Below are positions 1 to 64,000 of a DNA stretch of 64,000 nt, piece by piece. The position numbers and the translations under genes are program-made. The stretch is from an uncultured Planctomycetia bacterium (lineage in GTDB: Bacteria > Omnitrophota > Gorgyraeia > Duberdicusellales > 4484-171), in the NCBI GenBank assembly GCA_964635565.1, contig CAZWON010000002.1, positions 14,936 to 78,935 of the forward strand, written 5' to 3'. The number at the start of each line of letters is the position of its first letter. Positions within the stretch are counted from its first letter, which is position 1. The notes under the pieces were generated by a model, which did not search any database, had not been told where the DNA came from, and saw only the letters and a list, made by a program, of their open reading frames with translations.

Positions 1-3000
1 TTACTGGCACCTCCTCGCCCAAAGAATAAGGCAAAAGATTGCTCTTTAAAGCTTTGCCGACAGAACCCAGATACCAGGTTGCCATAATTCCCTCGCCGGC
101 GCCAATGCCTAAGGCCCAGGCAAAATTCCTCCCTGTGCTTTTTCCCCCTTGGGAAAGAGGAGTAAGCTCGTAATTTATGGCGTTTATTATACCTCCCGCT
201 GAAGCTCCATAGGCATATTTTATTACCTTGCCTAATCTTGTCCTATTCCATATATCAACTACTAAATCCTCGCCCTTGCGGGAAAAGGGCACAATTACCG
301 CCGCCCCCATTAGTCCGCCGGTAGCAATGTTTTGCCATTGCACGCGGCCGTGTTTATAATACTGCTCTTTTATGGCCCTTAAGAAAGCTATGAAGGGGCT
401 ATTTTCAAGAGCACTTTCCTTCTCGGAATATTCAATAATCCCCTTAATCGCAGGATAAATTACTGCGCCAGTGGCCGGCCAAGACACATAATGCCATCCT
501 GACGCAGGAGAAAACGCCTTCAGCACTATCCCGCCAAACTTACTATTGGCAAATCGCGCAGAAGCGCTGTTTGCGATTTTATCTATGTTTTTAAGTTCAA
601 TTGAACTTAAACCAGTCTTTTCTGCCTGTTGTAATATATTGGCTTTAGATTTAACTTTTCCAAGAAATTTTTTATCAAGCGTTTTTACCTCCCTCACAGT
701 CAGAATTTCTATCTCATCAATCCTGTTTATCTTTTTAAGCTCATCCAGAAGCTTTCTTAAACTACTACCTTTAGGCAATTTCTCAACATTAACTTTTCTT
801 AACTCCTTTATACTCATTCCTTCTATATCAGCAGAGCTTTTAACCGGTTTTTTAAGCTGTTTGCTTAAGGTAGAGAAGTCCTTTTCTGTTATTGGTGTTT
901 TTGGTGAGAGGTCTTTCAGAGCTTTTTGGGCTTCTTCTATCGGTGCTGCTTTTTTAATAAGCTCTCTTGCCTTTTTGACTGTAATCCCTCTCTTGGTTAA
1001 CTTCTCTCCTATCTCTTTTGCGTCTTTTATGCTTTCTGGGTTTTCTTTTACGAATCTCATTGCTCGCTCAGAACTTGCTATTTTACTCAATCCCACCAAA
1101 GAAGAAAAAGCAGCTTCAAAAACCAAACCCTTAAGAAAACCTGTCATAAAATGTCTGTCGATTGTCAAAGCGCCTATTTTGTTATCTCCTGCATAAGCAG
1201 CAAGGGAAGTATTCATTACCGCCTCAATCTGCCCCCACAGATAAGCACCACTGGCAATTGAACGTGTAAATTGTGGCATTGAACCAAAAGCCTCTCCTTT
1301 GGCAATTGCCGGCATAACCCCTCCAAGAAGGCCGATTGCCGCCAGAACCATATTCTCCTCACTTAAGAATTTGCCTCCTATAGGCTTTCCTGTCCTAAGA
1401 TAACTTATCATATTAGGAACGCCTAAGCTTAAACCTTCACTTACTCCCACCCCTGCTAAAGTCCTTGCTCCCGGGCTCATCTTAGAAAACACCTTCCCCA
1501 CCGGCCCTAAACCTGCGCCCAATAAAGCTATGGGAACGCTTTGTACGCGTAAGTCATCCATTTCTAAAGCAGTACTGTTAAGAACAGAAGCAAGTTTCTT
1601 GCCCCTAAATACTACTGGCAAAACGAGTGCCTGGGCCGTATTAAAGGCATAAACAGTTGGCATAATTTTTGCTGCCCTCTGGGCAAACTCTCCTGCTTTC
1701 CCGGGAACCTCTCCTAAATTTTTAGCCAAACCTCTATATCCGCCAAGGGCTCCTGCTATATTGCCTGTGATATAAAACGCATTTACAAGAGCGCGCGTAG
1801 AATCAAAAGTTTCTTTCCCAGGCGGAAGGCTCCTTAAAGTTTCTACTGCTCCCAGCAATCCTCTAATTGAATCTGCTGGATTAAGGGAAAAAGCAACTAA
1901 ATCCACCCCCAAGCGGGCAGAAGGATAAGAGCGGAAAACGCCATAAGGAAAAGCCAGAAAACCCCATCCCCGTCCATCCTCTTTAGCTTTGGTGGTAATT
2001 GCGCCTAAAACTTTTTCTGTTTCAAAACGGGCTGACTTCTCTTCCCTTTCAACAAGCCCGTAGTTACCTATCAACCTCCCAAATCCTTTAAGTATCTCTC
2101 GGCCAGGGTTAAACAAAATACTCTTTGCAAAAGCTTCGCAGACAGAAGTATTTTTATCCGTAGGGTAATATTTATCCACTCCATAAGCTACAACCGTATC
2201 AACTCCTAAAGCACCTAAGGTTATTTTTAGAGCCTTTGTAGATGTAAAAATTCTTCCGCCCCTCAAAAGAAAATACGCCTGCAAAAATCGGACAGGAGCA
2301 TTTATCGCTATATCTTCGATTGACCGGCCTTCGTAAACGTCATAGGCAGCTCCGACCGCTGTATAGCCAAGAGCAATCTTAGCAGGATTTGCCAATGCTT
2401 TTGTTGCTAATCCAATTATATCTCTTAAAAGTGTGGTGCTTCCTGTTTCCGAAGCAAGAACTGCAACCTTACCAAGAACGCCTTTTGCCATATTCCAAGA
2501 AAATGACAGTGCTTTCGCGGCTATCAATACTTTGAAGTAGCTATCAACTATTTTAAATCCCATATCCTTATTGCTAAATCGCTCATTATAAGTCTCAAAA
2601 CGTGTCCCCAATGCGTTCCTCTTAGCATTCTCTACAAGATTCATCCACTCCTGCGCTCTCTCGGTCCATTTTGCACTATCACCTATTTTTGCTAAGATTA
2701 AATCACTCCCTATAGCTAAACCAGCATACACAGATATTGCTTCATTCTTAATCCGATCCCTGACATCTTCGTATTTGTATAAATTATTTTTTTCTATACT
2801 CCCATCCAATTTCATAACCGGTGTATAAACCTCTAAATTCTTTATTCCCTTCTTACTTAAAATCTTATCCATCACTATTTCTCTCTTAAAAGGCTTGCCT
2901 GTGATACAGCTTATACCTTGAATAGTCTGATGTGTTTCAATAACTAAATCACCATTGGGTGCTACCCCGACAATCTTATTCTGAGGGTTGGATAATAAGA

Positions 3001-6000
3001 GCGCTGCTTCTGGCGCTATATCAGCAGGAAACTCCCTCTTGACAGGACCTGTTGTTTTAATTTTCTCTCGTGAATCTTTGGTAAGATTGCCGTTGTGGTC
3101 AAATTTTACAACTTTACCGGAATACTCTACCGGCCTTGTCTCTGCCACAGAAATATTGCCGTGGTAGACTTTTGTTTCTGTTCCCACAAGCTTCTCGCCA
3201 AGCTTCTCGCCAAGCTTCTCGCCTCCCGTAACTCTGAGCCTGGCGTTTCCTAAATTCACCGTTGGAGCGCCTAAGAGAGGAAAGTTCATCTTCAATTCCC
3301 CATTATGATAAAGCGCCATCTCTTGATTTAAAGAAAAGGTTTCAGCGTCGGTATGGTCTTTAGAAAGTGCACTTTCAGGAGGCCTTCCTTGGTGATTCCC
3401 GGTAGGGTATTCCTGCTTTGTGTTTATAGGAGAGGGGCCAATAAAACCTTCTCCTTTACGGGAAACTTTAGCCATAAAATAACTCTGCGATAAAGTGCCG
3501 TAATCAACCGTTTCTAAATTGCCGAATACGCTTTTGAACTTTGTAATGCTTTTATTTGTGTGTAAATCTTGAGAATCCAGACGAACTTTATAGAATTTAC
3601 CGTCTTCTGATAAATATAAATACTCAGCGGGATTTTCAGCAATATCTACGGCTTCTTTAGAAATAGTCTGCCTAACCCAGAGCCTTCCTTTTTCGCCGCC
3701 GCTAAGGCTATAATCTATATAAGAACCATTTGAAAAAGGAACCATTCCTTTAGGAGAAACAACATAGGCTGTATAATGCTCAGTAAGTGCAAGGCTGCCA
3801 TCTGCATAAGGCACAAGTTTAACTTTCCCGCTCTTATCCTGTTGTACATAACCCCTGCGTTTACCTATAAAATATACTGTTTGATTAGAGAAACTGTTAG
3901 CTAATTGACTTGGCAGGCCTGTTTTGTCAGTATACTGGTAACGCCCGATAACCGTAGTATCTTCATATACCCGAGAAGAACGGATATAGTTTATAAAACC
4001 TGTCTTATCGGATACGAAAGTGTCTCCTCCAGCACTCTTAAACAATACACCATCAAAAACACCGGAAAAAGAACCATTGGAACTTACATTCACTAATAAA
4101 GGATTGCCATTATTAAAGTTTCCTCCCAGCGCATTATTAAGCGTCTGCATATCATTTCTGTCCTTACCCTTACCTGATAAAACGTTGTATTTATCAATAT
4201 TACCGTATCCGCCTTCTACACTGATTAAAGTAGGAACCCCCGGGATGCCGGCGCCGGAATAAGCAACAGAGCTTAAAACCGGCACTAATTCAGTTATATG
4301 CCGAACATTTGCTTTCCCTAATTGAAGTTTGTACCCAGGGATAGGAGAATTAAGTAAATTACTATTGGTGGGAGAAAAATTATACCATAAAGACCCAATT
4401 GCCTTTGATTCCTTATTATACATCTCGCCTAATACATTTTCTTTAACAACTTTTGTAGCCCGACCTGTTCCTTTTCCGCTCTTAGGAATATTTAAAGCTC
4501 GTGATACTTGAGGCGCATTTGGATTCTCAAAACCCAATGCCAATAGCCCTTTTGCCGGACCTCTATCTATAACCTGAAATCCCCTATAATTATAAGTGTA
4601 AATTTTCCCAGCCTCCTTTATGTAAAAGTTAGAAGATATGATATCTTTTGGCGTTAAACTGCCAGGATTAGCAATAGAGTAATGCTGGTTACCGTTTTTA
4701 TCTACAGAAAAATTGTAAATGATACCTGGTCCCCAATATAGTAAAAATCCGGCTTCGCTTTTTGTGCCAGTTTCTTTATTTAGAGTAAGCGTTCCAAAAG
4801 GCAACCTCCCTTTTCCTCTTTTCCGATATTTTTTGCCATCCCACTCAAGAGACGAACCTTTATCCCACACCACTCCTCTAAAAAGAACTCCGTCTTGAGC
4901 AATTTTATAATACCTGAGGTTAAAAACTACAGACCAAGGGTTAGAAACAGGGACCGGCTTATCTACCCTATATTCTGCGACAGGGACAATAACATTAGAG
5001 GGCAATTTACCGATTTCCTCACTGTTTTTACTATTACCAACTTTATTAATTATGCCTGTTCCTGTTCTATTCTCAGGAGTTATCTTTTTTGGTTTTACAA
5101 AAAGAGGGTTCTTTATATCTCCTTTTGATAAAGGAATATCAGAGAAGCAAGCAAAGGGTACTCTCTTTTTATAAGCAAGGGTACTGCCTCCACCCTTTGT
5201 TATTATATCAATAAGGTCACCAGGATTATAAGAATATGTGGATTGAAATATCCTCGTACCATCTGTTGACCGCACAGAGACGGTAGTCTTTCTTACTTTT
5301 TTATCATACTGGTTTTTAATCTCTATAGAGGCTACTCCCTTGCCGGAAAACTTAACAAACATTTTTCCTAATAATCTTAACTCCTTATGAGACCACGTTC
5401 TTTTATCTACAAAAGGTATTATTATTTCTGCAAGTTTTTTTATGGTTGGATGGTTAAGCTTATCTAAAGAAATTTTTCTCAAGACGTTTTCTATAAAATT
5501 GCTGTTATTATTGTCTTTACTTTTTATGGCGGTGACAATAGATTCCATAATGGTAAGACCGAGTTTTTCATACTGTGCTCCGTCGGAATAATAAAATTTA
5601 GGTATATCATTGTAAAAACCATAATCTCTATTGTGCTCAGCTGGTCTGCTTCCGGAAGAAGTAGTAATTTTAAAATTAGTGGGATATGGCAGACCTCGTG
5701 GATCCTGCTTTATATCAAAAACCAACTGTTTAGAGTTATTGTAATTAGGTATCGCAAATTTCCGCACCTCTGATACGCCCTTTTCATTGAGTACTATGAA
5801 ATTAACTATGGCTATATTAGGGCCACAGCCCTGAGGCGAAACTCCAAATCTTGTGCCTATTCTAATATCGTAAGGGCTGAGAGCAAAGTTCCTCCCGAGG
5901 ATAAAATCATTGTGCCGGATTTCTACCCCTCTTACAGCATTATTGTATTCTTCGCGAGTTATTGCCTGTGAATACCCTGTAGGGCGGTTTGATATAAAAT

Positions 6001-9000
6001 TATTCATACCTTGAACAACAGAATCCTCCAATGGAGTTCCTTGAAACATATCTTTGAAATACCCAGCTAATTTAAGGCCTATTGTTCCCCGACGGATATC
6101 CCCAGCGTCTAAGGACGCTTTCCCGTCCTTATCCAATGCCTTAAAAACTTTAACTGTGCCATCTTCATTGAATTTAATCCAATTGCCGGGAGCATTAGCT
6201 ACCAAAGCTGAGTCATAAACTGGTATACCTTTACCTTCATAACTCTCTTTTCTTTCAGCACTGGTCGTAAAAATAATGCGTCTAAAATTCTCTATAGTAT
6301 TGACATTAGGAGGGTTTGGGAGGGAAGAATCTCCTTTTCTAAGCAAAGATACAAAATTCCAAAGGACTGCTCCCAGCCCTCCTTCTATTGTATATTCATT
6401 GCTTCCCTTCTCTGTCTCTTTAAAATGCAAACTCGTCACTGCTCCTCCTAATCCCTCTATCTTATTAGAAAGCCAGATAAACTCTCCTCCAAGGCTATTA
6501 TTTGCATCTTTATCCAACAAATAAAATGTCCTTCCCTTGGGATTGCTTATTAAAGAGTTTATTCCAAAAGAAGCAGCCGCAGGTATATTCATATCAGCAA
6601 CTATAACCCCATCAACCATTCCGCTAATATTATGGTGAACCGCTGTAAATCTTGCAGGAGGCATCTTTTCTCCGGAAGGAGAAATAAAACCTTCTCCTAT
6701 AAGACCTCCTTCTATCCCTATATAAACATCGCCTTTAATCTGATGGGGATTATATACTTCATACACTGACCAACCGTCTCTATCCCTTTCTGTCCCAGGA
6801 GTAACAACTGTAATAGAACTATCTTTTGGCCAGGTTAAAGTATCAGGAAAATTAACTATAGAACCTCCGCCGAAACTGGGAGTAAGTCTCTGGTTGGTAT
6901 AAGAAAATTCAACCGTTCCTTCAGCATAAAATACATTACCTGAACCAACTTTATCAACTGTTAAATTTGTGGTAGAAAATAGAGGATTGCGGTATGCAAG
7001 GATTGGCACTGATGAAGATTTAGAATTTTTACCTGATGGTTTTTCACCAAAGCCCGTTACAATCCCGGCAGAAGCGTCAACCAAGCTAAATACTCCTTTA
7101 GTTATAAGACGGGGGTCAACATTCATAATATCGGAAAAATACAACCCTCCTTCTCCTGCGAAAGTTAAAGATAATCCGCCTTTTCTATCCGGCCTTAAAT
7201 ATGCTGTATTTATAGGGACCACCGCTGGTTTAGTGTCTCCTTCTAAAGGAACACTAAAGTAACTTGCTCCATAGAATTTGCCCTCTACTTTTAAAGACTG
7301 GCTTACTCTTTTCCATTTATGGTTTAAATTATTTAATTTCTCAGTTAAATTTTTTAATTTTATTTTTAGAACTCCGCTTTTTTTCGGGGAATTTAAATTC
7401 TTCATTTTCCATTCTGTCTTAAGTATTTCCCCTCTTACTTCTTCTATTTGTTTACCAATTTCTGATAAAGAATTATTCTCCCCATAAGTAACCTCATAAA
7501 TCTTATCTAATAGTCTTTCAAACATCTTTTGTGCACCAGGAGTATCTCCTTTTGCACCAATAACCATCTCTCCTGTATCGGCGATAAAGATACGGACATT
7601 TGCAGGATTAAAATACCCTGTTGCCATATTGAATTCTTTATTGGTAAAAAATCTTGAATTCAGAATAGGAATAACCCACGCTCCAGAAGCTTTAATTACT
7701 CTTCTCTGTACCTCAAAATCTATTTTTTTAGACCGTTCTACAGGAGTTAAGTTTAATTTATTAACGTCTTCAACTACCTCCTTGTAAATATCTCTGTAAC
7801 TTTTAAGCATATTCATCCTTAAGGTGCCATTAGGGCCATAATAGTAATATCTTTGATTGCTCTGCAATTTTCCCCTGGGCGTAAAAACAAAACCATTCTG
7901 AGTAACATAATAATCATTTGGATTATTGCCGTAATAAATATTTAAACCCTGGACTTCCGTAGTAGGAGTATTATCAATAATGGGCATAGTCCCGGTAAAA
8001 GATATAAGCACTGGCGCATCGGGATTCTGTTGGGCAAATTTTAGAAAAGCCTCTCTGTTCGTAATTTTTTCAAGCGTGCGAGGGTTTAAGGCCTTCGGCT
8101 GTTGGGTTAACTTGAATCCTGGAACTTCCGCGAGGCTATCTGTATTCGGCTTAGTTCTTTTTGAAAACGATTGGTTTAATGGGTCGGTAAATATACTTAT
8201 ATCGCCTGTTGCACGGCCAGCAAAAGAGAAGGCTCCTGAAGGAGAGAATATAATGCCTTCGTTTATATATTTATCTCCTTTGGGAGTACTTATAGAAAGA
8301 GAAACGCCTTTAGAAGCAATCAAATTGGCTTCTTTATAAAAAGGGGCACCTTTGGAAATGCCTCCAGGAGTAATAATACTGCCCTCAATATCGCCACCAT
8401 TTTCCACGCTGTATAATTTGTCATACTCTATAGGTTTATTAGAAGTATCAAAAATCCGAATTTCCCTGATAAATCCTCCGCCAGCAAAATTTTTACGGGA
8501 TGCCCATCTTACATTTAAAAATGAAACTTGGGGAGTGAAAGTTCCTTCACTATTTAGTCCTTTTGACCTCAGATTGTAAGTAGCAAAAAAGAATCTCTGG
8601 CTATTTGTGCCTGAGCCAACTATGGAAGATTGGCCTTGCAAGAATGTAGTTTTCTTATAACCGGAAGGGCTTTCTTTAGACCGACTAAGATTAACAAAAC
8701 TAAGACTTACGGGGTATGGCGATTTATCTATTAGCTCAAGGGCTAGGTATGAAAGAGGATCAGATTGAACATCTTTTTTAAACATCCCATATATCTCCTT
8801 TCCCTGTGCCTGTAGTTTATTTTTGGGCATATTCTTAAAAAACTTAATAATGTCTTCTCCTTCTCTTTCAAAGAATGTCTTGGTGATTTCTTTTTGAGAT
8901 ATTCTTTTTTCAATAATTGACCACGGAGAATAACCTCTTTGCCGTAATTTTAATACACCATGCGAAGACTCTATCCTTCTGCTAATAATGGTAGCACTAT

Positions 9001-12000
9001 TGGGATGGGGAGAATAATAAGGAATAATCGTTACTTTGTTCTCCTCAATAAGTTTCTCTTTACGTGGTTCTATATTAACTTCCCTTCCAGATAAACTACT
9101 GTACTCAGTAAATGATGATACAGTAGTAAAATCTTCTCCTGTAGTAGGGTTATATTGCTCATAATTTACATAAGCTAACAGATTTCCCTTAGGTGTGTTT
9201 ACCGGCGAAACAATAGTGAGACTGGATATATGAAATCCAGTAGGAGCTCCTGATGCATTTATGGTATACTCTTTTGTTCCTGAGTTAGAGCTGACCAATT
9301 TAAGCCCCTTAAGGTTATCAGAAGGAATATCAATAGATGAACCACGCATCATTCTCTCTATTTTATCCTGAGGAAGAATGGGAGAAAGTAAAGCGCTCAT
9401 TTGTGTCCAAGTATCTTTATACAATTTCTCAGGCAAGAAAGATACTATCCCTTCTGCACCATAATGAGAACTATCAACTTTATATATGTCTGCATCAGTT
9501 GCAGCAGCAAATGTAGAACTATAAAAACTACCTTCTCTTTGGTTCCAGACATATGTGGTTTTGGGGGTGTTGATAATGAGTTCCAATTTTCCCCTAATAG
9601 CTGCAGCCCCTAACACTCCTCCCTTATTTTTATTACCTGCTATACCAGCATAAAGATAATAAGGCTGTTGTATTAAGTCGGGATTGTTAGGTACTGTAAT
9701 ATTTCCCTTGTTTATTCCCTCTAAATACTTAGGGTTGAAAAATATTTCTAAAGTATGGAGCGTAGAATTAACTTCTCTGCCTTCTACTCCATATTGACCA
9801 GTAAAATTCACTCCATCACGCTCTCTCATAAGAATAGGATCACGTGCCCAAGATTTATCAAGTTTAACCTGCCGACCTACTTCCTTATGGGACATAAACA
9901 AACCAAGCAATCCTCCATTAGTCTTAACAGTTTCAAAGTATGCATTATCAGGTAAATTTACGACAATATCACCTTTTAATGGCTGAGGATGTAAAAGTGT
10001 TGCAGCCTCCTCTATATTGGCTATCCTATAAAAATCTCCATTGTAATAAAAACCTAACTGCCCATCAACAAGACTTAATTTCTCAGACTTTAAATTTCCT
10101 TCTTTATCAAATAAATCCAACGGTAGTTTTGATAACACATCAGGGGATAGTCCTGCTTTTGATATACTTTGCCGGTCAGTGCCGTATAGAGGGTTGTAGA
10201 TCATATCCAGAACAGGCATAACCACAGGAATCATTAAAACATTCATATTCTCCACTGCAGCGTAATGGAGAGTATCCTGAGTGTATCTAACCCAGGAATT
10301 GGTAAGAGAAGGGGTGATTGAGGTAAGATAGCCATCCTTTACAAATTTCCTCCAGGAATCATAACCATACATCTTCATTGCCCTGTCAGCATTTGCTTTA
10401 AAATCCGCATAACCTCCAAATTCGGCAATTTTATTCAGATACTGGACTTCACTCCATCCACCCTCGCCTTGAGTCCATATTGGAGAAGTTCTACCCCAGG
10501 TAGTATAATTAATAGCTAATTGGGCAAAATTATTCTTAAAACTATTCCAAAAAGTGCCCGCGCCAATTGCTCCTATGGAAGACAGCGCTATCGTGCTTCC
10601 TAAATAAGCAAGGCTGGAGGTTTGAAGGCGGGTTAAACCCCACTTATTCTTACCTGTTTTTTCATCATACTCTCCACCGATAGACTCTAAACCTACTGAG
10701 ATAGCTCCGGAAAGCACTCCTCTTCCTATAGCTTTCCAGAGATCGGCCCCCCCGAGACTTTGCCCGTCGGCCTTAACAGAGACTAAAGCACCTGCGCCTT
10801 CACCAAGCACGCGGGAAAATTTAAACTTTTCACCAAGAAGACACTCTACTGCTAAGGCAGTAGCCTGATAAATCAATGAAGTCCTGGCATCGTTCCATGC
10901 TAATTTTATGCCTCCTAAAAATCCTCCGCCAAAGTTGTCGGCAGAAAGGTTAACATAATCGCGGCCATAATACCCTCCCAAAGAATCTCCATTTACCACA
11001 CCAGGCTCTACCCCATTAGAATTCTGCAAGTCTTCCGATGATATACGGCCCCAGACTTTTCCATTTTTTTCATCAACAGGCGCTTTAACGGTAAGATTTA
11101 TCCCTAACGCGCCCATTGTTCCGCTAAATCCCGCGTATCCCGCGAATCCTCCTGCTATAGAAGCAAGTTGATTGGCAGCAAAAGGATTTTTCTTATAAAA
11201 ACCTGTATTTTTTATAGCATTGTAAGCTAAAATACTTCCTCCTCCTACAGCTGCGCCTTTAAGCCCTCCTACTATCGCTCCTGTAAGAACAGGATGCCTA
11301 TTCATCCATCCCCCAATCCCTAACCACCCTGAGTTTGAAGGAGAGGAAGAAGGAGTATACCAAGTTTTACTGGAAGGTATGCTCGCTGCTCCTACTAATG
11401 CTGAACTGAGTGTATACCCAAAAATTTGAGCTGATGCAGGTCCCATATCCAGTTCTTGCGCGGCGAAGGTAGTAAAGGCATTACCTACTGTCCCCATAAA
11501 TGCTCCCTGAGAAAAACTATGAAGAGCCTTCGTCCAAGTGAAATCTTGCGACAATACACCTCCTCCTATACCAATAGAAGCTATAGTAGTTACTGCGGCT
11601 ATTGCTATATCCCCCCAGGAAGGATCCTTAAAAATCTCATCAAATTTGGGAAGGTCATATTTGCGCGAATATGCTCCTAAAACGGACTTTGTCTCTTCAA
11701 TATCAAGGGGCTTTCTAAAATTAGAAGTTTTATTGGAAGCTGTAGCAATATAGCCACTAAAATTATTTAAAAATTCGTCATAAGAATAAACTTTAAACAC
11801 TCCATTGCTAATACAATAAAACTTATTATCTTTTATCTCTTTTACCACCACATAGTGCCCGCTTAAAAAATGGGCAATAAAAGGAGTAAAATCTTCTAAA
11901 ATATAGGAAGGAGTGTAGGGTTTAAATTTTAAAGAGTAAAGTTTATAGCCAAAAAATTCTCCTGCTTTTATAATAGCATAAAGAGAGTTTTTTAAATCCT

Positions 12001-12433
12001 GAGGTTTTGTTTCCAGATTTATATTCTGAGAGTTTTCTAAAATATCAATAGAAAAAATAATACTGGATACTTCCGAAGAAGTATTTTGCAAGCCAGAACT
12101 ATTTAATAAATCATATAAGGCGCGCGTTCCGCAAGGTTTTTCCTTAAGCAACCTATAAATTTGTTCTATTTTTGCTTTATTTAAAGAAGAAACACCTTTA
12201 AGTTTTAAAACCCTTCCTGAAGGAAATCTTACTCCTTTTATATGGGGGTATTTCTGTAGATTCTCTAAGATGCTCTTTATGATATCCGCAACATCCAGTT
12301 TTTTAAAGTTAGAAGAAGGGATATTAAGAAGAAGGTGGGATTTAGGAGGAATGAAGAAATTGGTGCTACCAAAAGCCCAGACTACATCCTGGTATAAAAA
12401 GGCAAAAATAACAACAAAAGCAACTATCCTCAT
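1..12433 (-). CDS. Giant secreted/surface protein (>4144 aa, 3' end beyond window). N-terminal signal peptide, then a peptidase C39-like papain-fold domain, Gly-zipper segments and long beta-rich T/N/S/G/Y regions.
   Basis: Manual translation of the reverse complement from the ATG at 12433 stays open in one frame down to position 2, with no stop in 12.4 kb of AT-rich DNA. The track lists no minus-strand ORFs over this stretch, consistent with an ORF open at the window edge. N-terminus MRIVAFVVIFAFLYQDVVWAFG. KPCGTRALYDLLNSSG and SGHYVVVKEIKDNKFYCISNGVFKVYSYDEFLNNFSGYIATA resemble the C39 Cys and His motifs. The only RBS is the weak CCCTGG. An alternative in-frame ATG lies about 75 nt upstream. 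Confidence 0.7.
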   Translation of the reverse strand, partial: MRIVAFVVIFAFLYQDVVWAFGSTNFFIPPKSHLLLNIPSSNFKKLDVADIIKSILENLQKYPHIKGVRFPSGRVLKLKGVSSLNKAKIEQIYRLLKEKPCGTRALYDLLNSSGLQNTSSEVSSIIFSIDILENSQNINLETKPQDLKNSLYAIIKAGEFFGYKLYSLKFKPYTPSYILEDFTPFIAHFLSGHYVVVKEIKDNKFYCISNGVFKVYSYDEFLNNFSGYIATASNKTSNFRKPLDIEETKSVLGAYSRKYDLPKFDEIFKDPSWGDIAIAAVTTIASIGIGGGVLSQDFTWTKALHSFSQGAFMGTVGNAFTTFAAQELDMGPASAQIFGYTLSSALVGAASIPSSKTWYTPSSSPSNSGWLGIGGWMNRHPVLTGAIVGGLKGAAVGGGSILAYNAIKNTGFYKKNPFAANQLASIAGGFAGYAGFSGTMGALGINLTVKAPVDEKNGKVWGRISSEDLQNSNGVEPGVVNGDSLGGYYGRDYVNLSADNFGGGFLGGIKLAWNDARTSLIYQATALAVECLLGEKFKFSRVLGEGAGALVSVKADGQSLGGADLWKAIGRGVLSGAISVGLESIGGEYDEKTGKNKWGLTRLQTSSLAYLGSTIALSSIGAIGAGTFWNSFKNNFAQLAINYTTWGRTSPIWTQGEGGWSEVQYLNKIAEFGGYADFKANADRAMKMYGYDSWRKFVKDGYLTSITPSLTNSWVRYTQDTLHYAAVENMNVLMIPVVMPVLDMIYNPLYGTDRQSISKAGLSPDVLSKLPLDLFDKEGNLKSEKLSLVDGQLGFYYNGDFYRIANIEEAATLLHPQPLKGDIVVNLPDNAYFETVKTNGGLLGLFMSHKEVGRQVKLDKSWARDPILMRERDGVNFTGQYGVEGREVNSTLHTLEIFFNPKYLEGINKGNITVPNNPDLIQQPYYLYAGIAGNKNKGGVLGAAAIRGKLELIINTPKTTYVWNQREGSFYSSTFAAATDADIYKVDSSHYGAEGIVSFLPEKLYKDTWTQMSALLSPILPQDKIERMMRGSSIDIPSDNLKGLKLVSSNSGTKEYTINASGAPTGFHISSLTIVSPVNTPKGNLLAYVNYEQYNPTTGEDFTTVSSFTEYSSLSGREVNIEPRKEKLIEENKVTIIPYYSPHPNSATIISRRIESSHGVLKLRQRGYSPWSIIEKRISQKEITKTFFEREGEDIIKFFKNMPKNKLQAQGKEIYGMFKKDVQSDPLSYLALELIDKSPYPVSLSFVNLSRSKESPSGYKKTTFLQGQSSIVGSGTNSQRFFFATYNLRSKGLNSEGTFTPQVSFLNVRWASRKNFAGGGFIREIRIFDTSNKPIEYDKLYSVENGGDIEGSIITPGGISKGAPFYKEANLIASKGVSLSISTPKGDKYINEGIIFSPSGAFSFAGRATGDISIFTDPLNQSFSKRTKPNTDSLAEVPGFKLTQQPKALNPRTLEKITNREAFLKFAQQNPDAPVLISFTGTMPIIDNTPTTEVQGLNIYYGNNPNDYYVTQNGFVFTPRGKLQSNQRYYYYGPNGTLRMNMLKSYRDIYKEVVEDVNKLNLTPVERSKKIDFEVQRRVIKASGAWVIPILNSRFFTNKEFNMATGYFNPANVRIFIADTGEMVIGAKGDTPGAQKMFERLLDKIYEVTYGENNSLSEIGKQIEEVRGEILKTEWKMKNLNSPKKSGVLKIKLKNLTEKLNNLNHKWKRVSQSLKVEGKFYGASYFSVPLEGDTKPAVVPINTAYLRPDRKGGLSLTFAGEGGLYFSDIMNVDPRLITKGVFSLVDASAGIVTGFGEKPSGKNSKSSSVPILAYRNPLFSTTNLTVDKVGSGNVFYAEGTVEFSYTNQRLTPSFGGGSIVNFPDTLTWPKDSSITVVTPGTERDRDGWSVYEVYNPHQIKGDVYIGIEGGLIGEGFISPSGEKMPPARFTAVHHNISGMVDGVIVADMNIPAAASFGINSLISNPKGRTFYLLDKDANNSLGGEFIWLSNKIEGLGGAVTSLHFKETEKGSNEYTIEGGLGAVLWNFVSLLRKGDSSLPNPPNVNTIENFRRIIFTTSAERKESYEGKGIPVYDSALVANAPGNWIKFNEDGTVKVFKALDKDGKASLDAGDIRRGTIGLKLAGYFKDMFQGTPLEDSVVQGMNNFISNRPTGYSQAITREEYNNAVRGVEIRHNDFILGRNFALSPYDIRIGTRFGVSPQGCGPNIAIVNFIVLNEKGVSEVRKFAIPNYNNSKQLVFDIKQDPRGLPYPTNFKITTSSGSRPAEHNRDYGFYNDIPKFYYSDGAQYEKLGLTIMESIVTAIKSKDNNNSNFIENVLRKISLDKLNHPTIKKLAEIIIPFVDKRTWSHKELRLLGKMFVKFSGKGVASIEIKNQYDKKVRKTTVSVRSTDGTRIFQSTYSYNPGDLIDIITKGGGSTLAYKKRVPFACFSDIPLSKGDIKNPLFVKPKKITPENRTGTGIINKVGNSKNSEEIGKLPSNVIVPVAEYRVDKPVPVSNPWSVVFNLRYYKIAQDGVLFRGVVWDKGSSLEWDGKKYRKRGKGRLPFGTLTLNKETGTKSEAGFLLYWGPGIIYNFSVDKNGNQHYSIANPGSLTPKDIISSNFYIKEAGKIYTYNYRGFQVIDRGPAKGLLALGFENPNAPQVSRALNIPKSGKGTGRATKVVKENVLGEMYNKESKAIGSLWYNFSPTNSNLLNSPIPGYKLQLGKANVRHITELVPVLSSVAYSGAGIPGVPTLISVEGGYGNIDKYNVLSGKGKDRNDMQTLNNALGGNFNNGNPLLVNVSSNGSFSGVFDGVLFKSAGGDTFVSDKTGFINYIRSSRVYEDTTVIGRYQYTDKTGLPSQLANSFSNQTVYFIGKRRGYVQQDKSGKVKLVPYADGSLALTEHYTAYVVSPKGMVPFSNGSYIDYSLSGGEKGRLWVRQTISKEAVDIAENPAEYLYLSEDGKFYKVRLDSQDLHTNKSITKFKSVFGNLETVDYGTLSQSYFMAKVSRKGEGFIGPSPINTKQEYPTGNHQGRPPESALSKDHTDAETFSLNQEMALYHNGELKMNFPLLGAPTVNLGNARLRVTGGEKLGEKLGEKLVGTETKVYHGNISVAETRPVEYSGKVVKFDHNGNLTKDSREKIKTTGPVKREFPADIAPEAALLLSNPQNKIVGVAPNGDLVIETHQTIQGISCITGKPFKREIVMDKILSKKGIKNLEVYTPVMKLDGSIEKNNLYKYEDVRDRIKNEAISVYAGLAIGSDLILAKIGDSAKWTERAQEWMNLVENAKRNALGTRFETYNERFSNKDMGFKIVDSYFKVLIAAKALSFSWNMAKGVLGKVAVLASETGSTTLLRDIIGLATKALANPAKIALGYTAVGAAYDVYEGRSIEDIAINAPVRFLQAYFLLRGGRIFTSTKALKITLGALGVDTVVAYGVDKYYPTDKNTSVCEAFAKSILFNPGREILKGFGRLIGNYGLVEREEKSARFETEKVLGAITTKAKEDGRGWGFLAFPYGVFRSYPSARLGVDLVAFSLNPADSIRGLLGAVETLRSLPPGKETFDSTRALVNAFYITGNIAGALGGYRGLAKNLGEVPGKAGEFAQRAAKIMPTVYAFNTAQALVLPVVFRGKKLASVLNSTALEMDDLRVQSVPIALLGAGLGPVGKVFSKMSPGARTLAGVGVSEGLSLGVPNMISYLRTGKPIGGKFLSEENMVLAAIGLLGGVMPAIAKGEAFGSMPQFTRSIASGAYLWGQIEAVMNTSLAAYAGDNKIGALTIDRHFMTGFLKGLVFEAAFSSLVGLSKIASSERAMRFVKENPESIKDAKEIGEKLTKRGITVKKARELIKKAAPIEEAQKALKDLSPKTPITEKDFSTLSKQLKKPVKSSADIEGMSIKELRKVNVEKLPKGSSLRKLLDELKKINRIDEIEILTVREVKTLDKKFLGKVKSKANILQQAEKTGLSSIELKNIDKIANSASARFANSKFGGIVLKAFSPASGWHYVSWPATGAVIYPAIKGIIEYSEKESALENSPFIAFLRAIKEQYYKHGRVQWQNIATGGLMGAAVIVPFSRKGEDLVVDIWNRTRLGKVIKYAYGASAGGIINAINYELTPLSQGGKSTGRNFAWALGIGAGEGIMATWYLGSVGKALKSNLLPYSLGEEVPV
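3187..3222 (-). repeat. In-frame 12-nt tandem repeat x3 (caagcttctcgc) inside the giant ORF, encoding (GEKL)x3.
   Basis: Seen directly at 3187-3222; the translation there is RVTGGEKLGEKLGEKLVGTE. Confidence 0.8.
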
Positions 12434-12640
12434 CCAGGGTTTAAAATGAGGCTTTTGTGTTTGAGTAAATACACCTGCTTGTGGACATTCTTGTGCTTTA
12501 TCCATTATTTTTACCACACCAGATTAACGCAGAATAAGAGAACAAATGAACACAGATGGTTATGGATTGATATAGAAAAAAGCAGAGTTCCCCCTTTCCC
12601 CCAAAAATCTATATTTTCCTTTCCAGGAATCATATTCAAA

Positions 12641-12690
12641 AAAAAGCCGAGCTACCAAATTAAGCTTCGGCAGCCCGGCTATCCTGCTTT
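12641..12690 (-). terminator. Rho-independent terminator-like hairpin on the minus strand, about 200 nt upstream of the giant ORF start.
   Basis: Minus-strand AGCCGGGCT-(18-nt loop)-AGCTCGGCT followed by T8. 9-bp stem with one G-U pair. Confidence 0.5.
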
Positions 12691-13315
12691 GCTTTTCAGA
12701 TTAACACAGAGTTAAAACAGATTATCGCTGATAAAAATATCTGCGATTATCTGTATGTTTTATCTGTGTTCATCTGTGTTTTTTGGATCCGTGGCTTTGC
12801 GCCCCTTGTGTTGCCACAAGGTTTGCCTTTTCGTGCCTTCCTTAAGAATACCATTAAAATTTAACATATTATATTATTAATTTCAAGGGGTTAGGTAAAT
12901 TTTGCCTTATTTTTGAAAAAATTTTTCAGAAAGAAGGATTATTTGTAAGTCACTAAACAACAATATCTTATGTATTATATCTCTTTTTCTCATTCAGAGA
13001 GCAAAATTTTTTTCTTTTGTAAATATAATAATTATAATCTATTTTTTAAATAATATAAAAGAAGTGAAAAAAAATAATGCCTGCATCTGCAGAAATAGTC
13101 GTTTTTGTCTTTTATTTTTTATGTAATATACTGATATTGCTAATCTTAGAGAGATATTGAAATAATGAACAATAATAAATAGTGTATTATTTTATTATCC
13201 TGCCAATGCCTCCCCTCATAAAATCCAACAATACTGGACCTCCTACAATAATAAGGAATTATGGGGAGGATAAAAAATAATTATCAGAAATTATCTTAAA
13301 AGTCTCCTTTTATTT

Positions 13316-13756
13316 TTATTCTTTCCATTCCATTCTAATAAGTTTTCTTTTACCATTAGGATAATTAACTATTGTTAATAATAAAACTTTATTATTAAGA
13401 TAATCAGTAGCCACTACTGTTATACCTTTGTTAACAGAAAATATCCGCCAGTTGGTAAATTTATTCCATTTTCCTCCTCCCTGACGGAAACTAAAGGCAA
13501 AACTTTCTATAAATCTCTTTACATATTCCTCTTTTTGCTGCATAGTCCTCAGTCTGTTAACTGTTCCCCCTACATTTATTCCCACTGCTACAAAAGAAGT
13601 CCAATCAATCAATCGCCCCACAGAAAAATCTCCTTTAATTAATCCCTTTAAACAACGGCGAGCAAAATCCACATCATTTCTTATCCCCGTGCATCCACTT
13701 ATAATAAATACAAAAACAAAAAATAAAGTAAACATATTTTTGGGTTTAATCTTCAT
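13316..13756 (-). CDS. Small lipoprotein of unknown function (146 aa).
   Basis: MKIKPKNMFTLFFVFVFIISGC gives a signal peptide with a lipobox Cys. Last gene of the Tad-like cluster. Confidence 0.55.
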   Translation of the reverse strand: MKIKPKNMFTLFFVFVFIISGCTGIRNDVDFARRCLKGLIKGDFSVGRLIDWTSFVAVGINVGGTVNRLRTMQQKEEYVKRFIESFAFSFRQGGGKWNKFTNWRIFSVNKGITVVATDYLNNKVLLLTIVNYPNGKRKLIRMEWKE

Positions 13757-13811
13757 CTTTCTCCTCCTAAGTTTAAAAAAGTTAAAATACCTAATAATAT
13801 TATTGCCAAGT

Positions 13812-16415
13812 TTAATGATCAGACCTACGGACAGATTTAATTCCTACTTTATCGTAACTATAATACACATAACACTCCTTAGTAATCTCACCAGCAATCC
13901 GTGGATTCCATATACCTAAAATGCCCACCTTTTTATTGGTAGAGTCGGGGTCTTTGCGAGTAACTTTAATCCAGGTTCTCTCTCCATTGTCCTTATAATC
14001 CTTCATTATAAGACAAATTTTTTTAACCAAAAAACACCCACTTTCTTTTTTTTCCAGACGAGCAAGTTTAAAAGGCCCGACTTCTACAGTTATGGAATGA
14101 TTCTCTAAAGTCCCTCCTCGTTTATCCTGCCAGGAATAAGTTATACTGCCTCCCCCGTCTTCCGCTCTCTCCGTGGTCTCTATAACATGAATTTGGTTAT
14201 AAAATTCCTCTATCTCGGAAAGGAAATCACTTATTTCTTTCTGTCTGCTCTCAAGAGAATCCAATACAGGCCTAAACTCATCATCCCATCTAATATCAAT
14301 GGTAGCAAACTCATCATCAACACTATTTAATTTTTCTTCCATCTCATCTAATACTCCTAAAAATGCCTCTTCGCCCATAGAAGGTATCTGCAAATCAGGT
14401 GTAGAAAGCTGTTCAACTCCTTGTTTATCCCCTTCATAAGTATTATCTTCGCAGATAGTATTACAATTTCCTTCGTCATCACATTCCTCATGGCAGCACC
14501 TGCAGGTATATCTATAATGAAAGTTGTAAGAAATCGTACCTCTTCCTTCTCCTAAATTTCTCCTCTCGCAAGGAGAATGAATATTGCCCTTTAAGGAAAT
14601 CTTTAAACTCTCAATTTCTACCTCGCCAACTAAAGAACAATTATCTTGTGAGCACACATCAAAGAACTCTCCTTCTCTAATACGATCTTTAAGACTCCTT
14701 ACAAATTCTCTTACTATACCTATCTCATCTGTTAACTTATTTTTATCATCAGCATAAAGCTTACACACAGGATTAGGAAGAATTACCCCTGATACTTCTC
14801 GTGAATCTTGTGTCCAATTACAGGGGTAAATAGGCTCATCAGGAGGATTATAATTATTACAGGAGGGTTCATCTTTTATACTTTCTTTAACTGAGCAAGG
14901 TGTGATTATGTATTCCAACTGACAAGGAGTAAGATTATTGCGAATATCAATGGTTTCCTCTATCCATTCACCCATTGCAGAAACAATAGACTCTAAATCA
15001 TTATAAAAATCGTTCCCCCTGCCAGGATTATATAAATAATCTACCCAGTCATAATTTTTGTCTAAATCCCCGACGTTGTGTTTTAATATTCCCTCGGCAT
15101 AATCAATAAATTCCTCCAGATGGTAACGTGCTCCATCTACATCATCATAGCCGGAAGGCACAGGACAACTCTCGCAATCTTTCTTATACCACCCTACAAG
15201 AGATGCCTTGTCAGGTCCTGGCTCCCAGAAGCTAACCTCATAATTGCAATCTTCCAATGCCCGCCACAACTCTATAGGAGGAGCATCACAAGATACACAA
15301 TCACATTCCACCTCTTTTCTATCCATCTCTGAGAGAAATTCTTCAATATTCTGTTTAAAAGGCCTGAGAGAATTATTTACAAAATTATTTATAACATCTA
15401 CTCCTGAAATTAAACTTTCTTTTAAATCTTTTATGTGCTTATCCCACCATACTAAAAATGCAGGAACTTTGTCATCTGTCTTCCCATCACAATCTATATC
15501 AGTGGTATCGGTAACCTTATTAGGATCATCCACTGTTTTTGAAAGAACCTGAAGAAATACGCCTTCTCTAATACGCTCATAGTCAGGAAGGCCATTAAGT
15601 GCTTTGACAAAATTTTCCATACCCGCTGCAAGGCTCTTATCCATCATAAGGCCAGTATAAATACTTGCCCCCACAGCAAGAGAGCCGCCAATAATAGCAC
15701 CTGTTGTAGAAGCAAAAGCAGTAACAACAGAACCCTGCAGTAAGGTTCCTCCTTCTAACACCCATCCCGATATTGCCTTCCCTGCCTCAAAAACCATTAA
15801 TCCACCTGTAGAACTACCAGCAGCACCCCCTCCTACCTCAAATGTTGCTCCTCCTGCGCCTGCTACTGATTGTGTTCCTCCCAAGAGACTTGCCCCTCCA
15901 GCAATTGCTGCTCCAATCATCGCTCCTTGAATTGCCCCCATCGCCATTCCTTTAAGAGGGTTATTAGCAGTAAAAGATCCTCCTATTGCCCCTCCTATTG
16001 CCCCTCCTATTACTGCAGCAAGACCAGGGCCACCAATAACAAACCCTATTATTGCTCCAATAATAGCAAGAACTACTCCTAAAAGCCCCCCTTTCTTGCA
16101 TTTCTTTGTTTTGTTGCCTAACGATTCATACAACATATGACTTTTAGATGCCAACTGAGAACCTAAATAAAGACCTGCTGAATCTATAGCATTAGAAATT
16201 TGTGTTAACCTGTTTGTGACATTTCCAATATTTATCACCACAAGAGTAAAAATTAATACAAAAATAATCATTAAAATAAAAAGAGTGGCTATTTGACCTC
16301 TTTTATATATACTTTTTACAGTTTCAAATATATAATTATTTTTTTTCTTCTGGGTAGAAATTTTAAGTCTGGTTAAGTTCTTTAAAGAAATTATCTTGCC
16401 TAAACCAGAAAACAT
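13812..16415 (-). CDS. TadG-like pseudopilin / minor pilin (867 aa) with a Gly-zipper segment and a large Cys-rich acidic C-terminal domain. Putative pilus-associated adhesin.
   Basis: N-terminus QIATLFILMIIFVLIFTLVVINIGNVTNRL resembles the TadE/G N-terminal motif (PF13400-like). GGAIGGAIGG-type glycine zipper, then about 600 aa rich in Cys, Asp and Glu. Sits in a Tad gene neighbourhood. Confidence 0.5.
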   Translation of the reverse strand: MFSGLGKIISLKNLTRLKISTQKKKNNYIFETVKSIYKRGQIATLFILMIIFVLIFTLVVINIGNVTNRLTQISNAIDSAGLYLGSQLASKSHMLYESLGNKTKKCKKGGLLGVVLAIIGAIIGFVIGGPGLAAVIGGAIGGAIGGSFTANNPLKGMAMGAIQGAMIGAAIAGGASLLGGTQSVAGAGGATFEVGGGAAGSSTGGLMVFEAGKAISGWVLEGGTLLQGSVVTAFASTTGAIIGGSLAVGASIYTGLMMDKSLAAGMENFVKALNGLPDYERIREGVFLQVLSKTVDDPNKVTDTTDIDCDGKTDDKVPAFLVWWDKHIKDLKESLISGVDVINNFVNNSLRPFKQNIEEFLSEMDRKEVECDCVSCDAPPIELWRALEDCNYEVSFWEPGPDKASLVGWYKKDCESCPVPSGYDDVDGARYHLEEFIDYAEGILKHNVGDLDKNYDWVDYLYNPGRGNDFYNDLESIVSAMGEWIEETIDIRNNLTPCQLEYIITPCSVKESIKDEPSCNNYNPPDEPIYPCNWTQDSREVSGVILPNPVCKLYADDKNKLTDEIGIVREFVRSLKDRIREGEFFDVCSQDNCSLVGEVEIESLKISLKGNIHSPCERRNLGEGRGTISYNFHYRYTCRCCHEECDDEGNCNTICEDNTYEGDKQGVEQLSTPDLQIPSMGEEAFLGVLDEMEEKLNSVDDEFATIDIRWDDEFRPVLDSLESRQKEISDFLSEIEEFYNQIHVIETTERAEDGGGSITYSWQDKRGGTLENHSITVEVGPFKLARLEKKESGCFLVKKICLIMKDYKDNGERTWIKVTRKDPDSTNKKVGILGIWNPRIAGEITKECYVYYSYDKVGIKSVRRSDH

Positions 16416-16459
16416 TTTCTTCTCCTTAAATTTTACACCCCTTTATTCTTCTCATTTTA

Positions 16460-16714
16460 TTACTTAAAAACATCTAAATCAGGATACTCCGATTCATCAA
16501 CAAACACAGGCTTATCACTATGTTGGGTATCTTCTGATGCAGCATCGCGACGGGTATCATTATAATCTTTTTCTCTCTGAACCATCTGATTATTCATCCA
16601 CACAAATATATTGACTGCTCCTACCATTAGTATTACTACAACTGCTAAACTTACGGTAAGCTCTAATATAACCTGAGTTTTTTTAATAACTTGTCTGCCA
16701 CTCATTAGAATCAT
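16460..16714 (-). CDS. Small TadE-like pseudopilin (84 aa).
   Basis: RBS GGGAGGA before ATG (MILMSGRQVIKKTQVILELTVSLAVVVILMVGAV). Shares the KKxQ...E class-III-like prepeptide with the Flp array. The N-terminal part of the track ORF 16460..16936 overlaps the upstream gene and is rejected. Confidence 0.5.
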   Translation of the reverse strand: MILMSGRQVIKKTQVILELTVSLAVVVILMVGAVNIFVWMNNQMVQREKDYNDTRRDAASEDTQHSDKPVFVDESEYPDLDVFK

Positions 16715-17702
16715 TCCTCCCTTTAATGGTAGAAATGCTTTTAGAAGTATAACTACCTGATTCATCTCCATAAGGATGGTAAATAACCTCCCGGGTTGTA
16801 GTAAATGACCAATTAAAATCATCTTTTGAGATAATTTTTCCTTGCGGCTGTTGGTTAACTGTAAGGGTATCGTTTCTTTCTTTAACTTGAGCAATCTCGG
16901 GCTGGATTCCCATCGCTTTGGGCTTAATCTGCTCACCCCCTATAATACCGCCGAGATTAGCAAAAGCAAATAGCTCTTCCAGCTTATCACAATACCAGGG
17001 AGTATTTATAGATACCGCACACACTTCTTCACAGCTAAACTCGTAAGCACCTCCCTCTTCTCCGCTCCACCTGCCTTCTTCACACTGCTGGGCGCATACA
17101 TCCTTATCTGTAATCATTCTGCAAATTCTTACTGCTGAGCCGTAATCTATACTTTCTCCTGAATAGGGGTCTATTATGGTTACAACCCCTGAATCTTCAT
17201 CCCACTTAATATTTGAACCTCCATATATCTCTTTATATTTTTCTACTATCTTTTTTACTTCCTCATCCCCGCTACTACCCACATTTTCCTCTCTAATTGC
17301 AGCAAGATAAAATGTCTCTTTTCTACTATCATTTCCCTGAAACTCCATTGTTATTCTGGGTAGCTCTTCTTTGGTATCAGCAGTTTTATCTATACGATAA
17401 TTACGAACTACAATTGCACTACCGCTAAAACCTTCAGCGCTTCCCACCCCAAAAGGGTCGGAAGGGCTGGGAATATGCTTATCTCTTACAAGAAAATATG
17501 TTGCCTCGCGCATATCACGAGAGGCAGATGCCAAAGCTTTCCTAAAAGCATGCTGGCTTGTTCTCTGCTGAAAGTTATACTTGAGTCCGTAACTTACAAG
17601 AACACCTAAAATAAACAAAAAAACTCCTCCAAAAATGGCAGTTTCCACTAATGATTGTGCCTTTTTTCTGCTGGTATTATATTGCTCTATAATATTCATC
17701 AT
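16683..17702 (-). CDS. TadE/TadF-like pseudopilin (339 aa) with a Cys-rich C-terminal domain.
   Basis: N-terminus SRKKAQSLVETAIFGGVFLFILGVLV carries the same KKAQS motif as the pilins. The C-terminal region has many Cys (CAQQCEEGRW...SCEEVCAV...WYCDK). Confidence 0.5.
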   Translation of the reverse strand: MMNIIEQYNTSRKKAQSLVETAIFGGVFLFILGVLVSYGLKYNFQQRTSQHAFRKALASASRDMREATYFLVRDKHIPSPSDPFGVGSAEGFSGSAIVVRNYRIDKTADTKEELPRITMEFQGNDSRKETFYLAAIREENVGSSGDEEVKKIVEKYKEIYGGSNIKWDEDSGVVTIIDPYSGESIDYGSAVRICRMITDKDVCAQQCEEGRWSGEEGGAYEFSCEEVCAVSINTPWYCDKLEELFAFANLGGIIGGEQIKPKAMGIQPEIAQVKERNDTLTVNQQPQGKIISKDDFNWSFTTTREVIYHPYGDESGSYTSKSISTIKGRNDSNEWQTSY

Positions 17703-17707
17703 TCATA

Positions 17708-18559
17708 TTATATCCCAAATAACCCTCCCTCTTTAAACCGTATGAGAACAGGCCCTCCTATAATAATAATTACAACACCTAAAATAAGAATCAAAGGTAG
17801 AATAATAAGAATTGATGCTCTTATAGCTTGCTTTTCTCCTATTTGAATTCTCCTCTCCCGCGCATCCTCGGAAATAATGTCAAACACCTCGTGGATAGGT
17901 GTCCCCATCCGCTCTGCCTGAATTAATGTATTGGCAAAACTGCGTATTTCAGGAAGATTGATTCGGTTAACCAAGCTTAAAAGAGCCTCCTGCCTTGAGC
18001 GACCCATAATAATTTCATTTACAACAATCCGCAAATGATAAAGTAAGGGATTCATCTGTGTTTTTTCCAGTATCCACCGCAAACCGGAGAGGAAATCAAG
18101 ACCAGCCTCAATACATAACCCTAAAAGATCTATTGTCTCAGGAAGATGTTTTAAAATTTGAAATTTATATTTTTTAACCTTATCTATTAGCCAGATATCC
18201 GGTAAAACAAACCCTACTATACTAAATATAACAATAAGTGTAACATCCGTAGAGTTAGTAATTAAATAAAAACCAAAACCTCCTCCTATAGCAAATATTT
18301 CTTTTATAAACATAAAATCTTCAGGATTAAGGCGAGAATTAATAAATTGCAATTTACTGCGAAAAAAACCTTTAAGCCCCAGGATGCTTAATAAAAAAGT
18401 ATTTAAAGGATAAAATGGTAGGCTTAAAAAAACAATCGGCCTTTTTCTGGTATAATCTATATTTAATCTTTTTAATATAGAAACTTTTTCCTTTCCTGTA
18501 AAGGCTGTAAAAAATAAATACACTGCGGCGACAATAAAAACTATAATTATACCAACCAT
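17708..18559 (-). CDS. tadC: Tad pilus inner-membrane platform protein TadC-like (T2SSF/GspF family).
   Basis: T2SSF-domain-like sequence (GLDFLSGLRWILEKT...ARERRIQIGEKQAIRASILIILP) with several TM segments. Confidence 0.65.
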   Translation of the reverse strand: MVGIIIVFIVAAVYLFFTAFTGKEKVSILKRLNIDYTRKRPIVFLSLPFYPLNTFLLSILGLKGFFRSKLQFINSRLNPEDFMFIKEIFAIGGGFGFYLITNSTDVTLIVIFSIVGFVLPDIWLIDKVKKYKFQILKHLPETIDLLGLCIEAGLDFLSGLRWILEKTQMNPLLYHLRIVVNEIIMGRSRQEALLSLVNRINLPEIRSFANTLIQAERMGTPIHEVFDIISEDARERRIQIGEKQAIRASILIILPLILILGVVIIIIGGPVLIRFKEGGLFGI

Positions 18560-18569
18560 AGCCTCCCCC

Positions 18570-19439
18570 TTAATAATGCACGGTAGTAAAGATTTTGATT
18601 AAAAACAATGCTATCACTTGAAGGACTACCGCTGTTACCAAAAGCATTCTCCCCAAATCGCTCTGAAACATTATCTCAAAATGATGAGGATCCATTTTAT
18701 GCACCACTATAACAAATACAACTGGTAATATAGAGATAATCCCTGCCTGCATTCTCCCTTGAAAAGTCATAATCTTCATCTTATCATTTACTTTTTTTCT
18801 TTCCCGGATAGTCATAATGAGACGGGAAAATACTTTCACCAAGTTACCTCCTGTTTCTTTACCAATCACAATAGCTGTAGTCATAAGTTTTAGATATTCG
18901 GAATTAATCCGTTTGTTTAACATTTTTAAAGATTCCTCTAAAGATGCCCCTATTTTGTGTGCTCTTAATACCAGCTCAAACTCATCCTTTAAAGGAGGAA
19001 TACTGATGCTAACCATTGACTCAATAGCCTGAACAAAACTCAATCCTCCTTTGAGAGCATTGGAAATCTCAACTAAACCATCAATGAGCTGTTCATTAAA
19101 GCTCTCTATTCTTCTTTTTTTAAGTATTCTTAAGAATAAAGATGGAACAACAAAACCAATTGCAATTCCCATCACAGTAGTAAATACTGTCTTGGTCAGT
19201 ATATAGGCTATAATTCCTAGAACAAAAGGAAAAATTATTAAAAAAAATCTCAATTTAGAGGAAGGAGTGTAAAAAATATCTTCCAATTGAGAAGAAAATC
19301 TCTCAACTCTTTTATGGTGCAGATGGCTTATTTTTCTCAAATACTTATAAAAAGGTAAAGAGGGAAATGCCTGCGTAAACAGAAGTACAGCACCTCCTAC
19401 AAAAATGAGCGAGCTTGACAAAAGTAATCCTGGACTCAT
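18570..19439 (-). CDS. tadB: Tad pilus inner-membrane platform protein TadB-like (T2SSF/GspF family).
   Basis: LVEISNALKGGLSFVQAIESM...GKETGGNLVKVFSRL is typical of TadB/CpaG. Confidence 0.65.
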   Translation of the reverse strand: MSPGLLLSSSLIFVGGAVLLFTQAFPSLPFYKYLRKISHLHHKRVERFSSQLEDIFYTPSSKLRFFLIIFPFVLGIIAYILTKTVFTTVMGIAIGFVVPSLFLRILKKRRIESFNEQLIDGLVEISNALKGGLSFVQAIESMVSISIPPLKDEFELVLRAHKIGASLEESLKMLNKRINSEYLKLMTTAIVIGKETGGNLVKVFSRLIMTIRERKKVNDKMKIMTFQGRMQAGIISILPVVFVIVVHKMDPHHFEIMFQSDLGRMLLVTAVVLQVIALFLIKIFTTVHY

Positions 19440-19448
19440 TATTCCTCC

Positions 19449-19637
19449 TTAAGGCTGGTATTGACGACCATAACCAAACACATCAACTGAGGCTTTCCAC
19501 TTCCCGCAAATTGCTTTTTTCAAATAACCCTGCACCATAATTAGTGCTAACACTATAGTTAGGATAAATACCCCATACTCTATAAGAGAAACTGCTCTTT
19601 TATTTTGTAATTGTCTGGTCTCTAATTTGTGTAACAT
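19449..19637 (-). CDS. flp: Flp-family pilin paralog (62 aa).
   Basis: NKRAVSLIEYGVFILTIVLALIMV has a hydrophobic core after the conserved EY. Member of the tandem array. Confidence 0.6.
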   Translation of the reverse strand: MLHKLETRQLQNKRAVSLIEYGVFILTIVLALIMVQGYLKKAICGKWKASVDVFGYGRQYQP

Positions 19638-19917
19638 CTTCCTCTATATTCTCGACAGTTACTAACCCTAAATAATTCTCTCCATTTATGGTGACATTAT
19701 CTATATAACTATTCGTTGTACTATAAGAAGTTACGCTATAAGTAGAAATTGAATTTATCCCTTCTGTATCATACAACATCCCTAAGGAGTCTGATTGTGT
19801 TTTAACTCTTCCTGAATAAGCTCTTTTTAAATAAATACTCATCAGAACCAAACTGGCAGATATCACAGCAACCATCACACTATACTCCAATAATGTCTGG
19901 CTTCTTTTAATCTTCAT
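19600..19917 (-). CDS. flp: Flp-like pilin paralog with C-terminal extension (105 aa).
   Basis: MKIKRSQTLLEYSVMVAVISASLVLM. Confidence 0.55.
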   Translation of the reverse strand: MKIKRSQTLLEYSVMVAVISASLVLMSIYLKRAYSGRVKTQSDSLGMLYDTEGINSISTYSVTSYSTTNSYIDNVTINGENYLGLVTVENIEEDVTQIRDQTITK

Positions 19918-20239
19918 GCTCTATTTCTCCTTGCCAGGATGAAGAAGTTGCTTCTATAGAGACCTTGCTCTCTGAATCTATCATATGGGCGGTTGCGTTT
20001 TCCTCTATGGTTTTATTTTCATTGCTCTCAGTTGTTGTCTGGGAACCTAAGCTGAAACTTTTTTTAGGATTGAACTCTATAGAATACTGTTTTCCCTCGC
20101 TCATTTGATCAGCCTGATATTTCACTACAGACTGAATACTTCTCTTTATATAAGTCTGCATACTAATTACTGCTGCTGTAAGAACACTTACTAAAATTAC
20201 ATATTCACCAATAGACTGTGTTTTTAGCTTTACTCCCAT
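19907..20239 (-). CDS. flp: Flp-like pilin paralog with C-terminal extension (110 aa).
   Basis: MGVKLKTQSIGEYVILVSVLTAAVISM. Confidence 0.55.
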   Translation of the reverse strand: MGVKLKTQSIGEYVILVSVLTAAVISMQTYIKRSIQSVVKYQADQMSEGKQYSIEFNPKKSFSLGSQTTTESNENKTIEENATAHMIDSESKVSIEATSSSWQGEIEHED

Positions 20240-20706
20240 AAATTTTCTTGTTTTAAACTCACTCCTGAAAAACTGTCTGTATAGCTTGTTTTTGTATACT
20301 CGTCTTCCAATAGCTCATCTTTAACTTCTCCATTAAACTGAAAAGTCCTTCTTGTATGAGAAAAAGAATGGGTTGATTTTACAAGATTACTATGTGAAGG
20401 AGAAAACTGAATTCCTAAAGCATTAGCATCTTTCATTAATCTTCCTTGATTGGCTGTTTTTATATAGACAAAAGAAATCACCATAGAAACCCCAATTAAA
20501 GCAATCAATACCCCATATTCAATTATAGCCATAGCTTTTCCAGATTCTTTTCTTTTTTTTGTATAGCCAAAAGAAGATATGTGTGTGCTGTAATTATTAA
20601 TAATTTTTCTAATACCCTTGTTCAATTTTAATCTCCCTCTCTCTGAATTTCTTAGAAATATCTTCTCAGAACCTAAAATAGCTTTTAGTCTAGAAAGCAT
20701 TACCAC
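20230..20706 (-). CDS. flp: Flp-like pilin paralog with C-terminal extension. Start uncertain: possibly a TTG after RBS AGGGAG, giving about 133 aa.
   Basis: KKRKESGKAMAIIEYGVLIALIGVSMVISF motif. The track ORF starts further upstream. Confidence 0.45.
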   Translation of the reverse strand: MVMLSRLKAILGSEKIFLRNSERGRLKLNKGIRKIINNYSTHISSFGYTKKRKESGKAMAIIEYGVLIALIGVSMVISFVYIKTANQGRLMKDANALGIQFSPSHSNLVKSTHSFSHTRRTFQFNGEVKDELLEDEYTKTSYTDSFSGVSLKQENLWE

Positions 20707-20709
20707 CTT

Positions 20710-21033
20710 CTAATTCCACCCATCATCCTGAGTTGAATCTATTCCTGTTATCCTCTGGCCCCTCGTAGTTGTATTAGTAGAAAATGTATGTTGTATATCC
20801 GAAGCGCTATGACTTTCCTTACTTTCCTGATAAGTTTCTGTCTCTATATTCTCAAAGATATAATATGGGGTATACTGGCGAGGCACCCCTGCTATCTCTG
20901 TTACAAAATCACTTGCTCCTTTTAATCTTGCCTGATAACCCCTTTTAATAAAAGTCTGCATAGCGATAAAAGCACTTATCACTACTCCTACTAAAAGGGC
21001 ATATTCAGTTATGCTCTGTGCTTTCTTATTCAT
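20710..21033 (-). CDS. flp: Flp-like pilin paralog with C-terminal extension (107 aa).
   Basis: RBS GGAG, then ATG MNKKAQSITEYALLVGVVISAFIAM. The track used an upstream TTG. Confidence 0.55.
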   Translation of the reverse strand: MNKKAQSITEYALLVGVVISAFIAMQTFIKRGYQARLKGASDFVTEIAGVPRQYTPYYIFENIETETYQESKESHSASDIQHTFSTNTTTRGQRITGIDSTQDDGWN

Positions 21034-21035
21034 TA

Positions 21036-21197
21036 TCAATGGTCTCCAATAATATGTGATATTTTATCTCCCAAGGCATTATAGTAAGTATCAAGCCCAT
21101 TTTTAATAGAGCCCTTAAATCCTATTATCAAAGCCAAAATAATAGCAGTAACCATCAAAAGATACTCTACTGTAGCCTGACAACTTTTACTACACAT
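21036..21197 (-). CDS. flp: Flp pilin (53 aa), missing from the ORF track because it is under 60 aa.
   Basis: RBS GGAG. MCSKSCQATVEYLLMVTAIILALIIGFKGSIKNGLDTYYNALGDKISHIIGDH read by hand from the reverse complement. Confidence 0.55.
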   Translation of the reverse strand: MCSKSCQATVEYLLMVTAIILALIIGFKGSIKNGLDTYYNALGDKISHIIGDH

Positions 21198-21199
21198 AC

Positions 21200-21574
21200 T
21201 TACTCACTCCAAATATCAGATTCATTACCTTTAAGGTTGTAATTGATTCCCCAGTCTTTCTTACTGACCTGCCCTCCCTTATAATTGAGATCTATCTCGC
21301 TCTCTAAGCCTAATCCGCTATCAACCAATTGTGATTCTGACCAGTATCCACTACCAATAGCATCACTTGACCCTGTGGTTTCATTTGAACTGGCCTGATC
21401 CCAGCTATTGCTCGTATAGTTTGCTCCAAAATGTTCAGTGCTTATGCTATCTGCGGAACTCTTAAATCTACCACTAATAGCTTGTTTCACGTATCTCTGT
21501 GCTATTATTACAGCAGCAAGAAAGACAGCAATTAACACTGCATATTCTGTCATACTTTGTGCCTTTTTTCTCAT
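21200..21574 (-). CDS. flp: Flp-like pilin paralog with C-terminal extension (124 aa).
   Basis: RBS GGAGGTGAG, then ATG MRKKAQSMTEYAVLIAVFLAAVIIA. The track ORF is extended 5' to 21703. Confidence 0.55.
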   Translation of the reverse strand: MRKKAQSMTEYAVLIAVFLAAVIIAQRYVKQAISGRFKSSADSISTEHFGANYTSNSWDQASSNETTGSSDAIGSGYWSESQLVDSGLGLESEIDLNYKGGQVSKKDWGINYNLKGNESDIWSE

Positions 21575-21608
21575 TCTCTCACCTCCGCTCTGTATTTCTT
21601 CTATTACA

Positions 21609-22007
21609 TTACCTCTCTTCTTCCCATAAGTTATCAGCGGTATCACGAAGCGCATGCTGTTTAGAAAATCCCCCACTTCCTCTTCCACTAATCTCACTGC
21701 CACTGATATTAGCTACATAATCATTATTTACGTTGATATCGGTTTTACTGGCCTGTTGAGTTTGATATTGTGATTCTAAATAGTAAGGTTCGTACTGCTT
21801 TATGCTCTTAAACTCTGCTGTTACGTCTGTCATATTTTCAGCTGTCATTGTAAAAGACGGCTGAGTCAAAGCATTTACTCCTGCAGCTGTTCGAGCCTGT
21901 AAACCACGTTTGATATATACCTGCATTGCCACTGCCGCAGAAATAACCACACCCAGAATAATTGCATATTCCGCTGTTGATTGAGCTTTTTTTATCCTTA
22001 TTAACAT
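21609..22007 (-). CDS. flp: Flp-like pilin paralog with C-terminal extension (132 aa).
   Basis: MLIRIKKAQSTAEYAIILGVVISAAVAM. Confidence 0.55.
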   Translation of the reverse strand: MLIRIKKAQSTAEYAIILGVVISAAVAMQVYIKRGLQARTAAGVNALTQPSFTMTAENMTDVTAEFKSIKQYEPYYLESQYQTQQASKTDINVNNDYVANISGSEISGRGSGGFSKQHALRDTADNLWEEER

Positions 22008-22032
22008 ATTACCCCCCTTTTTTTATGGAATA

Positions 22033-22230
22033 CTACTCCTCACTTAACCCCATTTTACTGCTTATCTCAGTAGAAGCTTTGTCAATAATCTGTCCTGCAG
22101 TATCTGCCATCTTCTCTGCTTTAGGCTTAATAACACTCTTGGCAGCATAAATAAATGCTAATATCAATGCGGCAGCAAGTAAAGTATATTCCACAGTAGA
22201 TTGGCCGTTTTTCTTTAACTTCATAAACAT
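22033..22230 (-). CDS. flp: Flp pilin (65 aa).
   Basis: RBS AAGGAGG with a 5-nt spacer, then ATG MFMKLKKNGQSTVEYTLLAAALILAFIYA. G at -5 relative to the EY Glu matches the G/XXXXEY TadV site. Confidence 0.6.
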   Translation of the reverse strand: MFMKLKKNGQSTVEYTLLAAALILAFIYAAKSVIKPKAEKMADTAGQIIDKASTEISSKMGLSEE

Positions 22231-22249
22231 AAAACTACCTCCTTTTATT

Positions 22250-22414
22250 TTAAGATGCTTCACTTTCTGCTTCTATATTAATCTGATCCTCAATAAGCTT
22301 AAGATTTGCCTGCGTCGCTCTCTGGACATAAACACTCATTGCCACAATAGCTGCAGCTACAACACTTACTAACATTATATACTCAACAATACTCTGAGAA
22401 GCTCTTTTCACCAT
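22250..22414 (-). CDS. flp: Flp pilin (54 aa), missing from the ORF track.
   Basis: RBS GGGGG. MVKRASQSIVEYIMLVSVVAAAIVAMSVYVQRATQANLKLIEDQINIEAESEAS. Confidence 0.6.
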   Translation of the reverse strand: MVKRASQSIVEYIMLVSVVAAAIVAMSVYVQRATQANLKLIEDQINIEAESEAS

Positions 22415-22415
22415 C

Positions 22416-22595
22416 CTACTTTACCCCCATCTCTTCCATCTTTCTAACAAAGAAATCTTCGCTTTCTTCTTTTACTCTCTGGATAGCATTATTAAAACCC
22501 AAAACCGTTAAAATAATAATCAAAGCAAACGCTAAGAAATATTCAACTACTGCTTGAGCTTTTCTTTTCCTTTGAATATTTTTATCTGACCTCAT
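22416..22595 (-). CDS. flp: Flp pilin (59 aa), first gene of the array, missing from the ORF track.
   Basis: MRSDKNIQRKRKAQAVVEYFLAFALIIILTVLGFNNAIQRVKEESEDFFVRKMEEMGVK. An AT-rich 770-bp promoter region lies upstream. Confidence 0.6.
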   Translation of the reverse strand: MRSDKNIQRKRKAQAVVEYFLAFALIIILTVLGFNNAIQRVKEESEDFFVRKMEEMGVK

Positions 22596-22913
22596 TCTAT
22601 TCTAATTACCCCTCTATTTTAGAAACAAAAACGATTTACTCCCTCTTTCTGTTATTCATCCACACTGTTATTACAAATAAATACTCGCTTTTTAAGATTA
22701 TTCTTTTATTGCCTCCCGCTGACCACTTCAATATAACATATTAAATAATAGAAAAACAAGGGAAAGGAACATTTTAATGAAAGCGTTTTCTTATCTGAGA
22801 AAATATAATTAGTTAGTATGATTAATTATTCTAATAGACAATAAAAAGATAACAAAAAGGGGATAATTTCGGATATATTAAAGCTAACAGGCTCAACTCT
22901 TCTCTATTCTATT

Positions 22914-22945
22914 TTTAGGCCTATTTTTAGGCCTAAATATAGGCT
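22914..22945. promoter_or_regulatory. Candidate operator upstream of the pilin array. Palindromic AGGCCT hexamers as direct repeats at about a 12-bp spacing (TTAGGCCTATTTTTAGGCCTAAATATAGGCT).
   Basis: Seen directly in the intergenic region between the cpaF-like gene and the first flp. Confidence 0.3.
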
Positions 22946-23370
22946 TTGTAGAAATACTCATACGCTTTTGGATAATTTTTCTTCTCTAAATATACTCTTC
23001 TTAGTATCCTTTACTCTTATAGAAAAATAAAAATGCTATCCACAGAAGTAAATTTAACTTCGCTCTTATTATGAATCCTTTAAGAAACAACATTTACCTG
23101 CTAAAACATAAATTTTCTATTAGAAGTAACGGGTTTGATGTCTTGGCTATAGGAATTAATACTCTTTTATCAGAAAGAAAAAACTCAAAAGGGGAATAAC
23201 AAGAGCTTCTTTATAAAATCTTGCCAAAGCAAATCTATTTTTAATTAGAGAACTTCATTTGAAACATTATTGCTGGCGAAATAGTTAATCCCGCAAGCAT
23301 TATAATAAAAAGAATAAAGTCAACTTTCTTCAACATATTCTACTTATTATTTATATCTTTTCTATCTTTT

Positions 23371-25539
23371 TTAGGTATGAGGAGAAAAAATATCAGAAGA
23401 GAGTTTAATGTCTCGCGAGACAATCTCATCATAGAATGTGGGAATATAACCGGTTGGAGAAAAATCGCCAACAATCTCACCGCCAGGAGCAACACCTTTT
23501 TGTTTAAAAACAAATATATCTTTTAAGTTGGGTCTGCCATTGGGTGTTAATCCTGCGAGTTCAGTAATCTGAATAACTTTTCGTGAACCATCGGATAAAC
23601 GAGCGGTGTGGACAATTAAATCTATGGCAGAGGCAATTGTTTCTTCAATTGCTCTTAAAGGTAACTCTATGCCACTCATAAGAACCATATTATCTAATCG
23701 GATAATAACTTCATGGGTAGAATTAGCATGGATAGTTGATAATGAACCATCGTGCCCTGTATTCATTGCCTGAAGCATATCTAAAACTTCTTTACCCCGA
23801 CACTCCCCAACAATTATTCTATCCGGGCGCATACGTAATGCATTTCTGAATAACTCCCTTATAGTAACTTCTCCTTTACCTTCTATATTAGGAGACCGTG
23901 CCTCTAATCGAATCCAATGGGTTTGAGACAACTTAAGTTCTGCGGTATCCTCAATAGTTATAATGCGCTCGTTAACAGGTATATAGGTAGAGAGAATATT
24001 TAAAAGGGTTGTTTTGCCAGAACCAGTTCCTCCTGAGATTAAAATATTCTTCCGGGCCATAACTACTGCTTCTAAAAATTCCCCCATTTGTGGTGTAAGA
24101 GACTTAAATCTGTTAATCAATTCTTCCATTCCTAATCTTTTGTAAGGAAATTTTCGAATAGTAAGGGTAGGTCCACTTAAAGATAAAGGAGGGATTATGG
24201 CATTCACCCTCGAACCATCAGGAAGACGTGCATCTACATAAGGAGAAAATTCATCAATCCGTCTTCCCAAAGGAGCAAGGATTCTATCAATAATTAACTT
24301 CACTTGTTCATTTGAGATAAACCGTTTGCTGGTAAGTTCGATTTTACCATTTTTCTCAATAAAGACTTGGTCCATATTGTTTACCATTATTTCAGTGATA
24401 TTGGGATCGCGTATCAAATCCTCCAAAGGACCCAACCCTAAAGCTTCATCAACAATCTCTTGAACCAATTTTCTTCTTATCTCCAAAGAAGAAATGAAGC
24501 TTTGAGTTTCTTCTATTAAAATATTATTTACGACTCTTTCTGCTGTTTCTCTTAATTCCTTAGACTTATCTGTATCTAACATTAAAACTTCTACAGGCAT
24601 CCTCTTCAGGTCCATTCGCTCAATTAATTTCCGGTGAACTTTTTCTTTTAAGGTTATAATTGGGTCTTCCTCTCTTGTCTTAACTTGAAGAGGCTCCACT
24701 AATCCCAGATTAACTAATAAACTACTTCCTCCATCAATTACCTCTGCGGGTCTCTTTCTAAGCTTAAGTTCAGACAGCTCTTTTGTAGGAAGATAAATAT
24801 CCTCTCTTTCTAAAAGCTCATCTGCTAATTTCTTTATAGCTAAAGTTACACTACTACGGGAATTATCTAAAACTACAGGAATACCTTTATTTAAAGCAAC
24901 TCCTACAGATTTTCCTTCCGAAGGAATCTGAGAAAAAATCTCTACAGGAAAAACCATCTTTACTTCTCCTACATCCACTCCTCCTCTACTCTCTGCCCTA
25001 TTAAGAATAATTTTTAACATTTTTAAAGGAAAATATAAACTCTGTAAAGTATCCAATATCCACTCAGTATGATAAACGGAAAGGATATCAGGAGTTACTA
25101 TAAGAAATATCAAATTAGAATTATTAAAAATTTTCACCAAATTATCGCTTAGACTTCTACCGCCGTCTATAATAATAAAGTCATAATCCAATTTTTGAAA
25201 TAAGGTTAAGAATTCTTCAATATGTTGGGGTTTAATATGATGAATTAATCTTAAGGAAGATGCTGCTGACAAAAAATCAAGAGAAGAATTTAAAGAAGTA
25301 AAGAAACTTTTTACATCTTTCTTGCCTCCCATAATTTCTTTAGTGTGAGCAATTAAATCTATCAGGGTCCTTTGAGGCTTTATATTAGCCATTTTCACCA
25401 TATCTAAGGGGGCATTCAGGTCTAACGATATAAGTAGAATTTTTTTCTTCTGTAAAGAAAGGCTAACCGCAACATTAAGAGTAACCATGGTTGTACCCAC
25501 GCCACCTTTTGTGCTAAAAAATACAACTGTCTTTGTCAT
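23371..25539 (-). CDS. Fused TadZ/CpaE-like (MinD/ParA-family, degenerate Walker A) and TadA/CpaF secretion ATPase (722 aa).
   Basis: N-terminus VVFFSTKGGVGTTMVTLNVAVSL is ParA/MinD-like. The C-terminal half has a T2SSE-type P-loop ILISGGTGSGKTTLLN plus Asp/His boxes. Confidence 0.7.
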   Translation of the reverse strand: MTKTVVFFSTKGGVGTTMVTLNVAVSLSLQKKKILLISLDLNAPLDMVKMANIKPQRTLIDLIAHTKEIMGGKKDVKSFFTSLNSSLDFLSAASSLRLIHHIKPQHIEEFLTLFQKLDYDFIIIDGGRSLSDNLVKIFNNSNLIFLIVTPDILSVYHTEWILDTLQSLYFPLKMLKIILNRAESRGGVDVGEVKMVFPVEIFSQIPSEGKSVGVALNKGIPVVLDNSRSSVTLAIKKLADELLEREDIYLPTKELSELKLRKRPAEVIDGGSSLLVNLGLVEPLQVKTREEDPIITLKEKVHRKLIERMDLKRMPVEVLMLDTDKSKELRETAERVVNNILIEETQSFISSLEIRRKLVQEIVDEALGLGPLEDLIRDPNITEIMVNNMDQVFIEKNGKIELTSKRFISNEQVKLIIDRILAPLGRRIDEFSPYVDARLPDGSRVNAIIPPLSLSGPTLTIRKFPYKRLGMEELINRFKSLTPQMGEFLEAVVMARKNILISGGTGSGKTTLLNILSTYIPVNERIITIEDTAELKLSQTHWIRLEARSPNIEGKGEVTIRELFRNALRMRPDRIIVGECRGKEVLDMLQAMNTGHDGSLSTIHANSTHEVIIRLDNMVLMSGIELPLRAIEETIASAIDLIVHTARLSDGSRKVIQITELAGLTPNGRPNLKDIFVFKQKGVAPGGEIVGDFSPTGYIPTFYDEIVSRDIKLSSDIFSPHT

Positions 25540-25543
25540 AAAT

Positions 25544-27160
25544 TCATCTTTCTGCTCTATACACTATGGGGACTTCAATATTTACCTCTTCCAAACGCAT
25601 CTGGGGAGAAAAAGGAGGGTAAGATAATTTTCTTACTACTTTTAATGCTTCTTCGTCAAATATCTTATAGCCTGAAGAACGAACAATACTTACATCTTTA
25701 AGTTCTCCTGCGGATGATAGTCTTAAAGATAAAACCAAATTCCCTTCCCACCCTGTATGTCGTAACACGCGAGGATAAGAAATATTACTTAAAATTCTTC
25801 TCTGAACCTGATAAGCATACTCTTTAAACTCATCCGGAATATTAGTCTGGCCGTACAATTTAAATATCCCCCTTTTTGTGGAAAATTCTTCCTGCAAAAA
25901 ATCATCTTCTTTGTCCGCTTTGCTTTCCATATTAATAATATGAGGAGTTAAAGTAATAAAAAGTTCAGTATTTCCCCTTTGACCTGCACCCCCTCCTATA
26001 CTTATGGATCTGTGTCTGAAAAAAGCTCCTAATACAGGAAGGTCTGCTAACCAGGGAAATCTTTTTAAATCCTCATCTGTCTTTTCCTTTATAAGTCCTC
26101 CTATAGAAAGAGTTGCTTTATCTCTTAAAGAAACCTCTGTAGAGATTATCCTCTTTGTTAAAGGATATGCTTTAGCTGTAGGAGCATCAGGATCCCCTAT
26201 AGTTTCTACCGGTTGTAATTCGCTTACTTCTATATCCAATTTAATATCCACCTTATCTCTATTGACTACTTTGGGTTCAATATTTAACTTTATTCCATAT
26301 TCTTTATATTCAATATTAGTACCCTCTCCTTCAGAAGAAACTTCTGTAGCAAAAATGGGAACTTCTCCTCCTATAAGAAGGCTAGCGGTTTTACCGCTTC
26401 TACACACCAATCGGGGACGAGACAAAATTCTTGCCTCGCCTTTCTGAATTAATAAATCTAATGTGAAGCTAAAAGCAGAGCGTGTCCAGTCAGAAACGTG
26501 AAGTAATGCTGAAAGACCTGTTACTGCCTGGACAGTTGGCCCGCTTGACTCTGTAAACTTAATAGCACTGGGCATATCAAACCCTAAGGTTCTAACGGCA
26601 TCTTTGCTTAATTCTAACACCTGCACTTCAATCTCTACACTTGATTCTTCTTCCCGCACATTAATAAAATCTAAAACTTTATCTTTAAGTTTCCCTAATG
26701 CTGCCATAAGTCTATTTTTCTCTTCTTCTGTTTTTACTTCTCCTTTTAGCAAAACCTTATTCTCGCTGTCTAAGGCTTTGGTATAAATATTTAAAAACCC
26801 TATATTTTTTAAAAGATTATCAATTCTTTTCTTAATCAATGCCATATTCTCCTTATATACTTTAACTTCTATACTGTGGTGCCCAAATTTATCCCACCAG
26901 TTAAAAGAAGTTTCTCCTTCGGTTTTACCTACAATAGTTATATCTTTTTCTGTAACATTAACCACATCTATTACCTCAGGATTACCAATAGCAATACGCT
27001 GGGGGCTGTTTACAGAAATTACTTTCTGTTCATTTACATATAAAACAAGAGTTGTTTCATCGCTACTAAATAAATCCTGGAAATTTTGAGAAAAAAGAAA
27101 TGAACTGTTTCCTAAAAATATTACACAAAAAAGAATAATCTTTAAATATGTTTTTTTCAT
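25544..27160 (-). CDS. cpaC: CpaC/RcpA-type secretin with a C-terminal TonB_C-like domain (538 aa).
   Basis: Signal peptide. QRIAIGNPEVIDVV is a pilus-formation N-terminal motif. Secretin core LLIQKGEARILSRPRLV...FPWLADLPVLGAFF. C-terminus YPRVLRHTGWEGNLVLSLRLSSAGELKDVSIVRSSGYKIFDEEALKVVRKLSYPPF matches the TonB C-terminal fold. Confidence 0.65.
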   Translation of the reverse strand: MKKTYLKIILFCVIFLGNSSFLFSQNFQDLFSSDETTLVLYVNEQKVISVNSPQRIAIGNPEVIDVVNVTEKDITIVGKTEGETSFNWWDKFGHHSIEVKVYKENMALIKKRIDNLLKNIGFLNIYTKALDSENKVLLKGEVKTEEEKNRLMAALGKLKDKVLDFINVREEESSVEIEVQVLELSKDAVRTLGFDMPSAIKFTESSGPTVQAVTGLSALLHVSDWTRSAFSFTLDLLIQKGEARILSRPRLVCRSGKTASLLIGGEVPIFATEVSSEGEGTNIEYKEYGIKLNIEPKVVNRDKVDIKLDIEVSELQPVETIGDPDAPTAKAYPLTKRIISTEVSLRDKATLSIGGLIKEKTDEDLKRFPWLADLPVLGAFFRHRSISIGGGAGQRGNTELFITLTPHIINMESKADKEDDFLQEEFSTKRGIFKLYGQTNIPDEFKEYAYQVQRRILSNISYPRVLRHTGWEGNLVLSLRLSSAGELKDVSIVRSSGYKIFDEEALKVVRKLSYPPFSPQMRLEEVNIEVPIVYRAER

Positions 27161-28104
27161 TCAGAAATAGATATATATTCTTTATTTAGTCCCCGGTAAA
27201 TCTCTATCTTTTTAGGCTCAAGCTTTTTAGGCTCAAGGGGTTTTACCTCTACCTGGGGCAAAGTAGAATTTATATACTGAAAAAGAGTATCCCATCCTGC
27301 AGGAGGAAGAGGTTTTACTTTTGCATCGGCAGGAGAACGTAAAACCAGACGAATTCTTCCCTGTTCAACAACAAAAGACAATAAACTTGCCTCTTGAGGA
27401 GAAAGTGCCAAGGTAATCAAAGGATTTTTTTCTTCTTTTGTACTTCTTTGTTTTAACCGCAAACTCCATAAACCAGTCTTTCCTTTTTCTTTTTTTTCTA
27501 ATAACTTTTCTCCTACAGCTAAAACTAAAACTTTCTGAAAAAGGGGTATAGTAGTATTAGTAGTCTTAGTCCCTTCAGGAGTTTTAACAGGTAAAGGTAA
27601 AAGAGCAATAACATCAACATAGTCTCCTGGTTTAATCATTCCTACCAAACCACTTATATTATCCACACTAACCGTAATTGCTCTTTTACCTACAGGTGTT
27701 GCCATTGCCAAAGATTCCCCCCTTGCCATCGTGGGAGACATCAGTTTACTTAAAGTAATCTGTTCTCCCTTGTTTATAGCAACAACTGTTTTCATACCAA
27801 TTATTCTGTCTGCGGAAGTTACAGATTTAGGCTGGATATATTCATTAGGAATTACTTTCGTCTCAATCATACTCTGTACAATTTCTGCTCCGGCGGGTAT
27901 ATCTTTTTTAGCGACAATCACTGAGTTTAAATTTTTATATCTTTCCATAAATGTCTTCTTTAAATTATTATACATTTTATTCCTTTCTTCTTTTATATAA
28001 GTATTTATAAGAATAATTGCGCCTATACTTAAGATGATCCCTCCGCTTAAACTTAACATCTTTTTAGATATTCTTGGCCCCATTAAACCTCGCCTTTGTT
28101 TCAA
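27157..28104 (-). CDS. cpaB: CpaB/RcpC-like Flp pilus assembly protein (SAF domain).
   Basis: N-terminal TM segment, VIVAKKDIPAGAEIVQSMIE SAF-like, GMIKPGDYVDVIAL. Confidence 0.6.
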   Translation of the reverse strand: MKQRRGLMGPRISKKMLSLSGGIILSIGAIILINTYIKEERNKMYNNLKKTFMERYKNLNSVIVAKKDIPAGAEIVQSMIETKVIPNEYIQPKSVTSADRIIGMKTVVAINKGEQITLSKLMSPTMARGESLAMATPVGKRAITVSVDNISGLVGMIKPGDYVDVIALLPLPVKTPEGTKTTNTTIPLFQKVLVLAVGEKLLEKKEKGKTGLWSLRLKQRSTKEEKNPLITLALSPQEASLLSFVVEQGRIRLVLRSPADAKVKPLPPAGWDTLFQYINSTLPQVEVKPLEPKKLEPKKIEIYRGLNKEYISISE

Positions 28105-28125
28105 AAAGGAATATGTTAAGATATA

Positions 28126-29040
28126 TTACTGAATCTTATCTTCCATTATCTCTATTTTAGCATTTCTTGATAAATTACCCACAAGGTCATCTATTCTTTT
28201 CTGCTGTTTTATAAATGTCAAACCTCTCTTTATATCATCCCACATCTCGGAGAGAGTTTTTTGTTTTCCTCCTTTTTTACCCTCTACAGTAATAATATAA
28301 TACCCATCTGGCCCTTTAAATACACTGCTTATCCCCCCTACACTCAAAGCATCGGAAAAAGCTATCTCATCAAATTCTTTAAATTTTGTGCCTGGCTTAA
28401 TGAAGCCTAAATCCCCTCCTTTCTCAGCAGTAGGTGCCTTAGAGTACTGGCGGGCTAAAGAAGCAAAGTCCTCACCTTGCAATAACCTGATTAATAAATC
28501 TTTTGCTTGAGATTCACTAATAACTACTATTTCTCTTATCTTTCTTTCTTCTGGCTCTTTTAAATTTTCTTTAGCAACATTGTAATAATCCTTAATTTCT
28601 TGAGGAGTAACGTTTACTTTATCTGTTTCCTCCTTAACTAACTGGTAGACAAGCAGTTGCTGTTTAGTATTCTCCAATGCTTTTATCACCTCAGGATTCC
28701 TATCCAAACCTCTATCCAAGGCTTCTTGATAAAGAAGAATGCGCTTTATAACTTCATTTTTTAAATAATCTAATTTTTTTTCTCGTGTAGTTATTTTAAG
28801 CTCAGGTTTATCCTCAGGGACTGCATTATTATAACGGTCTATTTCCTCCTCTAAATCTTCTAAAGTAATGGGATAACCATTTACCTTAGCAATAACTGTT
28901 CCTGTAACAGGAAGTTTGGAAGTAAAGGGCTCTTTTTTGGACTCTGAGGCAGGTTTTTTACTGAATTTTAATTTATCACAGCTCACAAGAAAAAAACTAA
29001 TACAGACAATTAATCCTATTATAAAACTCCTCCCTTTCAT
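28126..29040 (-). CDS. Parvulin-type peptidyl-prolyl isomerase lipoprotein (PrsA/SurA-like).
   Basis: Lipobox LVSC. PPIC motif region QYSKAPTAEKGGDLGFIKPG. Confidence 0.6.
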   Translation of the reverse strand: MKGRSFIIGLIVCISFFLVSCDKLKFSKKPASESKKEPFTSKLPVTGTVIAKVNGYPITLEDLEEEIDRYNNAVPEDKPELKITTREKKLDYLKNEVIKRILLYQEALDRGLDRNPEVIKALENTKQQLLVYQLVKEETDKVNVTPQEIKDYYNVAKENLKEPEERKIREIVVISESQAKDLLIRLLQGEDFASLARQYSKAPTAEKGGDLGFIKPGTKFKEFDEIAFSDALSVGGISSVFKGPDGYYIITVEGKKGGKQKTLSEMWDDIKRGLTFIKQQKRIDDLVGNLSRNAKIEIMEDKIQ

Positions 29041-29188
29041 CTTGCCTCCTTTGGTTAATTAATTACAATTAAAAGAAATATCTATAAATTTAATACCATA
29101 ATATAGGGGAGTTTGCAAGGAAAAAATATTCAAAAAATAAGAAACTAAGAGGATATATTACGCGTAAGATATATTAAAATAAAAAAAC

Positions 29189-29261
29189 AGCCCCAACCGG
29201 ATTTGAACCGGTGCCTCGTGGCTGAGAACCACGCATCCTCAACCAGACTAGACGATGGGGC
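29189..29261 (-). tRNA. tRNA-Glu (anticodon CUC), CCA not encoded.
   Basis: Minus strand GCCCCATCGTCTAG...CGTGG-TTCTCAG-CCACG...GGTTCAAATCCGGTTGGGGC. Cloverleaf checked by eye. Confidence 0.6.
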
Positions 29262-29466
29262 CACCATAACTATTCCCTATAGCTTATCGAGGTATTATAT
29301 TATTCTATTTGTCTTCTGAAATATGTCAAACATAAATGTACAGCAGTTTGCCTCCCCAAAATTGATATAGCCTCTAAATAAATCTGTATTCTAAGCACTT
29401 AATTCTAAAAGAAAAATTTTCAACTTTCAATTTCTAATTTTTATTAAATTATCAATGAGACAATTT

Positions 29467-29648
29467 TTAATAGAAAGTGTAAAGCGAAAAGTGTAAAGTG
29501 CAAAACGCAAAGTTTAAAGTGAAAAGTTATAGGGAGTGCAAAGCGAAAAACTAAAAACAAACAAATTTAAAAATAAGAACTTTAAGTTTTGCGCTTTTCG
29601 CTTTGAGTTTTTAGTTTTACACTTTGCGTTTTGAGTTTTGAGTTTTTT
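29467..29648. repeat. Long imperfect nested hairpin of about 150 nt. Purine-rich left arm built from k-mer repeats (gtgtaaagcgaaaa / caaaacgcaaagt), complementary T-rich right arm.
   Basis: Left arm 29500-29552 pairs in nested fashion with right arm 29590-29640. Lies in a divergent intergenic region between tRNA-Glu and nfeD. Confidence 0.6.
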
Positions 29649-29982
29649 CAAATATTATTGTCTCAAGTATATTCTGGAAGTATATCCTCCCCTTCCTTTA
29701 CTAATACCTCAACTTTTTAGACACGGTCGTGGCTGAAAAGCTAAGGTATGTTCTGTTACTATTATTATGGTTTGGTTTGAATAGTTTTAATATCTAATAA
29801 GTTTTTTACAATATCTAAAATCTTTTGTTGAAGCTAGTGGTGTTTACTTCTCCGCCAAAATAATTGTGAGAGTAAAACAAAAAGTTAACCCTTTCCTTTC
29901 TCCCCTCTACTTTATCTCTTTCCTGACAGCCCTAAACAAAATTGTTTGATTTTTTAACTATTTCTGATAATATTAATAATAA

Positions 29983-31251
29983 ATGAAAAAAAAGCTTCTT
30001 TTTTTATTCTTCCTCTTTCCCTATCTTTGCTTGGCCCAAAAAATAGAAATTGCTACTATTAAAAACTATATAATCAATCCTGTAACGAGTGAATATATTA
30101 TAAGATGCTTAAAAAAAGCAGAAGAAGAAAAAGCCATATTTATTCTACAATTAGATACGCCAGGGGGACTACTGAAATCTACAGAAAAAATTGTAAAATC
30201 ATTTCTTAATTCTTCTGCTCCCGTTGTTACTTATATAACCCCCAGCGGTGGACGCGCTGCAAGCGCAGGTGTCTTTATAAGTTATGCTTCTCATATAATC
30301 GCTATGAGTCCAGCAACTCACATTGGAGCAGCCCATCCTATAATTGGAGGAGGTAGCTGGGGTAAGTTAAGTAAAGAAATGAAAGATAAAATTCTGAATG
30401 ACACTGTAACATGGGCAAAAACCATTGCTGAAAAAAGAAAACGGCCTATAAACTTTATTAAAAATGCTATAAAAAAAAGTATCTCTGTTACGGACAAAGA
30501 AGCAGTAAAACAAAAAATATGTGATATTGTTGCCTTGGATTTAAATGATTTAGTCAAAAAACTTAACGGAAAAACTGTAGTCACCAAAAAAGGTAAAATT
30601 ACCCTTAAAACATCTAAAACCAACATAGAAAAGATTCCTTTTAAACTTCGCGAAAGGGTATTAAATGCCATTATCGATCCTAATATTGCTTATCTTCTTT
30701 TTACCCTTGGTTTTTTGGGGTTAATTTTTGAAATAACTCATCCCGGCTTTGGTTTTCCGGGAATTGCAGGAACTATATGTCTTCTGCTTTCCTTTTATGC
30801 TTTCAGTATTCTTCCTCTAAATTATGCGGGATTAGCGTTGATAATCTTAGGAATTATTTTCCTTATCGTAGAAACCTTTACCCCCACTTTTGGGATGTTT
30901 ACTCTGGGGGGGATAATTGCTCTTTTCTTTGGGTCAATGATGCTTTTTAATCAACCACTTCTTTTAAAAGTATCTTTTAAAGTTTTTCTTCCTTTAATAA
31001 TATTTTTTTCTGTAGTTGTTCTTTTTATTGTAAGTAAAGCAGCCTCTATCTACCGCCGGAAATCAAAAACAGGAAAGGATGGCTTAACAGGAGAAGAAGG
31101 TATAGCTTTAACAGATATATACAGAAAGGGGAAAGTAAGTATCCATGGAGAAATATGGAACGCCTATTCTGACACCAAAATATCTAAAAATGCAGAAGTT
31201 ATAGTAGAAAAAATTAAAGGTCTTTTGCTTAAAGTAAAAGAAAGGAGGTAA
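29983..31251 (+). CDS. NfeD-family membrane-bound ClpP-class serine protease.
   Basis: [32 protein letters not shown]. Followed by a stomatin gene, the classic pairing. Confidence 0.75.
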
Positions 31252-31252
31252 T

Positions 31253-31999
31253 ATGAGTTTATTTACTATTATAATCCTTATCATTATGTATCTTTTTCAA
31301 TGTATAAAAATAATCCAGGAATATGAAAGGGCAGTAATCTTTCGGTTAGGAAGGGTTCTATCTGAACCAAAAGGGCCGGGTATATTCTTTATTCTCTGGC
31401 CTATAGATAAGATGGTTAAACTTTCTCTTCGCACCATAACTCTGGATGTCCCCCCTCAAGATATTATAACTAAAGACAATGTCTCAGTGAAAGTAAATGC
31501 TGTCGTCTATTATAGAGTCCTGGATCCTATAAAAGCAGTTATTGAAATAGAAAACTACAACTTTGCTACTTCTCAAATTTCTCAAACAACTTTGCGAAGT
31601 GTAATTGGACAGGTAGAACTTGACGAACTCCTTTCCAATCGAGAAAAAATTAATTCTGCTTTACAGGAAATAATTGATAAACAGACCGACCCCTGGGGAA
31701 TAAAAGTTTCTATGGTAGAAATAAAGCATGTCGACCTTCCTGAAGAAATGCGTCGGGCAATGGCACGCCAAGCAGAGGCTGAGAGGGAAAGACGGGCAAA
31801 AGTTATCGCTGCTGAAGGAGAACAGCAAGCAGCAGGAAAATTAAGAGAAGCAGCAGAAACCATTGCTAAACATCCCATGGCTTTACAAATGCGTTATCTG
31901 CAAACATTAGTAGAAGTATCTTCAGAAAAATCTTCTATTTTAATTGTACCTGTACCTATTGATTTGTTTAAAGTTTTTATGGAAAAAAATAAATCTTAA
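31253..31999 (+). CDS. SPFH/band-7 stomatin-like protein.
   Basis: [26 protein letters not shown]...[21 protein letters not shown]. Confidence 0.8.
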
Positions 32000-32025
32000 G
32001 CTAATTCTTCAAAATTAGCCTCCCT

Positions 32026-33177
32026 ATGGGAAAAGAAAAACTTGCTATAGCATTTAGTCAGAATTATGACACGGACAGTGCTATAAAAATGATTTCAAGA
32101 AACATAAAATCTTCTCTTGGCACTCAACCAATTTCTTTAGCTCTATTGTTCTTTACTCCTCGATATCAACCAATGTTCATAAAGGAAACATTAAGTATTA
32201 CATTAAAATCAGAGAATATCTTTGCTATCCAATCTCCCCTTCTTATCTTCCAGAATAAAATAATCAAAAGAGGGATTGTCTGTTGTTGTTTAACCAAAAA
32301 TAACATTTCTGTAAAAAGCTCCTTTATCAAGAAAACAGATGTTACAGATGTTGAGTTTCTTTTTAAGAAAAATATTATCTCTCTTAAAGAAAAACAGCGC
32401 TTCCTTATTTCCTCTTTAGGGCCCCAAATTAATGTTTATAATTACCTAAGGGGGTTATCGCTGGCTGTAGGGAGGAATTTCAATGTTTTTGGTGCGGGGT
32501 TTTTAAAAAAATACGGGATAAAAAACTTCTTAGTAGTAAATAATACAATTGAAGAAGGACTGGGGAGTATAATTCTGGGAGGGAAATTTAATATTGATAA
32601 TATAAAGGTTGGAGGATTTATCCCTTTAGGAAAAAAATTTACTATAACAAAGGTTGCTTTAGAAAAAAACAGAATTATCGAAATAGATAAAAAACCTGCA
32701 GGTTTAATATATAAGAAATATCTTGGAGATAAATTTGATTTATTTAAAAAAACATCGATGTGTTCTTTTTATCCTATAGGCATAAAGAATAATGGAAATT
32801 ACAATTTAATTCATATTATTGATATTCTACGAGATGACTCTCTCTTTTGTATAGGTAATATAAAGGAAAAAACGGAAGCTCATATTATGATAGCTACACA
32901 GGAGACTTTACTAAAAGAAGTAAAAAATGCAGTGCGCTACATAAAAAATGATTTTGATTATGACGTTGCTATCATCTTCAATTCTTTAGCAAGAAGAAAA
33001 ATATTAAAAAATAATGCTGATAAAGAAATACAAAATTTAAAAGGAATTCTTGGAGAGAAAACAAAAGTAATTGGCCTGTACTGTGATTATCAGATTTTTC
33101 CCAGTGATTATATAAAAGAATTCACTATAGGAAACTATTTCCTTAGTATGATATTATTAAAATATGGGGATTATTAA
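32026..33177 (+). CDS. Putative FIST-domain sensory protein (tentative).
   Basis: About 380 aa and soluble, immediately upstream of a histidine kinase and a REC-GGDEF regulator. The domain call is by length and context only. Confidence 0.3.
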   Translation: MGKEKLAIAFSQNYDTDSAIKMISRNIKSSLGTQPISLALLFFTPRYQPMFIKETLSITLKSENIFAIQSPLLIFQNKIIKRGIVCCCLTKNNISVKSSFIKKTDVTDVEFLFKKNIISLKEKQRFLISSLGPQINVYNYLRGLSLAVGRNFNVFGAGFLKKYGIKNFLVVNNTIEEGLGSIILGGKFNIDNIKVGGFIPLGKKFTITKVALEKNRIIEIDKKPAGLIYKKYLGDKFDLFKKTSMCSFYPIGIKNNGNYNLIHIIDILRDDSLFCIGNIKEKTEAHIMIATQETLLKEVKNAVRYIKNDFDYDVAIIFNSLARRKILKNNADKEIQNLKGILGEKTKVIGLYCDYQIFPSDYIKEFTIGNYFLSMILLKYGDY

Positions 33178-34642
33178 ACTTATTTTACAATTAAATCCTT
33201 ATATACTATTAGGATGTGCTCTGGGTATAATAATTTTTCTTGTTTTTTATTTACTCTCAAAATTACAAAAAATAAAATTATTGAACGACAATATTTCACA
33301 GCTCTATAGAGAACTACAAGAATTAGATAACCAAGCAAAACTCATTATTCAAAGTGATATGGAGTTAAAGCTTTATCAAGAAGATGTAGAAGATAAGTTA
33401 AAAAAATTAACACTCCTTCGAACATTAATAAGTTCCTCTATTAGCATTCTTGATGAAGAAGAACTTTTTTCTAAAATTGATGAAGAATTAATTAATAACC
33501 TGGGATTCAAAAAATCTCTCCTTATTTTATACCCCACTAAAGAGACAAAACTCAATATAAATTTTACCTCCTCTCAAATAGAGGGGTTTAAAGATTTAAT
33601 AACTCATTCTTTTGAGTTAATAAAAACTTCCTCTGTAACTTCATATAAAACATTCGTCCACAAAGAAGAATTAAAAGAGTCCTTGGGGGAAATCGTAAAT
33701 CAAGATTTTCTCCTTGCACCTATCCGAATGGGAAAAAATATATATGGAATATTTATTCTTGCTAATTGTATTCTCCCCCGGGGGGTAACTGCAGCGGAAG
33801 AAGAAATCTTTTACATTATATGTATGTATTTAGGTCAGTGTCTTGACAATATAAAGCTATTTGAATCGCTTTATAAAGCAAGTGAAGAACTTGAAAGTAA
33901 AGTAAAAGAAAAGACATTTCAGCTTAAAAAAAGCTTAGACGAAATAAAAGCAATTAGCAAATTGAAGTCAGAATTTATTTCCGGCGTATCCCATGAATTG
34001 CGAACGCCTCTTACCTCTATAAAAGGATTTTCTAGTCTTTTGGTAGCAGAAAAATTTGGCACGCTTCCTGAAGAAGCAAAAGAAAGACTGAAAAAAATAG
34101 ACACCAATGTAGATAAATTAGTTAATATGGTAAATACACTTTTAGATATTTCGAGGATAGAATCTAAAAAGGTAGAAATAAAAATTACTCCTACTAATAT
34201 CGTCAAAATCATAAAAGATGTAAAAGACTTCTTTATGCCTCAAGTAAATAGTAAGAATATAAACCTTGTTCTTAATACCCCTAATTATCTTGATGTTTAT
34301 GCTGATAATAATCTTATTGAAAGAGTATTTATAAATATAATCAATAATGCTATAAAATTTACTCCCCAAGGAGGAACAATTACTGTAGGATGTACCCCAA
34401 AAGACACTCATGCTTTAATATCTGTAAGCGATACAGGTTGTGGTATGACAAAAGTTGACTGTGAAAAAATATTCCAAGAATTTTACCGGGCAGATAATGC
34501 TTTGAATAAAAAAGTTCAGGGTACAGGACTGGGTCTTTCTCTAGTAAAAAAAATAATAGATACTCACGGAGAAAATATATGGGTAGAATCAGAACTCAAT
34601 AAAGGAACTACTTTTTACTTCACCCTAAAATTAGTAAAGTAA
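33164..34642 (+). CDS. Sensor histidine kinase (TM, GAF-like, HisKA, HATPase_c).
   Basis: H-box ISGVSHELRTPLTSIKGF. G2 box GTGLGLSLVKKII. Confidence 0.8.
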   Translation: MGIIKLILQLNPYILLGCALGIIIFLVFYLLSKLQKIKLLNDNISQLYRELQELDNQAKLIIQSDMELKLYQEDVEDKLKKLTLLRTLISSSISILDEEELFSKIDEELINNLGFKKSLLILYPTKETKLNINFTSSQIEGFKDLITHSFELIKTSSVTSYKTFVHKEELKESLGEIVNQDFLLAPIRMGKNIYGIFILANCILPRGVTAAEEEIFYIICMYLGQCLDNIKLFESLYKASEELESKVKEKTFQLKKSLDEIKAISKLKSEFISGVSHELRTPLTSIKGFSSLLVAEKFGTLPEEAKERLKKIDTNVDKLVNMVNTLLDISRIESKKVEIKITPTNIVKIIKDVKDFFMPQVNSKNINLVLNTPNYLDVYADNNLIERVFINIINNAIKFTPQGGTITVGCTPKDTHALISVSDTGCGMTKVDCEKIFQEFYRADNALNKKVQGTGLGLSLVKKIIDTHGENIWVESELNKGTTFYFTLKLVK

Positions 34643-34653
34643 ATTGCACAAAT

Positions 34654-35583
34654 ATGGATAAAATAAAAATATTAGCTGTTGATGATGATCCAGATATTCT
34701 TGAGCTTTTAGAAATTACTTTAGAAGAGGATTTTGAAGTAATAAAAGCCTCTACAGGAAAAGAGGCGCTTGATAAAATAGAAAAAGAAAAACCCAATATT
34801 CTGATTTTGGACTATATGCTTCCTGATATAACTGGAGTAAAACTATGTCAACAGCTTAGAAGTAATCCTTTATTTTTACACCTTCCTATTTTAATGCTTA
34901 CAGGAAAAGGAGAAGTAGAAGATAAGGTGGCTGGTCTTGGTGCAGGTGCAGACGATTATATGGTAAAACCTTTCTCTCCCCCTGAATTAACCGCGCGCAT
35001 TCAGATGCTTATAAGACGTTCTACAATTAGCTTAGATGCCAACCCTTTAACTCGCCTACCTGGCAATGTCTCTATAAACAATGAATTAACTAAACGTCTC
35101 AAAAATAAAGAAAAATTTGCTGTACTTTATATTGACCTCGATAATTTTAAGGCTTTAAATGATTATTATGGTTTTGAACGAGGAGATGAGGTTATTAAAG
35201 AAACGTCTCAAATAATAATCAAGAGCGTGCAAAAAGAAGGGACAGTAAATGACTTTATTGGACATGTAGGGGGGGACGACTTTGTTATCATTACTTCACC
35301 ATCCTATGGAGAAAAAATTGCTAAAATGATAATAAATAACTTTGATAAAATTGTACCGCAGTTCTATGATGAAAAAGACAGAATAAAAGGGTATATTGAG
35401 ACTGCGGATAGAAGTGGCTTTCAGAGAAAATTCCCTTTTGTTACTATTTCTATTGGCATTATAACTAATCTTTCTAAAAAATTTACTCATATTGCAGAAA
35501 TAAGCTCTATAGGGGCGGAATTAAAGGAAGCAGCAAAAAGAATACCCCACAGTAATTATGTTATAGACCGTAGAACTTCATGA
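34654..35583 (+). CDS. Response regulator with REC domain and GGDEF-like domain (motif GGDDF).
   Basis: LAVDDDPDILE...LDYMLPDITG...DDYMVKPF for REC. C-terminus FIGHVGGDDFVIIT. Confidence 0.75.
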   Translation: MDKIKILAVDDDPDILELLEITLEEDFEVIKASTGKEALDKIEKEKPNILILDYMLPDITGVKLCQQLRSNPLFLHLPILMLTGKGEVEDKVAGLGAGADDYMVKPFSPPELTARIQMLIRRSTISLDANPLTRLPGNVSINNELTKRLKNKEKFAVLYIDLDNFKALNDYYGFERGDEVIKETSQIIIKSVQKEGTVNDFIGHVGGDDFVIITSPSYGEKIAKMIINNFDKIVPQFYDEKDRIKGYIETADRSGFQRKFPFVTISIGIITNLSKKFTHIAEISSIGAELKEAAKRIPHSNYVIDRRTS

Positions 35584-35939
35584 AATACGCGATACAATCC
35601 TCAGCTTAAAAAGTCACCAAGATACAAGAACATATTTATTAGCATGTATTTCTTAGCAAGGAGTCAATAAATCGAGAGTCAATAAGCCTTTGATTAAATA
35701 TTGTGTAAAAAAAGCCTCTTCCCTTAATCCGATACATCAATATTTTGAACACGGTCGTGGATTAAAAGTTGATGCTTATTTAGGATGGATATTTAACTAT
35801 TTCTTTTTATTTTCTTTTTTTATTTCCTCTTTTATTTCCTCTTTAAGTGTGTTTTTCTCTAAGTGTGTTTTTTACTAAACTTCTTGAATCTAATCATAAG
35901 AAAATGCTAGCTATACCCTAATCACTACGCTCTATACCT

Positions 35940-36431
35940 TCAAGAAGAATACTTTTCTAAATCATTAAAATTATAATAAACATCAAACTCAGAAATATCC
36001 TCATCTTCTAAGGAAAGCTCCATTTCTACCTGAAGAATTTCCATACTTAAGTTTGAAGTAGGCGTCTTTTTATACTTTACTGTTGGTAAAAGCAGTAAAA
36101 AAATAATTATCCCTGCAATAACAGAAGCAACCTTATAACGGAAAATAATTCCATACCATAGACCATTAAAAAAATACCCTACTTTCTCTCTCAAATTTTC
36201 TCCTTTCTCATCTGTAAGCCTCGCTCTTACTGCTTTTATTAGAGCTTCGATTTCTAAAGAAGAAATTTCTTTTTTTTGTATTTTTAATGTAGAGAAAAAC
36301 TTCTTGCTCTCTTCATATAGCCTAAAACAACGCCCACATTCCTTTAAATGATTTTCTATTTCTCTTTTTTGTTTTTCTGCTATTTCCCCATAGCAAAAAA
36401 GAACCATTTCTTTCTTAGATATACAGCGCAT
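35940..36431 (-). CDS. Anti-sigma factor (zf-HC2, single TM).
   Basis: HLKECGRCFRLYEE. Overlaps the ECF sigma gene. Confidence 0.6.
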   Translation of the reverse strand: MRCISKKEMVLFCYGEIAEKQKREIENHLKECGRCFRLYEESKKFFSTLKIQKKEISSLEIEALIKAVRARLTDEKGENLREKVGYFFNGLWYGIIFRYKVASVIAGIIIFLLLLPTVKYKKTPTSNLSMEILQVEMELSLEDEDISEFDVYYNFNDLEKYSS

Positions 36432-36978
36432 TTTTACCTCCTATAATTTTTTTCAAATTTTCTACAGCTCGGTAAAGATAGGTTTTTACACTGCTTTCTG
36501 AACACCCTAAAACTTTGCTTATTTCGTTTATCTTAAGCCCCTCAAAATGTTTAAAGATAATTACTTCTTTTTGCCGAGAAGGAAGTCTTTCTAATGCTTC
36601 CTCAATAAGCACTTTTTTATCCCTTCTTACAATTTCATCTTTTATGTTTTGAGTAGCTTTTCTATCTTTAGTTATACCTTCTTTAAAAGAAATAACCTTT
36701 CTTTTACGACGGATAAAATCTATAGATGTGTTAATCACTATACGGTAAATCCACGTCGAAATATTTGCTTCTTGTCGGAACCCTTTTAACTTTCTGTAAA
36801 GCTTAATAAGTACTTCCTGAGCAATGTCCTTCGCATCTTCAATATTGCCTACATAATAGCAGGCAATATTTACCACATCAGAAGCAATGAGGCGGACAAG
36901 AGAATCGAAACTATTCTCTTTTCCACCGAGGAACTTTTCTACACACTGTCTAATTTCTCCTTCTTTATGGGCAAGCAT
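36415..36978 (-). CDS. ECF-type RNA polymerase sigma factor.
   Basis: Region 2 and region 4 motifs: DIAQEVLIKLYRKL...TWIYRIVINTSIDFIRRKRK...LKINEISKVLGCSESSVKTYLYRA. Confidence 0.75.
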   Translation of the reverse strand: MLAHKEGEIRQCVEKFLGGKENSFDSLVRLIASDVVNIACYYVGNIEDAKDIAQEVLIKLYRKLKGFRQEANISTWIYRIVINTSIDFIRRKRKVISFKEGITKDRKATQNIKDEIVRRDKKVLIEEALERLPSRQKEVIIFKHFEGLKINEISKVLGCSESSVKTYLYRAVENLKKIIGGKNALYI

Positions 36979-37041
36979 TTCTCTAAATTCCTCTCAAAGA
37001 ACATACTTAAACTGTCTACAATTTTTCATTATCACCTTCCT

Positions 37042-37713
37042 CTATTTTTCTTTTTGCCATCTTTTCTTTAAATAATCATACTTTTGAGGGTTATTCTCTT
37101 TAAACTTTTGCCTTCTCTCTTCTATTCTTTTTTTGATTACTGCGCACTTTTCAGGGTCGTTCTTACAGATATATTCTAAACGCCGTCTTGCTATCTTTCT
37201 TCTATGAGCAATTATTTTTTTAAATTTTTCAGGATCAGTCTCACGTAACTTCTCCAGCCTCTTCCTTACCCTTTCTCTATGTTGGGTCATAATCTCTTTA
37301 AACTTCTCGGGATCATTTTTCCGCAACTCCTCAAGACGCTTCCTTATTCGTATACGTGCACGCATAACAATCTCCTTAAATTTTTCGGGATCAGTCTTAC
37401 GTAGCTCCTTTAAATAATCTCTACGTGCTTTTATCCTCTCTTTAATAACTTTTTTGAACTTCTCAGGGTTTGTCTTTTTAAGTTTAAGCAATTGTTCCTT
37501 CTCCTCATCAGATAAACTTTCAAAGAGAATTTCTCTACCTACACCCCAACCTATACCTTGCTTCTTATGAGATGAAGCGGTTAGGTGTAAAGGAGATGTT
37601 GTTTCCTGCCAAGCATCTTTTTGGGCATAGACTACCTGATAACCCCCCTTAAAGAAAAAACTCATTGCTACTACTAAACCCAAACAAACTATTGTCTTTT
37701 TCATTACTCTCAC
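37042..37713 (-). CDS. Secreted basic repeat protein with 5-6 repeats of about 30 aa built around NDPEKFKEI...RKRLEELRK. First gene of the ECF sigma operon.
   Basis: Signal peptide MKKTIVCLGLVVAMSFF. Repeats seen directly. Confidence 0.5.
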   Translation of the reverse strand: MRVMKKTIVCLGLVVAMSFFFKGGYQVVYAQKDAWQETTSPLHLTASSHKKQGIGWGVGREILFESLSDEEKEQLLKLKKTNPEKFKKVIKERIKARRDYLKELRKTDPEKFKEIVMRARIRIRKRLEELRKNDPEKFKEIMTQHRERVRKRLEKLRETDPEKFKKIIAHRRKIARRRLEYICKNDPEKCAVIKKRIEERRQKFKENNPQKYDYLKKRWQKEK

Positions 37714-37829
37714 CTCCTTCGTCTAATTAGACGAAGAAAAGAATAAAAAAGTCTACACATAGAAGAAAACAATATAATAAAATCCCCTTAAACTAAATGG
37801 GAAATTTATCAATTTATCTCTGTAGATTT

Positions 37830-38399
37830 TTAATCTCTTTTAGAAAAAATAAGACTTAGGGTCTCCTGACGTGTCTTTTGGTTTTTACGGAAAATTCCTC
37901 GGACTACAGAAGTAGTAGTAATTGTCCCTGATTTCTTTATGCCCCGCATAGACATACACAGGTGTTCTGCTTCAATAACCACCATTACTCCTTTGGGATG
38001 AAGTTTTTTCATAATTACATCAGCTATTTTTGTAGTAAGTCGCTCTTGGACTTGAGGACGGCGAGATAAAATTTCTACTACTCTTGCTAATTTACTTAAC
38101 CCTGTTATTTTCTTATTAGGAATATAAGCAACATAAGCCTTCCCAATAAAGGGGAGAAAATGGTGCTCACATATAGAATAAAGAGGTATATTTTTTAAAA
38201 GAATAACCTCATCATGTTCCTGTTCCAATATAACTTCTAACTCTTTGTAAGGGTCTTGTGACATCCCAAAGAATATTTCTTCATACATATTTGCTACTCT
38301 CTTAGGAGTAGAGGCAATATCTCTTCTTTTTAAATCCATCCCCAATCCCTCCAACATCATCCTTACACCTTTCTCTACTTTCCTCTTATCCATAATCAC
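37830..38399 (-). CDS. folE: GTP cyclohydrolase I.
   Basis: SICEHHFLPFIGKAYVAYIP. Confidence 0.85.
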   Translation of the reverse strand: MIMDKRKVEKGVRMMLEGLGMDLKRRDIASTPKRVANMYEEIFFGMSQDPYKELEVILEQEHDEVILLKNIPLYSICEHHFLPFIGKAYVAYIPNKKITGLSKLARVVEILSRRPQVQERLTTKIADVIMKKLHPKGVMVVIEAEHLCMSMRGIKKSGTITTTSVVRGIFRKNQKTRQETLSLIFSKRD

Positions 38400-38411
38400 T
38401 CCTTTATTAAA

Positions 38412-39815
38412 CTATTTACCAATACAAAACTTGCTAAAAATTTCCTTTAGAATCTCCTCACTAATATTCTCACCCATTAATTTACCTATTTCTTCTAATG
38501 ACTCTTTTAAAGGTAAAATTATAAAATCGTAAGAATATCCTTTTTGAATAAGACCATCCGCTTCATCGATTTTTATCAATATTCTTTTAAGAATATCTTC
38601 CTGCCACTGGCTAAGAATAAATTGATTGCTTTCTGTCCTCAAGCTTTTTCTATAAGAGAGTTTAAAAATAGCCTCCTCTAATTTGTTTATTCCTATATGT
38701 TTAAGTGCACTTATTCTAACTATTGGTTTTCTAGATGGTTTTAATTTCTTAATTTCTAATCCTTTTTTTAAGTCAATTTTATTGATTACAAAAATAACAT
38801 TTTTTTCTTTTATTTTCTCCCATAAAGAAAAATCATCTTTACTTAAGTTTTGTGAAGTATCTAAAACAAAAAGAACAATATCAGCCTCTTTCAGCTTCCT
38901 ATAAGATTTCTCTATGGCTTTTTTATCAACAAAATCTTTAGGTTCTAAGATGCCCGCTGTATCAGAGATAACTACAGGCAACCCCTTTATATTAATAGTC
39001 TCTTCAACTACATCACGTGTAGTAGCAGGAATATGTGTAACAATCGCCCGTTCTTCTTTTAAGAGACAGTTAAATAACGTAGATTTTCCTACATTAGCTT
39101 TACCGCATATAACGCATTGAATTCCTTCTCGAAAAATTCTACAATCTCTACTATCCTCTAAAAATCTCTTTAAAGTATTCTTTGTCTTTCTAAGTACCCC
39201 TCTTAACTCTTTTAAATTTATAATTATTTGGTCATCGGGGAAATTTATATAAGCTTCTAATTTATAAACTAAATTTCTCAATAAGTCTTTGATAGTGTTT
39301 AACTTAGAGGAAAAATCCCCTTTAAGTTGCCTCGTTGAAGAAAGAAGAAATCTCTCTGTTTTTGCCTCTACAATATCAAGTATTGCCTGGGCTTGAATTA
39401 AATCAATCCTTCCCTTTATAAAAGCACGGTAACTGAACTCCCCCGGCTGGGCTAAACGTCCACCTCCTTTTAATACTAAAGAAAGTATCTTATTTAATAC
39501 CACAATCCCTCCATGAGAAGATATTTCTACTACATCTTCACGGGTATAAGAATAAGGTCCTCTCATTATACTTACTAAGACCTCATCTATTATCCTGGGA
39601 GCTTTTTCTTTAGAAAACCTATCAACTATCCAACCATAATGCAAGGTGTATGTTTTTTCTTCTTTTATATTTTTTTTATTTTTCGGCAGGAAAATCTTTG
39701 CGACAATAGAAAGCGCTTTACTCCCAGAAATCTTAATTACTCCTAAAGCAGAAGTTGAAGGAAAAGTTGCTATAGCAGCAATTGTATCTTTCAAATTATA
39801 GTTATTTAGCCACAT
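38412..39815 (-). CDS. mnmE: tRNA modification GTPase MnmE.
   Basis: DTIAAIATFP N-terminus. G1 GKANVGKSTLFN. C-terminal CIGK. Confidence 0.85.
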   Translation of the reverse strand: MWLNNYNLKDTIAAIATFPSTSALGVIKISGSKALSIVAKIFLPKNKKNIKEEKTYTLHYGWIVDRFSKEKAPRIIDEVLVSIMRGPYSYTREDVVEISSHGGIVVLNKILSLVLKGGGRLAQPGEFSYRAFIKGRIDLIQAQAILDIVEAKTERFLLSSTRQLKGDFSSKLNTIKDLLRNLVYKLEAYINFPDDQIIINLKELRGVLRKTKNTLKRFLEDSRDCRIFREGIQCVICGKANVGKSTLFNCLLKEERAIVTHIPATTRDVVEETINIKGLPVVISDTAGILEPKDFVDKKAIEKSYRKLKEADIVLFVLDTSQNLSKDDFSLWEKIKEKNVIFVINKIDLKKGLEIKKLKPSRKPIVRISALKHIGINKLEEAIFKLSYRKSLRTESNQFILSQWQEDILKRILIKIDEADGLIQKGYSYDFIILPLKESLEEIGKLMGENISEEILKEIFSKFCIGK

Positions 39816-41137
39816 ATTTTCCTTTTAAAAATCCTCTTTGCTTCTGCTACAAGAAAGAACGATCCACTTATTAAAATAATATACTTCTTATTATAATAAG
39901 CGTATGCAATTTTTAAAGCATTTTTCAGACTATTTGTAATATCTGCTTTCAGGTTGGTAATAGAAGCCATTTTGAAAGGATTAAAGGAACGGGGGTTACA
40001 AAAAGAAGTAAAAATTAATTTATCATAATGGATTAAAGAAAGCATCTTCTTTATGTCTTTATCTTTTGAAGCGGAAAAAATAAGAATGACCTTCCTTTCA
40101 GGAAAATATGTTTTTAAACACTGTGCCAATACTTTAAAAGAAGATGGATTATGTGCTATATCTAAAAGTATGAAGGGATTTTTATTTACTAACTCAAACC
40201 TTCCTTCTAAAAAAGTTTCTCTTAAAGCTTTCCTAATAAATTTTTTATTATTCCCTATAATCAAATGAGTAGCCATAATCGCTAAAGAAGCATTCTCTAT
40301 CTGGTGCATTCCTTTTAAAGAAATACATACGTTTTTCATCTTAAATTGATTAAAATTAAAATCAAAGTAGCTATAATTTCTCATTAATTTAACATTAGAA
40401 AAACAAAAGTCTCTATTTAAAACAAAAAGGGGAGAATTTGTTGCTTTAACTTTTTTAAAAATTACAGCAGCTGCGTCTTTTTCTTGTTGAGCAGTTACAA
40501 CAGGAATGTTCCTTTTTATAATCCCTGCTTTTTGATAAGCGATATCTTTTATGTACCTTCCCAATTTTTGAATATGATCGTATCCTATATGGGTAATAAT
40601 GCTTACCAGTGGTTTAATTATATTAGTAGCATCAAAACGACCTCCCAAGCCCACCTCTAAAACAACATAATCAAGTTTTTTATCAAGAAAATATTTAAAA
40701 GCCAATGCGGTATATACCTCAAAAAAAGTTATTTTGCCAAACTCTTCAGTAAAACGTATCTTCTCTAAATAGGGTTTAAATTCCTCTATGATTTTTACCA
40801 CATCTTTAGAAGAAATCTTTCTTCTTATTATTTTTGTATTTTTATTTTCTAATACTTCTATCCTTTCTCTTAAATCTTTAAAATGAGGGGAAGTATAAAG
40901 ACCAACCCTAAACCCACTTTTAGCCAATATATAAGCAACAAAATTAGCACAAGAGCCCTTCCCTTTGGTGCCAGCAATATGAATGGCTTTCAATTTTCTG
41001 TAAGGAATATTCAGAATAGAAAAAAGGTATCTCACCCGTTTAAGCTTTATAGTTTTTTTATAAATATAATTATTATCTCTTTCATAATTAATAAATGTAT
41101 CTAAATAATCCTTAGTTTGTTTAAAATTTACCTTCAT
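39806..41137 (-). CDS. folC: Folylpolyglutamate synthase / dihydrofolate synthase (Mur ligase family).
   Basis: IHIAGTKGKGSCANFV. Confidence 0.75.
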   Translation of the reverse strand: MKVNFKQTKDYLDTFINYERDNNYIYKKTIKLKRVRYLFSILNIPYRKLKAIHIAGTKGKGSCANFVAYILAKSGFRVGLYTSPHFKDLRERIEVLENKNTKIIRRKISSKDVVKIIEEFKPYLEKIRFTEEFGKITFFEVYTALAFKYFLDKKLDYVVLEVGLGGRFDATNIIKPLVSIITHIGYDHIQKLGRYIKDIAYQKAGIIKRNIPVVTAQQEKDAAAVIFKKVKATNSPLFVLNRDFCFSNVKLMRNYSYFDFNFNQFKMKNVCISLKGMHQIENASLAIMATHLIIGNNKKFIRKALRETFLEGRFELVNKNPFILLDIAHNPSSFKVLAQCLKTYFPERKVILIFSASKDKDIKKMLSLIHYDKLIFTSFCNPRSFNPFKMASITNLKADITNSLKNALKIAYAYYNKKYIILISGSFFLVAEAKRIFKRKICG

Positions 41138-41175
41138 TTAAACTTTAATAGCGACTAAAGAAGATTTATGATTTA

Positions 41176-42690
41176 TTAATGGCGGAAATGGCGGATGCCC
41201 GTAAATATCATAGAAATATGATACTTATTACATAGGTCTATAATCTTCTCATCCTCTATAGAACCGCCTGGCTGGATTATTGCTTTTATACCATATTTTT
41301 TGACAAGCTTTATGGCATCATCTTTGGGGAAAAACGCTTCCGAGGCAATCACTGCACCCTTAGGAGATTTACAGGCATTCTCTATAGCAACTCTAACTGC
41401 TCCTACACGTGAGGGCTGACCCGTCCCTATTCCTATGGTAGCAAGATTTTTGGCAATTACCACAGCATTAGATTTGACAAACTTCACTACCTTCCAAGCA
41501 AAAAAAAGGTCTTTTGTCTCTTTAGCAGTAGGTCTTTTTTTAGTTACTATTTTAAGATTGCTTTTCTCCCAACTTATAGTATCAAGATCCTGAACTAAAT
41601 ACCCAAAAGAAGTCCTCTTAATATCTTTTGCCTGAGGTCTCTTAGCAAAATCTGCCTCAATAACTCTTAAGCTTCTCTTCTCAGAAAAGATACGTATTGA
41701 TTCCTTAGAGTAGTTAGGGGCAATAATGCATTCTCTAAAACCACTTTTTATAATTTCCTTTGCTGTTTTTTTATCCACTTTACGATTTAAACCTATAACT
41801 CCTCCAAAACTAGAAAGAGAATCTGCTTTATAGGCTTTAATATAAGCCTTATATATATTCTTATCAATGGCAACACCGCAAGGAGAAAGATGTTTTATTA
41901 CAACAGAAGCAGGGTCAGAAAATTCCTGCAAAAGCAAAAGCGCACTATCTAAATCTAAAAGATTATTAAAGGAAATCTGTCTGCCTTGTAACTGCTTAAA
42001 GACAACCCTATCTTCATTTATTAACCGAAAAAGAACAGCTTTCTGATGAGGATTCTCTCCATATCTTAATTTAGCAAGTCTTTCTAAATTCCAAATCAAC
42101 ACATCTTTATTTGTAAGATAACTGTAAATATAACTGTCATATTCTTTAGTTAATCTGAAAACTTCACAAGCAAGCTCTCTTAATGTGTGTTCACTGATAG
42201 AACCTTTGTTTTTTTCCATCTCGGATATGATCATTTTATATTGATGGGGAGAACTTATACAAGCTACATTTCTAAAATTTTTAGCAGCGGCACGTAAAAG
42301 TGCAGGCCCTCCAATATCAATATATTCTAACATCTGACCAAAACTTAAATTTTCTTCCAGCATTTTTTTAAAAGGGTAAAAATTTACCACCACCATATCA
42401 ATTGGCTCTATATTTAAATTTTTTATCTCCTCTAAATGTAAAGGGTGCTTCTTATTTGCCAAAATAGCACCAAATACTTTGGGATGAAGAGTTTTTACTC
42501 TCCCGGAAAGAATCTCAGGAAATCCTGTAAGATTAGAGACTTCCTTTACAGAAATTCCACTTTTATGCAAAAGGGAAGCTGTCTTCCCTGTAGATATTAT
42601 TTCCACATTAAAATTTTTTAATTTCCGGACTAACTCAATAACTCCATGCTTATCCCATACACTTATAATCGCTCTTCTTATCTTTAACAT
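41176..42690 (-). CDS. purH: Bifunctional AICAR transformylase / IMP cyclohydrolase.
   Basis: RRAIISVWDKHGVIELVRKL...TGGTA-like N-terminus and full length. Confidence 0.85.
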   Translation of the reverse strand: MLKIRRAIISVWDKHGVIELVRKLKNFNVEIISTGKTASLLHKSGISVKEVSNLTGFPEILSGRVKTLHPKVFGAILANKKHPLHLEEIKNLNIEPIDMVVVNFYPFKKMLEENLSFGQMLEYIDIGGPALLRAAAKNFRNVACISSPHQYKMIISEMEKNKGSISEHTLRELACEVFRLTKEYDSYIYSYLTNKDVLIWNLERLAKLRYGENPHQKAVLFRLINEDRVVFKQLQGRQISFNNLLDLDSALLLLQEFSDPASVVIKHLSPCGVAIDKNIYKAYIKAYKADSLSSFGGVIGLNRKVDKKTAKEIIKSGFRECIIAPNYSKESIRIFSEKRSLRVIEADFAKRPQAKDIKRTSFGYLVQDLDTISWEKSNLKIVTKKRPTAKETKDLFFAWKVVKFVKSNAVVIAKNLATIGIGTGQPSRVGAVRVAIENACKSPKGAVIASEAFFPKDDAIKLVKKYGIKAIIQPGGSIEDEKIIDLCNKYHISMIFTGIRHFRH

Positions 42691-42692
42691 CG

Positions 42693-43364
42693 CTATACCT
42701 TAAACTTTATATTTATAATATCTCCCTCCTCAACAATATAATCCCTATCCACAATCTTCATTACACCTCTTGCTTTGGCGCTGGATGGGTTATCAAAACT
42801 ATCTAAGTCTTTTATGTTATAAACTTCTGCACGAATAAATCCTTTTGCTAAATCCGTATGAATTTTACCTGCAGCCTCAATTATATTCCTTCCCCTTTTC
42901 AATAACCATCCTTTTATCTCATTACTATTGACAGTAAAAAAAGATATATACCCACAAACTTCAAGAATCTTCTTTAAAAGCGCTAAGGTATCCTCATTAT
43001 TAAAAATCACTAATGGCCTTGCTGTTAAAAAAGCATATTCTTTTATCTGGGAAATTTTAGAAAAAGAAAGATTGCCAAAAATAGGCTTCTCTTTTTCTAA
43101 AAGATCTTTTATCTCACTTAACAGTTCTTTGAGAGAAGTTTTCTCCCACAATCTATCTATCTTTTCTAAATCTTGAATTATATAGCTAATTAAATTCTCT
43201 TCTTTAATAAGTAAACACTCGCATAAGGTAGGATTCTGGTTAGTAAATTCTATAGAAATAAAAGTTAATTTTTTTGATTTAAACCTCTCTTGAAGTTTAT
43301 TTAAACGAATATCTTTATAGGTCTTCTTACCCATTAACTCTTCTATCTCTGTAAATACCTTCAC
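42693..43364 (-). CDS. YchF/Ola1 C-terminal (helical plus TGS/DUF933) domain protein lacking the GTPase domain. GTG start overlaps the EF-G-like stop (GAGTGAAGG).
   Basis: AFLTARPLVIFNNED and AAGKIHTDLAKGFIRAEVYNIKD match the YchF C-terminal half. No P-loop. Confidence 0.55.
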   Translation of the reverse strand: MKVFTEIEELMGKKTYKDIRLNKLQERFKSKKLTFISIEFTNQNPTLCECLLIKEENLISYIIQDLEKIDRLWEKTSLKELLSEIKDLLEKEKPIFGNLSFSKISQIKEYAFLTARPLVIFNNEDTLALLKKILEVCGYISFFTVNSNEIKGWLLKRGRNIIEAAGKIHTDLAKGFIRAEVYNIKDLDSFDNPSSAKARGVMKIVDRDYIVEEGDIINIKFKV

Positions 43365-45361
43365 TCTTCTTCTTTTGTCTTCTTTGCTTTAGCAATAATC
43401 CCCTGAGCAATCCGATTAGGCACTATCTCATAATGAGAAAAACTCATCGTATAACTTCCTCTTCCTCCTGTAACTGATCTTAAATCAGAAGCATATTTAA
43501 ACATCTCTGCCAAAGGAACCTGGGCTTTTACTACCTGACTTTTACCTTTGGGTTCCATCCCTAATACTTTACCCCTGCGACCATTAATATCACCCGCAAT
43601 CTGGCCCATAAACTCATCAGGGACTACTATCTCTACATTCATAACTGGTTCTAAAAGCACACTACCTGCCTGTTCTAAAGCTTTCTTAAGAGCCATTGAA
43701 CCAGCTATTTGAAAGGCAATATCTGAAGAATCCACAGGATGGTAAGAACCATCATATAAAATTACTCTTATATCTGTAATAGGGTATCCTGCTAAGATAC
43801 CTTCGGCCATTGCCTTTCTTATCCCTTTCTCCACAGAAGGAATGAAATTACGGGGAATAGCCCCTCCTACAATTTTATCTACAAATTCAAAATTCTTACC
43901 ACGCTCTAAAGGCTCTACTTCAATCCAGACATCTCCATATTGACCACGTCCACCTGTCTGCTTTTTATATTTCCCCTGGACTTTAACGGATTTTGTTATG
44001 GTCTCCTGATAAGGAACCTTGGGTGTTCCTAACTCTACATTTGCCTGATACTTCCGTTTCATTCTCTCAATAATAACATTAAGATGTAACTCTCCCATCC
44101 CAGAAATAATTAATTCCTTAGTTTGGGTATCCCGCGAGACTCCAAAAGTAGGATCTTCACTAGTAAGCCGTGAAAGGGCAGTAGAAATTCTTTCTTCATC
44201 CTGACGGGTCTTTGGTTTTACAGAAGCAGAATAAGCAGGAGAGGGAAATTGTAAAGGAGAAAAGACTAATGGCTTTGAACTACTACAAAGGGTATCCTGA
44301 GTCTGTGTATTTTTTAATTTAGCTACTGCTCCTATATCACCAGCATACAAAATATCCTTTGCAACCTGCTGTTTTCCTTGAAGAGCATAAAGCTGACCAA
44401 ACTTCTCCTTATGACCTTTGGTAGCATTGAATACTTCTGTATTGGAAGAAACTTTTCCTGAAAACACTCTAAAAATATTAAGTTGACCCACATAAGGATC
44501 AATTATAGTCTTAAAAACTTGAGCACTGAAAAATGTTTCAACAGCGGGAGAAACCTCAATATCATTGCCTTTAGAATCTTTTGCTCTCCGCGAAAAATAA
44601 TCTCCTACTGCGGGCATAATATCAACAATTAAATCTAATAATACATCTATACCTTTTTGCTCTAAGGCCACTCCTCCTACGATAGGGAAGATTTGAGAAT
44701 TTAATATAGCCTTCTTTAACGCAGTATTTAACTCTTCCTCTTCTAAAACCTCTCCTTCTAAATATTTTTCCAGCAAAGAATCATCGCTTTCCGCAATCAT
44801 CTCTATGAGCGAACTGTAAAGAGAGCTATCTTTGTCTTTGTTCTTTAGGATATTTAAAATAGTATCTTTTTCAATTAAAGAAAAAACGGTTGCTCTTTTT
44901 GTTAAGGTATTTTTTATTTCCTCTACTATTTTGTTAAAATCCGTATTTTCTTTATCTAATTTATTAATAAAGAACATACAGGGGATATTTTCTTTTCTTA
45001 AAAGCTCCCAAGCTTTTTCTGTACCAACCTCTATGCCTCCTGTAGCATCTACTACAAGAACAGCAAAATCAACTGCCCTTATAGCAGAAATTAACTCTCC
45101 AATAAAATCTAAATAACCAGGGGTATCTATAAATTGCAGAATATTATCTTTATATTTAGCATTCAAAACAGAAAGATTTATAGAGCTTTTTCTTTCTTTC
45201 TCATCTTCCTCATAGTCGCTTAAAGTAGTACCATCATCTACTTTTCCTAACCGGGTAGTTGCCCCACACTTAAAGAGTAGAGCCTCACCTAATGTGGTTT
45301 TTCCTCCTTGGGCATGGCCACATAAAAGAAAAATCTTCTTCTTTGCTAAACTACTCTCCAT
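43361..45361 (-). CDS. Elongation factor G-like translational GTPase (EF-G paralog, 666 aa).
   Basis: G1 GHAQGGKTTL, DTPGYLDF, domain IV HPVDSSDIAF. Confidence 0.75.
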   Translation of the reverse strand: MESSLAKKKIFLLCGHAQGGKTTLGEALLFKCGATTRLGKVDDGTTLSDYEEDEKERKSSINLSVLNAKYKDNILQFIDTPGYLDFIGELISAIRAVDFAVLVVDATGGIEVGTEKAWELLRKENIPCMFFINKLDKENTDFNKIVEEIKNTLTKRATVFSLIEKDTILNILKNKDKDSSLYSSLIEMIAESDDSLLEKYLEGEVLEEEELNTALKKAILNSQIFPIVGGVALEQKGIDVLLDLIVDIMPAVGDYFSRRAKDSKGNDIEVSPAVETFFSAQVFKTIIDPYVGQLNIFRVFSGKVSSNTEVFNATKGHKEKFGQLYALQGKQQVAKDILYAGDIGAVAKLKNTQTQDTLCSSSKPLVFSPLQFPSPAYSASVKPKTRQDEERISTALSRLTSEDPTFGVSRDTQTKELIISGMGELHLNVIIERMKRKYQANVELGTPKVPYQETITKSVKVQGKYKKQTGGRGQYGDVWIEVEPLERGKNFEFVDKIVGGAIPRNFIPSVEKGIRKAMAEGILAGYPITDIRVILYDGSYHPVDSSDIAFQIAGSMALKKALEQAGSVLLEPVMNVEIVVPDEFMGQIAGDINGRRGKVLGMEPKGKSQVVKAQVPLAEMFKYASDLRSVTGGRGSYTMSFSHYEIVPNRIAQGIIAKAKKTKEEE

Positions 45362-45558
45362 AATCCTCCTTTTGTTAGGGAAATTAAATTCTTTAAGGAT
45401 GCTATTTTTTAAGAAACTTTATTATATTAAAAATACCTCAACCCGTCAACTAAACTCCCTAAAAAATGGATATCTAAAGAAAAATATATTTTATATTTGT
45501 AACTTACTGATTTTCTTTAAATTAGAATAATTAAGATTTTTAAGAAACTGGTTAAATC

Positions 45559-47094
45559 TTATGCGGGCCGGTATTTTCCTCTAAAAATAGTCAATTCTAA
45601 GAAAGCCTGCAGTCTTCGAGAACGGCTGGGATGACGAAGCTTCTTTAAAGCTTTTGACTCTATCTGTCGGATTCTCTCTCTAGTAACCTTAAAAACATTG
45701 CCTACTTCTTCTAAAGTTTTAGGCGAACCGTCCTCTAAACCAAATCGTAAGATAAGAATCTGCCTTTCTCTCTCTGTAAGAGACTCCATAGCTTGAGTAA
45801 TCTCTTCTTTTAACATGGAATAAACAGTAGCATTAGCAGGAGAAGTAGCTTTCTTGTCCTCTATAAAATCCCCAAAATAAGTATCTCCATCATCACCTAT
45901 AGGAGTATGAATAGATATAGGCTGTTGAGAAACCTTAAGGATATCTTTTATTTTTGACAATGGCAATCTTAATTCTTTAGCAAGCTCTTCAGGAGTAGGC
46001 TCTACACCTTTTTCTTGGATGTAAAGACGGGATATCCGGATAATCTTATTAATAGTCTCTGTCATATGGACAGGTATCCTTATGGTGCGAGCTTGATCTG
46101 CAATTGCACGTGTTATTGCCTGTCTAATCCACCAAGTAGCATAAGTAGAGAATTTATAACCTCTTTTATATTCAAATTTTTCTACTGCCTTGATTAAACC
46201 AATATTTCCTTCCTGAATTAAATCTAAAAAAGATAATCCACGATTAACATACTTCTTAGCAATGCTTACTACCAATCTTAAATTAGCTTCAACAAGAGTC
46301 TTTTTAGCTTTATTATAATAATGCTGTTTTGCTAAAATGATCTTAAACTTCTCATGGAGATGACGAGGGTTAAACAACAATCGACGCATTAACCTATTTC
46401 TCCTTCTGACAAGAGAATTTGCCAATTTTCTTTTATGTCTTCCTTTTAAACGTTTAAGTTTCCTATTTATAGAATCAATTTCTCTCATCGTAGTCTTCAT
46501 ACGAAAAATTATATTTTCTATCACGCTTATAGTAAAATTAAATTTATTAAGAACTTTCCTTTGAGAATCCAATCTTCTGATACGCCTTAATTGAGTTATA
46601 AGCTTTTTAATTCTTCTTATTTCTCTCTCTTTATTTTTTATCTCTCCTTTTACAAAGTCATCAGGATTAAGCTCTCCCTTAATAAGCTTATCGCAAATAT
46701 TTAAAAAAGCCTCTTTGGCAATATTAGTTTCAAATATCTCCTTTCTTAAGGCACTTTCTTTTTCTTCTATTTCTTTCGCCAGTTCTATCTCATTTTCCCG
46801 GGAAAGCAGAGGAATTTGACCCATCTGCTTTAGATACATCTTTACAGGGTCGTCGATAGGTAAAGTTGCCGGAGAGACAGTCTTCTTCGTCCTCTCCCAT
46901 TGATCTACTTCTGCTGTCTCTAAAATATTTATATTTTGATTACCGAGGCGGTCCAAAATAAAATCCATATCATCAGCGGTAATAATCTCCTCAGAAAGAA
47001 AATGGTTTATCTCATCATATGTAAGGTATCCTTTCTTCTTGCCCAAATCAATCAATTGACCGATGTTTCTTTCTAAAATCTTCTGTTTAACCAT
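45559..47094 (-). CDS. rpoD: RNA polymerase sigma-70 factor RpoD.
   Basis: [54 protein letters not shown]. Confidence 0.9.
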
Positions 47095-48832
47095 TTCTTA
47101 CCTCGCTATTAATCTTATTAAATCTCGCCATTAATTCTCTTACTCTTGCTGTATCGTGAAGACTTTCAGCTTGACGAATCTGCTGTTTTATCTCCTCCCT
47201 TATAGTCTTTAGGCGGTTTCTCCTGAGTTTCGCCACGCAATCTTTCAACAAATTTTTATCAATCTTAACACCATCATCCATCATTATCTCCGACAAAAAA
47301 CTACTGATTTCTTTATCGTTTATAATCCCCAATAAATCTCTGTAAGTAAAAGACGGCTGTTCTTTTACTTTCTCCATAAAAAGAGTAAACGTCTTTTTTG
47401 CTAAAGGGTGCGAAAAATCTCCTGCATTAAGTTTATCTTTTAATGCATAGGAGACTTTTTTATTAGAAAACATACTTTTTATGACTATCTTTTCTACCAA
47501 AGGAATCGTCTCTATCCTTTTTGCAAAAAATGCCCCTTCTCTTCTTATATTTTTATCTATCTTTCTTATCTCAGATAAAAGCACTGTCTCTTTTACTTTT
47601 AATATCTGAGAAAGTTTCTTTATGTATTCGTATTTTTCTACTTCACTGGTAAGTTTACTAATGGTACCAAGCAGTTCTTCTGCAATCTTTACTTTCCCTT
47701 CAATACTTTCAATATCATAAAGATTGCGAAAAATATCAACTTTATAATCGAAAAAATCAATTCTTTTTTCTAAAAGAGATAAGACAAACTTAACCCCTTT
47801 TTCTCTTATTGCTAAATCTAAATCTAATCCTTTAGGGATCTGGGCAATTTCTGCCTTCATTCCTTCTTCTATAAGAGAGTCTACTGCTTTTAAAGTTGCT
47901 TTTTCCCCTGCTTTATCAGAATCAAAAACAAGAATTATATTGTTAGTGTATCGCTTAATAATCCTGATTTGTTCTATGGTAAGGGCGGTTCCTAAGCTCG
48001 CAACTATATTCTTAATGCCACAGGCAAAAGGAGTAATCATATCCAAATAACCTTCGGTAACAATAACGCTATTTTTGTTTACAATCTCCTCCTTAGAAAG
48101 ACTAAGGCCAAATAAATGTTCTCTTTTACTATATAAAATGTTTTCAAAAGAATTGATATACTTAGGCACATCTTTTTTATCCTTAATAATTCTTGCCCCA
48201 AAACCTACAGGTCTTTTGCGAACATCATAAATAGGGAAAATTATTCTATCTCTAAATAAATCAACATAACTGCCATTTTGCTTTGAAACTACTAATGATG
48301 CTTTCTCTAAAATGTCTATAGTAACTCCTCTTTTGCGCATATATCCAATCAGCCTGTTCCCTAAAGGAGCATATCCTATGCTAAACATATCCACTATTTC
48401 TTTATTTATCCCTCTTGAGTTCAAATAATCTAACGCTTCTTTTGCAGATGGTAAGGAAATTAAATTATTATGAAAAAAACTACACGCCTCCTTTACTACA
48501 TCATAGAGAATAATTTTTAACCTATCTTTTGATGAAACCTTTTGATAAGGAATGGATATCCCTAATCGGCGTGCCAAAAATTCTACACTCTCTATAAAGC
48601 TCATCCGTTCATACAACATAAGAAACTGTAAAACCCCTCCTCCTTGACCACAACCAAAACAGTGAAAAATCTGTCGCTGAGGACTTACAAAAAAAGAAGG
48701 GGTCTTCTCATTATGAAAAGGACAAAGAGCTTTGAAATTCCTTCCTGCTCTTTTTAGAGGAATATAGCTAGAAATTAAATCAACAATGTCTGTCTTCTCT
48801 TGAATCTCTTCTATAAATCCTTGAGGAATCAT
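47087..48832 (-). CDS. dnaG: DNA primase.
   Basis: Zn-finger [13 protein letters not shown]...HCFGCG. Toprim region. Confidence 0.85.
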
Positions 48833-48850
48833 TTTTCTCTTTAATAAATT

Positions 48851-49810
48851 TTATTTTTTATGAGAAAATCTCTTGAATCCTGAGAATTCATAAATTTTAA
48901 TTTTTTCTTTAGAAGTAAGATAGTCTAACATAAGATTAATTCCTAAAGTATCTGAGGCGATATGAGAAGCAACAATCACATTGATATGTTCTTTTTTACA
49001 CTGTTTAAAATGCTCCTCAGACTGATGCATAGTTATAATAGTATCTATACCAGCATTAGAGAGCTTGTTATAAATATCTTGGGGACCTTCCGTACCTCCT
49101 GTAAACTCTATATGAACCTTAGAAACTCTACTTTTAGGATTACCGATAAAAATCTTTGGGGGATTATTATTTTTTGCTGCCTCTTTGTATTCGGGTATTT
49201 CAACAAAAAGGTCAATAATATCCTTAAGATATCTAGGTTTTTCCTTTGCTATTTCTTTCTCAATATAGCGGTAGGCTAAATTATCCGCAGGGGTATGTAT
49301 ACACATAAAGTTTAAATTTAGCCAGCGTGCAATATCAATAGCTCGCAGATGATTTGCTGAGCCTACGCGCCTTTCTACTTGGGACTTTCTCTCATAAAGA
49401 AGACTTTCTGCTACACTTAAATTTACCCCTTGCTTCTTAAACATATCTACCTGTAAATCCATTACATCATAAAAATTGGCGTAAGCCTTTCCCTGGGGAT
49501 GATGAGCAATAACAAGGTCAATTTTTATCCCCTTTTCCTTAAGTCGATCCACAAGAAGAAACTCTCCCCCCTCAACATCGATACCTACAATAGCAGAACG
49601 AATATTACTACTTTCCTTTCCCCAGAGAATTCTTGTATCGCTAAAAGGATTAAACAGAGAATCTTTATCATAAAACTCTTTTTCTTTAAGCTCTAAAGCT
49701 TCAAATTCCTTCTTGCGCTTTTTTAAAAGTGTTTCTATGGCTTTTTTACCTCGGGGATCAGCCTCAATACCTTTTTTTATTACTTCCTGGTAAATTTTTG
49801 ACAGCTTCAT
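48851..49810 (-). CDS. NIF3/YqfO-family dinuclear metal centre protein (tentative).
   Basis: DLVIAHHPQG and the position next to dnaG-rpoD. Confidence 0.45.
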   Translation of the reverse strand: MKLSKIYQEVIKKGIEADPRGKKAIETLLKKRKKEFEALELKEKEFYDKDSLFNPFSDTRILWGKESSNIRSAIVGIDVEGGEFLLVDRLKEKGIKIDLVIAHHPQGKAYANFYDVMDLQVDMFKKQGVNLSVAESLLYERKSQVERRVGSANHLRAIDIARWLNLNFMCIHTPADNLAYRYIEKEIAKEKPRYLKDIIDLFVEIPEYKEAAKNNNPPKIFIGNPKSRVSKVHIEFTGGTEGPQDIYNKLSNAGIDTIITMHQSEEHFKQCKKEHINVIVASHIASDTLGINLMLDYLTSKEKIKIYEFSGFKRFSHKK

Positions 49811-50339
49811 AATAATTTAATACCTCCTTGTTTACTTTTATAGAAGGATTGATCTTTTTATACATTCCATAAGTTTTTATATAAATTAAAGGAGCAACTT
49901 TTTTAAATACTCTAAAGGAAATACTTTTATCAATGTTTCTGTGAGAAAAGAAAACAAAAGCGCAAAATAAAAAAATGCTTACAATAGTTGATGCTCTTAA
50001 AATTCCTAAAATACATGCTATAATCCTTTCTCCTAAAGCATGCCTTTCTTTAAGAGAAATTATAGAAATAATTCTGGATATAAGAAAGAAAATAAAAAGA
50101 GTGAAAAAGAAAATGATAAAAAAAGATAATGGGTCAAGAATACTTCTATCAAAAGAAAACGGTTCTTTCCCAAAAAACTCTCCCAAAAACAAAGAATAAT
50201 ACTGTAAAGAAAAAAAGGAAACAAGGAAAATACCTAATAATTTAACTATTTCATAGATAAGTCCTCGCTGAAATGCAATGTAAATTATACGTATAAAAAG
50301 AACTAAAGAAAGAAAATCTATCCACGGGAATTTACCCAT
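49764..50339 (-). CDS. cvpA: CvpA-family membrane protein.
   Basis: MGKFPWIDFLSLVLFIRIIYIAFQRGLIYEIVKLLG. Confidence 0.6.
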   Translation of the reverse strand: MGKFPWIDFLSLVLFIRIIYIAFQRGLIYEIVKLLGIFLVSFFSLQYYSLFLGEFFGKEPFSFDRSILDPLSFFIIFFFTLFIFFLISRIISIISLKERHALGERIIACILGILRASTIVSIFLFCAFVFFSHRNIDKSISFRVFKKVAPLIYIKTYGMYKKINPSIKVNKEVLNYYEAVKNLPGSNKKRY

Positions 50340-50477
50340 TAATTTCCTTAATTTTAAACTTCAAACTCTCTTTTTATTATTAAGAGAGCTAAAGAATTAA
50401 TTAGTATATAACATATTGAATAAGAATTGTCAAGAAAACGTTTACGAGAAATTATCTTAAAAATTACCCTCTCTGGC

Positions 50478-51737
50478 TTATTTTTTTAATCCTTCTAAAT
50501 AATTCAAAAACTCTCGTATCCTTTTTTCTTCGCCCACACGTGAAGGAAAATAGTATTTCTTAGTAGCACCATACTCCTGTTTTATATAACTACCGATTTT
50601 TTGATGTTCGGTGTAGCTGTGGGGGTATTTATAATCGGAAGCATAAGTCTTTAGGTGCGAAGGCACCTCTTTATTTTCTGCTCTCTTAACATCCTCCATA
50701 GCATTACTGAAAGCTTTGTAAGAAGCATTGGACTTTACAGAACAAGCAAGATAAATAGTGGTCTGCGCAAGAATGAGACCTGCTTCAGGCATTCCTACAA
50801 ATTCAACAGCTTGAAAACAACTCGTTGCCAATACTAAAGAAAAAGGATTAACATTCCCTATATCTTCGCTTGCTAATATCACAAGTCTGCGAGCAATAAA
50901 ACGAGGATCTTCTCCAGAAACTAACATTTTTGCTAACCAATAAAGAGCGCTGTCAGGATCAGAGCCACGCACTGATTTGATAAAAGCAGAGATAGTATCA
51001 TAATGATAGCTGTCTTTCTTATCGTAAAAAATATTTTTCTGAATGGTTTCTTTCGCTACCTCTAAATCAAACTTTATCTTACCATCTTTATCAGAAGGTG
51101 TAGTTAATACTCCTAATTCTAAGCTACTTAATGCCCGGCGGGCATCTCCACAAGAATTTATGGCAATGTAATCTAAAGCATCCTCAGTAATTACTACAGC
51201 AAAGTTTCCTAAACCCTTCTTATCTTCTAAAGCTCTTTTTAATATCAAAATGATTTGTTCTTTACTTAAGGGTTTAAATTCTGCTAATACAGAACGGGAT
51301 AAAAGTGAAGGGATAAGATAATACCGAGGATTATAGATTGTTGCCCCAATAAAAATTACTGTCCCCTTTTCCGTATCGGGAATAAGGGATTCCTGCTGGA
51401 GTTTATTGAAACGGTGAATCTCATCTATAAAAAGAACTGTTTTTGCATTACCTTTTTCTACCTTTTTATTTGCCTCTTTAAGAATATCTTTTATTTCTCT
51501 TACGGAAGAAAAAGCAGCATTCACATATCTAAACTCTCCTTGTGTATGACGAGCAATAATGAATCCTAAGGTAGTCTTTCCTGTCCCTGATGGCCCATAA
51601 AAAATAAGCGGAGGGATTCTCTTAGAGAAAATTATACGTCTTAAAAGCTTCTTTTCTCCCAGAATATGTTCCTGGCCAACAAAATCTTCTACTTTCTGAG
51701 GCCTTAGGCGAATAGTTAAAGGTAAGTCTTTCTGCAT
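50478..51737 (-). CDS. rarA: Replication-associated recombination protein A (AAA+).
   Basis: FYGPSGTGKTTLGFIIA. Start moved to MQKDLPLT because the track N-terminus runs through the GC-rich hairpin region. Confidence 0.8.
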   Translation of the reverse strand: MQKDLPLTIRLRPQKVEDFVGQEHILGEKKLLRRIIFSKRIPPLIFYGPSGTGKTTLGFIIARHTQGEFRYVNAAFSSVREIKDILKEANKKVEKGNAKTVLFIDEIHRFNKLQQESLIPDTEKGTVIFIGATIYNPRYYLIPSLLSRSVLAEFKPLSKEQIILILKRALEDKKGLGNFAVVITEDALDYIAINSCGDARRALSSLELGVLTTPSDKDGKIKFDLEVAKETIQKNIFYDKKDSYHYDTISAFIKSVRGSDPDSALYWLAKMLVSGEDPRFIARRLVILASEDIGNVNPFSLVLATSCFQAVEFVGMPEAGLILAQTTIYLACSVKSNASYKAFSNAMEDVKRAENKEVPSHLKTYASDYKYPHSYTEHQKIGSYIKQEYGATKKYYFPSRVGEEKRIREFLNYLEGLKK

Positions 51738-51739
51738 AA

Positions 51740-51958
51740 TGAACTTAAAAAAAATCCCTGCCTTCAGTCCGTCGCAGGTTGCCGCTCTCAGTCCATTCCT
51801 CATACACGTGGGCGCCGCATCTTAGTGCCGCAGCACTAAGAGATATAAGCTCCCTTTTCTGAACTGTTGGCTGTAGCGCTATTACCTGCCGACGAGACAG
51901 GCAGGGATCTTTTCTTTCCATTATAATATACCACTTATATTTCCTATTTTCAAGGAAG
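51740..51958 (-). promoter_or_regulatory. GC-rich structured intergenic region with three hairpins (CCTGCC/GGCAGG, TCTTAGTGC-CGCA-GCACTAAGA, and a GGCAGGG hairpin followed by a T8 run). Probably pheST terminator(s), possibly a leader or ncRNA.
   Basis: Seen directly. Locally much higher GC than the surroundings. Confidence 0.4.
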
Positions 51959-51959
51959 C

Positions 51960-53942
51960 TTATCGCAAAGTAATCCCTTCTTTCTTAGAAAGTTCGTCGC
52001 GTAATTTAAAATGCAATTTGTCCACCTCTTCAGCAGTTAAAGTTTTATCTTTTGCCTGATAAAAAATTCTTAAAGTAAGAAACACAAAGCCCTTAGGAGT
52101 ATCTTTCCCTCGGTAGATATCAAGAATACGGTAACGATAAAATGTGGCTGTTAAGATATCAGAAATTGTTTTTTCTATTTCTTTAAATTTAACATCCTTT
52201 TTTAAGACCAAACTAATATCCCGAAAAACTACAGGATATCTACTAAAAGCTGAGTAGGTGATATCTCTTTTCAAAAAAGCCGCAAGTTTTATATCCATTT
52301 CAAAAAAACTCAATTTACTTTTTAAGTTAAAAATGGTTGTTTTTGGGTTTAGAACTCCTAAAAATCCTAAATTTTTATTATCTGCTATAATCTTTATTCC
52401 ACTTAAGAAATTCTCTTTTTTATCTTCTAAAAACTTTGCTTTCTTTATATTTAAAAACTTTATTATCTTTTCTACAATCCCCTTTAAATAATAAAACCCC
52501 CCTGACTCTTCATTAACTATACACCCCAAAAAAGGCTCCTCCAATATTTTTTTATTATATCTCTTATATACATCTGCTATCTCAAAGAATCTTAAATTAC
52601 TATTCTTCTGATTAATGTTATAGCGCATAGCCTCAACCATCCCTAAAAGCAATGTTGTTCTTAAAGCGTTCTCTTCGTGTCTTAGAGGATTATCAAGAAT
52701 AATGAAATTTTTTTCCTTTAAGGCATCAAGCTTCTCTATGCTGGTAAGACTATAAGTAATAATTTCGCTAAGTCCCAATCGTAAAAGAAATTCTTTCAAT
52801 TCTTCCTTAAAAATACATAAAGAATCCCTTTTGTGGGAATACCTTAATAAAGGCAATTCCTCTTTTATAAAGTTGTAACCATAACAACGAGCGATTTCCT
52901 CAAAAATATCTTCTTTTATACTAATATCTGTTCTAAAAAAGGGAGGAAAGACAAAAAAGTTTTCTTTACTCTTAACTTTTACAGTAAAGCCAAGGTTACT
53001 AAGGATTGTTTTTACATTATTAAAAGAAAAAATCTTACCTATATAAGTATTCAGTTGTGATAAATTAAAATATATCCTCTTTTTAGAAAGAGAAACCTTC
53101 TTACCAACTTTCTTGTATCCAGAATTTATTCCTCCACAAGTTCTAATAATAAAATCAGCAGCATCATAAGAAGCTATCTCTAAAAGCTTACTTAAAACAC
53201 CCCTCTCAAAACGATAAGAAGAGTCTGTATCTAATCCTACACTTCTGCGGGAGCGCCTAATAGTAAGCGGAGAAAAAATAGCTCCTTCTAGTAAAATATT
53301 CTTCGTATTGAAATCTACTTCTGTATTTTTCGCTCCTATTACTCCTGCAAGAGCAATTACTTTTTTATCATCGCTAATAACCAGATTCTCTCTACTTAAT
53401 AAATATTCCTTATTATCTAAACCAACAAAAGTCTCTTTATCTTTTGCTCTTCTAATATGAATATTTCCTTCTATTTTGTCAAAGTCAAATGCATGCAGAG
53501 GATTGCCCCATTTAAGCATACAATAATTAGTAATATCAACGACACTATTAACGCTATTAATCCCACAGTTAATGACCTTTTCTTTAACGTTCCTTATTGA
53601 AGGAAGTATCTTTACATTTTTAATAAGTCTAGCAATATAAAGAGGGCAGTCACGGAAATCTTCTATATCAATTGAAATTTCTTTAAGAAGAGGGGTATAA
53701 GTTACCTTAGGAATTTTAAATTTAATTCTCTTACCACATAAACCTGCCAGCTCATGGGCAATGCCAAAAATAGAAAGCCAATCACTACGGTTAGAAGTCA
53801 CTTCTGCTTCAAAAATATAATCTCCCTTTACCTTTTTGATATCTTCAATCTCTAAGCCTCCCATTGTTAAAATAGAGGCTATTTTACGGGGAGACATTTT
53901 AAAATCTAAAAACTCTTTTAAGAAACTCAAACTAAACTTCAT
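51960..53942 (-). CDS. pheT: Phenylalanine--tRNA ligase beta subunit (short form, 660 aa).
   Basis: MKFSLSFLKEF N-terminus. B3/4 and class II core region. Confidence 0.8.
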   Translation of the reverse strand: MKFSLSFLKEFLDFKMSPRKIASILTMGGLEIEDIKKVKGDYIFEAEVTSNRSDWLSIFGIAHELAGLCGKRIKFKIPKVTYTPLLKEISIDIEDFRDCPLYIARLIKNVKILPSIRNVKEKVINCGINSVNSVVDITNYCMLKWGNPLHAFDFDKIEGNIHIRRAKDKETFVGLDNKEYLLSRENLVISDDKKVIALAGVIGAKNTEVDFNTKNILLEGAIFSPLTIRRSRRSVGLDTDSSYRFERGVLSKLLEIASYDAADFIIRTCGGINSGYKKVGKKVSLSKKRIYFNLSQLNTYIGKIFSFNNVKTILSNLGFTVKVKSKENFFVFPPFFRTDISIKEDIFEEIARCYGYNFIKEELPLLRYSHKRDSLCIFKEELKEFLLRLGLSEIITYSLTSIEKLDALKEKNFIILDNPLRHEENALRTTLLLGMVEAMRYNINQKNSNLRFFEIADVYKRYNKKILEEPFLGCIVNEESGGFYYLKGIVEKIIKFLNIKKAKFLEDKKENFLSGIKIIADNKNLGFLGVLNPKTTIFNLKSKLSFFEMDIKLAAFLKRDITYSAFSRYPVVFRDISLVLKKDVKFKEIEKTISDILTATFYRYRILDIYRGKDTPKGFVFLTLRIFYQAKDKTLTAEEVDKLHFKLRDELSKKEGITLR

Positions 53943-54963
53943 AGAATTGATTCAAAAATCTTACATCGTTTTCGTAAAATAAGCGAATGTCATTTATCCC
54001 ATACTTAAGCATAGCAATTCTATCTATACCCATTCCAAAAGCAAAACCTGTATATTTTAGAGGGTTAATCCCACAATACTTTAAAACCTTGGGATGTATC
54101 ATCCCACATCCCAATATCTCAAGCCACCCTTTATGGGAGCATACACTACAACCTTTACCCTTACATATCATACAACTTATATCTACCTCTGCTGACGGTT
54201 CAGTAAAAGGGAAAAAATGGGGACGAAAACGTAAATCTACGTCAGAAGAAAAAAAACTTTTAGCAAAATAAAATAGAACACCTTTGAGATGGGAAAAACT
54301 TATGTTTTTATCTACACAAAACCCTTCAATCTGATGGAACATAAAAGAATGCGAAGCATCTACCTTATCAGGTCTATAAACTCTGCCCGGAGAGATTACC
54401 GCTAAAGGGGGTTTATTATTTTCCATTATCCTAATTTGCGAAGGAGAAGTATGACTACGTAAAAGTAGACACCCTCTTTTTTTCTCGTAAGAAGGAAGAT
54501 TAAGATAAAAAGTATCAAAAGCTTCTCTAGAGGGGTGCTCTAAAGGTATATTAAGAGCAGTAAAATTATGCCATTCATCTTCTATTTCTCTTCCTTCAAT
54601 AACAACAAACCCTATCCTTTCAAAAATACCACATATTTTCTGATTAACTACACTTAAAATATGTTTCCTGCCAAAATAAATCTCTTGGGAAGGAAAAGTA
54701 ACATCTAATTCTTCTTGCTCTTCAGAAAAAGTACTTATTCTGTTATTAATAATCTCGGTTATTTTTTGTTTAAGACTATTCAAATTACGACCAAAGGAAG
54801 CTCTTTCTTCTTTTTCAAGATGGCTGATTTTAGAAAAAAGTTGATTAATAGTTGACTTCCTCCCTAGATATTTAATACGTAACCTTTCTAAATCATTAAG
54901 GCCATTAATTTCTCTGAACTCTTTTAGAAAATCTTCTTCTATTTTTTTAATATCTTCGTGCAT
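53932..54963 (-). CDS. pheS: Phenylalanine--tRNA ligase alpha subunit.
   Basis: FRPHFFPFTEPSAEVDI, GFAFGMGIDRIAML. Confidence 0.9.
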   Translation of the reverse strand: MHEDIKKIEEDFLKEFREINGLNDLERLRIKYLGRKSTINQLFSKISHLEKEERASFGRNLNSLKQKITEIINNRISTFSEEQEELDVTFPSQEIYFGRKHILSVVNQKICGIFERIGFVVIEGREIEDEWHNFTALNIPLEHPSREAFDTFYLNLPSYEKKRGCLLLRSHTSPSQIRIMENNKPPLAVISPGRVYRPDKVDASHSFMFHQIEGFCVDKNISFSHLKGVLFYFAKSFFSSDVDLRFRPHFFPFTEPSAEVDISCMICKGKGCSVCSHKGWLEILGCGMIHPKVLKYCGINPLKYTGFAFGMGIDRIAMLKYGINDIRLFYENDVRFLNQFYEV

Positions 54964-55462
54964 ATCTTAATCTTATAAAATAAATAACTACCAACACCAG
55001 ACACATTATAGCTAAGCTTATTGAAATTTTTTCTTTTAATTTAGAAACATTCTCTTTTAAAATATATCCTTTATGTAAAACCTCTATATTTAAAAGATGA
55101 ATATCCCGCTCAGCATGAAGAGGGCAGTTTTTATAAAAAATCCCTTTGACTTCTATTATATCTCCTTTTGTATGATAGTTACCCAGATATTTAACATTTT
55201 TTAATAGGTTCCTTTTGGGTACATAAATTCCTATATTATACCCTTCACTGAGAAGATTAATCCACACACCTTTTTGAGAATCTTTTAAAATATCTCCTAT
55301 AACTTCTCCTTTTAAGATTACAACTTTTCTATCAAAAAGATTGGGATGCTTAAGTATCTCCTTTAAAGTTGTCCTATTATAACTCCATACCCTGCCTTCT
55401 GTCGGAAAGAAGAGCATAATCAATATCAAAATACTTACTTTCTTTAACTTCTTTATTTTCAT
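54947..55462 (-). CDS. Hypothetical membrane-anchored protein (signal peptide, C-terminal TM).
   Basis: Hydrophobic N- and C-termini only. Confidence 0.35.
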   Translation of the reverse strand: MKIKKLKKVSILILIMLFFPTEGRVWSYNRTTLKEILKHPNLFDRKVVILKGEVIGDILKDSQKGVWINLLSEGYNIGIYVPKRNLLKNVKYLGNYHTKGDIIEVKGIFYKNCPLHAERDIHLLNIEVLHKGYILKENVSKLKEKISISLAIMCLVLVVIYFIRLRYARRY

Positions 55463-56943
55463 TTTTTAAATAAAGAAAAAATAAAACCTAACATAACAAA
55501 TACCGCCAAAAATTCCAACCTTCCTATCCACATCTGAAGAATATAAACAACTTTTAGAACTGCTGGCATAGAAGGATGGGTTATACCCAAAGATAAACCT
55601 ACATTAGCAGTAGCAGACACTGATTCAAAAAGAGAGGCCAACAGAGGATAACCTAAAAATATTCCTATTATAGCACCTATAAGATAAGTGACTAAAAATA
55701 AACTACAGAAAATGAATATCTCCTTTATTCTCTTATCATCAATCATCTTATCTTCAAGGTGGTGATAACTATCTTTATATACTGCCTTAAATGGCATCAT
55801 TAATCTTCTAATTTCCATAAAAAAAGATTTAAACACAAGACCTAAACGCATAAGCTTAACTCCTCCTGTAGTAGAACAAACTCCTCCTCCGATCATCATA
55901 GCAAATATAATTGCCAATAAGCTTAAACTACTTATCCCTTTTAATTCTCCAAAAGCTAAATTGGTAAATCCACACCCTGTATGAGCTGAGATTAATTGAT
56001 AAAATCCTTTACGAAAAATAGAAAAATGAGAAAGACCCCTTAGAGAGAAAAAAAGCATAAACAAAAGCAAAAAAAAGCTTACCATAAAAGTCCTTATTTC
56101 AAAATTCTTAAATATTTCTCTCTTATCCTTAAACCATATCCAAAAATGAAGATTAAAGTTAATTGCTCCTAACATCATAAGAATAATGGTTATAAATTCT
56201 AAATTTAAAGAATGATAATAGACAATATTTTGAGCTTGTGGAGCAAACCCTCCTGTATCAAATGAAGCAAAGAAAATCCACAAACCATGGAGAAACGCTC
56301 TGTCTAAACTCATCCCTTTATGAGAAAGAAAAATTGTTAAAATAAAAACTCCTGTTATCAAATAAATAATACTTACCTTCCATATAAATCGAGAGGTGGC
56401 AATAATATTAGGTAATATTTTTTCTGTTCTGGCTTCCCCTATGTACAATCCTAAAACCGGTCCTTTGGCATGAAAAAGAAGAGAAATGCTTGCAAGAATG
56501 ATTCCCTGACCACCAATAAACATCATAAGATGGCGCCACATATTATGAGAGAAAGAGAGATGATCTAAATCTCTCACTAATGTCAAACCTGTGGTAGCAA
56601 ACCCACTCATAGCTTCAAACCAGGCATCAAGAAAACCAAGATAATGCGAAGATAAATACAGAGGAACCGCCCCCAACAAAGAAGCAATAAGCCAACCCAA
56701 GCTTACAATAAAAAAGGTATGAATCCGGCTAATTTCTTTTTTGAGAGGGAAAATCATCATTAAACTTATTCCTAAAATCGCTGAAAAAGAAATTGCTAAA
56801 GAAAAATCATAGAAGGCAGATACTTCTTTATAGAAGATAGCAATCAAAAAAGGTAAAACGAGACACAGGCTTAAGCCGACAATAATTCTTCCTAAAACAT
56901 GAAAAATTGTGGAAAAATCGTCTCTATCGGGGGATATGGTCAT
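55459..56943 (-). CDS. trkH: TrkH/KtrB-family K+ transporter.
   Basis: Selectivity-filter-like GFATTGLT, FDTGGF, CSTTGGV, ANVGLSLG. Confidence 0.8.
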   Translation of the reverse strand: MTISPDRDDFSTIFHVLGRIIVGLSLCLVLPFLIAIFYKEVSAFYDFSLAISFSAILGISLMMIFPLKKEISRIHTFFIVSLGWLIASLLGAVPLYLSSHYLGFLDAWFEAMSGFATTGLTLVRDLDHLSFSHNMWRHLMMFIGGQGIILASISLLFHAKGPVLGLYIGEARTEKILPNIIATSRFIWKVSIIYLITGVFILTIFLSHKGMSLDRAFLHGLWIFFASFDTGGFAPQAQNIVYYHSLNLEFITIILMMLGAINFNLHFWIWFKDKREIFKNFEIRTFMVSFFLLLFMLFFSLRGLSHFSIFRKGFYQLISAHTGCGFTNLAFGELKGISSLSLLAIIFAMMIGGGVCSTTGGVKLMRLGLVFKSFFMEIRRLMMPFKAVYKDSYHHLEDKMIDDKRIKEIFIFCSLFLVTYLIGAIIGIFLGYPLLASLFESVSATANVGLSLGITHPSMPAVLKVVYILQMWIGRLEFLAVFVMLGFIFSLFKK

Positions 56944-57071
56944 GATTAAAATATTAAAATACTGTCGAAAGAATATACCCCATAAATATTACACAAACAC
57001 AGAAAAGAATTTCTACAATAATACCAAAAATAATCTTCATCTAATTACGGAAATGGACGCTATTTGTATAT

Positions 57072-57737
57072 TCACAATTTTCCGATAAGCGATCTTATTA
57101 ACTGCTTTTCATTATCAATAATAGTCACAGCAATAATTTCATCGCCTGCTAATATTTTGGTTAAGCCTGAAGGAATAATTATTTCGGGCCCCCTTAATAT
57201 AGAAATAAGCACTGCGCTGGGAGGAAGAGAAATGTCCCGCAATATTTTATTTACTACAGGAGCATTTTGAGGTATATCTACCCTAACAATAGAAAGCCTC
57301 CCTTTTTTAATACTTAAAAGATTCATTACATCGGAAAAAGATGCTTCTTCTTCTACGATTCTTGCTAATATAGAAGTGGAATCAATGGGAACATCAACAT
57401 CCATATGTTTATAGAGAAGAAGATGTTTGGGGTCGTTAACACGAGAAACTGTCCTTTTTATAGAAAAGGCATCCTTAGCAATATTACAAATAATAATATT
57501 ATCTGCATCGGATGAGGTTGTACTTACCAATATATCGGCCTTTTCTACCTTTGCTGACTTTAATACATCAGGATTGGTGGCATCTCCTTGAATAATAAGG
57601 ACTCCTTTTAATTCTTCTGCAAGACGATTACACACTACTTCTGATTTATCAATAATGGAAACTTGATGTTTATCTTCTTTAAGTTTTTTGGCTAAAAGTA
57701 TACCCAACCTTCCTGCTCCGGCAATTATAATAAACAT
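57072..57737 (-). CDS. trkA: TrkA/KtrA regulatory subunit (RCK N and C domains).
   Basis: IIIAGAGRLGILLAKKL Rossmann motif. Confidence 0.75.
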   Translation of the reverse strand: MFIIIAGAGRLGILLAKKLKEDKHQVSIIDKSEVVCNRLAEELKGVLIIQGDATNPDVLKSAKVEKADILVSTTSSDADNIIICNIAKDAFSIKRTVSRVNDPKHLLLYKHMDVDVPIDSTSILARIVEEEASFSDVMNLLSIKKGRLSIVRVDIPQNAPVVNKILRDISLPPSAVLISILRGPEIIIPSGLTKILAGDEIIAVTIIDNEKQLIRSLIGKL

Positions 57738-58123
57738 TTTTTAAAAACCTCTACTAAAATATAAGTTTTATTTACTATAATCAATCCTTCTTCAGAAAAT
57801 ATCCTCTTTTTGGTTGTGTCATATACTTGAAGAGCTATTTTTTTTATATTCTTATAGAGTTTCTTTGCCACTTTGCTTATAACAATATTCACATTATCAT
57901 TGCCTGTAGCTAAAATCAACGTATCTGCTTCTTTTATTCCTGCAGTCTCTAATACTTTAAGGTCTAAAGCATCACCCAATACTTTTCTTCCATTAAAATC
58001 TTCTCCCAAAGCATCCAAGGCATGTTTTATTCTATCAATAACAACTACATTATGCTCTTTAGAAAACTCCTGGGCCAACTCCTTTCCTGTCTTACCGCAT
58101 CCAATAATCACTATGTACTTCAT
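57725..58123 (-). CDS. TrkA-N (RCK N-domain only) protein.
   Basis: IVIIGCGKTGKELAQEF. Confidence 0.65.
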   Translation of the reverse strand: MKYIVIIGCGKTGKELAQEFSKEHNVVVIDRIKHALDALGEDFNGRKVLGDALDLKVLETAGIKEADTLILATGNDNVNIVISKVAKKLYKNIKKIALQVYDTTKKRIFSEEGLIIVNKTYILVEVFKKCLL

Positions 58124-58136
58124 TTCTCTTTAAAAA

Positions 58137-58481
58137 TTAGTTTTTAGCTAACTCTACAAGCATATCAAAAGCTTTAGGCTCTTCAACAGCAATTTGAGCA
58201 AGGATATCCCGAGAAAGTAACACCTTTTTTTCCTTAAGACGTGCAATAAATTCTCTGTAGCTTAAACCTCTTTCTCTTAGGGCTGCATTAATCCTTGTTA
58301 TCCAAAGAGAGCGAAACTCTCTTTTTTTTACTCTTCTGTCACGGTAGGCGTAAACTAAAGCTCTACGCACTGACTCCTTTGCCCGCCTATACTGTTTAGA
58401 ACGTTTTCCCCAAAATCCTTTTGCCAATTTTAAAATTTTTTTCTTTCTTTTCTTAGCTGATACTGCGTGTTTAGTCTTCAT
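58137..58481 (-). CDS. rplT: 50S ribosomal protein L20.
   Basis: RRAKESVRRALVYAYRDRRVKKREFRSLWITRINAA. Confidence 0.9.
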   Translation of the reverse strand: MKTKHAVSAKKRKKKILKLAKGFWGKRSKQYRRAKESVRRALVYAYRDRRVKKREFRSLWITRINAALRERGLSYREFIARLKEKKVLLSRDILAQIAVEEPKAFDMLVELAKN

Positions 58482-58501
58482 ATAAACTCCTTTTCTCCTT
58501 T

Positions 58502-58702
58502 CTATCTACTATAGGGCAATGCTTCTTTTATGAGGCGACGTTCACTGGAAGAAACCTTACTGGACCTTCTTAAACTTCTTTTTCTTTTTTGGGATTTACC
58601 GCTTAATAAATGTCTACGACCTGATTTACGACGTAGCATTTTCTTCTTCTTGGTAATTTTTATCCTTTTCGCTAAGGCTTTCTTTGTTTTCAACTTAGGC
58701 AT
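58502..58702 (-). CDS. rpmI: 50S ribosomal protein L35.
   Basis: RBS GGAGG, then MPKLKTKKALAKRIK. The track ORF is extended 5'. Confidence 0.85.
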   Translation of the reverse strand: MPKLKTKKALAKRIKITKKKKMLRRKSGRRHLLSGKSQKRKRSLRRSSKVSSSERRLIKEALPYSR

Positions 58703-58792
58703 AAATCCTCCTTTACAATAACATAGCAAGGTAAATATTTTATAGAAATTGTGAGCATTTTATCCGCTCTTTTTAACGGTAATTTTCTTAAG

Positions 58793-59299
58793 CTATTTGG
58801 GAGCAAAAATAGTTATTATAGAGTGCCCTACAGTTTTTGGCTCTTTATCTACACGCCCAACCCCTTGAATATCATTTATCAATCTATCAATTATTCCCTT
58901 ACCTAACTCTTGATGCGCAATTTCTCTCCCTTTAAAAAACATTCTAATTTTAACTTTAAATCCTCTTTTTAGAAAATCCTGAATATGTTTTAATTTAACT
59001 GCATAATCGTGTGATTCTATGCGGGGTGTAATTCGGATCTCTTTAAGCTGGGAATGCCGCTGGTGTTTTTTTGCTTCTTTTTCTTTCTTTTCCTGCTCAT
59101 ATTTATATTTAGTAAAATCCATTATCCGACAAACGGGAGGATTAGCCTGAGGCGCTATTTCCACTAAATCCGAATCAAACTCTTCTGCTTTTTTTAAAGC
59201 AAGCTCTCTAGGAAATATACCTAATTGTTCTCCATCAGGACCAATTACGCGAACCGTTTTAGAAAAAATCCTCTCGTTTACACGAACATACCGTTTAAT
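58793..59299 (-). CDS. infC: Translation initiation factor IF-3, with an ATT start codon.
   Basis: Upstream of the track M, the frame continues IKRYVRVNERIFSKTVRVIGPDGEQLGIF...LVEIAPQANPPVCRIMDF. AAGGAGGTG, 4-nt spacer, then ATT. The classic infC AUU start. Confidence 0.8.
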   Translation of the reverse strand: MKRYVRVNERIFSKTVRVIGPDGEQLGIFPRELALKKAEEFDSDLVEIAPQANPPVCRIMDFTKYKYEQEKKEKEAKKHQRHSQLKEIRITPRIESHDYAVKLKHIQDFLKRGFKVKIRMFFKGREIAHQELGKGIIDRLINDIQGVGRVDKEPKTVGHSIITIFAPK

Positions 59300-61004
59300 C
59301 TTGCACCTCCTTTTTTAATTTATCCACAAAATCTTCTACTTTCATTGGTCCTAAATTTTTACCACCGTGCTGACGCACATTTACCTGCTGGTTGCTTTTT
59401 TCTCTTTCCCCTACAATTGCCATATAAGGGATTTTTTCCAGCTCTTTATTCCTTATTTTTCTCTGAAGGGTTACATTTTGTAAATCTAATTCCACACGAA
59501 ACCCTTCTTCTTCTAAAATTGCTTTTACTCTCTGGGCATAATCTTTACTCTCGCTACTTATACTGAGTATAGCTACCTGGACAGGAGAAAGCCAAAGAGG
59601 GAATTTACCTCCATAATGCTCAATGAGAGTAGCTAAAAACCTCTCCAAACTGCCTAAAATTACACGATGGATCATAATTACCCGCACATCTTTACCACTT
59701 GCATTCCGATAGGTTAAATTAAACCGCTCAGGAATACTGTAATCAAGCTGAATAGTAGCACATTGCCACTTTCTTTCTAAAACATCTTTCAATTTTATAT
59801 CTATTTTGGGGCCATAAAAAGCTCCTTCGCCCTTATTAATAGCATAAACAATTTTTTTTCTCTGTAGAACCTCCTCTAAAATACGTTCTGCTAAATCCCA
59901 ATCTTCACTTTTTCCAATAAATTTATCAGGTCGGGTACTCAACTCAGCATCAAAATCCTTAAAACCAAATTTTAACATAGCTTCTTTCACAAAATCAAGC
60001 ACTCCTTCTATTTCACTGTATAAATCATCTTTTCGACAGAAAATATGAGCATCGTCCTGGGTAAAACCTCTTACCCTTAAGAGACCATGAAGAACCCCAC
60101 TTTTCTCATAACGGTACACTGTCCCTAATTCAAACAGCCTAAGAGGAAGCTGGCGCCAGCTCCGTAATTGAGACTTATAGATAAGAATATGTCCTGGACA
60201 ATTCATTGGCTTTAGAATAAATTCCTGATTTTCCTTAGTTATAGGATACATATAATCTTGGTAATATTGGAGGTGACCGCTTTTTTCCCAAAGACTTTTA
60301 TCCATAATGCTGGGTGTAATCACTATTTGATAACCGCGCCTTAAGTGTTCCTTTATCTCCCAATCTTCAATTATCTTCCGTAAGATAGCTCCTTTGGGAA
60401 GATAAAATACTAAACCCGCTCCTGCCTCTTTATAGTAAATATCAAACAAACCCAGCTGTCTGCCTAAAATTCTGTGGTCTCTTTTTTTTGCCTCTTTCAG
60501 TCTCATAAGGTATCTATCGAGTTCGTCTTTAGTAAAAAAAGCTACCCCATAAATGCGCACAAGCTGAGAATTATGTTCGTCTCCTTTCCAATAAGCACCG
60601 GATATAGAAAGGAGCTTAAAATATTTCACCTCACCTGTAGAAGAAAGATGCGGACCTCTACATAAGTCTATAAAATCATTGTGCTTATAAATGGAAACTT
60701 TTTCTTCTTGCAAATCCTTTATCAACTCTACCTTATAAATTTCATTTCTTTCTTCAAAAAAACGAAGGGCATCCTTACTGCTCCACTCTTCGTGAATAAA
60801 AGGCATATCCTCTTTAGCAATCTCTCGCATTATTTCTTCTATTCTATCTAAATCTTCTTCTTTAATACCACCAGGAATATCAAAATCGTAATAAAACCCT
60901 TCCTCAATAGCAGGACCAATACCTAACTTTGCCTGAGGATAAAGTTTTTTTACTGCACTCGCCATAACATGAGAACACGAATGTCTTAAGGTTTCTAAAT
61001 TCAT
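59295..61004 (-). CDS. thrS: Threonine--tRNA ligase (569 aa, lacks the N-terminal TGS domain).
   Basis: Editing domain RHSCSHVMA. Class II motifs. Confidence 0.85.
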   Translation of the reverse strand: MNLETLRHSCSHVMASAVKKLYPQAKLGIGPAIEEGFYYDFDIPGGIKEEDLDRIEEIMREIAKEDMPFIHEEWSSKDALRFFEERNEIYKVELIKDLQEEKVSIYKHNDFIDLCRGPHLSSTGEVKYFKLLSISGAYWKGDEHNSQLVRIYGVAFFTKDELDRYLMRLKEAKKRDHRILGRQLGLFDIYYKEAGAGLVFYLPKGAILRKIIEDWEIKEHLRRGYQIVITPSIMDKSLWEKSGHLQYYQDYMYPITKENQEFILKPMNCPGHILIYKSQLRSWRQLPLRLFELGTVYRYEKSGVLHGLLRVRGFTQDDAHIFCRKDDLYSEIEGVLDFVKEAMLKFGFKDFDAELSTRPDKFIGKSEDWDLAERILEEVLQRKKIVYAINKGEGAFYGPKIDIKLKDVLERKWQCATIQLDYSIPERFNLTYRNASGKDVRVIMIHRVILGSLERFLATLIEHYGGKFPLWLSPVQVAILSISSESKDYAQRVKAILEEEGFRVELDLQNVTLQRKIRNKELEKIPYMAIVGEREKSNQQVNVRQHGGKNLGPMKVEDFVDKLKKEVQD

Positions 61005-61049
61005 ATAATTACCTCAATATATAAATAGAAATGAGCGGGGCTATCCTCT

Positions 61050-61256
61050 GGAAAACAACCACTCTTTACCCTACCCCTTATTCTATCTTAATAACAATGG
61101 GCGGTAGAGGATTTGTATGCAATCTTCGCTGTAAAGCGAAGCGTCCTTTTTAAGGACGCATTGCATCCAAATGAATGTAGCTCTCATAAGGAAAACAGCC
61201 ATTCTTTACTCTACCCCCTCATTCTCTATCAATAACCATGGGCGGTAGAGGATTTG
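61050..61256 (-). repeat. About 140-bp tandem duplication (2 copies, roughly 85% identical 67-nt cores) containing the 3' end of tRNA-Val. Copy 1 is followed by a compound palindromic hairpin, copy 2 by the complete tRNA.
   Basis: The 67-nt ggaaaaca(a/g)cc...atgggcggtagaggatttg core is present at 61050-61116 and 61190-61256. Hairpin gcgtcctttttaaggacgc / atgcaat...attgcat at 61117-61180. Confidence 0.6.
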
Positions 61257-61311
61257 AACCTCTGACCTTCTGAATGTAAGTCAGACGCGCTCCCAACTGC
61301 GCCAACCGCCC
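61239..61311 (-). tRNA. tRNA-Val (anticodon UAC), CCA not encoded.
   Basis: GGGCGGTTGGCGCAGTTGGGAGCGCG-TCTGA-CTTACAT-TCAGA...GGTTCAAATCCTCTACCGCCCA. Confidence 0.7.
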
Positions 61312-61487
61312 AAGAGTAAATCTTCCTTCTAACTTCTCATTTAAGAAACTTCTTTTCTAACGAGATAAATAATACCAAAATCTTTAAAAAAAGCAAGAAT
61401 TCTCTCTAAATTAGCTGGTTTTGAATTATTGTAAAACGGTAGGCCAATTTTCTTCTAAGAACCCCCCTAAATTTTAAAACCTTCCTT

Positions 61488-62099
61488 CTATCTTCTGATT
61501 ACATCCTTAATTCTTAACAGCTGAGACAAAAACTCTCTTTCTATTTCTACAAGTTTAGACTCAATAAATTTTATTGAATCCGCTATTTGAGGTATCAATA
61601 TGTATTCTAAAGCATTTACTCTTCTTCTTGTCTTTAAAATTTCTTTGCCCACCATTTCTATAGCAAGGTAAAGTTCGACTATCTGGACTAATTTTTCTTT
61701 AACCTCCTTTTTTATATGATAGACTTTATCCCATTGATAAGGGATATTTTTTGGGGAATAAGGAGATAAATCTTGTCTTTTAAAAGAAATTTTAAGCAGT
61801 CTTAAATTTAAAAGTCTCTGATAATTTATCTCTATCTGATGGGGAATTAAATTATCCAGAAGCGTTTTAAGCAAAGAAGGGGAAGTCTGTATTTTTAATA
61901 TAAGATACTCATCAAGAAACTGTCTAAAAATATCCTCCCACTCATAAGAAGTCTTTTTAAATAACCTTATAAGGCGATGAAATTCTGAAATTAACTTCTC
62001 TAACTTGTCCTGCAGAAGACGATGCCCTTTTTCTGAAAGGAGAAGCCTTCTTTTTAGTTTAAGCAGTTCCATTCTATTAGGGTTTACCTTGAGTTTCAT
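61488..62099 (-). CDS. atpD: V-type ATP synthase subunit D.
   Basis: [32 protein letters not shown]. Confidence 0.8.
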
Positions 62100-63466
62100 T
62101 TTTTATAATATTCTTTCAAAATATTTGGCCTTACTCTTCTTAACTCACTTTCGGGAAAATCACCTAAAAGGCGCCATCCTAAATTTAAGGTTTCTTCTAT
62201 TGTCCTTTCCTCAAATTCTTTTTGCCGTACAAATTCATTCTCAAACCTATCCGCAAACTGTAAGTATAACTTATCAAGAGGGCTTAAAGCTTCTTCTCCT
62301 AAAATTAACGCTAACTCTCTTACTTCTTTCCCATGAGCATAACATGCAAAAAGCTGGTTAAGAAGGTCACTATGATCTTGGCGTGTTTTATTTTCCCCAA
62401 TACCTTTATCTTTTAAACGGGAAAGTGAAGGTAATACATCAATAGGAGGATAGATTCCTTTTTTATGGAGTGCCCGTGATAAAATTATTTGTCCTTCCGT
62501 AATGTAACCTGTCAAATCAGGAATGGGATGAGTTTTGTCGTCATCAGGCATAGTGAGAATAGGAAACATGGTGATGGACCCTTTTTTACCTTTAATCCTG
62601 CCTGCTCTTTCATATATGGTAGCTAAATCTGTATACATATAACCGGGATAGCCCCTTCTTCCGGGCACCTCTTTACGAGCATTAGAAACTTCTCTCAGTG
62701 CTTCACAATAAAAAGTCATATCAATTAAAATTACTAAAACATGCATTTGCAAGTGAAAGGCAAGATACTCCGCAGCAGTTAAAGCAAAACGAGGAGTAGA
62801 AATCCTCTCTATTACTGGTTCATTAGCTAAATTTATAAATAAAACTGTCCTTTCTAAAGCGCCTGTTTTTTTAAAGTCATCTATAAAAAAATTAGCCTCT
62901 TCAAAAGTTATCCCCATTGCCCCAAATACAACCGCAAAAGATTCATCATCGGTTAAAACACGCGCCTGGCGAGCAATCTGAGCAGCAATCCTATTATGAG
63001 AAAGGCCCGAACTTGAAAAAATAGGTAATTTCTGGCCTCTCACTAAAGGATTCATTCCGTCAATACAGGAAATACCTGTCTGAATAAATTCAGAGGGATA
63101 ATCTCTAGCTACAGGATTAATGGGCGCACCATTAATGTCTAAAACTTTCTCTATTCGGGGAGAAGGAAGATTATCGCGAATCTGGCCTCTCCCATTAAAT
63201 ATTCTCCCTAAAATATCTTTTCCTACACCCATGGTTTCACTTTTACCTAAAAAATTAACCTTGCTTTTGTCCACATCCAAACCATGAGTCCCTTCAAATA
63301 CCTGAACAACAGCTAAATCAGTGGAAACATCCAATACCTTACCAAAACGTTTTGTATTATCAGGAAGAATTATCTGGGCAAGCTCTCCATATTTAACGTC
63401 TTCTATCTTTTTAACAATTAAAAGTGGCCCTTGAATCTGGGTAATAGTCTGGTATTCTCTAAACAT
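62096..63466 (-). CDS. atpB: V-type ATP synthase subunit B.
   Basis: [15 protein letters not shown]...[22 protein letters not shown]. Confidence 0.9.
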
Positions 63467-64000
63467 TCTCTACTTCCTCTATAACTTTTTTTTCTATATC
63501 CTTAAACTTATCCCTTTTGTCTTCGGGAATAAATTTACTTCGAGAAATTTCCATCCTTACAGGCAACTTCAATAACCCAACAAGCTCTTTCCCATCTCTT
63601 AAGGCCTTCTGACAGCTATGGTAAAAATAAAGTATTACCTTTAACATAAAATATTGCTTTTTTAAAGAAGTGAATGTGTCTTCGAAGTGGAAGGCATTCT
63701 GATGAAGAAAATCCTCCCTAATGGAACGGGCTATCTCAAGTTTTAATTTATCTTCACTACTTAATGCTTCTTCACCTACGAGTCGGGCTATTTCTTTTAA
63801 TTCGTCTTCCTCCTCTAAAAGTTTCATTGCTTCTATTCTTAAAAGGTCAAAATCTTCAGCAATATCTTCCCTCTTAAATTCTTCCAAAACCTGATGGTAT
63901 AAAGAATAGCTTGTCAGCCAATTTATTGCAGGGAAATGTCGAGCATTAGCCAACCTATCATCTAACCCCCAAAAAACTTTCACTACCTTTAAAGTTGCTT
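63459..64000 (-). CDS. atpA: V-type ATP synthase subunit A (C-terminal part; 5' end beyond window).
   Basis: [16 protein letters not shown]. Confidence 0.8.

Follow-up and report, generated by a model that had tools for sequence, protein, structure and literature searches.

A giant Omnitrophota gene encoding an N-terminal C39-fold domain lies behind a predicted c-di-GMP riboswitch at the end of a Tad pilus locus

The 64,000-nucleotide stretch of DNA analysed here (the window) contains the 5′ part, about 12.5 kb, of a gene that measures at least 27 kb (27.5 kb or more), that is preceded by an aptamer of the c-di-GMP-I riboswitch class with an overlapping intrinsic terminator, that directly follows a Tad/Flp pilus locus and that encodes a protein with a C39-fold cysteine peptidase domain near its N-terminus. 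The fold and the leader RNA, as well as the Tad adjacency, recur across the protein family. We put at about 0.6 the probability that the product is a giant surface or attachment protein that is induced by c-di-GMP and is possibly self-cleaved after Gly253–Ala254 (residues are numbered from the ATG at 12433).

The giant open reading frame occupies positions 2..12505 of the minus strand, is open at the window edge and has a true length of at least 9,152 codons. The sequence-only reading had described an uninterrupted minus-strand frame running from an ATG at 12433 to the window edge, and re-translation of the reverse complement of 2..12433 indeed gave 4,144 codons with zero stops. The frame extends upstream to an in-frame ATG at 12505, giving 4,168 codons in the window, again with zero stops, and the chance of such an open frame, given the base composition of the strand itself, is about 1e-150. 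The 24 residues added at the N-terminus (MDKAQECPQAGVFTQTQKPHFKPW) are kept in the closest relative and family-wide, with F, K and W nearly invariant across the family, and 12505 is likewise the start in two gene calls made independently on ENA assemblies; on these grounds the true start is the ATG at 12505, 72 nt upstream of the one chosen before. The locus is present at 99.6–100% identity in three independent assemblies (ENA ERZ27227320, ENA ERZ1742239 and Logan SRR6823441), and the two ENA copies show 0 stops over the 3,063 codons covered, with ORF indels of only 6, 9 and 6 nt, all multiples of three. On ERZ1742239 the called gene spans 9,152 residues and is still open where the contig stops, so that more than half of the gene lies outside the window. 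With at least 9,152 residues, the protein exceeds 1 MDa in mass, and the earlier figure of more than 450 kDa, although right in calling the protein giant, understated it. The 9,152-residue product is absent from the protein databases searched. In a syntenic relative (L001), the equivalent place holds a frame that stays open for more than 4,290 codons, apart from one frameshift that splits it.

That the long frame might have arisen in assembly, belong to a pseudogene or be non-coding DNA left open by chance is suggested by the more than 3,400 residues without domain matches and almost without relatives, as well as by a high nonsynonymous-to-synonymous count. This explanation is effectively refuted by the probability of about 1e-150, by the presence of the locus in three independent assemblies, by the two of these that cover the first ~3,060 codons, which are stop-free there and carry only in-frame indels relative to the window, by the frame of L001, which is open at the same place despite its frameshift, and by the conservation of both the regulatory RNA in the 5′ leader and the domains at the N-terminus. 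The frame is confirmed as real.

The aptamer lies at 12665..12837 on the minus strand, and an inserted hairpin of 95 nt extends its P1b loop. It scores 52.3 bits with the Rfam model RF01051, against a gathering score of 35 (clan CL00126), and 71 bits with our own covariance model; the aptamer of L001 is also above the Rfam threshold (49 bits), as are eight of the eight relatives outside the seed alignment, with RF03167 or RF01051. Over P1, P1a (with its GNRA loop) and P1b, 94.8% of the cells pair among 21 relatives, with 42 double-sided changes, whereas none of 500 shuffles reached the aptamer value and slid controls gave 28–45% pairing. In 67 of 80 loci, our own covariance model placed the aptamer on the coding strand at a distance of 127–531 nt ahead of the family gene; it precedes a two-gene operon in five further loci, and five assessable loci are without it. 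Of the 77 assessable relatives, 72 (~94%) thus have it before the family gene or before the two-gene operon to which that gene belongs, and some relatives carry additional aptamers, which lie in front of Flp-type pilin genes and of other large secreted ORFs. Most relatives score best with the Rfam variant ‘GGC’ (RF03167), which is not described in the main text of the 2017 paper or in the supplements searched. The aligned aptamers read CGCAAAGCC, as in canonical c-di-GMP-I, with both this stretch and GGCAAA invariant, and where the RF03167 consensus has G, the window aptamer has A. In the canonical class, the nucleotides G20, A47 and C92 (Vc2 numbering) contact the ligand. Judged from the sequence, c-di-GMP is the predicted ligand.

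An intrinsic terminator with a 15-bp stem and a U8 tract lies at 12637..12680 (minus strand), the 3′ strand of the aptamer (AGCCGGGCUGCC) serving as its 5′ arm. Because the terminator overlaps the 3′ strand of the aptamer, an ON switch is predicted; the same overlap occurs in L001 and in nearly all related loci. The riboswitch and terminator in the 5′ leader had gone unmentioned in the sequence-only reading and are the most informative feature of the gene with respect to function. Downstream of the terminator, a putative ORF of 40 codons (12511..12633, minus strand; beginning MIPGKENIDFWGKGGTLLFSI) ends 5 nt before the ATG of the giant gene. Its first ~24 codons, including a WGKGGTL motif, are largely kept in L001, and a similar GGKG(G/E) motif is found near the N-terminus, just before a hydrophobic segment, of the genes of 391–1160 aa that, in five relatives, separate the riboswitch from the giant gene; the coding status of the 40-codon ORF is uncertain. 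The best promoter match upstream of the riboswitch is a candidate sigma-70-like element, TTTATA-17-TATAAT (13031..13059, minus strand), which agrees with the consensus at 10 of 12 positions, such matches being barely enriched over shuffles.

Adhesin and pilus genes are controlled by c-di-GMP riboswitches in Vibrio cholerae (Vc1/gbpA) and in Clostridioides difficile (pilA1 and CD2831). The arrangement found here resembles these systems in that a leader RNA predicted to sense c-di-GMP would switch on a gene for surface attachment via a terminator-based platform, whereas it differs from them in its target, which belongs to an uncultured phylum of ultra-small cells, measures at least 27 kb and closes a Tad operon, in the conservation of the association across an entire protein family and in the P1b loop, where insertions vary and can be large (95 nt in the window).

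The Tad/Flp pilus locus extends over 13316..28104 on the minus strand and is contiguous with the giant gene in the assembly, in agreement with the placement of the gene directly after a Tad/secretin locus in the sequence-only reading. From the end nearest to the giant gene it comprises orf146 (13316–13756), a TadG-like gene of 867 aa (13812–16415; marginal in Pfam, with 22.0 bits against 22.3), TadC and TadB (17708–19439), small pilin-like ORFs (19600–22007), a CpaE–CpaF fusion (23371–25539), a secretin fused to TonB_C (25544–27160) and RcpC (27157–28104), all on the minus strand. The core set annotated with Pfam consists of RcpC/CpaB, the secretin RcpA/CpaC, the CpaE/CpaF ATPases, the TadB/TadC platform and a TadE/G-like pseudopilin. 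The small ORFs at 19600–22600 and orf146 gave no significant Pfam match, prepilin motifs of the KGQSxLEY type are present in homologues of the small ORFs in relatives, and a prepilin peptidase was not identified. Homologues of TadB/TadC lie upstream of the family gene in 40–44 of the 80 related loci. On the plus strand, at 32026..35583, a FIST sensor, a histidine kinase and a REC-GGDEF response regulator are annotated by Pfam; the REC-GGDEF gene, 22 kb away, is a candidate local source of c-di-GMP and may be tied to the riboswitch.

The family was traced as follows: a 600-aa query against a database of 5.8 billion proteins found one relative, a single-protein scan of GTDB genomes found no relatives, and the diverse alignment A2 contained no stretch conserved enough for scanning, the main-clade alignment being used instead. 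The scan with the main-clade profile located 79 GTDB loci, almost all of which are labelled Omnitrophota, and the NCBI relatives are named ‘cysteine peptidase family C39 domain-containing protein [Candidatus Omnitrophica]’. The family is Omnitrophota-specific, with Tad genes adjacent at most loci, and the link to this phylum that had been drawn from the sequence alone is supported by these loci and names as well as by the literature. An N-terminal C39 domain in Omnitrophota giant proteins has already been described (West-Roberts et al. 2023, bioRxiv 10.1101/2023.11.21.568195), and an architecture cluster of 24 proteins with PF03412 has been published (Nielsen & Lui 2026, bioRxiv 10.64898/2026.06.07.730766); C39-mediated cleavage has been suggested, and Tad genes can flank such giants. 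As in those proteins, a signal peptide and a near-N-terminal C39 domain are here followed by a multi-kilobase, mostly domain-free and sequence-unique ORF, whereas the double-glycine-leader-like motif and the conserved helical module described below are not encountered in the passages of these papers that were consulted. With respect to the cutoffs of giant-gene catalogues, the gene exceeds that of at least 20 kb (Seymour 2023) and stands so far at no fewer than 9,152 aa, against at least 10,000 aa in the other (Nielsen & Lui 2026). Neither ‘riboswitch’ nor ‘c-di-GMP’ occurs in the text of the Omnitrophota giant-protein papers searched, and no paper was found that links a c-di-GMP riboswitch to Omnitrophota giant genes.

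At its N-terminus, the protein carries an extended signal peptide or signal anchor (12368..12505, minus strand), in which a conserved 24-residue n-region (..F..KPHFKPW) precedes the hydrophobic helix RIVAFVVIFAFLYQDVVWA, after which comes FG. The hydrophobic signal or anchor noticed at the outset is borne out by a mean Kyte–Doolittle hydropathy of 2.17 over 19 residues, by a helix at residues 23–47 of the AF2 model and by the conservation of F-K-S-x-F-K-x-W-I-R, the h-region and A-x-A in 97 family sequences. The C39-fold cysteine peptidase domain follows at residues 85–235 (11729..12181, minus strand), where a papain-like C39 domain had been expected at about 85–240. The profile and structure checks that had been proposed both agree with this: Pfam PF03412 scored 23.0 bits with the whole protein and 28.0 bits with the N-terminal 302 residues (cutoff 22), the alignment being confined to profile positions 46–131; the family profile matched the C39 domain of LahT150 (6MPZ) in the PDB with E = 1.7e-6, with the Cys, His and Asp motifs aligned; and the AF2 model of residues −23 to 261 (pLDDT 85.2, pTM 0.75) gave 17 Foldseek matches at E ≤ 1e-3, all of which are C39 or C39-like domains, with target-normalized TM-scores of 0.53–0.72 against stand-alone domain entries. 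The domain is a true C39 fold. Papain-like toxin domains followed as weak matches at ranks 18–28.

The catalytic Cys101 (12131–12133) and His193 (11855–11857, both minus strand) are invariant, together with Asp130, in 97 of 97 family sequences. The canonical Asp position, ~16 residues past the His, is Ser209 in the window with Asn210 adjacent, and is Asp in 71 of 97 relatives, whereas the oxyanion-hole Gln, six residues before the Cys, is missing family-wide, the position being Leu95 here and Trp in 91 of 97 relatives. Retention of Cys and His with substitution of the catalytic Gln and Asp had been read correctly from the sequence. Because of Ser209 and the family-wide absence of the Gln, the domain could be a weak or inactive peptidase. 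A non-catalytic C39-like domain, which would not cleave but would act during export as a binding site or chaperone for the nascent giant chain or for a partner, would fit the substitutions at Ser209 and Leu95, the restriction of the Pfam match to profile positions 46–131 and the occurrence of the C39-like domain of HlyB (3ZUA) among the structural matches, and it is an option mentioned by West-Roberts et al. We consider it distinctly improbable, since Cys101 and His193 are invariant and the Asp is kept in 71 of 97 relatives, whereas degenerate C39-like domains typically lose the Cys, and Asn210 beside Ser209 could complete a papain-type Cys–His–Asn triad.

Shared with the C39 domains of peptidase-containing ABC transporters (PCATs; LahT150, 6MPZ; PCAT1, 4RY2; ComA, 3K8U) are the fold, the Cys and His in equivalent motifs, the Asp at His+16 in most members of the giant family and a double-glycine-type motif as a possible substrate. 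Unlike in PCATs, the C39 domain is not fused to an ABC transporter and follows a signal or anchor helix, so that an extracytoplasmic position is probable; Trp or Leu stands in for the oxyanion Gln, Cys and His are spaced further apart, and the putative substrate motif lies in the same polypeptide, C-terminal to the domain. This motif, LDIEETKSVLGA (residues 243–254; 11672..11707, minus strand), lies just past the C39 domain, fits L-x-x-x-E-x-x-x-V-x-G-A and is conserved, with the family consensus [LVI]-[ST]-[DE]-x-E-A-K-x-[IV]-x-G-[A/S/G] (Gly in 94 and Ala, Ser or Gly in 88 of 97 sequences), beyond which conservation collapses. It occurs singly in each protein, at His+56 to His+61, in 71 representatives, and elsewhere only one other match was found in 200,000 residues, against 0.4 in shuffles. 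Cleavage after Gly253–Ala254 is proposed from this pattern, and the motif could instead be merely a structural helix of the C39 domain. Multi-site processing of a polyprotein via this motif was considered and rejected, there being essentially one such site per protein. An internal double-glycine mimic cut by its own C39 domain was not found in the papers searched.

Beyond the motif, a conserved module rich in Gly, Ala and Ser (residues 255–745; 10199..11671, minus strand) spans 490 residues, is predicted to be all-alpha and has no solved fold. Its helices are uncharged and Gly/Ala-rich, and it is probably membrane-embedded; the ‘Gly-zipper’ of the sequence-only reading was right as to the Gly-rich composition and is corrected here to a conserved, all-helical, membrane-like module. 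The variable region then begins at residue 746 and continues to residue 4144 (2..10198, minus strand) and past the window. Similarity to L001 stops right after HYAAVENMN, and neither blastp nor phmmer --max detected any beyond residue 738; three weak local matches were the only ones among 80 loci and 150 representatives, and a search for internal repeats found none. Among population variants, the nonsynonymous-to-synonymous codon count is ~2:1, which points to weak constraint on this region. As anticipated, no other known domain was recognized: the whole protein gave no match in NCBIfam or PDB sequences and nothing besides C39 in Pfam, the domain searches revealed no adhesin domain in the variable region, and SecA or dockerin domains were not seen in the 4,168 residues visible here.

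The role given earlier, adhesin or effector, is an inference. The protein might be a delivered, toxin-like effector, loosely of the MARTX or polymorphic-toxin kind, with the helical module as a translocation pore in a host or prey membrane, the variable region as cargo or specificity determinant and the C39 domain for processing. The conserved N-terminal part with its abrupt switch to unrelated sequence after HYAAVENMN recalls polymorphic toxins, and the uncharged, Gly/Ala-rich module helices, a second Gly/Ala-rich region at residues 3230–4144, the papain-like toxin domains among the weaker Foldseek matches and the proposal that Omnitrophota are predators or parasites (PMC10066038) would suit such a role. 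Of the hallmarks of such toxins, namely RTX or Rhs/CdiA repeats, a dedicated secretion system, a toxin tip and an immunity gene, no domain was detected with Pfam or NCBIfam, and internal repeats are absent. We regard a delivered effector as unlikely.

In the preferred reading of an induced attachment protein, transcription would enter from the Tad pilus operon or from the gene's own promoter and would meet the riboswitch; the terminator would form when no ligand is present, whereas with c-di-GMP bound the aptamer would retain the shared strand and allow read-through into the giant gene, and the giant protein would be made only at high c-di-GMP. The extended signal peptide or anchor would then target the protein to the membrane with the C39 domain outside the cytoplasm, where this domain may make a single cut after Gly253–Ala254, the role that is most likely for it because the motif behind it matches the double-glycine leader that C39 domains recognize. 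The cut would free the remaining protein, namely the membrane-like helical module and a fast-diverging region of more than 8,000 residues, from its N-terminal anchor, and the variable region would most likely act at the cell surface together with the Tad pilus, contacting surfaces or host or prey cells. In V. archaeovorus, attached cells had 3-fold higher levels of peptides from the giant protein (PMC10066038).

The LapA/LapG/LapD system of Pseudomonas is controlled post-translationally, with LapD sequestering LapG, a separate transglutaminase-like protease, and LapA is secreted by a type I system. A giant surface protein tied to c-di-GMP and a cysteine peptidase cutting near the N-terminus would be common to both, whereas none of the Lap components is present here.

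In conclusion, the class of C39-bearing Omnitrophota giants is already known and this gene is another member of it, whereas the c-di-GMP riboswitch ahead of the gene, here and in ~94% of its relatives, is apparently new. We give even odds to the broader proposal that this is a giant-gene family placed behind c-di-GMP ON riboswitches at the end of Tad operons and transcribed only upon contact-signalling c-di-GMP, with the C39 domain possibly a built-in, single-turnover maturation protease that cuts an internal double-glycine mimic. No feature of the Omnitrophota is more striking or less understood than their giant genes, for the study of which there is no genetic system, and the conserved riboswitch is a first concrete regulatory clue that ties one large giant-gene family to c-di-GMP and the neighbouring Tad pilus. 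Through it, production of giant proteins on attachment becomes an idea that a 170-nt RNA and metatranscriptomes can test, and the internal double-glycine-like motif provides a precise, testable prediction for what the puzzling C39 domain may do.

Exact translation of the reverse complement of window positions 2..12433 gave 4,144 codons without a stop, as the sequence-only reading had held for an open giant ORF; its start at ATG 12433 did not stand, and the in-frame ATG 12505, 72 nt upstream, extends the frame to 4,168 codons (residue numbers below still count from ATG 12433). ATG 12505 is the likelier true start because the 24 added N-terminal residues, MDKAQECPQAGVFTQTQKPHFKPW, are alignable with the closest relative, because F, K and W within this extension are near-invariant across the family and because gene calls in two independent ENA assemblies start exactly there. 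From the base composition of this strand, the probability of such a stop-free run is about 1e-150. By exact-protein look-up of a neighbouring 146-aa ORF, the locus was traced to three independent assemblies (ENA ERZ27227320, ENA ERZ1742239 and Logan SRR6823441; 99.6–100% identity), and in the two ENA loci, which provide 3,063 of its codons, the giant frame contains zero stops and differs in length from the window only by indels of 6, 9 and 6 nt; an assembly artefact or a pseudogene as the source of the long frame is effectively excluded. The product called in ERZ1742239 has 9,152 residues and runs to the contig end (141587 + 27456 = 169043), so that the gene must be 27.5 kb or longer and the window covers less than half of it. 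The gene is real and very large, with at least 9,152 codons; the earlier observation is confirmed overall, and its interpretation is supported with corrections. A short GEKLGEKLGEKL repeat occurs at residues 3073–3084 (about nt 3180–3215), and all of the in-frame indels fall at about nt 3310–3730, within a few hundred nucleotides of it, suggesting that the length of this stretch varies locally.

The N-terminus, as first proposed, reads as an extended signal peptide or a signal anchor: residues 3–21 form a strongly hydrophobic helix, also helical in the AF2 model, with a conserved basic extension before it and V-W-A, then F, after it. The family pattern here is F-K-S-x-F-K-x-W-I-R, an h-region and P-E-Q-V-A-Q-A, and by the positive-inside rule the part that follows would lie outside the cytoplasm. 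Residues 85–235 were assigned to a C39 domain by Pfam PF03412 (cutoff 22; the complete protein scored 23 bits and its N-terminal fragment 28, aligned only at profile positions 46–131), by a family profile searched against the PDB, and by AF2 with Foldseek. The profile, built from 34 family sequences, matched the double-glycine protease LahT150 (6MPZ; E = 1.7e-6) and PCAT1 (E = 0.01) with the Cys, His and Asp motifs lined up. The AF2 model from the same alignment reached a pLDDT of 85 and a pTM of 0.75, and all 17 of its Foldseek matches in the PDB at E <= 1e-3 were C39 or C39-like (LahT150, PCAT1, ComA, 3B79 and the HlyB C39-like domain). Cys101, His193 and Asp130 do not vary among 97 aligned family members. 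At the canonical Asp position (His+16), 71 of these have Asp and the window has Ser209; at the oxyanion-Gln position (Cys-6), 91 have Trp and the window has Leu. The C39 resemblance noticed from the sequence, including the substituted Q and D, is thereby borne out. With these two substitutions on one side and the invariant residues on the other, a non-catalytic, C39-like chaperone is a distinctly improbable identity for the domain.

A C39 peptidase would find a candidate site within its own chain. Directly after the domain (residues 243–254) stands the family motif [LVI]-[ST]-[DE]-x-E-A-K-x-[IV]-x-G-[A/S/G], represented in the window by LDIEETKSVLGA followed by YSRKYDL; its Gly is kept in 94 of the 97 members, and conservation collapses beyond it. 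The double-glycine leader consensus is L(-12)S(-11)xxE(-8)L(-7)xxI(-4)xG(-2)G(-1), with which the motif, a GA variant, agrees at five of six positions. In 71 representatives the motif occurs once per protein, 56–61 residues past the catalytic His; other matches amounted to one in 200,000 residues (shuffles, 0.4). We hypothesize a single cleavage after Gly253-Ala254.

Compared with L001, the syntenic closest relative, flanking genes are about 60–70% identical at the protein level, whereas the helical module that follows the motif (residues 255–745) is 76% identical overall, with one mismatch only over residues 420–490; in this pairwise alignment the module is visibly better conserved than the C39 region. 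We assign the module, with modest confidence, to a membrane-embedded domain of unsolved fold. Past HYAAVENMN..PVV (about residue 738) the similarity breaks off abruptly: neither blastp nor phmmer --max found further similarity to L001 in the variable region (residue 746 onward), and the L001 frame likewise stays open for more than 3,300 further codons. Against 80 related loci and 150 representatives this region gave three weak local matches only; it had no match in Pfam, NCBIfam or PDB sequences, and no internal repeats were found in the window or L001 proteins. Between near-identical assemblies, nonsynonymous and synonymous codon changes stand at about 2:1. In L001 the giant gene is broken in two by a shift of frame at 5150–5170 (frame 1 stops at 5169, frame 3 opens at 5151), for which either a sequencing error within a T-rich run or a genuine frameshift could account.

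When 1.84 billion representatives were scanned in full by HMMER with residues 1–745 as the query, 171 proteins matched at E <= 1e-3 and 122 at E <= 1e-10, most of which share the signal and C39 part, beginning near their residue 30; many are 3,000–7,800 aa long and many are cut off by contig ends. Relatives carry the NCBI name 'cysteine peptidase family C39 domain-containing protein [Candidatus Omnitrophica]', the closest named one being 45% identical. When one genome for each GTDB species was scanned with a degenerate pattern, 79 loci were found, nearly all of them under the label Candidatus Omnitrophota or Omnitrophica; where third-party assemblies are called 'uncultured Planctomycetales', this is probably an artefact of naming. 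In most related loci the downstream frame is still open at the end of the ~3,600 codons covered. TadB and TadC homologues lie upstream in 40–44 of 80 loci, often within 1–3 kb, and the window contains the pilus/secretin locus first reported beside the giant gene, with RcpC, a secretin fused to TonB_C, a CpaE–CpaF fusion, TadB, TadC and a TadG-like protein; otherwise complete, this locus gave no recognisable pilin or prepilin-peptidase match. Its two unusual fusions (23371–27160, minus strand) are a 722-aa protein joining a CpaE-like ParA/MinD domain to a CpaF-type T2SSE ATPase, and a secretin with the TonB_C domain at its C-terminus. Elsewhere in the window are a CvpA (colicin V production) family membrane protein (49764–50339, minus strand) and an ECF sigma factor with a zf-HC2 anti-sigma factor (35940–36978, minus strand); the remaining genes are ordinary housekeeping genes (EF-G, RpoD, DnaG, PheST, ThrS, PurH, FolC and MnmE).

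Missed by the sequence-only reading, a c-di-GMP-I aptamer (12665–12837, coding minus strand; Rfam 52.3 bits, gathering score 35) lies 160 nt upstream of ATG 12505. Its P1b loop carries a 95-nt insertion (12690–12790, minus strand) with a long hairpin of its own and repeated ACACAGAU-like words; the insertion is a related 78 nt in L001 and 0–60 nt in other relatives. Directly downstream, an intrinsic terminator (12680–12637, minus strand; 15-bp stem and U8) uses as its 5' arm the 3' strand of the aptamer, AGCCGGGCUGCC, and both recur in L001, the aptamer at 49 bits and the terminator with the same overlap. In the alignment of 21 relatives 94.8% of cells pair, with 42 double-sided compensatory cells; none of 500 shuffles paired as highly, and slid alignments gave 28–45%. 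The covariance model built from these relatives gave 79 hits across all 81 sequences. In 67 of 80 loci the aptamer lies 127–531 nt upstream of the family gene as placed by tblastn, and in five further loci it precedes a 391–1160-aa gene abutting the giant gene. With three loci excluded for too little upstream sequence, a riboswitch thus precedes the giant gene or its two-gene unit in 72 of 77 assessable loci (94%); none was found near the family gene in L007, L017, L021, L039 and L053. Independently, eight of eight loci outside the seed alignment scored above the Rfam gathering threshold (RF03167, seven; RF01051, one). A riboswitch upstream of the family's giant genes is therefore well supported.

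In nearly every locus the terminator hairpin, followed by a U-run, takes up the CCGGGYUGCC strand; as aptamer and terminator compete for one strand, ligand binding should block termination, which predicts an ON switch. The 'GGC' variant model scores best in most relatives, but the aligned aptamers have CGCAAAGCC where the consensus of that model is CGCGAAGCC, and GGCAAA is invariant, so that canonical c-di-GMP recognition is expected. Aptamer positions were mapped to what we take to be the Vc2 contacts G20 and A47.

Between terminator and giant gene, a 40-codon ORF (MIPGKENIDFWGKGGTLLFSI...; 12511–12633, minus strand; 2100–2279 in L001) stops 5 nt before ATG 12505, and L001 largely shares its first ~24 codons, a WGKGGTL motif among them. 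In the 391–1160-aa ORFs between riboswitch and giant gene of L002, L003, L004, L028 and L051, a comparable GGKG(G/E) motif stands near the N-terminus, immediately ahead of the hydrophobic segment; the short ORF is perhaps a remnant, or else a coupling ORF. Second GEMM-I aptamers (L051 881–968, L014 261–402, L007 1491–1616, L008 79–199, L047 1456–1562 and L056 5788–5934) precede tandem Flp-type pilin genes (KGQSxLEY motif) or other large secreted ORFs (2,089 and 2,504 aa); the one in L056 stands before a 177-aa ORF of unknown function. Several surface genes of these genomes thus appear to be under the control of c-di-GMP riboswitches. A FIST sensor, a HisKA/HATPase kinase and a REC-GGDEF response regulator stand in a row 20 kb away (32026–35583, plus strand), a possible local source of c-di-GMP.

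C39 domains near the N-terminus beside signal peptides in full-length Omnitrophota giant proteins, which they may cleave, were described by West-Roberts et al. (2023, preprint); a PF03412-only group that exceeds every other architecture cluster in size (916 giant proteins in all), together with Tad cassettes in giant-gene flanks, by Nielsen & Lui (2026, preprint); and giant ORFs and Tad genes among Omnitrophota traits by Seymour et al. (2023), in agreement with the hallmarks invoked at the outset. The gene itself therefore belongs to a known class. The terms 'riboswitch' and 'c-di-GMP' occur in none of these papers, and a full-text literature search for Omnitrophota with c-di-GMP riboswitches returned unrelated ComFB papers only; the family-wide riboswitch appears to be new.

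In the mechanism that we consider most likely, c-di-GMP, perhaps produced upon surface or host contact, would stabilize the aptamer, so that transcription could read through into the giant gene. The extended signal or anchor would direct insertion of the protein, and the C39 domain, by then extracytoplasmic, would make a single cut after Gly253-Ala254. Through its helical module the product would be held in, or inserted into, a membrane, and the fast-evolving rest of the chain would function at the surface together with the Tad pilus. Such a c-di-GMP-induced surface role fits the threefold higher level of giant-protein peptides in attached cells of V. archaeovorus (PMC10066038); an effector or toxin-like role is unlikely. 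The class of the gene was known, but its regulatory setting adds real interest.

Follow-up and report, generated by a model that had tools for sequence, protein, structure and literature searches.

A Tad-type pilus locus ahead of a giant gene in an Omnitrophota genome

Results and Discussion

Between positions 13316 and 29040, the minus strand of the window (the whole 64,000-nt stretch of DNA analysed) carried a Tad-type (type IVc) pilus cluster upstream of a giant surface-protein gene, an arrangement found in many Omnitrophota and already published. Genes for a peptidyl-prolyl isomerase (PPIase), CpaB/RcpC, a secretin and a TadZ/CpaE-TadA/CpaF fusion were followed by a 775-bp gap and a pilin operon comprising 11 Flp-like pilins, TadB and TadC, two pseudopilins, a TadG-like protein and a lipoprotein, with the 5' end of a giant open reading frame (ORF) next. 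ORF positions together with Pfam and NCBIfam matches agreed throughout with the gene order, strand and coordinates given by a sequence-only reading of this DNA, and curated models named Tad-type parts in what it had called a Tad-like locus. Every core part was Tad-type and none was of type II secretion system (T2SS) type: a TadA-type ATPase, an RcpA-type secretin and RcpC, short pilins that are Tad-like by their E5-Y6 motif, plus the split TadB/TadC pair and TadZ-like ATPase that are hallmarks of Tad systems (PMC6668835).

West-Roberts et al. (2023) described, ahead of giant genes in Omnitrophota, a conserved secretion locus resembling type II systems; its parts are homologues of gspD, gspE and gspF, rcpC, a PPIase of the Rotamase_2 family and numerous small genes with class III signals (bioRxiv 10.1101/2023.11.21.568195). 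All of these parts were present here, in the same phylum and directly upstream of a giant gene, with nothing essential different. A Tad complex has also been reported in Velamenicoccus archaeovorus LiM and other Omnitrophota, and in V. archaeovorus it was expressed in co-culture (Seymour et al. 2023, PMC10066038). The sequence-only reading had held that the same locus in studied relatives would speak against its view of an unusual machine, and V. archaeovorus LiM and the published Omnitrophota locus largely supply that case. Its interpretation was supported in part. The features of the cluster were as follows.

28126..29040, minus strand: lipoprotein PPIase, first gene of the assembly operon (Pfam Rotamase_3 59.8 bits, Rotamase_2 56.1 bits; lipobox)
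27157..28104, minus strand: CpaB/RcpC periplasmic alignment protein (TIGR03177 140.5 bits, cutoff 71; Pfam SAF and RcpC)
25544..27160, minus strand: RcpA/CpaC-type secretin with C-terminal TonB_C (T2SS-T3SS_pil_N 45.8, Secretin 125.8, TonB_C 64.8 bits)
23371..25539, minus strand: TadZ/CpaE-like ParA/MinD ATPase fused to TadA/CpaF secretion ATPase, 722 aa (Pfam, NCBIfam)
22596..23370: non-coding gap between assembly and pilin operons (no minus-strand ORF of 45 aa or more)
19449..22595, minus strand: pilin array of 11 Flp-like genes, of which five are short (53-65 aa) and six long (about 105-158 aa) (N-terminal motif and hydrophobic helix)
18570..19439, minus strand: TadB/TadC-type inner-membrane platform protein, 289 aa (single T2SSF domain, PF00482 57.7 bits)
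17708..18559, minus strand: second TadB/TadC-type platform protein, 283 aa (single T2SSF domain, PF00482 55.2 bits)
16683..17702, minus strand: pseudopilin, 339 aa, TadE/TadF-like by N-terminus only (RKKA/QSLVET and hydrophobic helix, Glu at +5)
16460..16705, minus strand: pseudopilin, 81 aa (KKT/QVILEL and hydrophobic helix, Glu at +5; called gene on the source contig)
13812..16415, minus strand: TadG-related protein, 867 aa, with Gly-rich membrane segment and Cys-rich C-terminal part (PF13400 22.0 bits, cutoff 22.3)
13316..13756, minus strand: conserved lipoprotein, 146 aa, last gene of the cluster (lipobox IISGC)

The assembly operon

The leading PPIase matched PPIC rotamase and, weakly, SurA_N; its position was shared with relatives' loci L001, L084 and L085, and a PPIase is named among the conserved parts of the published locus (10.1101/2023.11.21.568195). 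Overlooked by the sequence-only reading, the TonB_C domain of the secretin spanned residues about 459-535 (TIGR01352 53.9 bits, cutoff 27.1). The same secretin-TonB_C fusion occurred in all of the best 120 relatives, which belonged to Omnitrophica/Omnitrophota and were named 'TonB family protein' by NCBI; JGI names relatives CpaC. In the ATPase fusion, the N-terminal half was ParA/MinD-like (residues 3-250; AAA_31 48.5 and CbiA 42.3 bits at 3-206), had an atypical Walker A motif, KGGVGTT, lacking the canonical Lys, and carried no receiver-like domain at its N-terminus. The C-terminal half was a T2SSE/TadA-type ATPase (residues 330-660; PF00437 213.3 bits at 367-647, cutoff 24.9). The best NCBIfam match of the fusion was the TadA-family model TIGR03819, whose 334.5 bits fell under its strict cutoff of 373 and count against a Tad assignment. 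Full-length CpaE-CpaF-type fusions were present in many phyla. The locus contained the TadZ/CpaE-like protein, TadA/CpaF-type ATPase and RcpA/CpaC secretin that the Tad model of TXSScan looks for.

The pilin operon

Each of the 11 pilin ORFs began with [KR]x[AGSTC]/QxxxEY followed by a hydrophobic helix, and a six-frame scan placed N-termini with [AGSTC]/xxxxEY plus helix only at 16678-22559 on the minus strand. The leaders looked archaeal ([KR][KR][AG]/QSTAEY), with Ala favoured at -1, as in 84 of the best 120 of 412 relatives of the pilin family; these 120 had no Pfam domain, and those with NCBI names were all from Omnitrophica/Omnitrophota. Although xxxxEY and the helix were present in 11 of 11 pilins, Gly stood at -1 in one of them, and Ala, Ser, Thr or Cys at this position deviates from the canonical G/xxxxEY and counts against a Tad assignment. 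Archaeal PibD/FlaK tolerate Ala at -1. Curated models did not recognise the pilins (Flp_Fap 13.5 bits against a cutoff of 32.2; Class_IIIsignal 16.0 against 23.7; no NCBIfam match), and an AlphaFold2 (AF2) model with a helix at 11-48 and a beta domain (pLDDT 65) had no match in the PDB. Ten pilins had a collinear one-to-one ortholog in L087 at 65-85% identity, the exception being w10, for which there was none among the called genes of L087; paralogs within the array appeared far more divergent than these orthologs.

Downstream, two adjacent platform genes each encoded one T2SSF domain, the split TadB/TadC arrangement of the Tad model. The sequence-only reading had counted three pseudopilins after them. 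Two proteins, of 339 and 81 aa, carried a pilin-type signal, and the 867-aa protein had a TadG-type N-terminus with a borderline PF13400 score. Orthologs of both pseudopilins were found in L087 (63% identity for the larger), L089 and L090, and the larger had no Pfam or NCBIfam match. The TadG-like protein had 69 relatives, many of which pass PF13400; of those with NCBI names, most are labelled Tad-domain or TadG-related and all come from Omnitrophica/Omnitrophota. Its AF2 model (pLDDT 75) had no PDB match. The 146-aa lipoprotein matched nothing in Pfam or NCBIfam, and homologues lay directly 3' of the TadG-like gene in L087, L089, L090, L091 and L092.

Synteny, the giant gene and c-di-GMP

Two further minus-strand features and a divergent gene trio flanked the cluster.

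2..12505, minus strand: start of the giant ORF, with at least 4,167 codons before it runs past the left end of the window (stop-free frame from 12523 to base 2)
12645..12837, minus strand: c-di-GMP-I aptamer (12666-12837) with overlapping intrinsic terminator (12680..12645) (RF01051 52.3 bits, gathering score 35)
32026..35583, plus strand: divergent FIST sensor, histidine kinase and REC-GGDEF trio (Pfam matches on the source contig)

Ten other Omnitrophota loci shared this gene set and order, their proteins being about 30-85% identical; the closest relatives were Omnitrophota metagenome-assembled genomes (MAGs), and synteny was common to the window, L085 and L087-L092. The giant ORF, which starts at an ATG at about 12505 and has an N-terminal Peptidase_C39 match (25.1 bits, cutoff 22; residues 174-259), had been noted as an adjoining gene, and the coupling proved to be conserved: in L087, L088, L089, L090 and L092 the same gene set led directly into a giant gene, with lengths from more than 3,369 up to 17,532 codons. 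In L091 the cluster was followed by a 1,917-aa C39 protein.

A predicted c-di-GMP-I riboswitch (RF01051, clan CL00126) with an expression platform preceded the giant gene. Its aptamer had a 95-nt insertion in a variable hairpin, and its terminator was a 15-bp hairpin followed by T8, whose 5' arm is the 3' strand of the aptamer. The same overlap was seen in seven of seven aptamers examined, relatives included. The ligand-free minimum-energy fold was the terminator form (z = -9.2), the first aptamer hairpin showed compensatory changes across seven sequences, and a custom aptamer model found five further aptamers outside its building set. Giant-gene aptamers also occurred in relatives, most of which had an additional aptamer before the pilin operon. 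Several of the relatives' aptamers scored best with the GGC variant model, so that c-di-GMP is a putative ligand for them, a point against our overall interpretation. In this genome, the 775-bp gap yielded no aptamer by Rfam or the custom model. The same interval in relatives held a DUF192 gene, an unknown gene of 293-588 aa, a c-di-GMP aptamer and, in some loci, an IS200-type transposase; the first three were missing here. With no aptamer before the pilin operon, unlike most relatives, shared control of pilus and giant gene would be putative in this genome, and this counts against our overall interpretation.

The trio beside the PPIase operon, also seen in L084 and L085/L086, is the likely source of the c-di-GMP signal. 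In all three places GGDDF replaced GG[DE]EF in the putative diguanylate cyclase, which counts against this picture. Like the c-di-GMP-I (GEMM-I) riboswitches of pilus and adhesin genes in other bacteria, the predicted element combined an Rfam-passing core with a terminator platform and surface or adhesion genes downstream. It differed from them in its 95-nt insertion and in the gene under its predicted control, a giant ORF longer than 12 kb; most Omnitrophota relatives also differed in pairing one aptamer at the pilin operon with another at the giant gene.

Relation to known pilus and secretion systems

With canonical Tad/Flp loci (A. actinomycetemcomitans tad, Caulobacter cpa, P. aeruginosa tad-rcp) the cluster shared TadA/CpaF, TadZ/CpaE, split TadB/TadC, an RcpA/CpaC secretin with pil_N, RcpC/CpaB, short pilins with E5-Y6 and pseudopilins that are TadE/F/G-like by their N-termini. 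In contrast to them, TadZ was fused to TadA and had no N-terminal receiver-like domain, the secretin ended in TonB_C instead of the four-residue tail by which P. aeruginosa RcpA binds the TadD pilotin (PMC10499894), and there were 11 pilins rather than one to three, mostly with Ala at -1 and with Lys or Arg at -2. TadD, RcpB and a linked TadV were missing, a PPIase gene came first and a giant gene lay downstream. Archaeal Epd-like or class III signal-peptide pili share the short basic leaders, the [KR][GA]/Q context and Glu at +5, and the weak Pfam matches of the pilins went to Class_IIIsignal, under cutoff. Unlike archaeal pili, however, the locus encoded a secretin, RcpC and a bacterial TadA-type ATPase (TadA 334 bits against FlaI 196 bits). 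Tad is thought to derive from an archaeal class III-type pilus lineage (PMC6668835).

We considered whether the locus might instead build a T2SS-like pseudopilus piston that exports or deploys the giant protein or partner hydrolases, with the 11 pilins as a fixed pseudopilin set and no surface pilus. Synteny with giant genes was invariant, the giant gene of L088 began 53 bp after TadC beneath the same upstream aptamer, the 11 pilins were old, fixed and non-redundant in the manner of minor or pseudopilin sets, and "type II secretion-like" is the term used by West-Roberts et al. (10.1101/2023.11.21.568195). Yet the cluster did not resemble a T2SS in its parts: equivalog models scored 118.5 against a cutoff of 351 for GspD and 51.9 against 630 for GspE, Pfam and NCBIfam gave no GspC-, GspL- or GspM-like match among the cluster proteins scanned, the ATPase was TadA/VirB11-like without GspE N-domains, the platform was split Tad-fashion into two one-domain proteins, and five pilins were Flp-sized (53-65 aa). 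Giant proteins are moreover described with many transmembrane segments and SecA-like domains (10.1101/2023.11.21.568195), features more in keeping with insertion into the membrane than with export via a secretin. We therefore regard a piston as unlikely.

Prepilin processing

The sequence-only reading had found no TadV, TadD or RcpB, and this held. No membrane match to the GxGDxK motif of A24 peptidases occurred in six frames of the window, tblastn with 10 A24 sequences gave a best E of 0.1, and a profile HMM of 28 A24 sequences gave a best E above 1 (controls 5e-24 and 4e-15); the 10 kb beyond its right end likewise contained no A24 peptidase. Pfam and NCBIfam detected no TPR/TadD-like or RcpB-like protein among the cluster proteins, and neither the 64 kb nor the 10 kb rightward yielded a TPR pilotin. 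These absences do not make the locus non-canonical, as had been argued, because the MacSyFinder TFF/TXSScan Tad model allows tadV to be a 'loner' and treats tadD, rcpB and rcpC as accessory (PMC6668835). None of 11 Omnitrophota loci had a linked A24 gene within about 10 kb, and 20 of 48 related CpaE-CpaF loci of other phyla (~40%) also had none within 10 kb. The lack of an adjoining peptidase gene is typical of Omnitrophota and no sign of a new machine.

Most likely, the prepilins are cleaved by an A24 aspartyl peptidase whose gene lies at another place in the genome; with no peptidase found in the window or the 10 kb to its right, pilin processing is an assumption, which counts against our overall interpretation. 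Maturation by another protease, or use of uncleaved pilins, would account for both the phylum-wide unlinked tadV and the Ala-rich -1 position of the pilin family. The contrast between Omnitrophota loci and the 28 of 48 loci elsewhere with a linked A24 gene fits this idea, as does the part of the Seymour KEGG table covered here, in which K02278 (cpaA/tadV) does not appear (PMC10066038). The rows of the same table, however, list pilD (K02654) for some Omnitrophota genomes, one also with cpaF; unlinked peptidase genes are common; and Glu at +5 with [KR][AG]/Q are exactly the features that A24 enzymes recognise. We thus consider processing without a classical A24 peptidase improbable.

Proposed role in Omnitrophota

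That the locus is a decaying, non-functional remnant, as the missing peptidase, DUF192 gene, pilin-side riboswitch and unknown gene of the gap might suggest, is very improbable, since every cluster ORF was intact, all genes from pilin array to lipoprotein except w10 had a collinear L087 ortholog (61-85% identity), and identical protein sequences were recovered from several independent contigs.

We consider it probable that the locus encodes an Omnitrophota Tad (type IVc) pilus machine arranged as two transcription units, with the giant gene behind them under separate control. The first unit (PPIase, CpaB/RcpC, secretin-TonB_C and TadZ-TadA) would provide an envelope-spanning scaffold and motor, and the second (11 pilins, TadB, TadC, two pseudopilins, TadG-like protein and lipoprotein) the platform and fibre subunits. 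Prepilins, with their short basic leaders and small -1 residue, would be cleaved by the unlinked A24 peptidase and polymerised through the secretin. The giant gene product would be a membrane-anchored surface protein; c-di-GMP would turn its expression on by antitermination of transcription at the riboswitch, and the adjacent trio of FIST sensor, kinase and REC-GGDEF protein is the probable producer of the c-di-GMP.

The secretin TonB_C, archaeal-looking pilin leaders, lack of a linked A24 gene, c-di-GMP-I riboswitches and divergent trio extend the accounts of West-Roberts et al. (2023) and Seymour et al. (2023), neither of which mentions them. [quoted passage not shown]

Gene content and relatives of the Tad-type locus

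The Tad-type locus occupied 13316-29040 of the window, a low-G+C (~34%) stretch in which the minus strand carried most genes. The sequence-only reading had its gene list right, since ORFs and Pfam/NCBIfam matches on the minus strand gave the same order; the one feature that it overlooked was a TonB_C domain at the end of the secretin.

Features of the Tad-type locus in the window
28126-29040, minus: PPIC-type peptidyl-prolyl isomerase (PPIase), lipoprotein, first in transcription order
27157-28104, minus: CpaB/RcpC (TIGR03177, 140.5 bits, cutoff 71)
25544-27160, minus: secretin (T2SS-T3SS_pil_N and Secretin, then C-terminal TonB_C)
23371-25539, minus: ParA/MinD-like ATPase fused to a TadA/CpaF-type ATPase, 722 aa (T2SSE, 213 bits)
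775-bp gap between the ATPase fusion gene and the pilin ORFs
19449-22595, minus: 11 small pilin-like ORFs
18570-19439 and 17708-18559, minus: two single-domain T2SSF proteins
3' of the second T2SSF gene, minus: 339-aa and 81-aa proteins with pilin-type N-termini
13812-16415, minus: TadG-related protein, 867 aa (PF13400, 22.0 bits, slightly below the 22.3 cutoff)
13316-13756, minus: lipoprotein, 146 aa, last of the cluster

The core parts were all Tad-type. Membership of a type II secretion system was ruled out by the scores, far under the cutoffs, for GspD (118.5 against a cutoff of 351) and GspE (51.9 against 630) and by the platform, which was split into two proteins as in Tad. Fusion of TadZ/CpaE to TadA/CpaF is widespread, occurring in Chloroflexota, Actinomycetota, Acidobacteriota, Bdellovibrionota, Bacillota and others. 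The predicted model of the 867-aa TadG-like protein was good (pLDDT 75) and found no neighbour in the PDB (best E 0.023, TM < 0.1).

Among the matches listed, the ATPase fusion, secretin, pilins and TadG-like protein all had their nearest relatives in Candidatus Omnitrophota MAGs, and the gene set was common to the Omnitrophota comparison loci L001, L002, L084, L085/L086 and L087-L092. Tad complexes have been detected with TXSScan across Omnitrophota, where Velamenicoccus archaeovorus LiM has a complete, expressed Tad locus and giant ORFs (Seymour et al. 2023, PMC10066038). Phylum-wide conservation has been described for gspD, gspE, gspF, rcpC and Rotamase_2 PPIase, and for many small class III signal peptide genes (West-Roberts et al., 10.1101/2023.11.21.568195), and a 2026 preprint reported that 13 of 14 giant genes had secretion or pilus genes at their flanks. 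The giant ORF beside the window locus ran stop-free from 12523 to base 2 and past the window edge, giving at least 4,167 codons from an ATG at ~12505; at its start were a transmembrane segment and a C39 peptidase domain (residues 174-259, 25.1 bits), the latter being the only Pfam domain detected in its 4,167 window residues. In L087, L088, L089, L090 and L092 a giant gene likewise lay directly downstream (>3,369, 12,939, 9,754, 17,015 and 17,532 codons, respectively). The same type of locus is thus both published in studied relatives and shared by the loci compared here, which largely contradicts the suggestion of an unusual architecture: this is the known Omnitrophota Tad/giant-gene module, with nothing new at the system level.

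Several smaller features accompanied the cluster. Five relatives encoded a homologue of the 146-aa lipoprotein, with conserved IDW...F...G.DVG...WR motifs, immediately 3' of the TadG-like gene; the lipoprotein matched no Pfam or NCBIfam family. In three distant loci a tRNA gene preceded the PPIase gene, namely the window (29187-29263, minus strand; tRNA-Glu CUC, 86 nt from the PPIase gene), L084 (7570-7644) and L085 (7691-7765), the last two with an 80-85-aa ORF between tRNA and PPIase gene. A strong promoter-like site (TTGACA-16-TAGAAT) stood just upstream of the window tRNA. Across 12400-30000 we counted 70 promoter-like hexamers compared to 61.8 +/- 6.4 in shuffles, and since this is no excess we claim no promoter in the cluster. 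A DUF192 (PF02643) gene was present in the same interval of seven of the eight Omnitrophota relatives where it was visible, directly after the TadZ-TadA fusion gene in six of the seven, and was looked for in the window and not present.

DUF192 genes in Omnitrophota comparison loci
L001: 12168-12518
L002: 10645-10986
L084: 13970-14308
L085: 13882-14238
L088: 3731-4087
L089: 2626-2967
L091: 4024-4374

Absence of a linked prepilin peptidase

The locus had been read as lacking both a prepilin peptidase (A24 family, PF01478) and TadD, and both absences were borne out. The GxGDxK catalytic motif did not occur in a membrane protein in any frame of the window, tblastn with ten A24 proteins from related loci (four of them confirmed as PF01478) gave a best E of 0.1, and a profile HMM built from 28 A24 proteins gave a best E > 1 on the window, having recovered A24 genes at 5e-24 and 4e-15 in loci outside its seed. 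Together these three kinds of search, with working positive controls, rule out a peptidase hidden in the window. Nor was there a peptidase in the 10 kb to the right, which held V-ATPase, pyrimidine and glycosyltransferase genes; this DNA came from contig k141_12957 of ENA ERZ27227320, whose other end fell inside the giant ORF at window base 2973, and the left side of the window is the giant ORF itself. A V/A-type ATPase operon (subunits I, c, A, B and D) spanned the right end of the window (61488-63983, minus strand) and the DNA just past it (L082, 1-10008). No TPR (TadD-like) protein was found in the cluster.

For comparison we took 48 loci of other phyla that encoded a CpaE-CpaF fusion relative and whose upstream 10 kb was complete. 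A linked A24 gene was rarer in Omnitrophota (0/11 loci) than in other phyla (28/48), where 27 of the 28 nearby genes were upstream and in the same orientation (median distance 3.2 kb). The remaining 20 loci, including those of a Bdellovibrio and two Acidithiobacillus genomes, had no A24 gene nearby. "Non-canonical" is thus a weak description: the missing parts are real, but the MacSyFinder TFF/TXSScan Tad definition allows tadV to be a "loner" encoded apart and treats tadD, rcpB and rcpC as accessory (PMC6668835), and those 20 loci also lacked a nearby peptidase gene. We favour the reading that an A24 peptidase is encoded elsewhere in the genome. In the portion of the KEGG table of Seymour et al. 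(PMC10066038) that we consulted, pilD (K02654) was present for some Omnitrophota genomes and K02278 was not among the entries.

A secretin with TonB_C and a fixed set of pilins

The secretin TonB_C domain (residues ~459-535) scored 64.8 bits and passed TIGR01352 (53.9 bits, cutoff 27.1). The fusion was common to all of the best 120 secretin relatives, which NCBI labels "TonB family protein", a name that masks the secretin and causes keyword searches to miss these systems. In Pseudomonas aeruginosa, secretin assembly depends on the four C-terminal residues of RcpA, to which the pilotin TadD binds (PMC10499894). The window secretin instead has a folded TonB_C domain where that tail stood, in a cluster without TadD; TonB_C may stand in for pilotin-dependent anchoring.

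Searching all six frames for a basic leader, small residue, xxxxE and hydrophobic helix gave matches only within 16678-22559 on the minus strand, and the pilin array is no chance pattern. Ten of the eleven window pilins had a collinear ortholog in L087 (65-85% identity), the exception being pilin w10, with none among the called genes of that locus. Different pilins of the set aligned far more weakly, w10 matching best the ortholog of pilin w02 (38%). Judged from these alignments, the eleven pilins are an old, fixed set. Five were Flp-sized (53-65 aa) and six had C-terminal extensions; the 54-aa pilin at 22250-22414 was the best conserved in distant loci (61-64%) and is a candidate major pilin.

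The long-pilin family had an invariant signature, QSTAEYA...MQxYxKRG...QYEPYY. Among the best 120 of 412 relatives, retrieved by a word-indexed search that biases towards uniformity around STAEY, residue -1 was Ala in 84 and Gly in 36, residue -2 was Lys or Arg in 110, and the leader had a median of 8 residues. Such leaders resemble archaeal class III signals, and weak Pfam matches point to Class_IIIsignal. The predicted long-pilin model was moderate only (pLDDT 65.5), its PDB matches were meaningless, and no fold was assigned. Word searches of the Omnitrophota Tad/giant-gene papers returned no mention of a TonB_C secretin, fixed pilin set, leader type or A24 absence.

c-di-GMP riboswitches and signalling

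A c-di-GMP-I aptamer (12666-12837, minus strand; Rfam 52.3 bits against a gathering score of 35) lay 160 nt upstream of the giant ORF, with a 95-nt insertion in its variable hairpin. A 15-bp hairpin with a run of eight T after it used the aptamer's 3' strand as its 5' arm. Since the ligand-free minimum-energy fold was the terminator form (z = -9.2), we predict that the giant-gene riboswitch is an ON switch.

Aptamers occupied the equivalent position before the giant gene in L087, L089, L090 and L092; those of L085 and L088 preceded the pilin array. Aptamer and terminator overlapped in all seven (window, L085, L087-L090 and L092), and the first hairpin showed compensatory changes among them. 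A covariance model from these seven recovered five additional, unseeded aptamers (L087, L089, L090, L091 and L092; 43-79 bits), all upstream of pilin arrays. With both positions matched, most relatives have two aptamers, one for the pilin-platform operon and one for the giant gene. The window had only that of the giant gene; none was found in the 775-bp gap 5' of its pilins by Rfam in E-value mode or by the custom model with filters off. Several of the relatives' aptamers scored best with the GGC variant model, and c-di-GMP is a putative ligand there.

Aptamers in the window and Omnitrophota comparison loci
Window: 12645-12837, minus, including the overlapping terminator
L085: 16845-16976
L087: 13424-13583 and 3455-3634
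L088: 5958-6062
L089: 15000-15097 and 5429-5559
L090: 14797-14924 and 5391-5533
L091: 5341-5489
L092: 9069-9174 and 1-109

A divergent trio of FIST, histidine kinase and REC-GGDEF genes adjoined the PPIase-CpaB-secretin-ATPase operon in the window (32026-35583, plus strand), L084 (3714-7447) and L085/L086 (L085 3902-7565), and the cyclase motif was GGDDF rather than GG[DE]EF in all three loci. Expression of the pilins and of the giant gene appears to be gated by the riboswitches and by this conserved two-component system with its diguanylate cyclase. Literature searches joining "c-di-GMP riboswitch" with Omnitroph* found nothing, and the Omnitrophota Tad/giant-gene papers made no mention of it.

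Implications for Omnitrophota

The Omnitrophota, an uncultured and widespread group of ultra-small bacteria, are presumed to live as predators or parasites, and the chief candidates for their means of attack are the Tad locus and the giant gene. As first described, the locus was of modest interest, being a known module; the observation was confirmed, and its interpretation was partly supported. One joint reading, which we offer as speculation and consider rather unlikely, is that Omnitrophota have a phylum-specific Tad derivative, in which TonB_C replaces the pilotin-binding tail of the secretin, about ten fixed pilins carry archaeal-type Ala(-1)/Lys(-2) and a dedicated tadV is missing, and that paired c-di-GMP riboswitches would gate its transcription together with that of the giant surface protein, the whole working as a single regulated organelle for attacking prey or hosts and not as a generic adhesion pilus. 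The points to pursue are how the riboswitches are wired, the secretin with TonB_C and the archaeal-style pilin set, and the comparison makes each testable: gating by riboswitch and cyclase, exchange of the pilotin-binding tail for TonB_C, and archaeal-style leaders without a linked peptidase (0/11 loci).

Follow-up and report, generated by a model that had tools for sequence, protein, structure and literature searches.

GspK, which lacks a Glu at position +5 and binds Ca2+, is the largest subunit of the type II secretion system (T2SS) pseudopilus tip, a three-subunit structure that it caps. In the Kil predation pilus of Myxococcus xanthus, KilL, KilM and KilN, homologues of TadE, TadF and TadG, are described as assembling into a heterotrimeric tip; KilN, a large pilin, is built of long helices and a beta scaffold and lacks a homologue in PDB, predicted tips in other bacteria have TadG as their backbone, and the Tip proteins are not detectable by sequence outside myxobacteria (PMC12075869). 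Caulobacter CpaJ, CpaK and CpaL make up a TadE/F/G-type tip complex in which CpaL is the Tad tip protein (PMC13170226), and TadG and CpaL have been proposed to prime assembly and then to occupy the tip of the pilus (PMC13170226, PMC12075869). An earlier description of the locus examined here calls it T2SS-like and has it precede a giant protein that is a candidate for secretion (10.1101/2023.11.21.568195).

Here we analysed a 64,000-nucleotide stretch of DNA (the window) from a Candidatus Omnitrophota genome, in which neighbouring genes encode proteins of 339, 84 and 867 aa. We propose, with a probability of about 0.6, that these three proteins are Tad (type IVc) minor pilins, functional counterparts of TadE/TadF/TadG, CpaJ/CpaK/CpaL and KilL/KilM/KilN, that would form a priming and tip complex.

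A four-gene module in a Tad/Flp pilus locus

The original prediction had named two large pseudopilin genes, and both open reading frames (ORFs), of 867 and 339 aa, proved real (Table 1), metagenome gene callers having called them independently. They lie inside a complete Tad/Flp pilus locus, with a PPIase, RcpC, a secretin, TadZ–TadA, a Flp array, TadB and TadC. Immediately downstream of this locus is a giant gene that encodes at least 9,152 aa; a c-di-GMP riboswitch controls this giant gene beside the proposed minor-pilin module. One Flp-type pilin of the array matched Pfam Flp_Fap weakly, and neither the window nor four related loci yielded a prepilin peptidase (Peptidase_A24). A third pilin-like gene, of 84 aa, had been overlooked: it shares 32 nt with the 3′ end of the 339-aa ORF and was called by metagenome gene callers as 84 or 81 aa. 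The gene order TadB–TadC–339–84–867 parallels tadE–tadF–tadG.

The order 339/84/867/146, which includes a fourth gene for a 146-aa protein that matches nothing in Pfam or NCBIfam, is kept in four other Omnitrophota loci (L001–L004), each time with TadB/TadC and a giant or large C39-peptidase protein as neighbours. In L001 an 82-aa homologue of the 84-aa protein, with Glu+5, occupies the same position (E 3e-11) and a 150-aa homologue of the 146-aa protein directly follows the TadG-like gene (E 3e-22). The ORFs at the corresponding positions in L002, L003 and L004 encode 85, 86 and 112 aa for the former and 153, 156 and 147 aa for the latter. A co-encoded trio of medium, very short and very large pilin-like proteins in a predatory or host-dependent organism also recalls the Kil system, as do several extra small Flp genes that could act as adapters (PMC12075869); each locus here, however, has one module, whereas Kil has four paralogous ones.

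Table 1 Features of the locus, with nucleotide positions in the window
Feature	Position	Strand	Basis or detail
146-aa predicted lipoprotein, fourth module gene	13316..13756	(-)	Lipobox ISGC
867-aa TadG-class large minor pilin-like protein	13812..16415	(-)	ORF; Pfam Tad; homologues
aa 681-867, conserved long helix and C-terminal beta domain	13815..14375	(-)	pLDDT mostly above 90
aa 500-680, Cys-rich insertion	14376..14918	(-)	7.2% Cys; long-form clade only
aa 259-499, conserved helical head part	14919..15641	(-)	VDDPNK motif; pLDDT mostly above 90
DxDxDG calcium-type loop, D306-I-D308-C-D310-G311	15474-15500	(-)	
aa 179-258, Gly/Ala/Ser/Thr-rich linker	15642..15881	(-)	Predicted disordered; variable length
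aa 109-178, second hydrophobic segment and two Gly-zipper helices with AIGGAIGG	15882..16091	(-)	GxxxG; conservation
aa 41-98, alpha-1 helix	16122..16295	(-)	Starts QIATL; AF2 helix; conservation
aa 1-40, basic N-terminal leader or cytoplasmic tail	16296..16415	(-)	SLxNL motif; ends Gly40
84-aa candidate minor pilin, TadF/KilM-like, shortest of three	16460..16714	(-)	ATG at 16714 after GGGAGG
339-aa candidate minor pilin, TadE/KilL-like position	16683..17702	(-)	ORF; conserved Q16, E20
TadC platform protein	17708-18559	(-)	Pfam T2SSF; TadC and TadB E 9e-15 and 1.5e-15
TadB platform protein	18570-19439	(-)	Pfam T2SSF; TadC and TadB E 9e-15 and 1.5e-15
Array of about 11 small Flp-type pilin genes	19449..22595	(-)	Motif [AG]↓Q-S/T-x-x-E-Y
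TadZ–TadA fusion ATPase, CpaC secretin with TonB_C domain, RcpC/CpaB, PPIase	23371..29040	(-)	Pfam matches

Pilin-type N-termini and the membrane-proximal part of the 867-aa protein

The 339-aa, 84-aa and 867-aa proteins and the Flp pilins share an N-terminal signature, in which a small residue is followed by Gln, then by Glu or Leu at +5, and then by a hydrophobic helix. In a six-frame translation of the window, [GAST]-Q-x3-[E/L] with at least 14 hydrophobic residues occurred 11 times, against 0.04 expected from shuffles, and all 11 occurrences fall between 16298 and 22559 of the minus strand, within the Tad locus. The 84-aa protein carries the motif KKT↓QVILEL, with Glu at +5, and an acidic tail.

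A pseudopilin N-terminus had been claimed for both large proteins, and it stood most clearly for the 339-aa protein, which has a predicted leader (aa 1–15), the cleavage motif KKA↓QSLVET and a hydrophobic helix at about aa 16–42. Q16 (Gln+1) and E20 (Glu+5) are invariant in 10 homologues, which also conserve C207, C224, C228 and C238. Pfam TadE was undetected in this protein and matched only one of 10 relatives (E 0.033); none of the 42 clusters of the family, two of which have an Omnitrophica or Omnitrophota source name, carries a Pfam domain. The AlphaFold2 (AF2) model is poor (pLDDT 52.8) and places strands after a 60-residue N-terminal helix.

For the 867-aa protein the claim is plausible. 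At its junction, RG↓QIATL, Gly-1 (G40) and Gln+1 (Q41) are nearly invariant, as are A43 and T44, and Glu+5 is absent across the family. Pfam Tad (PF13400) matched 19 of 23 relatives, and aa 40–82 of the protein itself scored 22.0 bits, just under the cut-off of 22.3. The protein is TadG-class: among its 69 homologues, those from Omnitrophica metagenome-assembled genomes are named Tad domain-containing or TadG-related, and the family comprises 309 representatives (50% identity) at E ≤ 1e-30. Like Caulobacter CpaL and the TadG proteins of Aggregatibacter and Pseudomonas, it has an N-terminal Tad hydrophobic helix, comes from the final gene, also the largest, in a set of three pilin-like genes of a tad locus, and ends in a modular C-terminal domain. 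It differs from them in lacking a vWA domain, as anticipated in the original prediction and found for all 23 members examined (the protein and 22 relatives), and in following alpha-1 with an extra membrane-grade segment, Gly-zipper helices and a disordered linker of 80 residues.

The first 40 residues contain 10 Lys/Arg, and S10 and L11 are conserved across the family alignments; a conserved SLxNL is unusual for a discarded leader and counts against the minor-pilin model. AF2 predicts a single 69-residue helix over aa 30–98 (pLDDT 80–96), of which aa 42–60 are membrane-grade (apparent insertion energy -6.0 kcal/mol), followed by a short strand at aa 104–109 whose only possible partner is the C-terminal beta domain. 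An invariant Cys106 (CKKGG), within a KKCKK cluster, stands just ahead of the second hydrophobic segment (aa 109–127, -2.0 kcal/mol). Each of the 14 relatives examined has this segment at membrane grade; by insertion energy the Gly-zipper helices are not membrane-grade. The linker, at pLDDT below 50 over aa 177–258, varies strongly in length and sequence among homologues.

Because of the leader with SLxNL, the second membrane-grade segment and the disordered linker, the 867-aa protein could instead be an uncleaved polytopic component of the inner-membrane machine, with the 339-aa and 84-aa proteins still minor pilins. We regard this as unlikely but not negligible. With the Tad-type helix, the second segment and the Gly-zipper helices as its anchors, it would hold a periplasmic head on a tether; this head would serve as a scaffold or gate for assembly, or would link the Tad machine to the giant protein, the pilus then acting as a type II secretion-like piston. 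Two conserved membrane-grade segments, the N-terminal tail motif, the zipper helices and the linker all fit such a role, and with the second segment, the zipper helices and the linker, moving the protein out of the membrane into a filament would be costly. Aggregatibacter TadG is reportedly membrane-associated and has not been shown to be processed by TadV, which also favours it. So does the constant adjacency of the module to a giant or large C39-peptidase protein, and West-Roberts et al. interpret this conserved locus as a giant-gene-associated secretion system (10.1101/2023.11.21.568195). Gly-1 and Gln+1 are, however, conserved exactly as in the locus pilins, a missing Glu+5 is what the GspK precedent leads one to expect of a tip-capping subunit, published models assign TadG, CpaL and KilN to the tip of the pilus (PMC12075869, PMC13170226), and no homology of the 867-aa protein to the giant protein is left after composition correction.

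The head domain and the glycine zipper

The AF2 model of the 867-aa protein (mean pLDDT 78.7, pTM 0.68) is mostly above 90 in the head, and Foldseek found no match for the head in PDB or BFVD. In this model the head is a confidently predicted domain unlike any solved structure; that sets it apart from TadG and CpaL and makes it resemble KilN, which by its description also pairs long helices with a beta scaffold and lacks a solved homologue, although a Gly zipper and linker are absent from descriptions of KilN. R283, E284, D296, D297, P298, D303, D306, D308, D310, G311 and W324 are invariant in the family, and Y760, W762, D764, H773, C801, R820, D822 and P823 are conserved in the C-terminal part.

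Cys-rich acidic domains had been ascribed to both large proteins. The description suits the 867-aa protein, whose residues 259–867 have 3.9% Cys, 20.2% Asp+Glu and a pI of 4.5 against averages of 0.87% Cys and 12.1% Asp+Glu in 33 other window ORFs, and does not suit the 339-aa protein, which is mildly enriched at 1.8% Cys (six Cys, aa 194–238) and 14.7% Asp+Glu. Most Cys of the 867-aa protein fall in the insertion at about aa 500–680, present in roughly one-fifth of the family; the columns holding C519–C616 are gaps in 78–88% of the 69 homologues. AF2 models the insertion as long beta-strands of 15–21 residues (500–514, 593–609, 625–645 and 651–671, all at pLDDT above 90), and in the family a conserved C498 stands on one side of it and a column-679 Cys on the other, the latter being Ser in the window protein. 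The family core is eight Cys: C106 and seven widespread head positions (C414, C417, C498, C638, C655, column 679 and C801). Cys totals are even in 36 of the 69 homologues, with no even-number bias.

The topology of the head depends on the number of membrane-spanning helices. Two spans (aa 42–60 and 109–127) with the basic N-terminus inside would leave the C-terminus inside, and KKCKK would satisfy the positive-inside rule if its loop were cytoplasmic; the protein might then be a membrane-anchored regulatory or redox protein whose CxC/CxxC clusters bind Zn or Fe. Sites such as C371-x-C373-xx-C376, C414-xx-C417 and C638-x-CC-xxx-C645 look metal-binding, and the absence of parity bias in Cys counts agrees, but we consider a cytoplasmic head very unlikely: most of these Cys are clade-specific, the protein matches no zinc-finger or metal-binding family, a DxDxDG loop with 20% acidic residues is typical of extracytoplasmic Ca2+-binding domains, and the genomic context is entirely pilus biogenesis. 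Cys106, on the periplasmic side of helix 1, completes the even core set of eight, which is compatible with a Cys106–head disulfide and would place the head outside the cytoplasm.

GxxxG repeats in the 867-aa protein are confirmed, with 16 motifs, 12 of them within aa 109–200, and AIGGAIGG at aa 139–146. The small-xxx-Gly-xxx-small spacing is about 1.7 s.d. above a shuffle of the same Gly/Ala-rich stretch; we take the zipper to be a real motif not from these spacing statistics but because its glycines are conserved, G138, G142, G145, G160, G164 and G168 being invariant or nearly so in the 69 homologues. Conserved GxxxG spacing and a Cys before the hairpin recall outer-membrane lipoproteins of the SlyB/Pcp type (Gly-zipper_Omp, Gly-zipper_YMGG, Rick_17kDa_Anti). 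However, aa 108–147 matched Gly-zipper_Omp (E 0.036) and Gly-zipper_YMGG (E 0.046) at sub-threshold scores, well short of the respective Pfam cut-offs (25 and 28.9 bits), no lipobox precedes Cys106, and the segment sits inside a pilin-like protein. AIGGAIGG had also been placed near the N-terminus of the giant ORF, as a hint at related or interacting proteins. The sequence is absent from that ORF, which has other Gly-rich hydrophobic stretches at about aa 320–480, and similarity to the zipper vanishes after composition correction (E 0.45), which removes the basis for that link. Least probable of all, the hairpin would be a membrane-active element at the pilus tip that inserts into a host or prey membrane to puncture it or to anchor the pilus, making the tip an effector: the conserved zipper spacing, the weak matches to membrane-embedded zipper families, the intrinsic prey-puncturing activity of a Myxococcus Tip complex (PMC12075869) and the predatory or parasitic lifestyle inferred for Omnitrophota with Tad loci (PMC10066038) speak for it, but the zipper adjoins alpha-1 at the base of the molecule and not the distal end of the head, and its helices are modelled at a pLDDT of only 52–75.

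A proposed priming and tip complex

In the minor-pilin reading that we prefer, the genes, their locus-restricted N-terminal signature, the Tad-family match, the four-gene synteny beside giant genes and the confident head model with no solved relative are observations, and we infer that the proteins are cleaved, form a trimer, reach the tip and bind a target. The missing TadE match and the unreliable model of the 339-aa protein, the missing Peptidase_A24, the sub-cut-off Tad score of the 867-aa protein and the absence of an even-number bias in the Cys totals of its family count against this reading. An adhesin role, suggested in the original prediction, is likewise something we infer, neither sequence nor fold having revealed an adhesin-type, carbohydrate-binding or other recognised binding domain.

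The N-terminal helix of each protein would insert it into the inner membrane, and a prepilin peptidase encoded elsewhere would cut all three ahead of the conserved Gln. Their alpha-1 helices would bundle on the TadB/TadC platform, and this three-helix complex would prime polymerisation of Flp pilins by the TadZ–TadA ATPase and finish at the distal pilus tip. The 867-aa subunit would be topmost because it is the sole one of the three without Glu+5, like GspK, with which it also shares being the largest subunit; no similarity to GspK was detected by sequence or fold, and unlike the GspK–GspI–GspJ system the machinery here is Tad-type, with TadZ–TadA, RcpC and Flp pilins. At the tip, the pilus would display the acidic, Cys-stabilised and probably Ca2+-binding head of the 867-aa protein, which may contact a host or prey cell.

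Gene order of the Tad locus and its terminal module

Both large ORFs of the original prediction lie on the minus strand where it had placed them (coordinates in the table). They belong to a complete Tad/Flp pilus locus and occupy its distal end. Read 5' to 3' on that strand, the locus encodes a PPIase, RcpC/CpaB, a CpaC-type secretin with a TonB_C domain, a TadZ-TadA fusion ATPase, about 11 Flp-type pilins, TadB, TadC, the 339-, 84- and 867-residue pilin-like proteins and a 146-residue predicted lipoprotein; about 800 nt of intergenic sequence then precede a giant ORF. Nearly all genes of the window are on the minus strand, a bias likewise indicated by its strongly negative GC skew. Plus-strand ORFs within the 867-codon gene (15120-16082) were dismissed because they are short, oppose a conserved gene and lie in a region of strong negative GC skew.

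Features of the Tad locus and its surroundings (nucleotide positions of the window unless a locus or residues are named)
Feature	Position	Strand	Remarks
Giant ORF	2-12505	-	runs off the window; more than 4,168 aa within it
Intrinsic-terminator hairpin	12680-12645	-	strong; directly after the aptamer; 15 bp, T7 tail
c-di-GMP-I riboswitch aptamer (RF01051)	12666-12837	-	giant-gene leader; 52.3 bits, gathering score 35
Riboswitch, L001	9069-9174
Riboswitch, L002	15001-15098
Riboswitch, L003	14791-14918
Predicted lipoprotein, 146 aa	13316-13756	-	lipobox ISGC; always directly after the TadG-like gene
TadG-like protein, 867 aa	13812-16415	-
Pilin-like protein, 84 aa	16460-16714	-	ribosome-binding site GGGAGG; 32-nt overlap with the end of the 339-aa ORF
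Pilin-like protein, 339 aa	16683-17702	-
Flp-type pilin array	19449-22595	-	about 11 small genes (53-167 aa); unusually large
TadZ (ParA/MinD-type)-TadA (T2SSE ATPase) fusion, 722 aa	23371-25539	-
Tad secretin (Secretin, T2SS-T3SS_pil_N)	25544-27160	-	C-terminal TonB_C, 64.8 bits
FIST-domain protein, histidine kinase, response regulator with GGDEF diguanylate cyclase	32026-35583	+
867-aa protein, basic segment	aa 1-40		conserved SLxNL motif
867-aa protein, long helix	aa 30-98		single modelled helix; aa 42-60 strongly membrane-grade, -6.0 kcal/mol (Hessa scale)
867-aa protein, strand	aa 104-109		short, modelled; invariant Cys106 (CKKGG)
867-aa protein, second membrane-grade segment	aa 109-127		conserved in 14 of 14 relatives examined
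867-aa protein, Gly-zipper helices	aa 132-178		two; too weakly hydrophobic to insert alone
867-aa protein, linker	aa 179-258		variable, Gly/Ala/Ser/Thr; predicted disordered
867-aa protein, helical region	aa 259-499		conserved; pLDDT mostly >90; VDDPNK and DxDxDG loop
867-aa protein, insertion	aa 500-680		Cys-rich (7.2%); modelled very long beta-strands; in about one-fifth of the family
867-aa protein, C-terminal region	aa 681-867		conserved long helix and beta domain

In the order TadB-TadC-339-84-867 the gene for the largest protein follows two smaller pilin-like genes of the tad locus (tadE and tadF), an arrangement typical of the TadG family. The 84-residue gene, overlooked in the original prediction, was also called independently by metagenome gene finders, and its position is conserved in four other Omnitrophota loci (L001 to L004), including an 82-residue homologue in L001 (E 3e-11). 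All four have the same order, a 339-like protein (235-528 aa), a protein of 82-112 aa, a TadG-like protein and one of about 150 aa, and in each the module adjoins TadB/TadC and a giant or large protein. The 146-residue protein matched no family; its L001 homologue (E 3e-22) lacks the lipobox cysteine, so the lipid anchor is not conserved.

Elsewhere in the locus, the secretin-TonB_C fusion is unusual and recurs in L002, as does the TadZ-TadA fusion (719 aa there). Two genes of the Flp array, at about 22250-22595, are tiny (59 and 54 aa) and fall short of the length threshold used for listing ORFs; beyond the array about 775 nt (22596-23370) carry no called gene. Some of its small pilins may be adapter pilins like KilK/KilO. 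A scan of ORFs from the window and from L001 to L004 found no prepilin peptidase gene (Peptidase_A24, TadV/CpaA).

Pilin-like N-termini and the 867-residue family

The original prediction of prepilin-type N-termini was largely on the right track. All Flp-type genes of the locus carry [AG]/Q-[ST]-x-x-E-Y (slash, predicted cleavage site) followed by a hydrophobic helix. A broader form of this signature that also covers the three larger proteins, [GAST]-Q-x3-[E/L] and then at least 14 hydrophobic residues, occurs 11 times in the window, always within 16298-22559 of the minus strand, against 0.04 occurrences expected by chance (regular expression, six frames). The 339-residue protein begins KKA/QSLVET, with Gln+1 and Glu+5 invariant in its family, and the 84-residue protein KKT/QVILEL; both have the features of class III signals, namely a short basic leader, a small residue at -1, Glu+5 and about 20 hydrophobic residues. 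The 867-residue protein (KRG/QIATL) has them only in part: Gly-1 and Gln+1 are nearly invariant, but it lacks Glu+5 and has a 40-residue leader. Pfam Tad (PF13400) aligned to its residues 40-82 with 22.0 bits against a gathering cut-off of 22.3 (E 2e-4), and matched 19 of 23 homologues (E <= 0.01; best 7e-8); many precomputed Tad hits are on record for the family as well. TadE (PF07811) had no match in the 339-residue protein at E <= 1 and matched one of its ten relatives (E 0.033). The vWA domain usual in TadG, to which the original prediction had seen no obvious homology, was indeed absent, with no VWA family detected in the 867-residue protein (E <= 1) or in 23 relatives (E <= 0.01). Profile-profile comparison gave no relationship between the 867- and 339-residue families. 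A low-confidence model of the 339-residue protein (pLDDT 52.8, from 10 sequences), with a helix of about 60 residues (3-63) and then strands, fits a pilin and proves nothing.

A profile search of 1.84 billion representatives recovered 309 clusters related to the 867-residue protein at E <= 1e-30 and 560 at E <= 1e-10. Homologues of both large proteins come from metagenomes, and those with names belong to Candidatus Omnitrophica/Omnitrophota MAGs, where they are called 'Tad domain-containing' or 'TadG-related' protein. Scanning GTDB genomes with the single 867-residue sequence found nothing, and with the family alignment (A4) only two loci, so the taxonomic spread of the family rests mainly on source names. 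NCBIfam held no match to the 867-residue protein.

From alignments and an AlphaFold2 model (mean pLDDT 78.7, pTM 0.68), we divided this protein into the segments listed in the table. The model passes from the long N-terminal helix (30-98) through strand 104-109 to a confident head, and as modelled that strand can pair only with the C-terminal sheet. The head is confidently predicted, with a modelled fold unlike any solved structure. It carries a loop, D306-I-D308-C-D310-G311, in which D306, D308, D310 and G311 are invariant in A4, D306 in 69 of 69 sequences. DxDxDG is a classical calcium-binding motif, and metal binding by this calcium-type loop is putative.

The Gly-zipper proposed for this protein is real, comprising 16 GxxxG motifs, 12 of them in residues 109-200, and AIGGAIGG at residues 139-146. 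Compared with a shuffle of this Gly/Ala-rich stretch, the excess in zipper spacing is only about 1.7 sd. Among 69 homologues, however, six zipper glycines vary little or not at all, and the motif is therefore under selection. Gly-zipper families (PF13488, PF13441 and PF13436) gave no match above gathering score. On residues 100-260, Gly-zipper_Omp reached 14.4 bits (cut-off 25) and Gly-zipper_YMGG 13.9 (cut-off 28.9), and such sub-threshold matches were all that Pfam returned at E <= 10 for four separate segments of the protein. Gly-zipper_OmpA matched one of 23 relatives (E 0.0046).

Cys-rich acidic domains had been proposed for both proteins, which holds for the 867-residue protein, whose C-terminal 609 residues contain 3.9% Cys and 20.2% Asp+Glu (pI 4.5) compared with averages of 0.87% and 12.1% in 33 other ORFs of the window. 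The 339-residue protein is only mildly enriched, with six cysteines, all in residues 194-238, and 14.7% Asp+Glu.

Eight cysteines are widespread in the 867-residue family, one near the membrane (C106) and seven in the head (C414, C417, C498, C638, C655, column 679 and C801). Co-occurrence, which is confounded by phylogeny, suggests the pairs 414-417 and 638-655. By elimination, a 498-679 pair would bracket the insertion and a 106-801 pair would link the head to the end of alpha-1; the latter fits the modelled strand 104-109 and would place the head in an oxidising, extracytoplasmic compartment. Of 69 homologues, 29 have an even number of cysteines in the head region and 36 an even total, a parity uninformative for disulfides, and without a bias to even counts across the family the disulfide argument is not strong. 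Column 679 is Cys in 96% of homologues and Ser in the window's protein, which has a Cys507 found in no other homologue; this residue may represent compensatory re-pairing with Cys498 (residues 498, 507 and 679; window about 14377-14924).

Giant neighbours and a c-di-GMP riboswitch

On its 169-kb source contig the giant ORF extends to at least 9,152 aa, apparently reaching the contig end. Its N-terminus comprises a membrane helix and Peptidase_C39 (24.9 bits, cut-off 22), and its first 750 or so residues are 30-33% identical to giant proteins of other loci. The neighbours of the module in those four loci measure 17,532 aa, 9,754 aa, more than 2,300 aa (open-ended) and 1,699 aa, the last (in L004) also having an N-terminal C39 peptidase domain. 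L003 (contig CAYHAI010000052.1) carries a full Omnitrophota-type module and a giant ORF; its deposition under the name 'uncultured Planctomycetales bacterium' probably reflects mislabelled taxonomy or a problem of binning.

The original prediction linked the giant protein to the 867-residue protein through a shared AIGGAIGG, which was mistaken: the exact motif is absent from the giant ORF. Homology between the two regions was also rejected, a BLASTP E of 2e-4 rising to 0.45 with composition correction. The giant protein has other Gly-rich hydrophobic segments at about residues 320-480, and giant proteins of other loci are homologous to it over an N-terminal region of about 750 residues that has Gly-rich stretches and no AIGGAIGG.

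The leader of the giant gene contains a c-di-GMP-I riboswitch aptamer followed by a terminator, and in three of the four other loci (L001 to L003) a riboswitch of the same class immediately precedes the giant gene. L004 has no such riboswitch, and the product of the corresponding gene there is only 1,699 aa long. A divergent set of FIST, kinase and GGDEF genes lies a few kb from the Tad locus, and may supply the c-di-GMP to which the riboswitch responds. The West-Roberts giant-gene preprint (10.1101/2023.11.21.568195) does not mention a riboswitch, and in the literature searched no paper combined Omnitrophota, a riboswitch and c-di-GMP in this sense. The riboswitch offers a regulatory handle on the giant genes.

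Proposed roles: tip complex or base scaffold

As in Tad pili, the trio consists of a medium, a very short and a very large pilin-like protein at the end of the tad locus. GspK, the capping subunit of type II secretion pseudopili, lacks Glu+5, and the 867-residue protein resembles it in being the only one of the trio without this residue. On the strength of this pattern and the GspK-like lack of Glu+5, we rate as the best explanation, at a probability of roughly 60%, that the 339-, 84- and 867-residue proteins form a TadE/TadF/TadG-type (KilL/M/N-like) minor-pilin priming and tip complex. KilL/M/N of Myxococcus, described as TadE/F/G homologues, are predicted to form a heterotrimeric tip through an alpha-1N helix bundle, prime pilus assembly and govern the recognition and killing of prey. 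The large pilin KilN combines long helices with a beta scaffold and lacks a homologue in the PDB; in other bacteria, similar tips have been predicted with TadG as their backbone (PMC12075869). Caulobacter CpaJ, CpaK and CpaL have been placed at the machine base before extension and at the tip afterwards (PMC13170226). The position of the 867-residue protein, its acidity and calcium-type loop and the presumed lifestyle together suggest that this candidate adhesin of the original prediction may contact a host or prey cell.

Three features of the 867-residue protein are unusual for one that has to leave the membrane and enter a filament: a conserved motif in a long N-terminal segment, a second membrane-grade helix behind five lysines, and zipper helices with a disordered linker. 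The main, though clearly less probable, rival is accordingly a scaffold that remains in the membrane at the base and might connect the giant protein with the Tad machine. The membrane-grade Gly-zipper insert raises the question of whether a pilin-like protein with extra membrane helices can leave the membrane at all. It is improbable that the TadG-like family constitutes a new class of Tad tip or base subunit whose conserved, membrane-grade zipper hairpin and tethered, novel-fold head couple the Tad machine to the adjacent giant surface protein or enter a host membrane. In that case the 'pilus' would serve specifically to deploy the giant proteins of host-dependent Omnitrophota or to puncture cells for them, with pilus and giant protein coordinated through c-di-GMP. 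The side of the membrane on which the head lies depends on how many of the helices cross it, and could even be the cytoplasmic one. A cytoplasmic metal-binding head is a minor rival to the tip complex, as is a membrane-inserting tip element.

Of this picture, the type of locus and the annotation as TadG-like were already public. Omnitrophota giant genes have been associated with a conserved 'type II secretion-like' locus (10.1101/2023.11.21.568195; recapitulated in 10.64898/2026.06.07.730766) that contains a Rotamase_2 PPIase, rcpC, gspD/E/F and numerous small genes with class III signal peptides. Tad complexes in Omnitrophota have been tied to a predatory or parasitic lifestyle (PMC10066038), and the searched passages of these three sources do not characterise the TadG-like protein or its partners. 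What is new is the definition of a conserved four-gene module, including the missed 84-residue pilin, together with the domain plan of a large TadG-like family, specific to Omnitrophota, in which a membrane insert with a Gly-zipper is combined with a head of no recognised fold.

Omnitrophota are ultra-small, uncultured and probably predatory or parasitic, and what their genomes suggest about attacks on other cells comes mainly from Tad loci and giant genes (PMC10066038; 10.1101/2023.11.21.568195). In Myxococcus, recognition and killing of prey are now known to depend decisively on the minor-pilin tip (PMC12075869). The equivalent Omnitrophota module of three pilin-like proteins and a conserved lipoprotein, which includes a family of at least 300 sequence clusters, provides concrete targets for structural and host-range studies.
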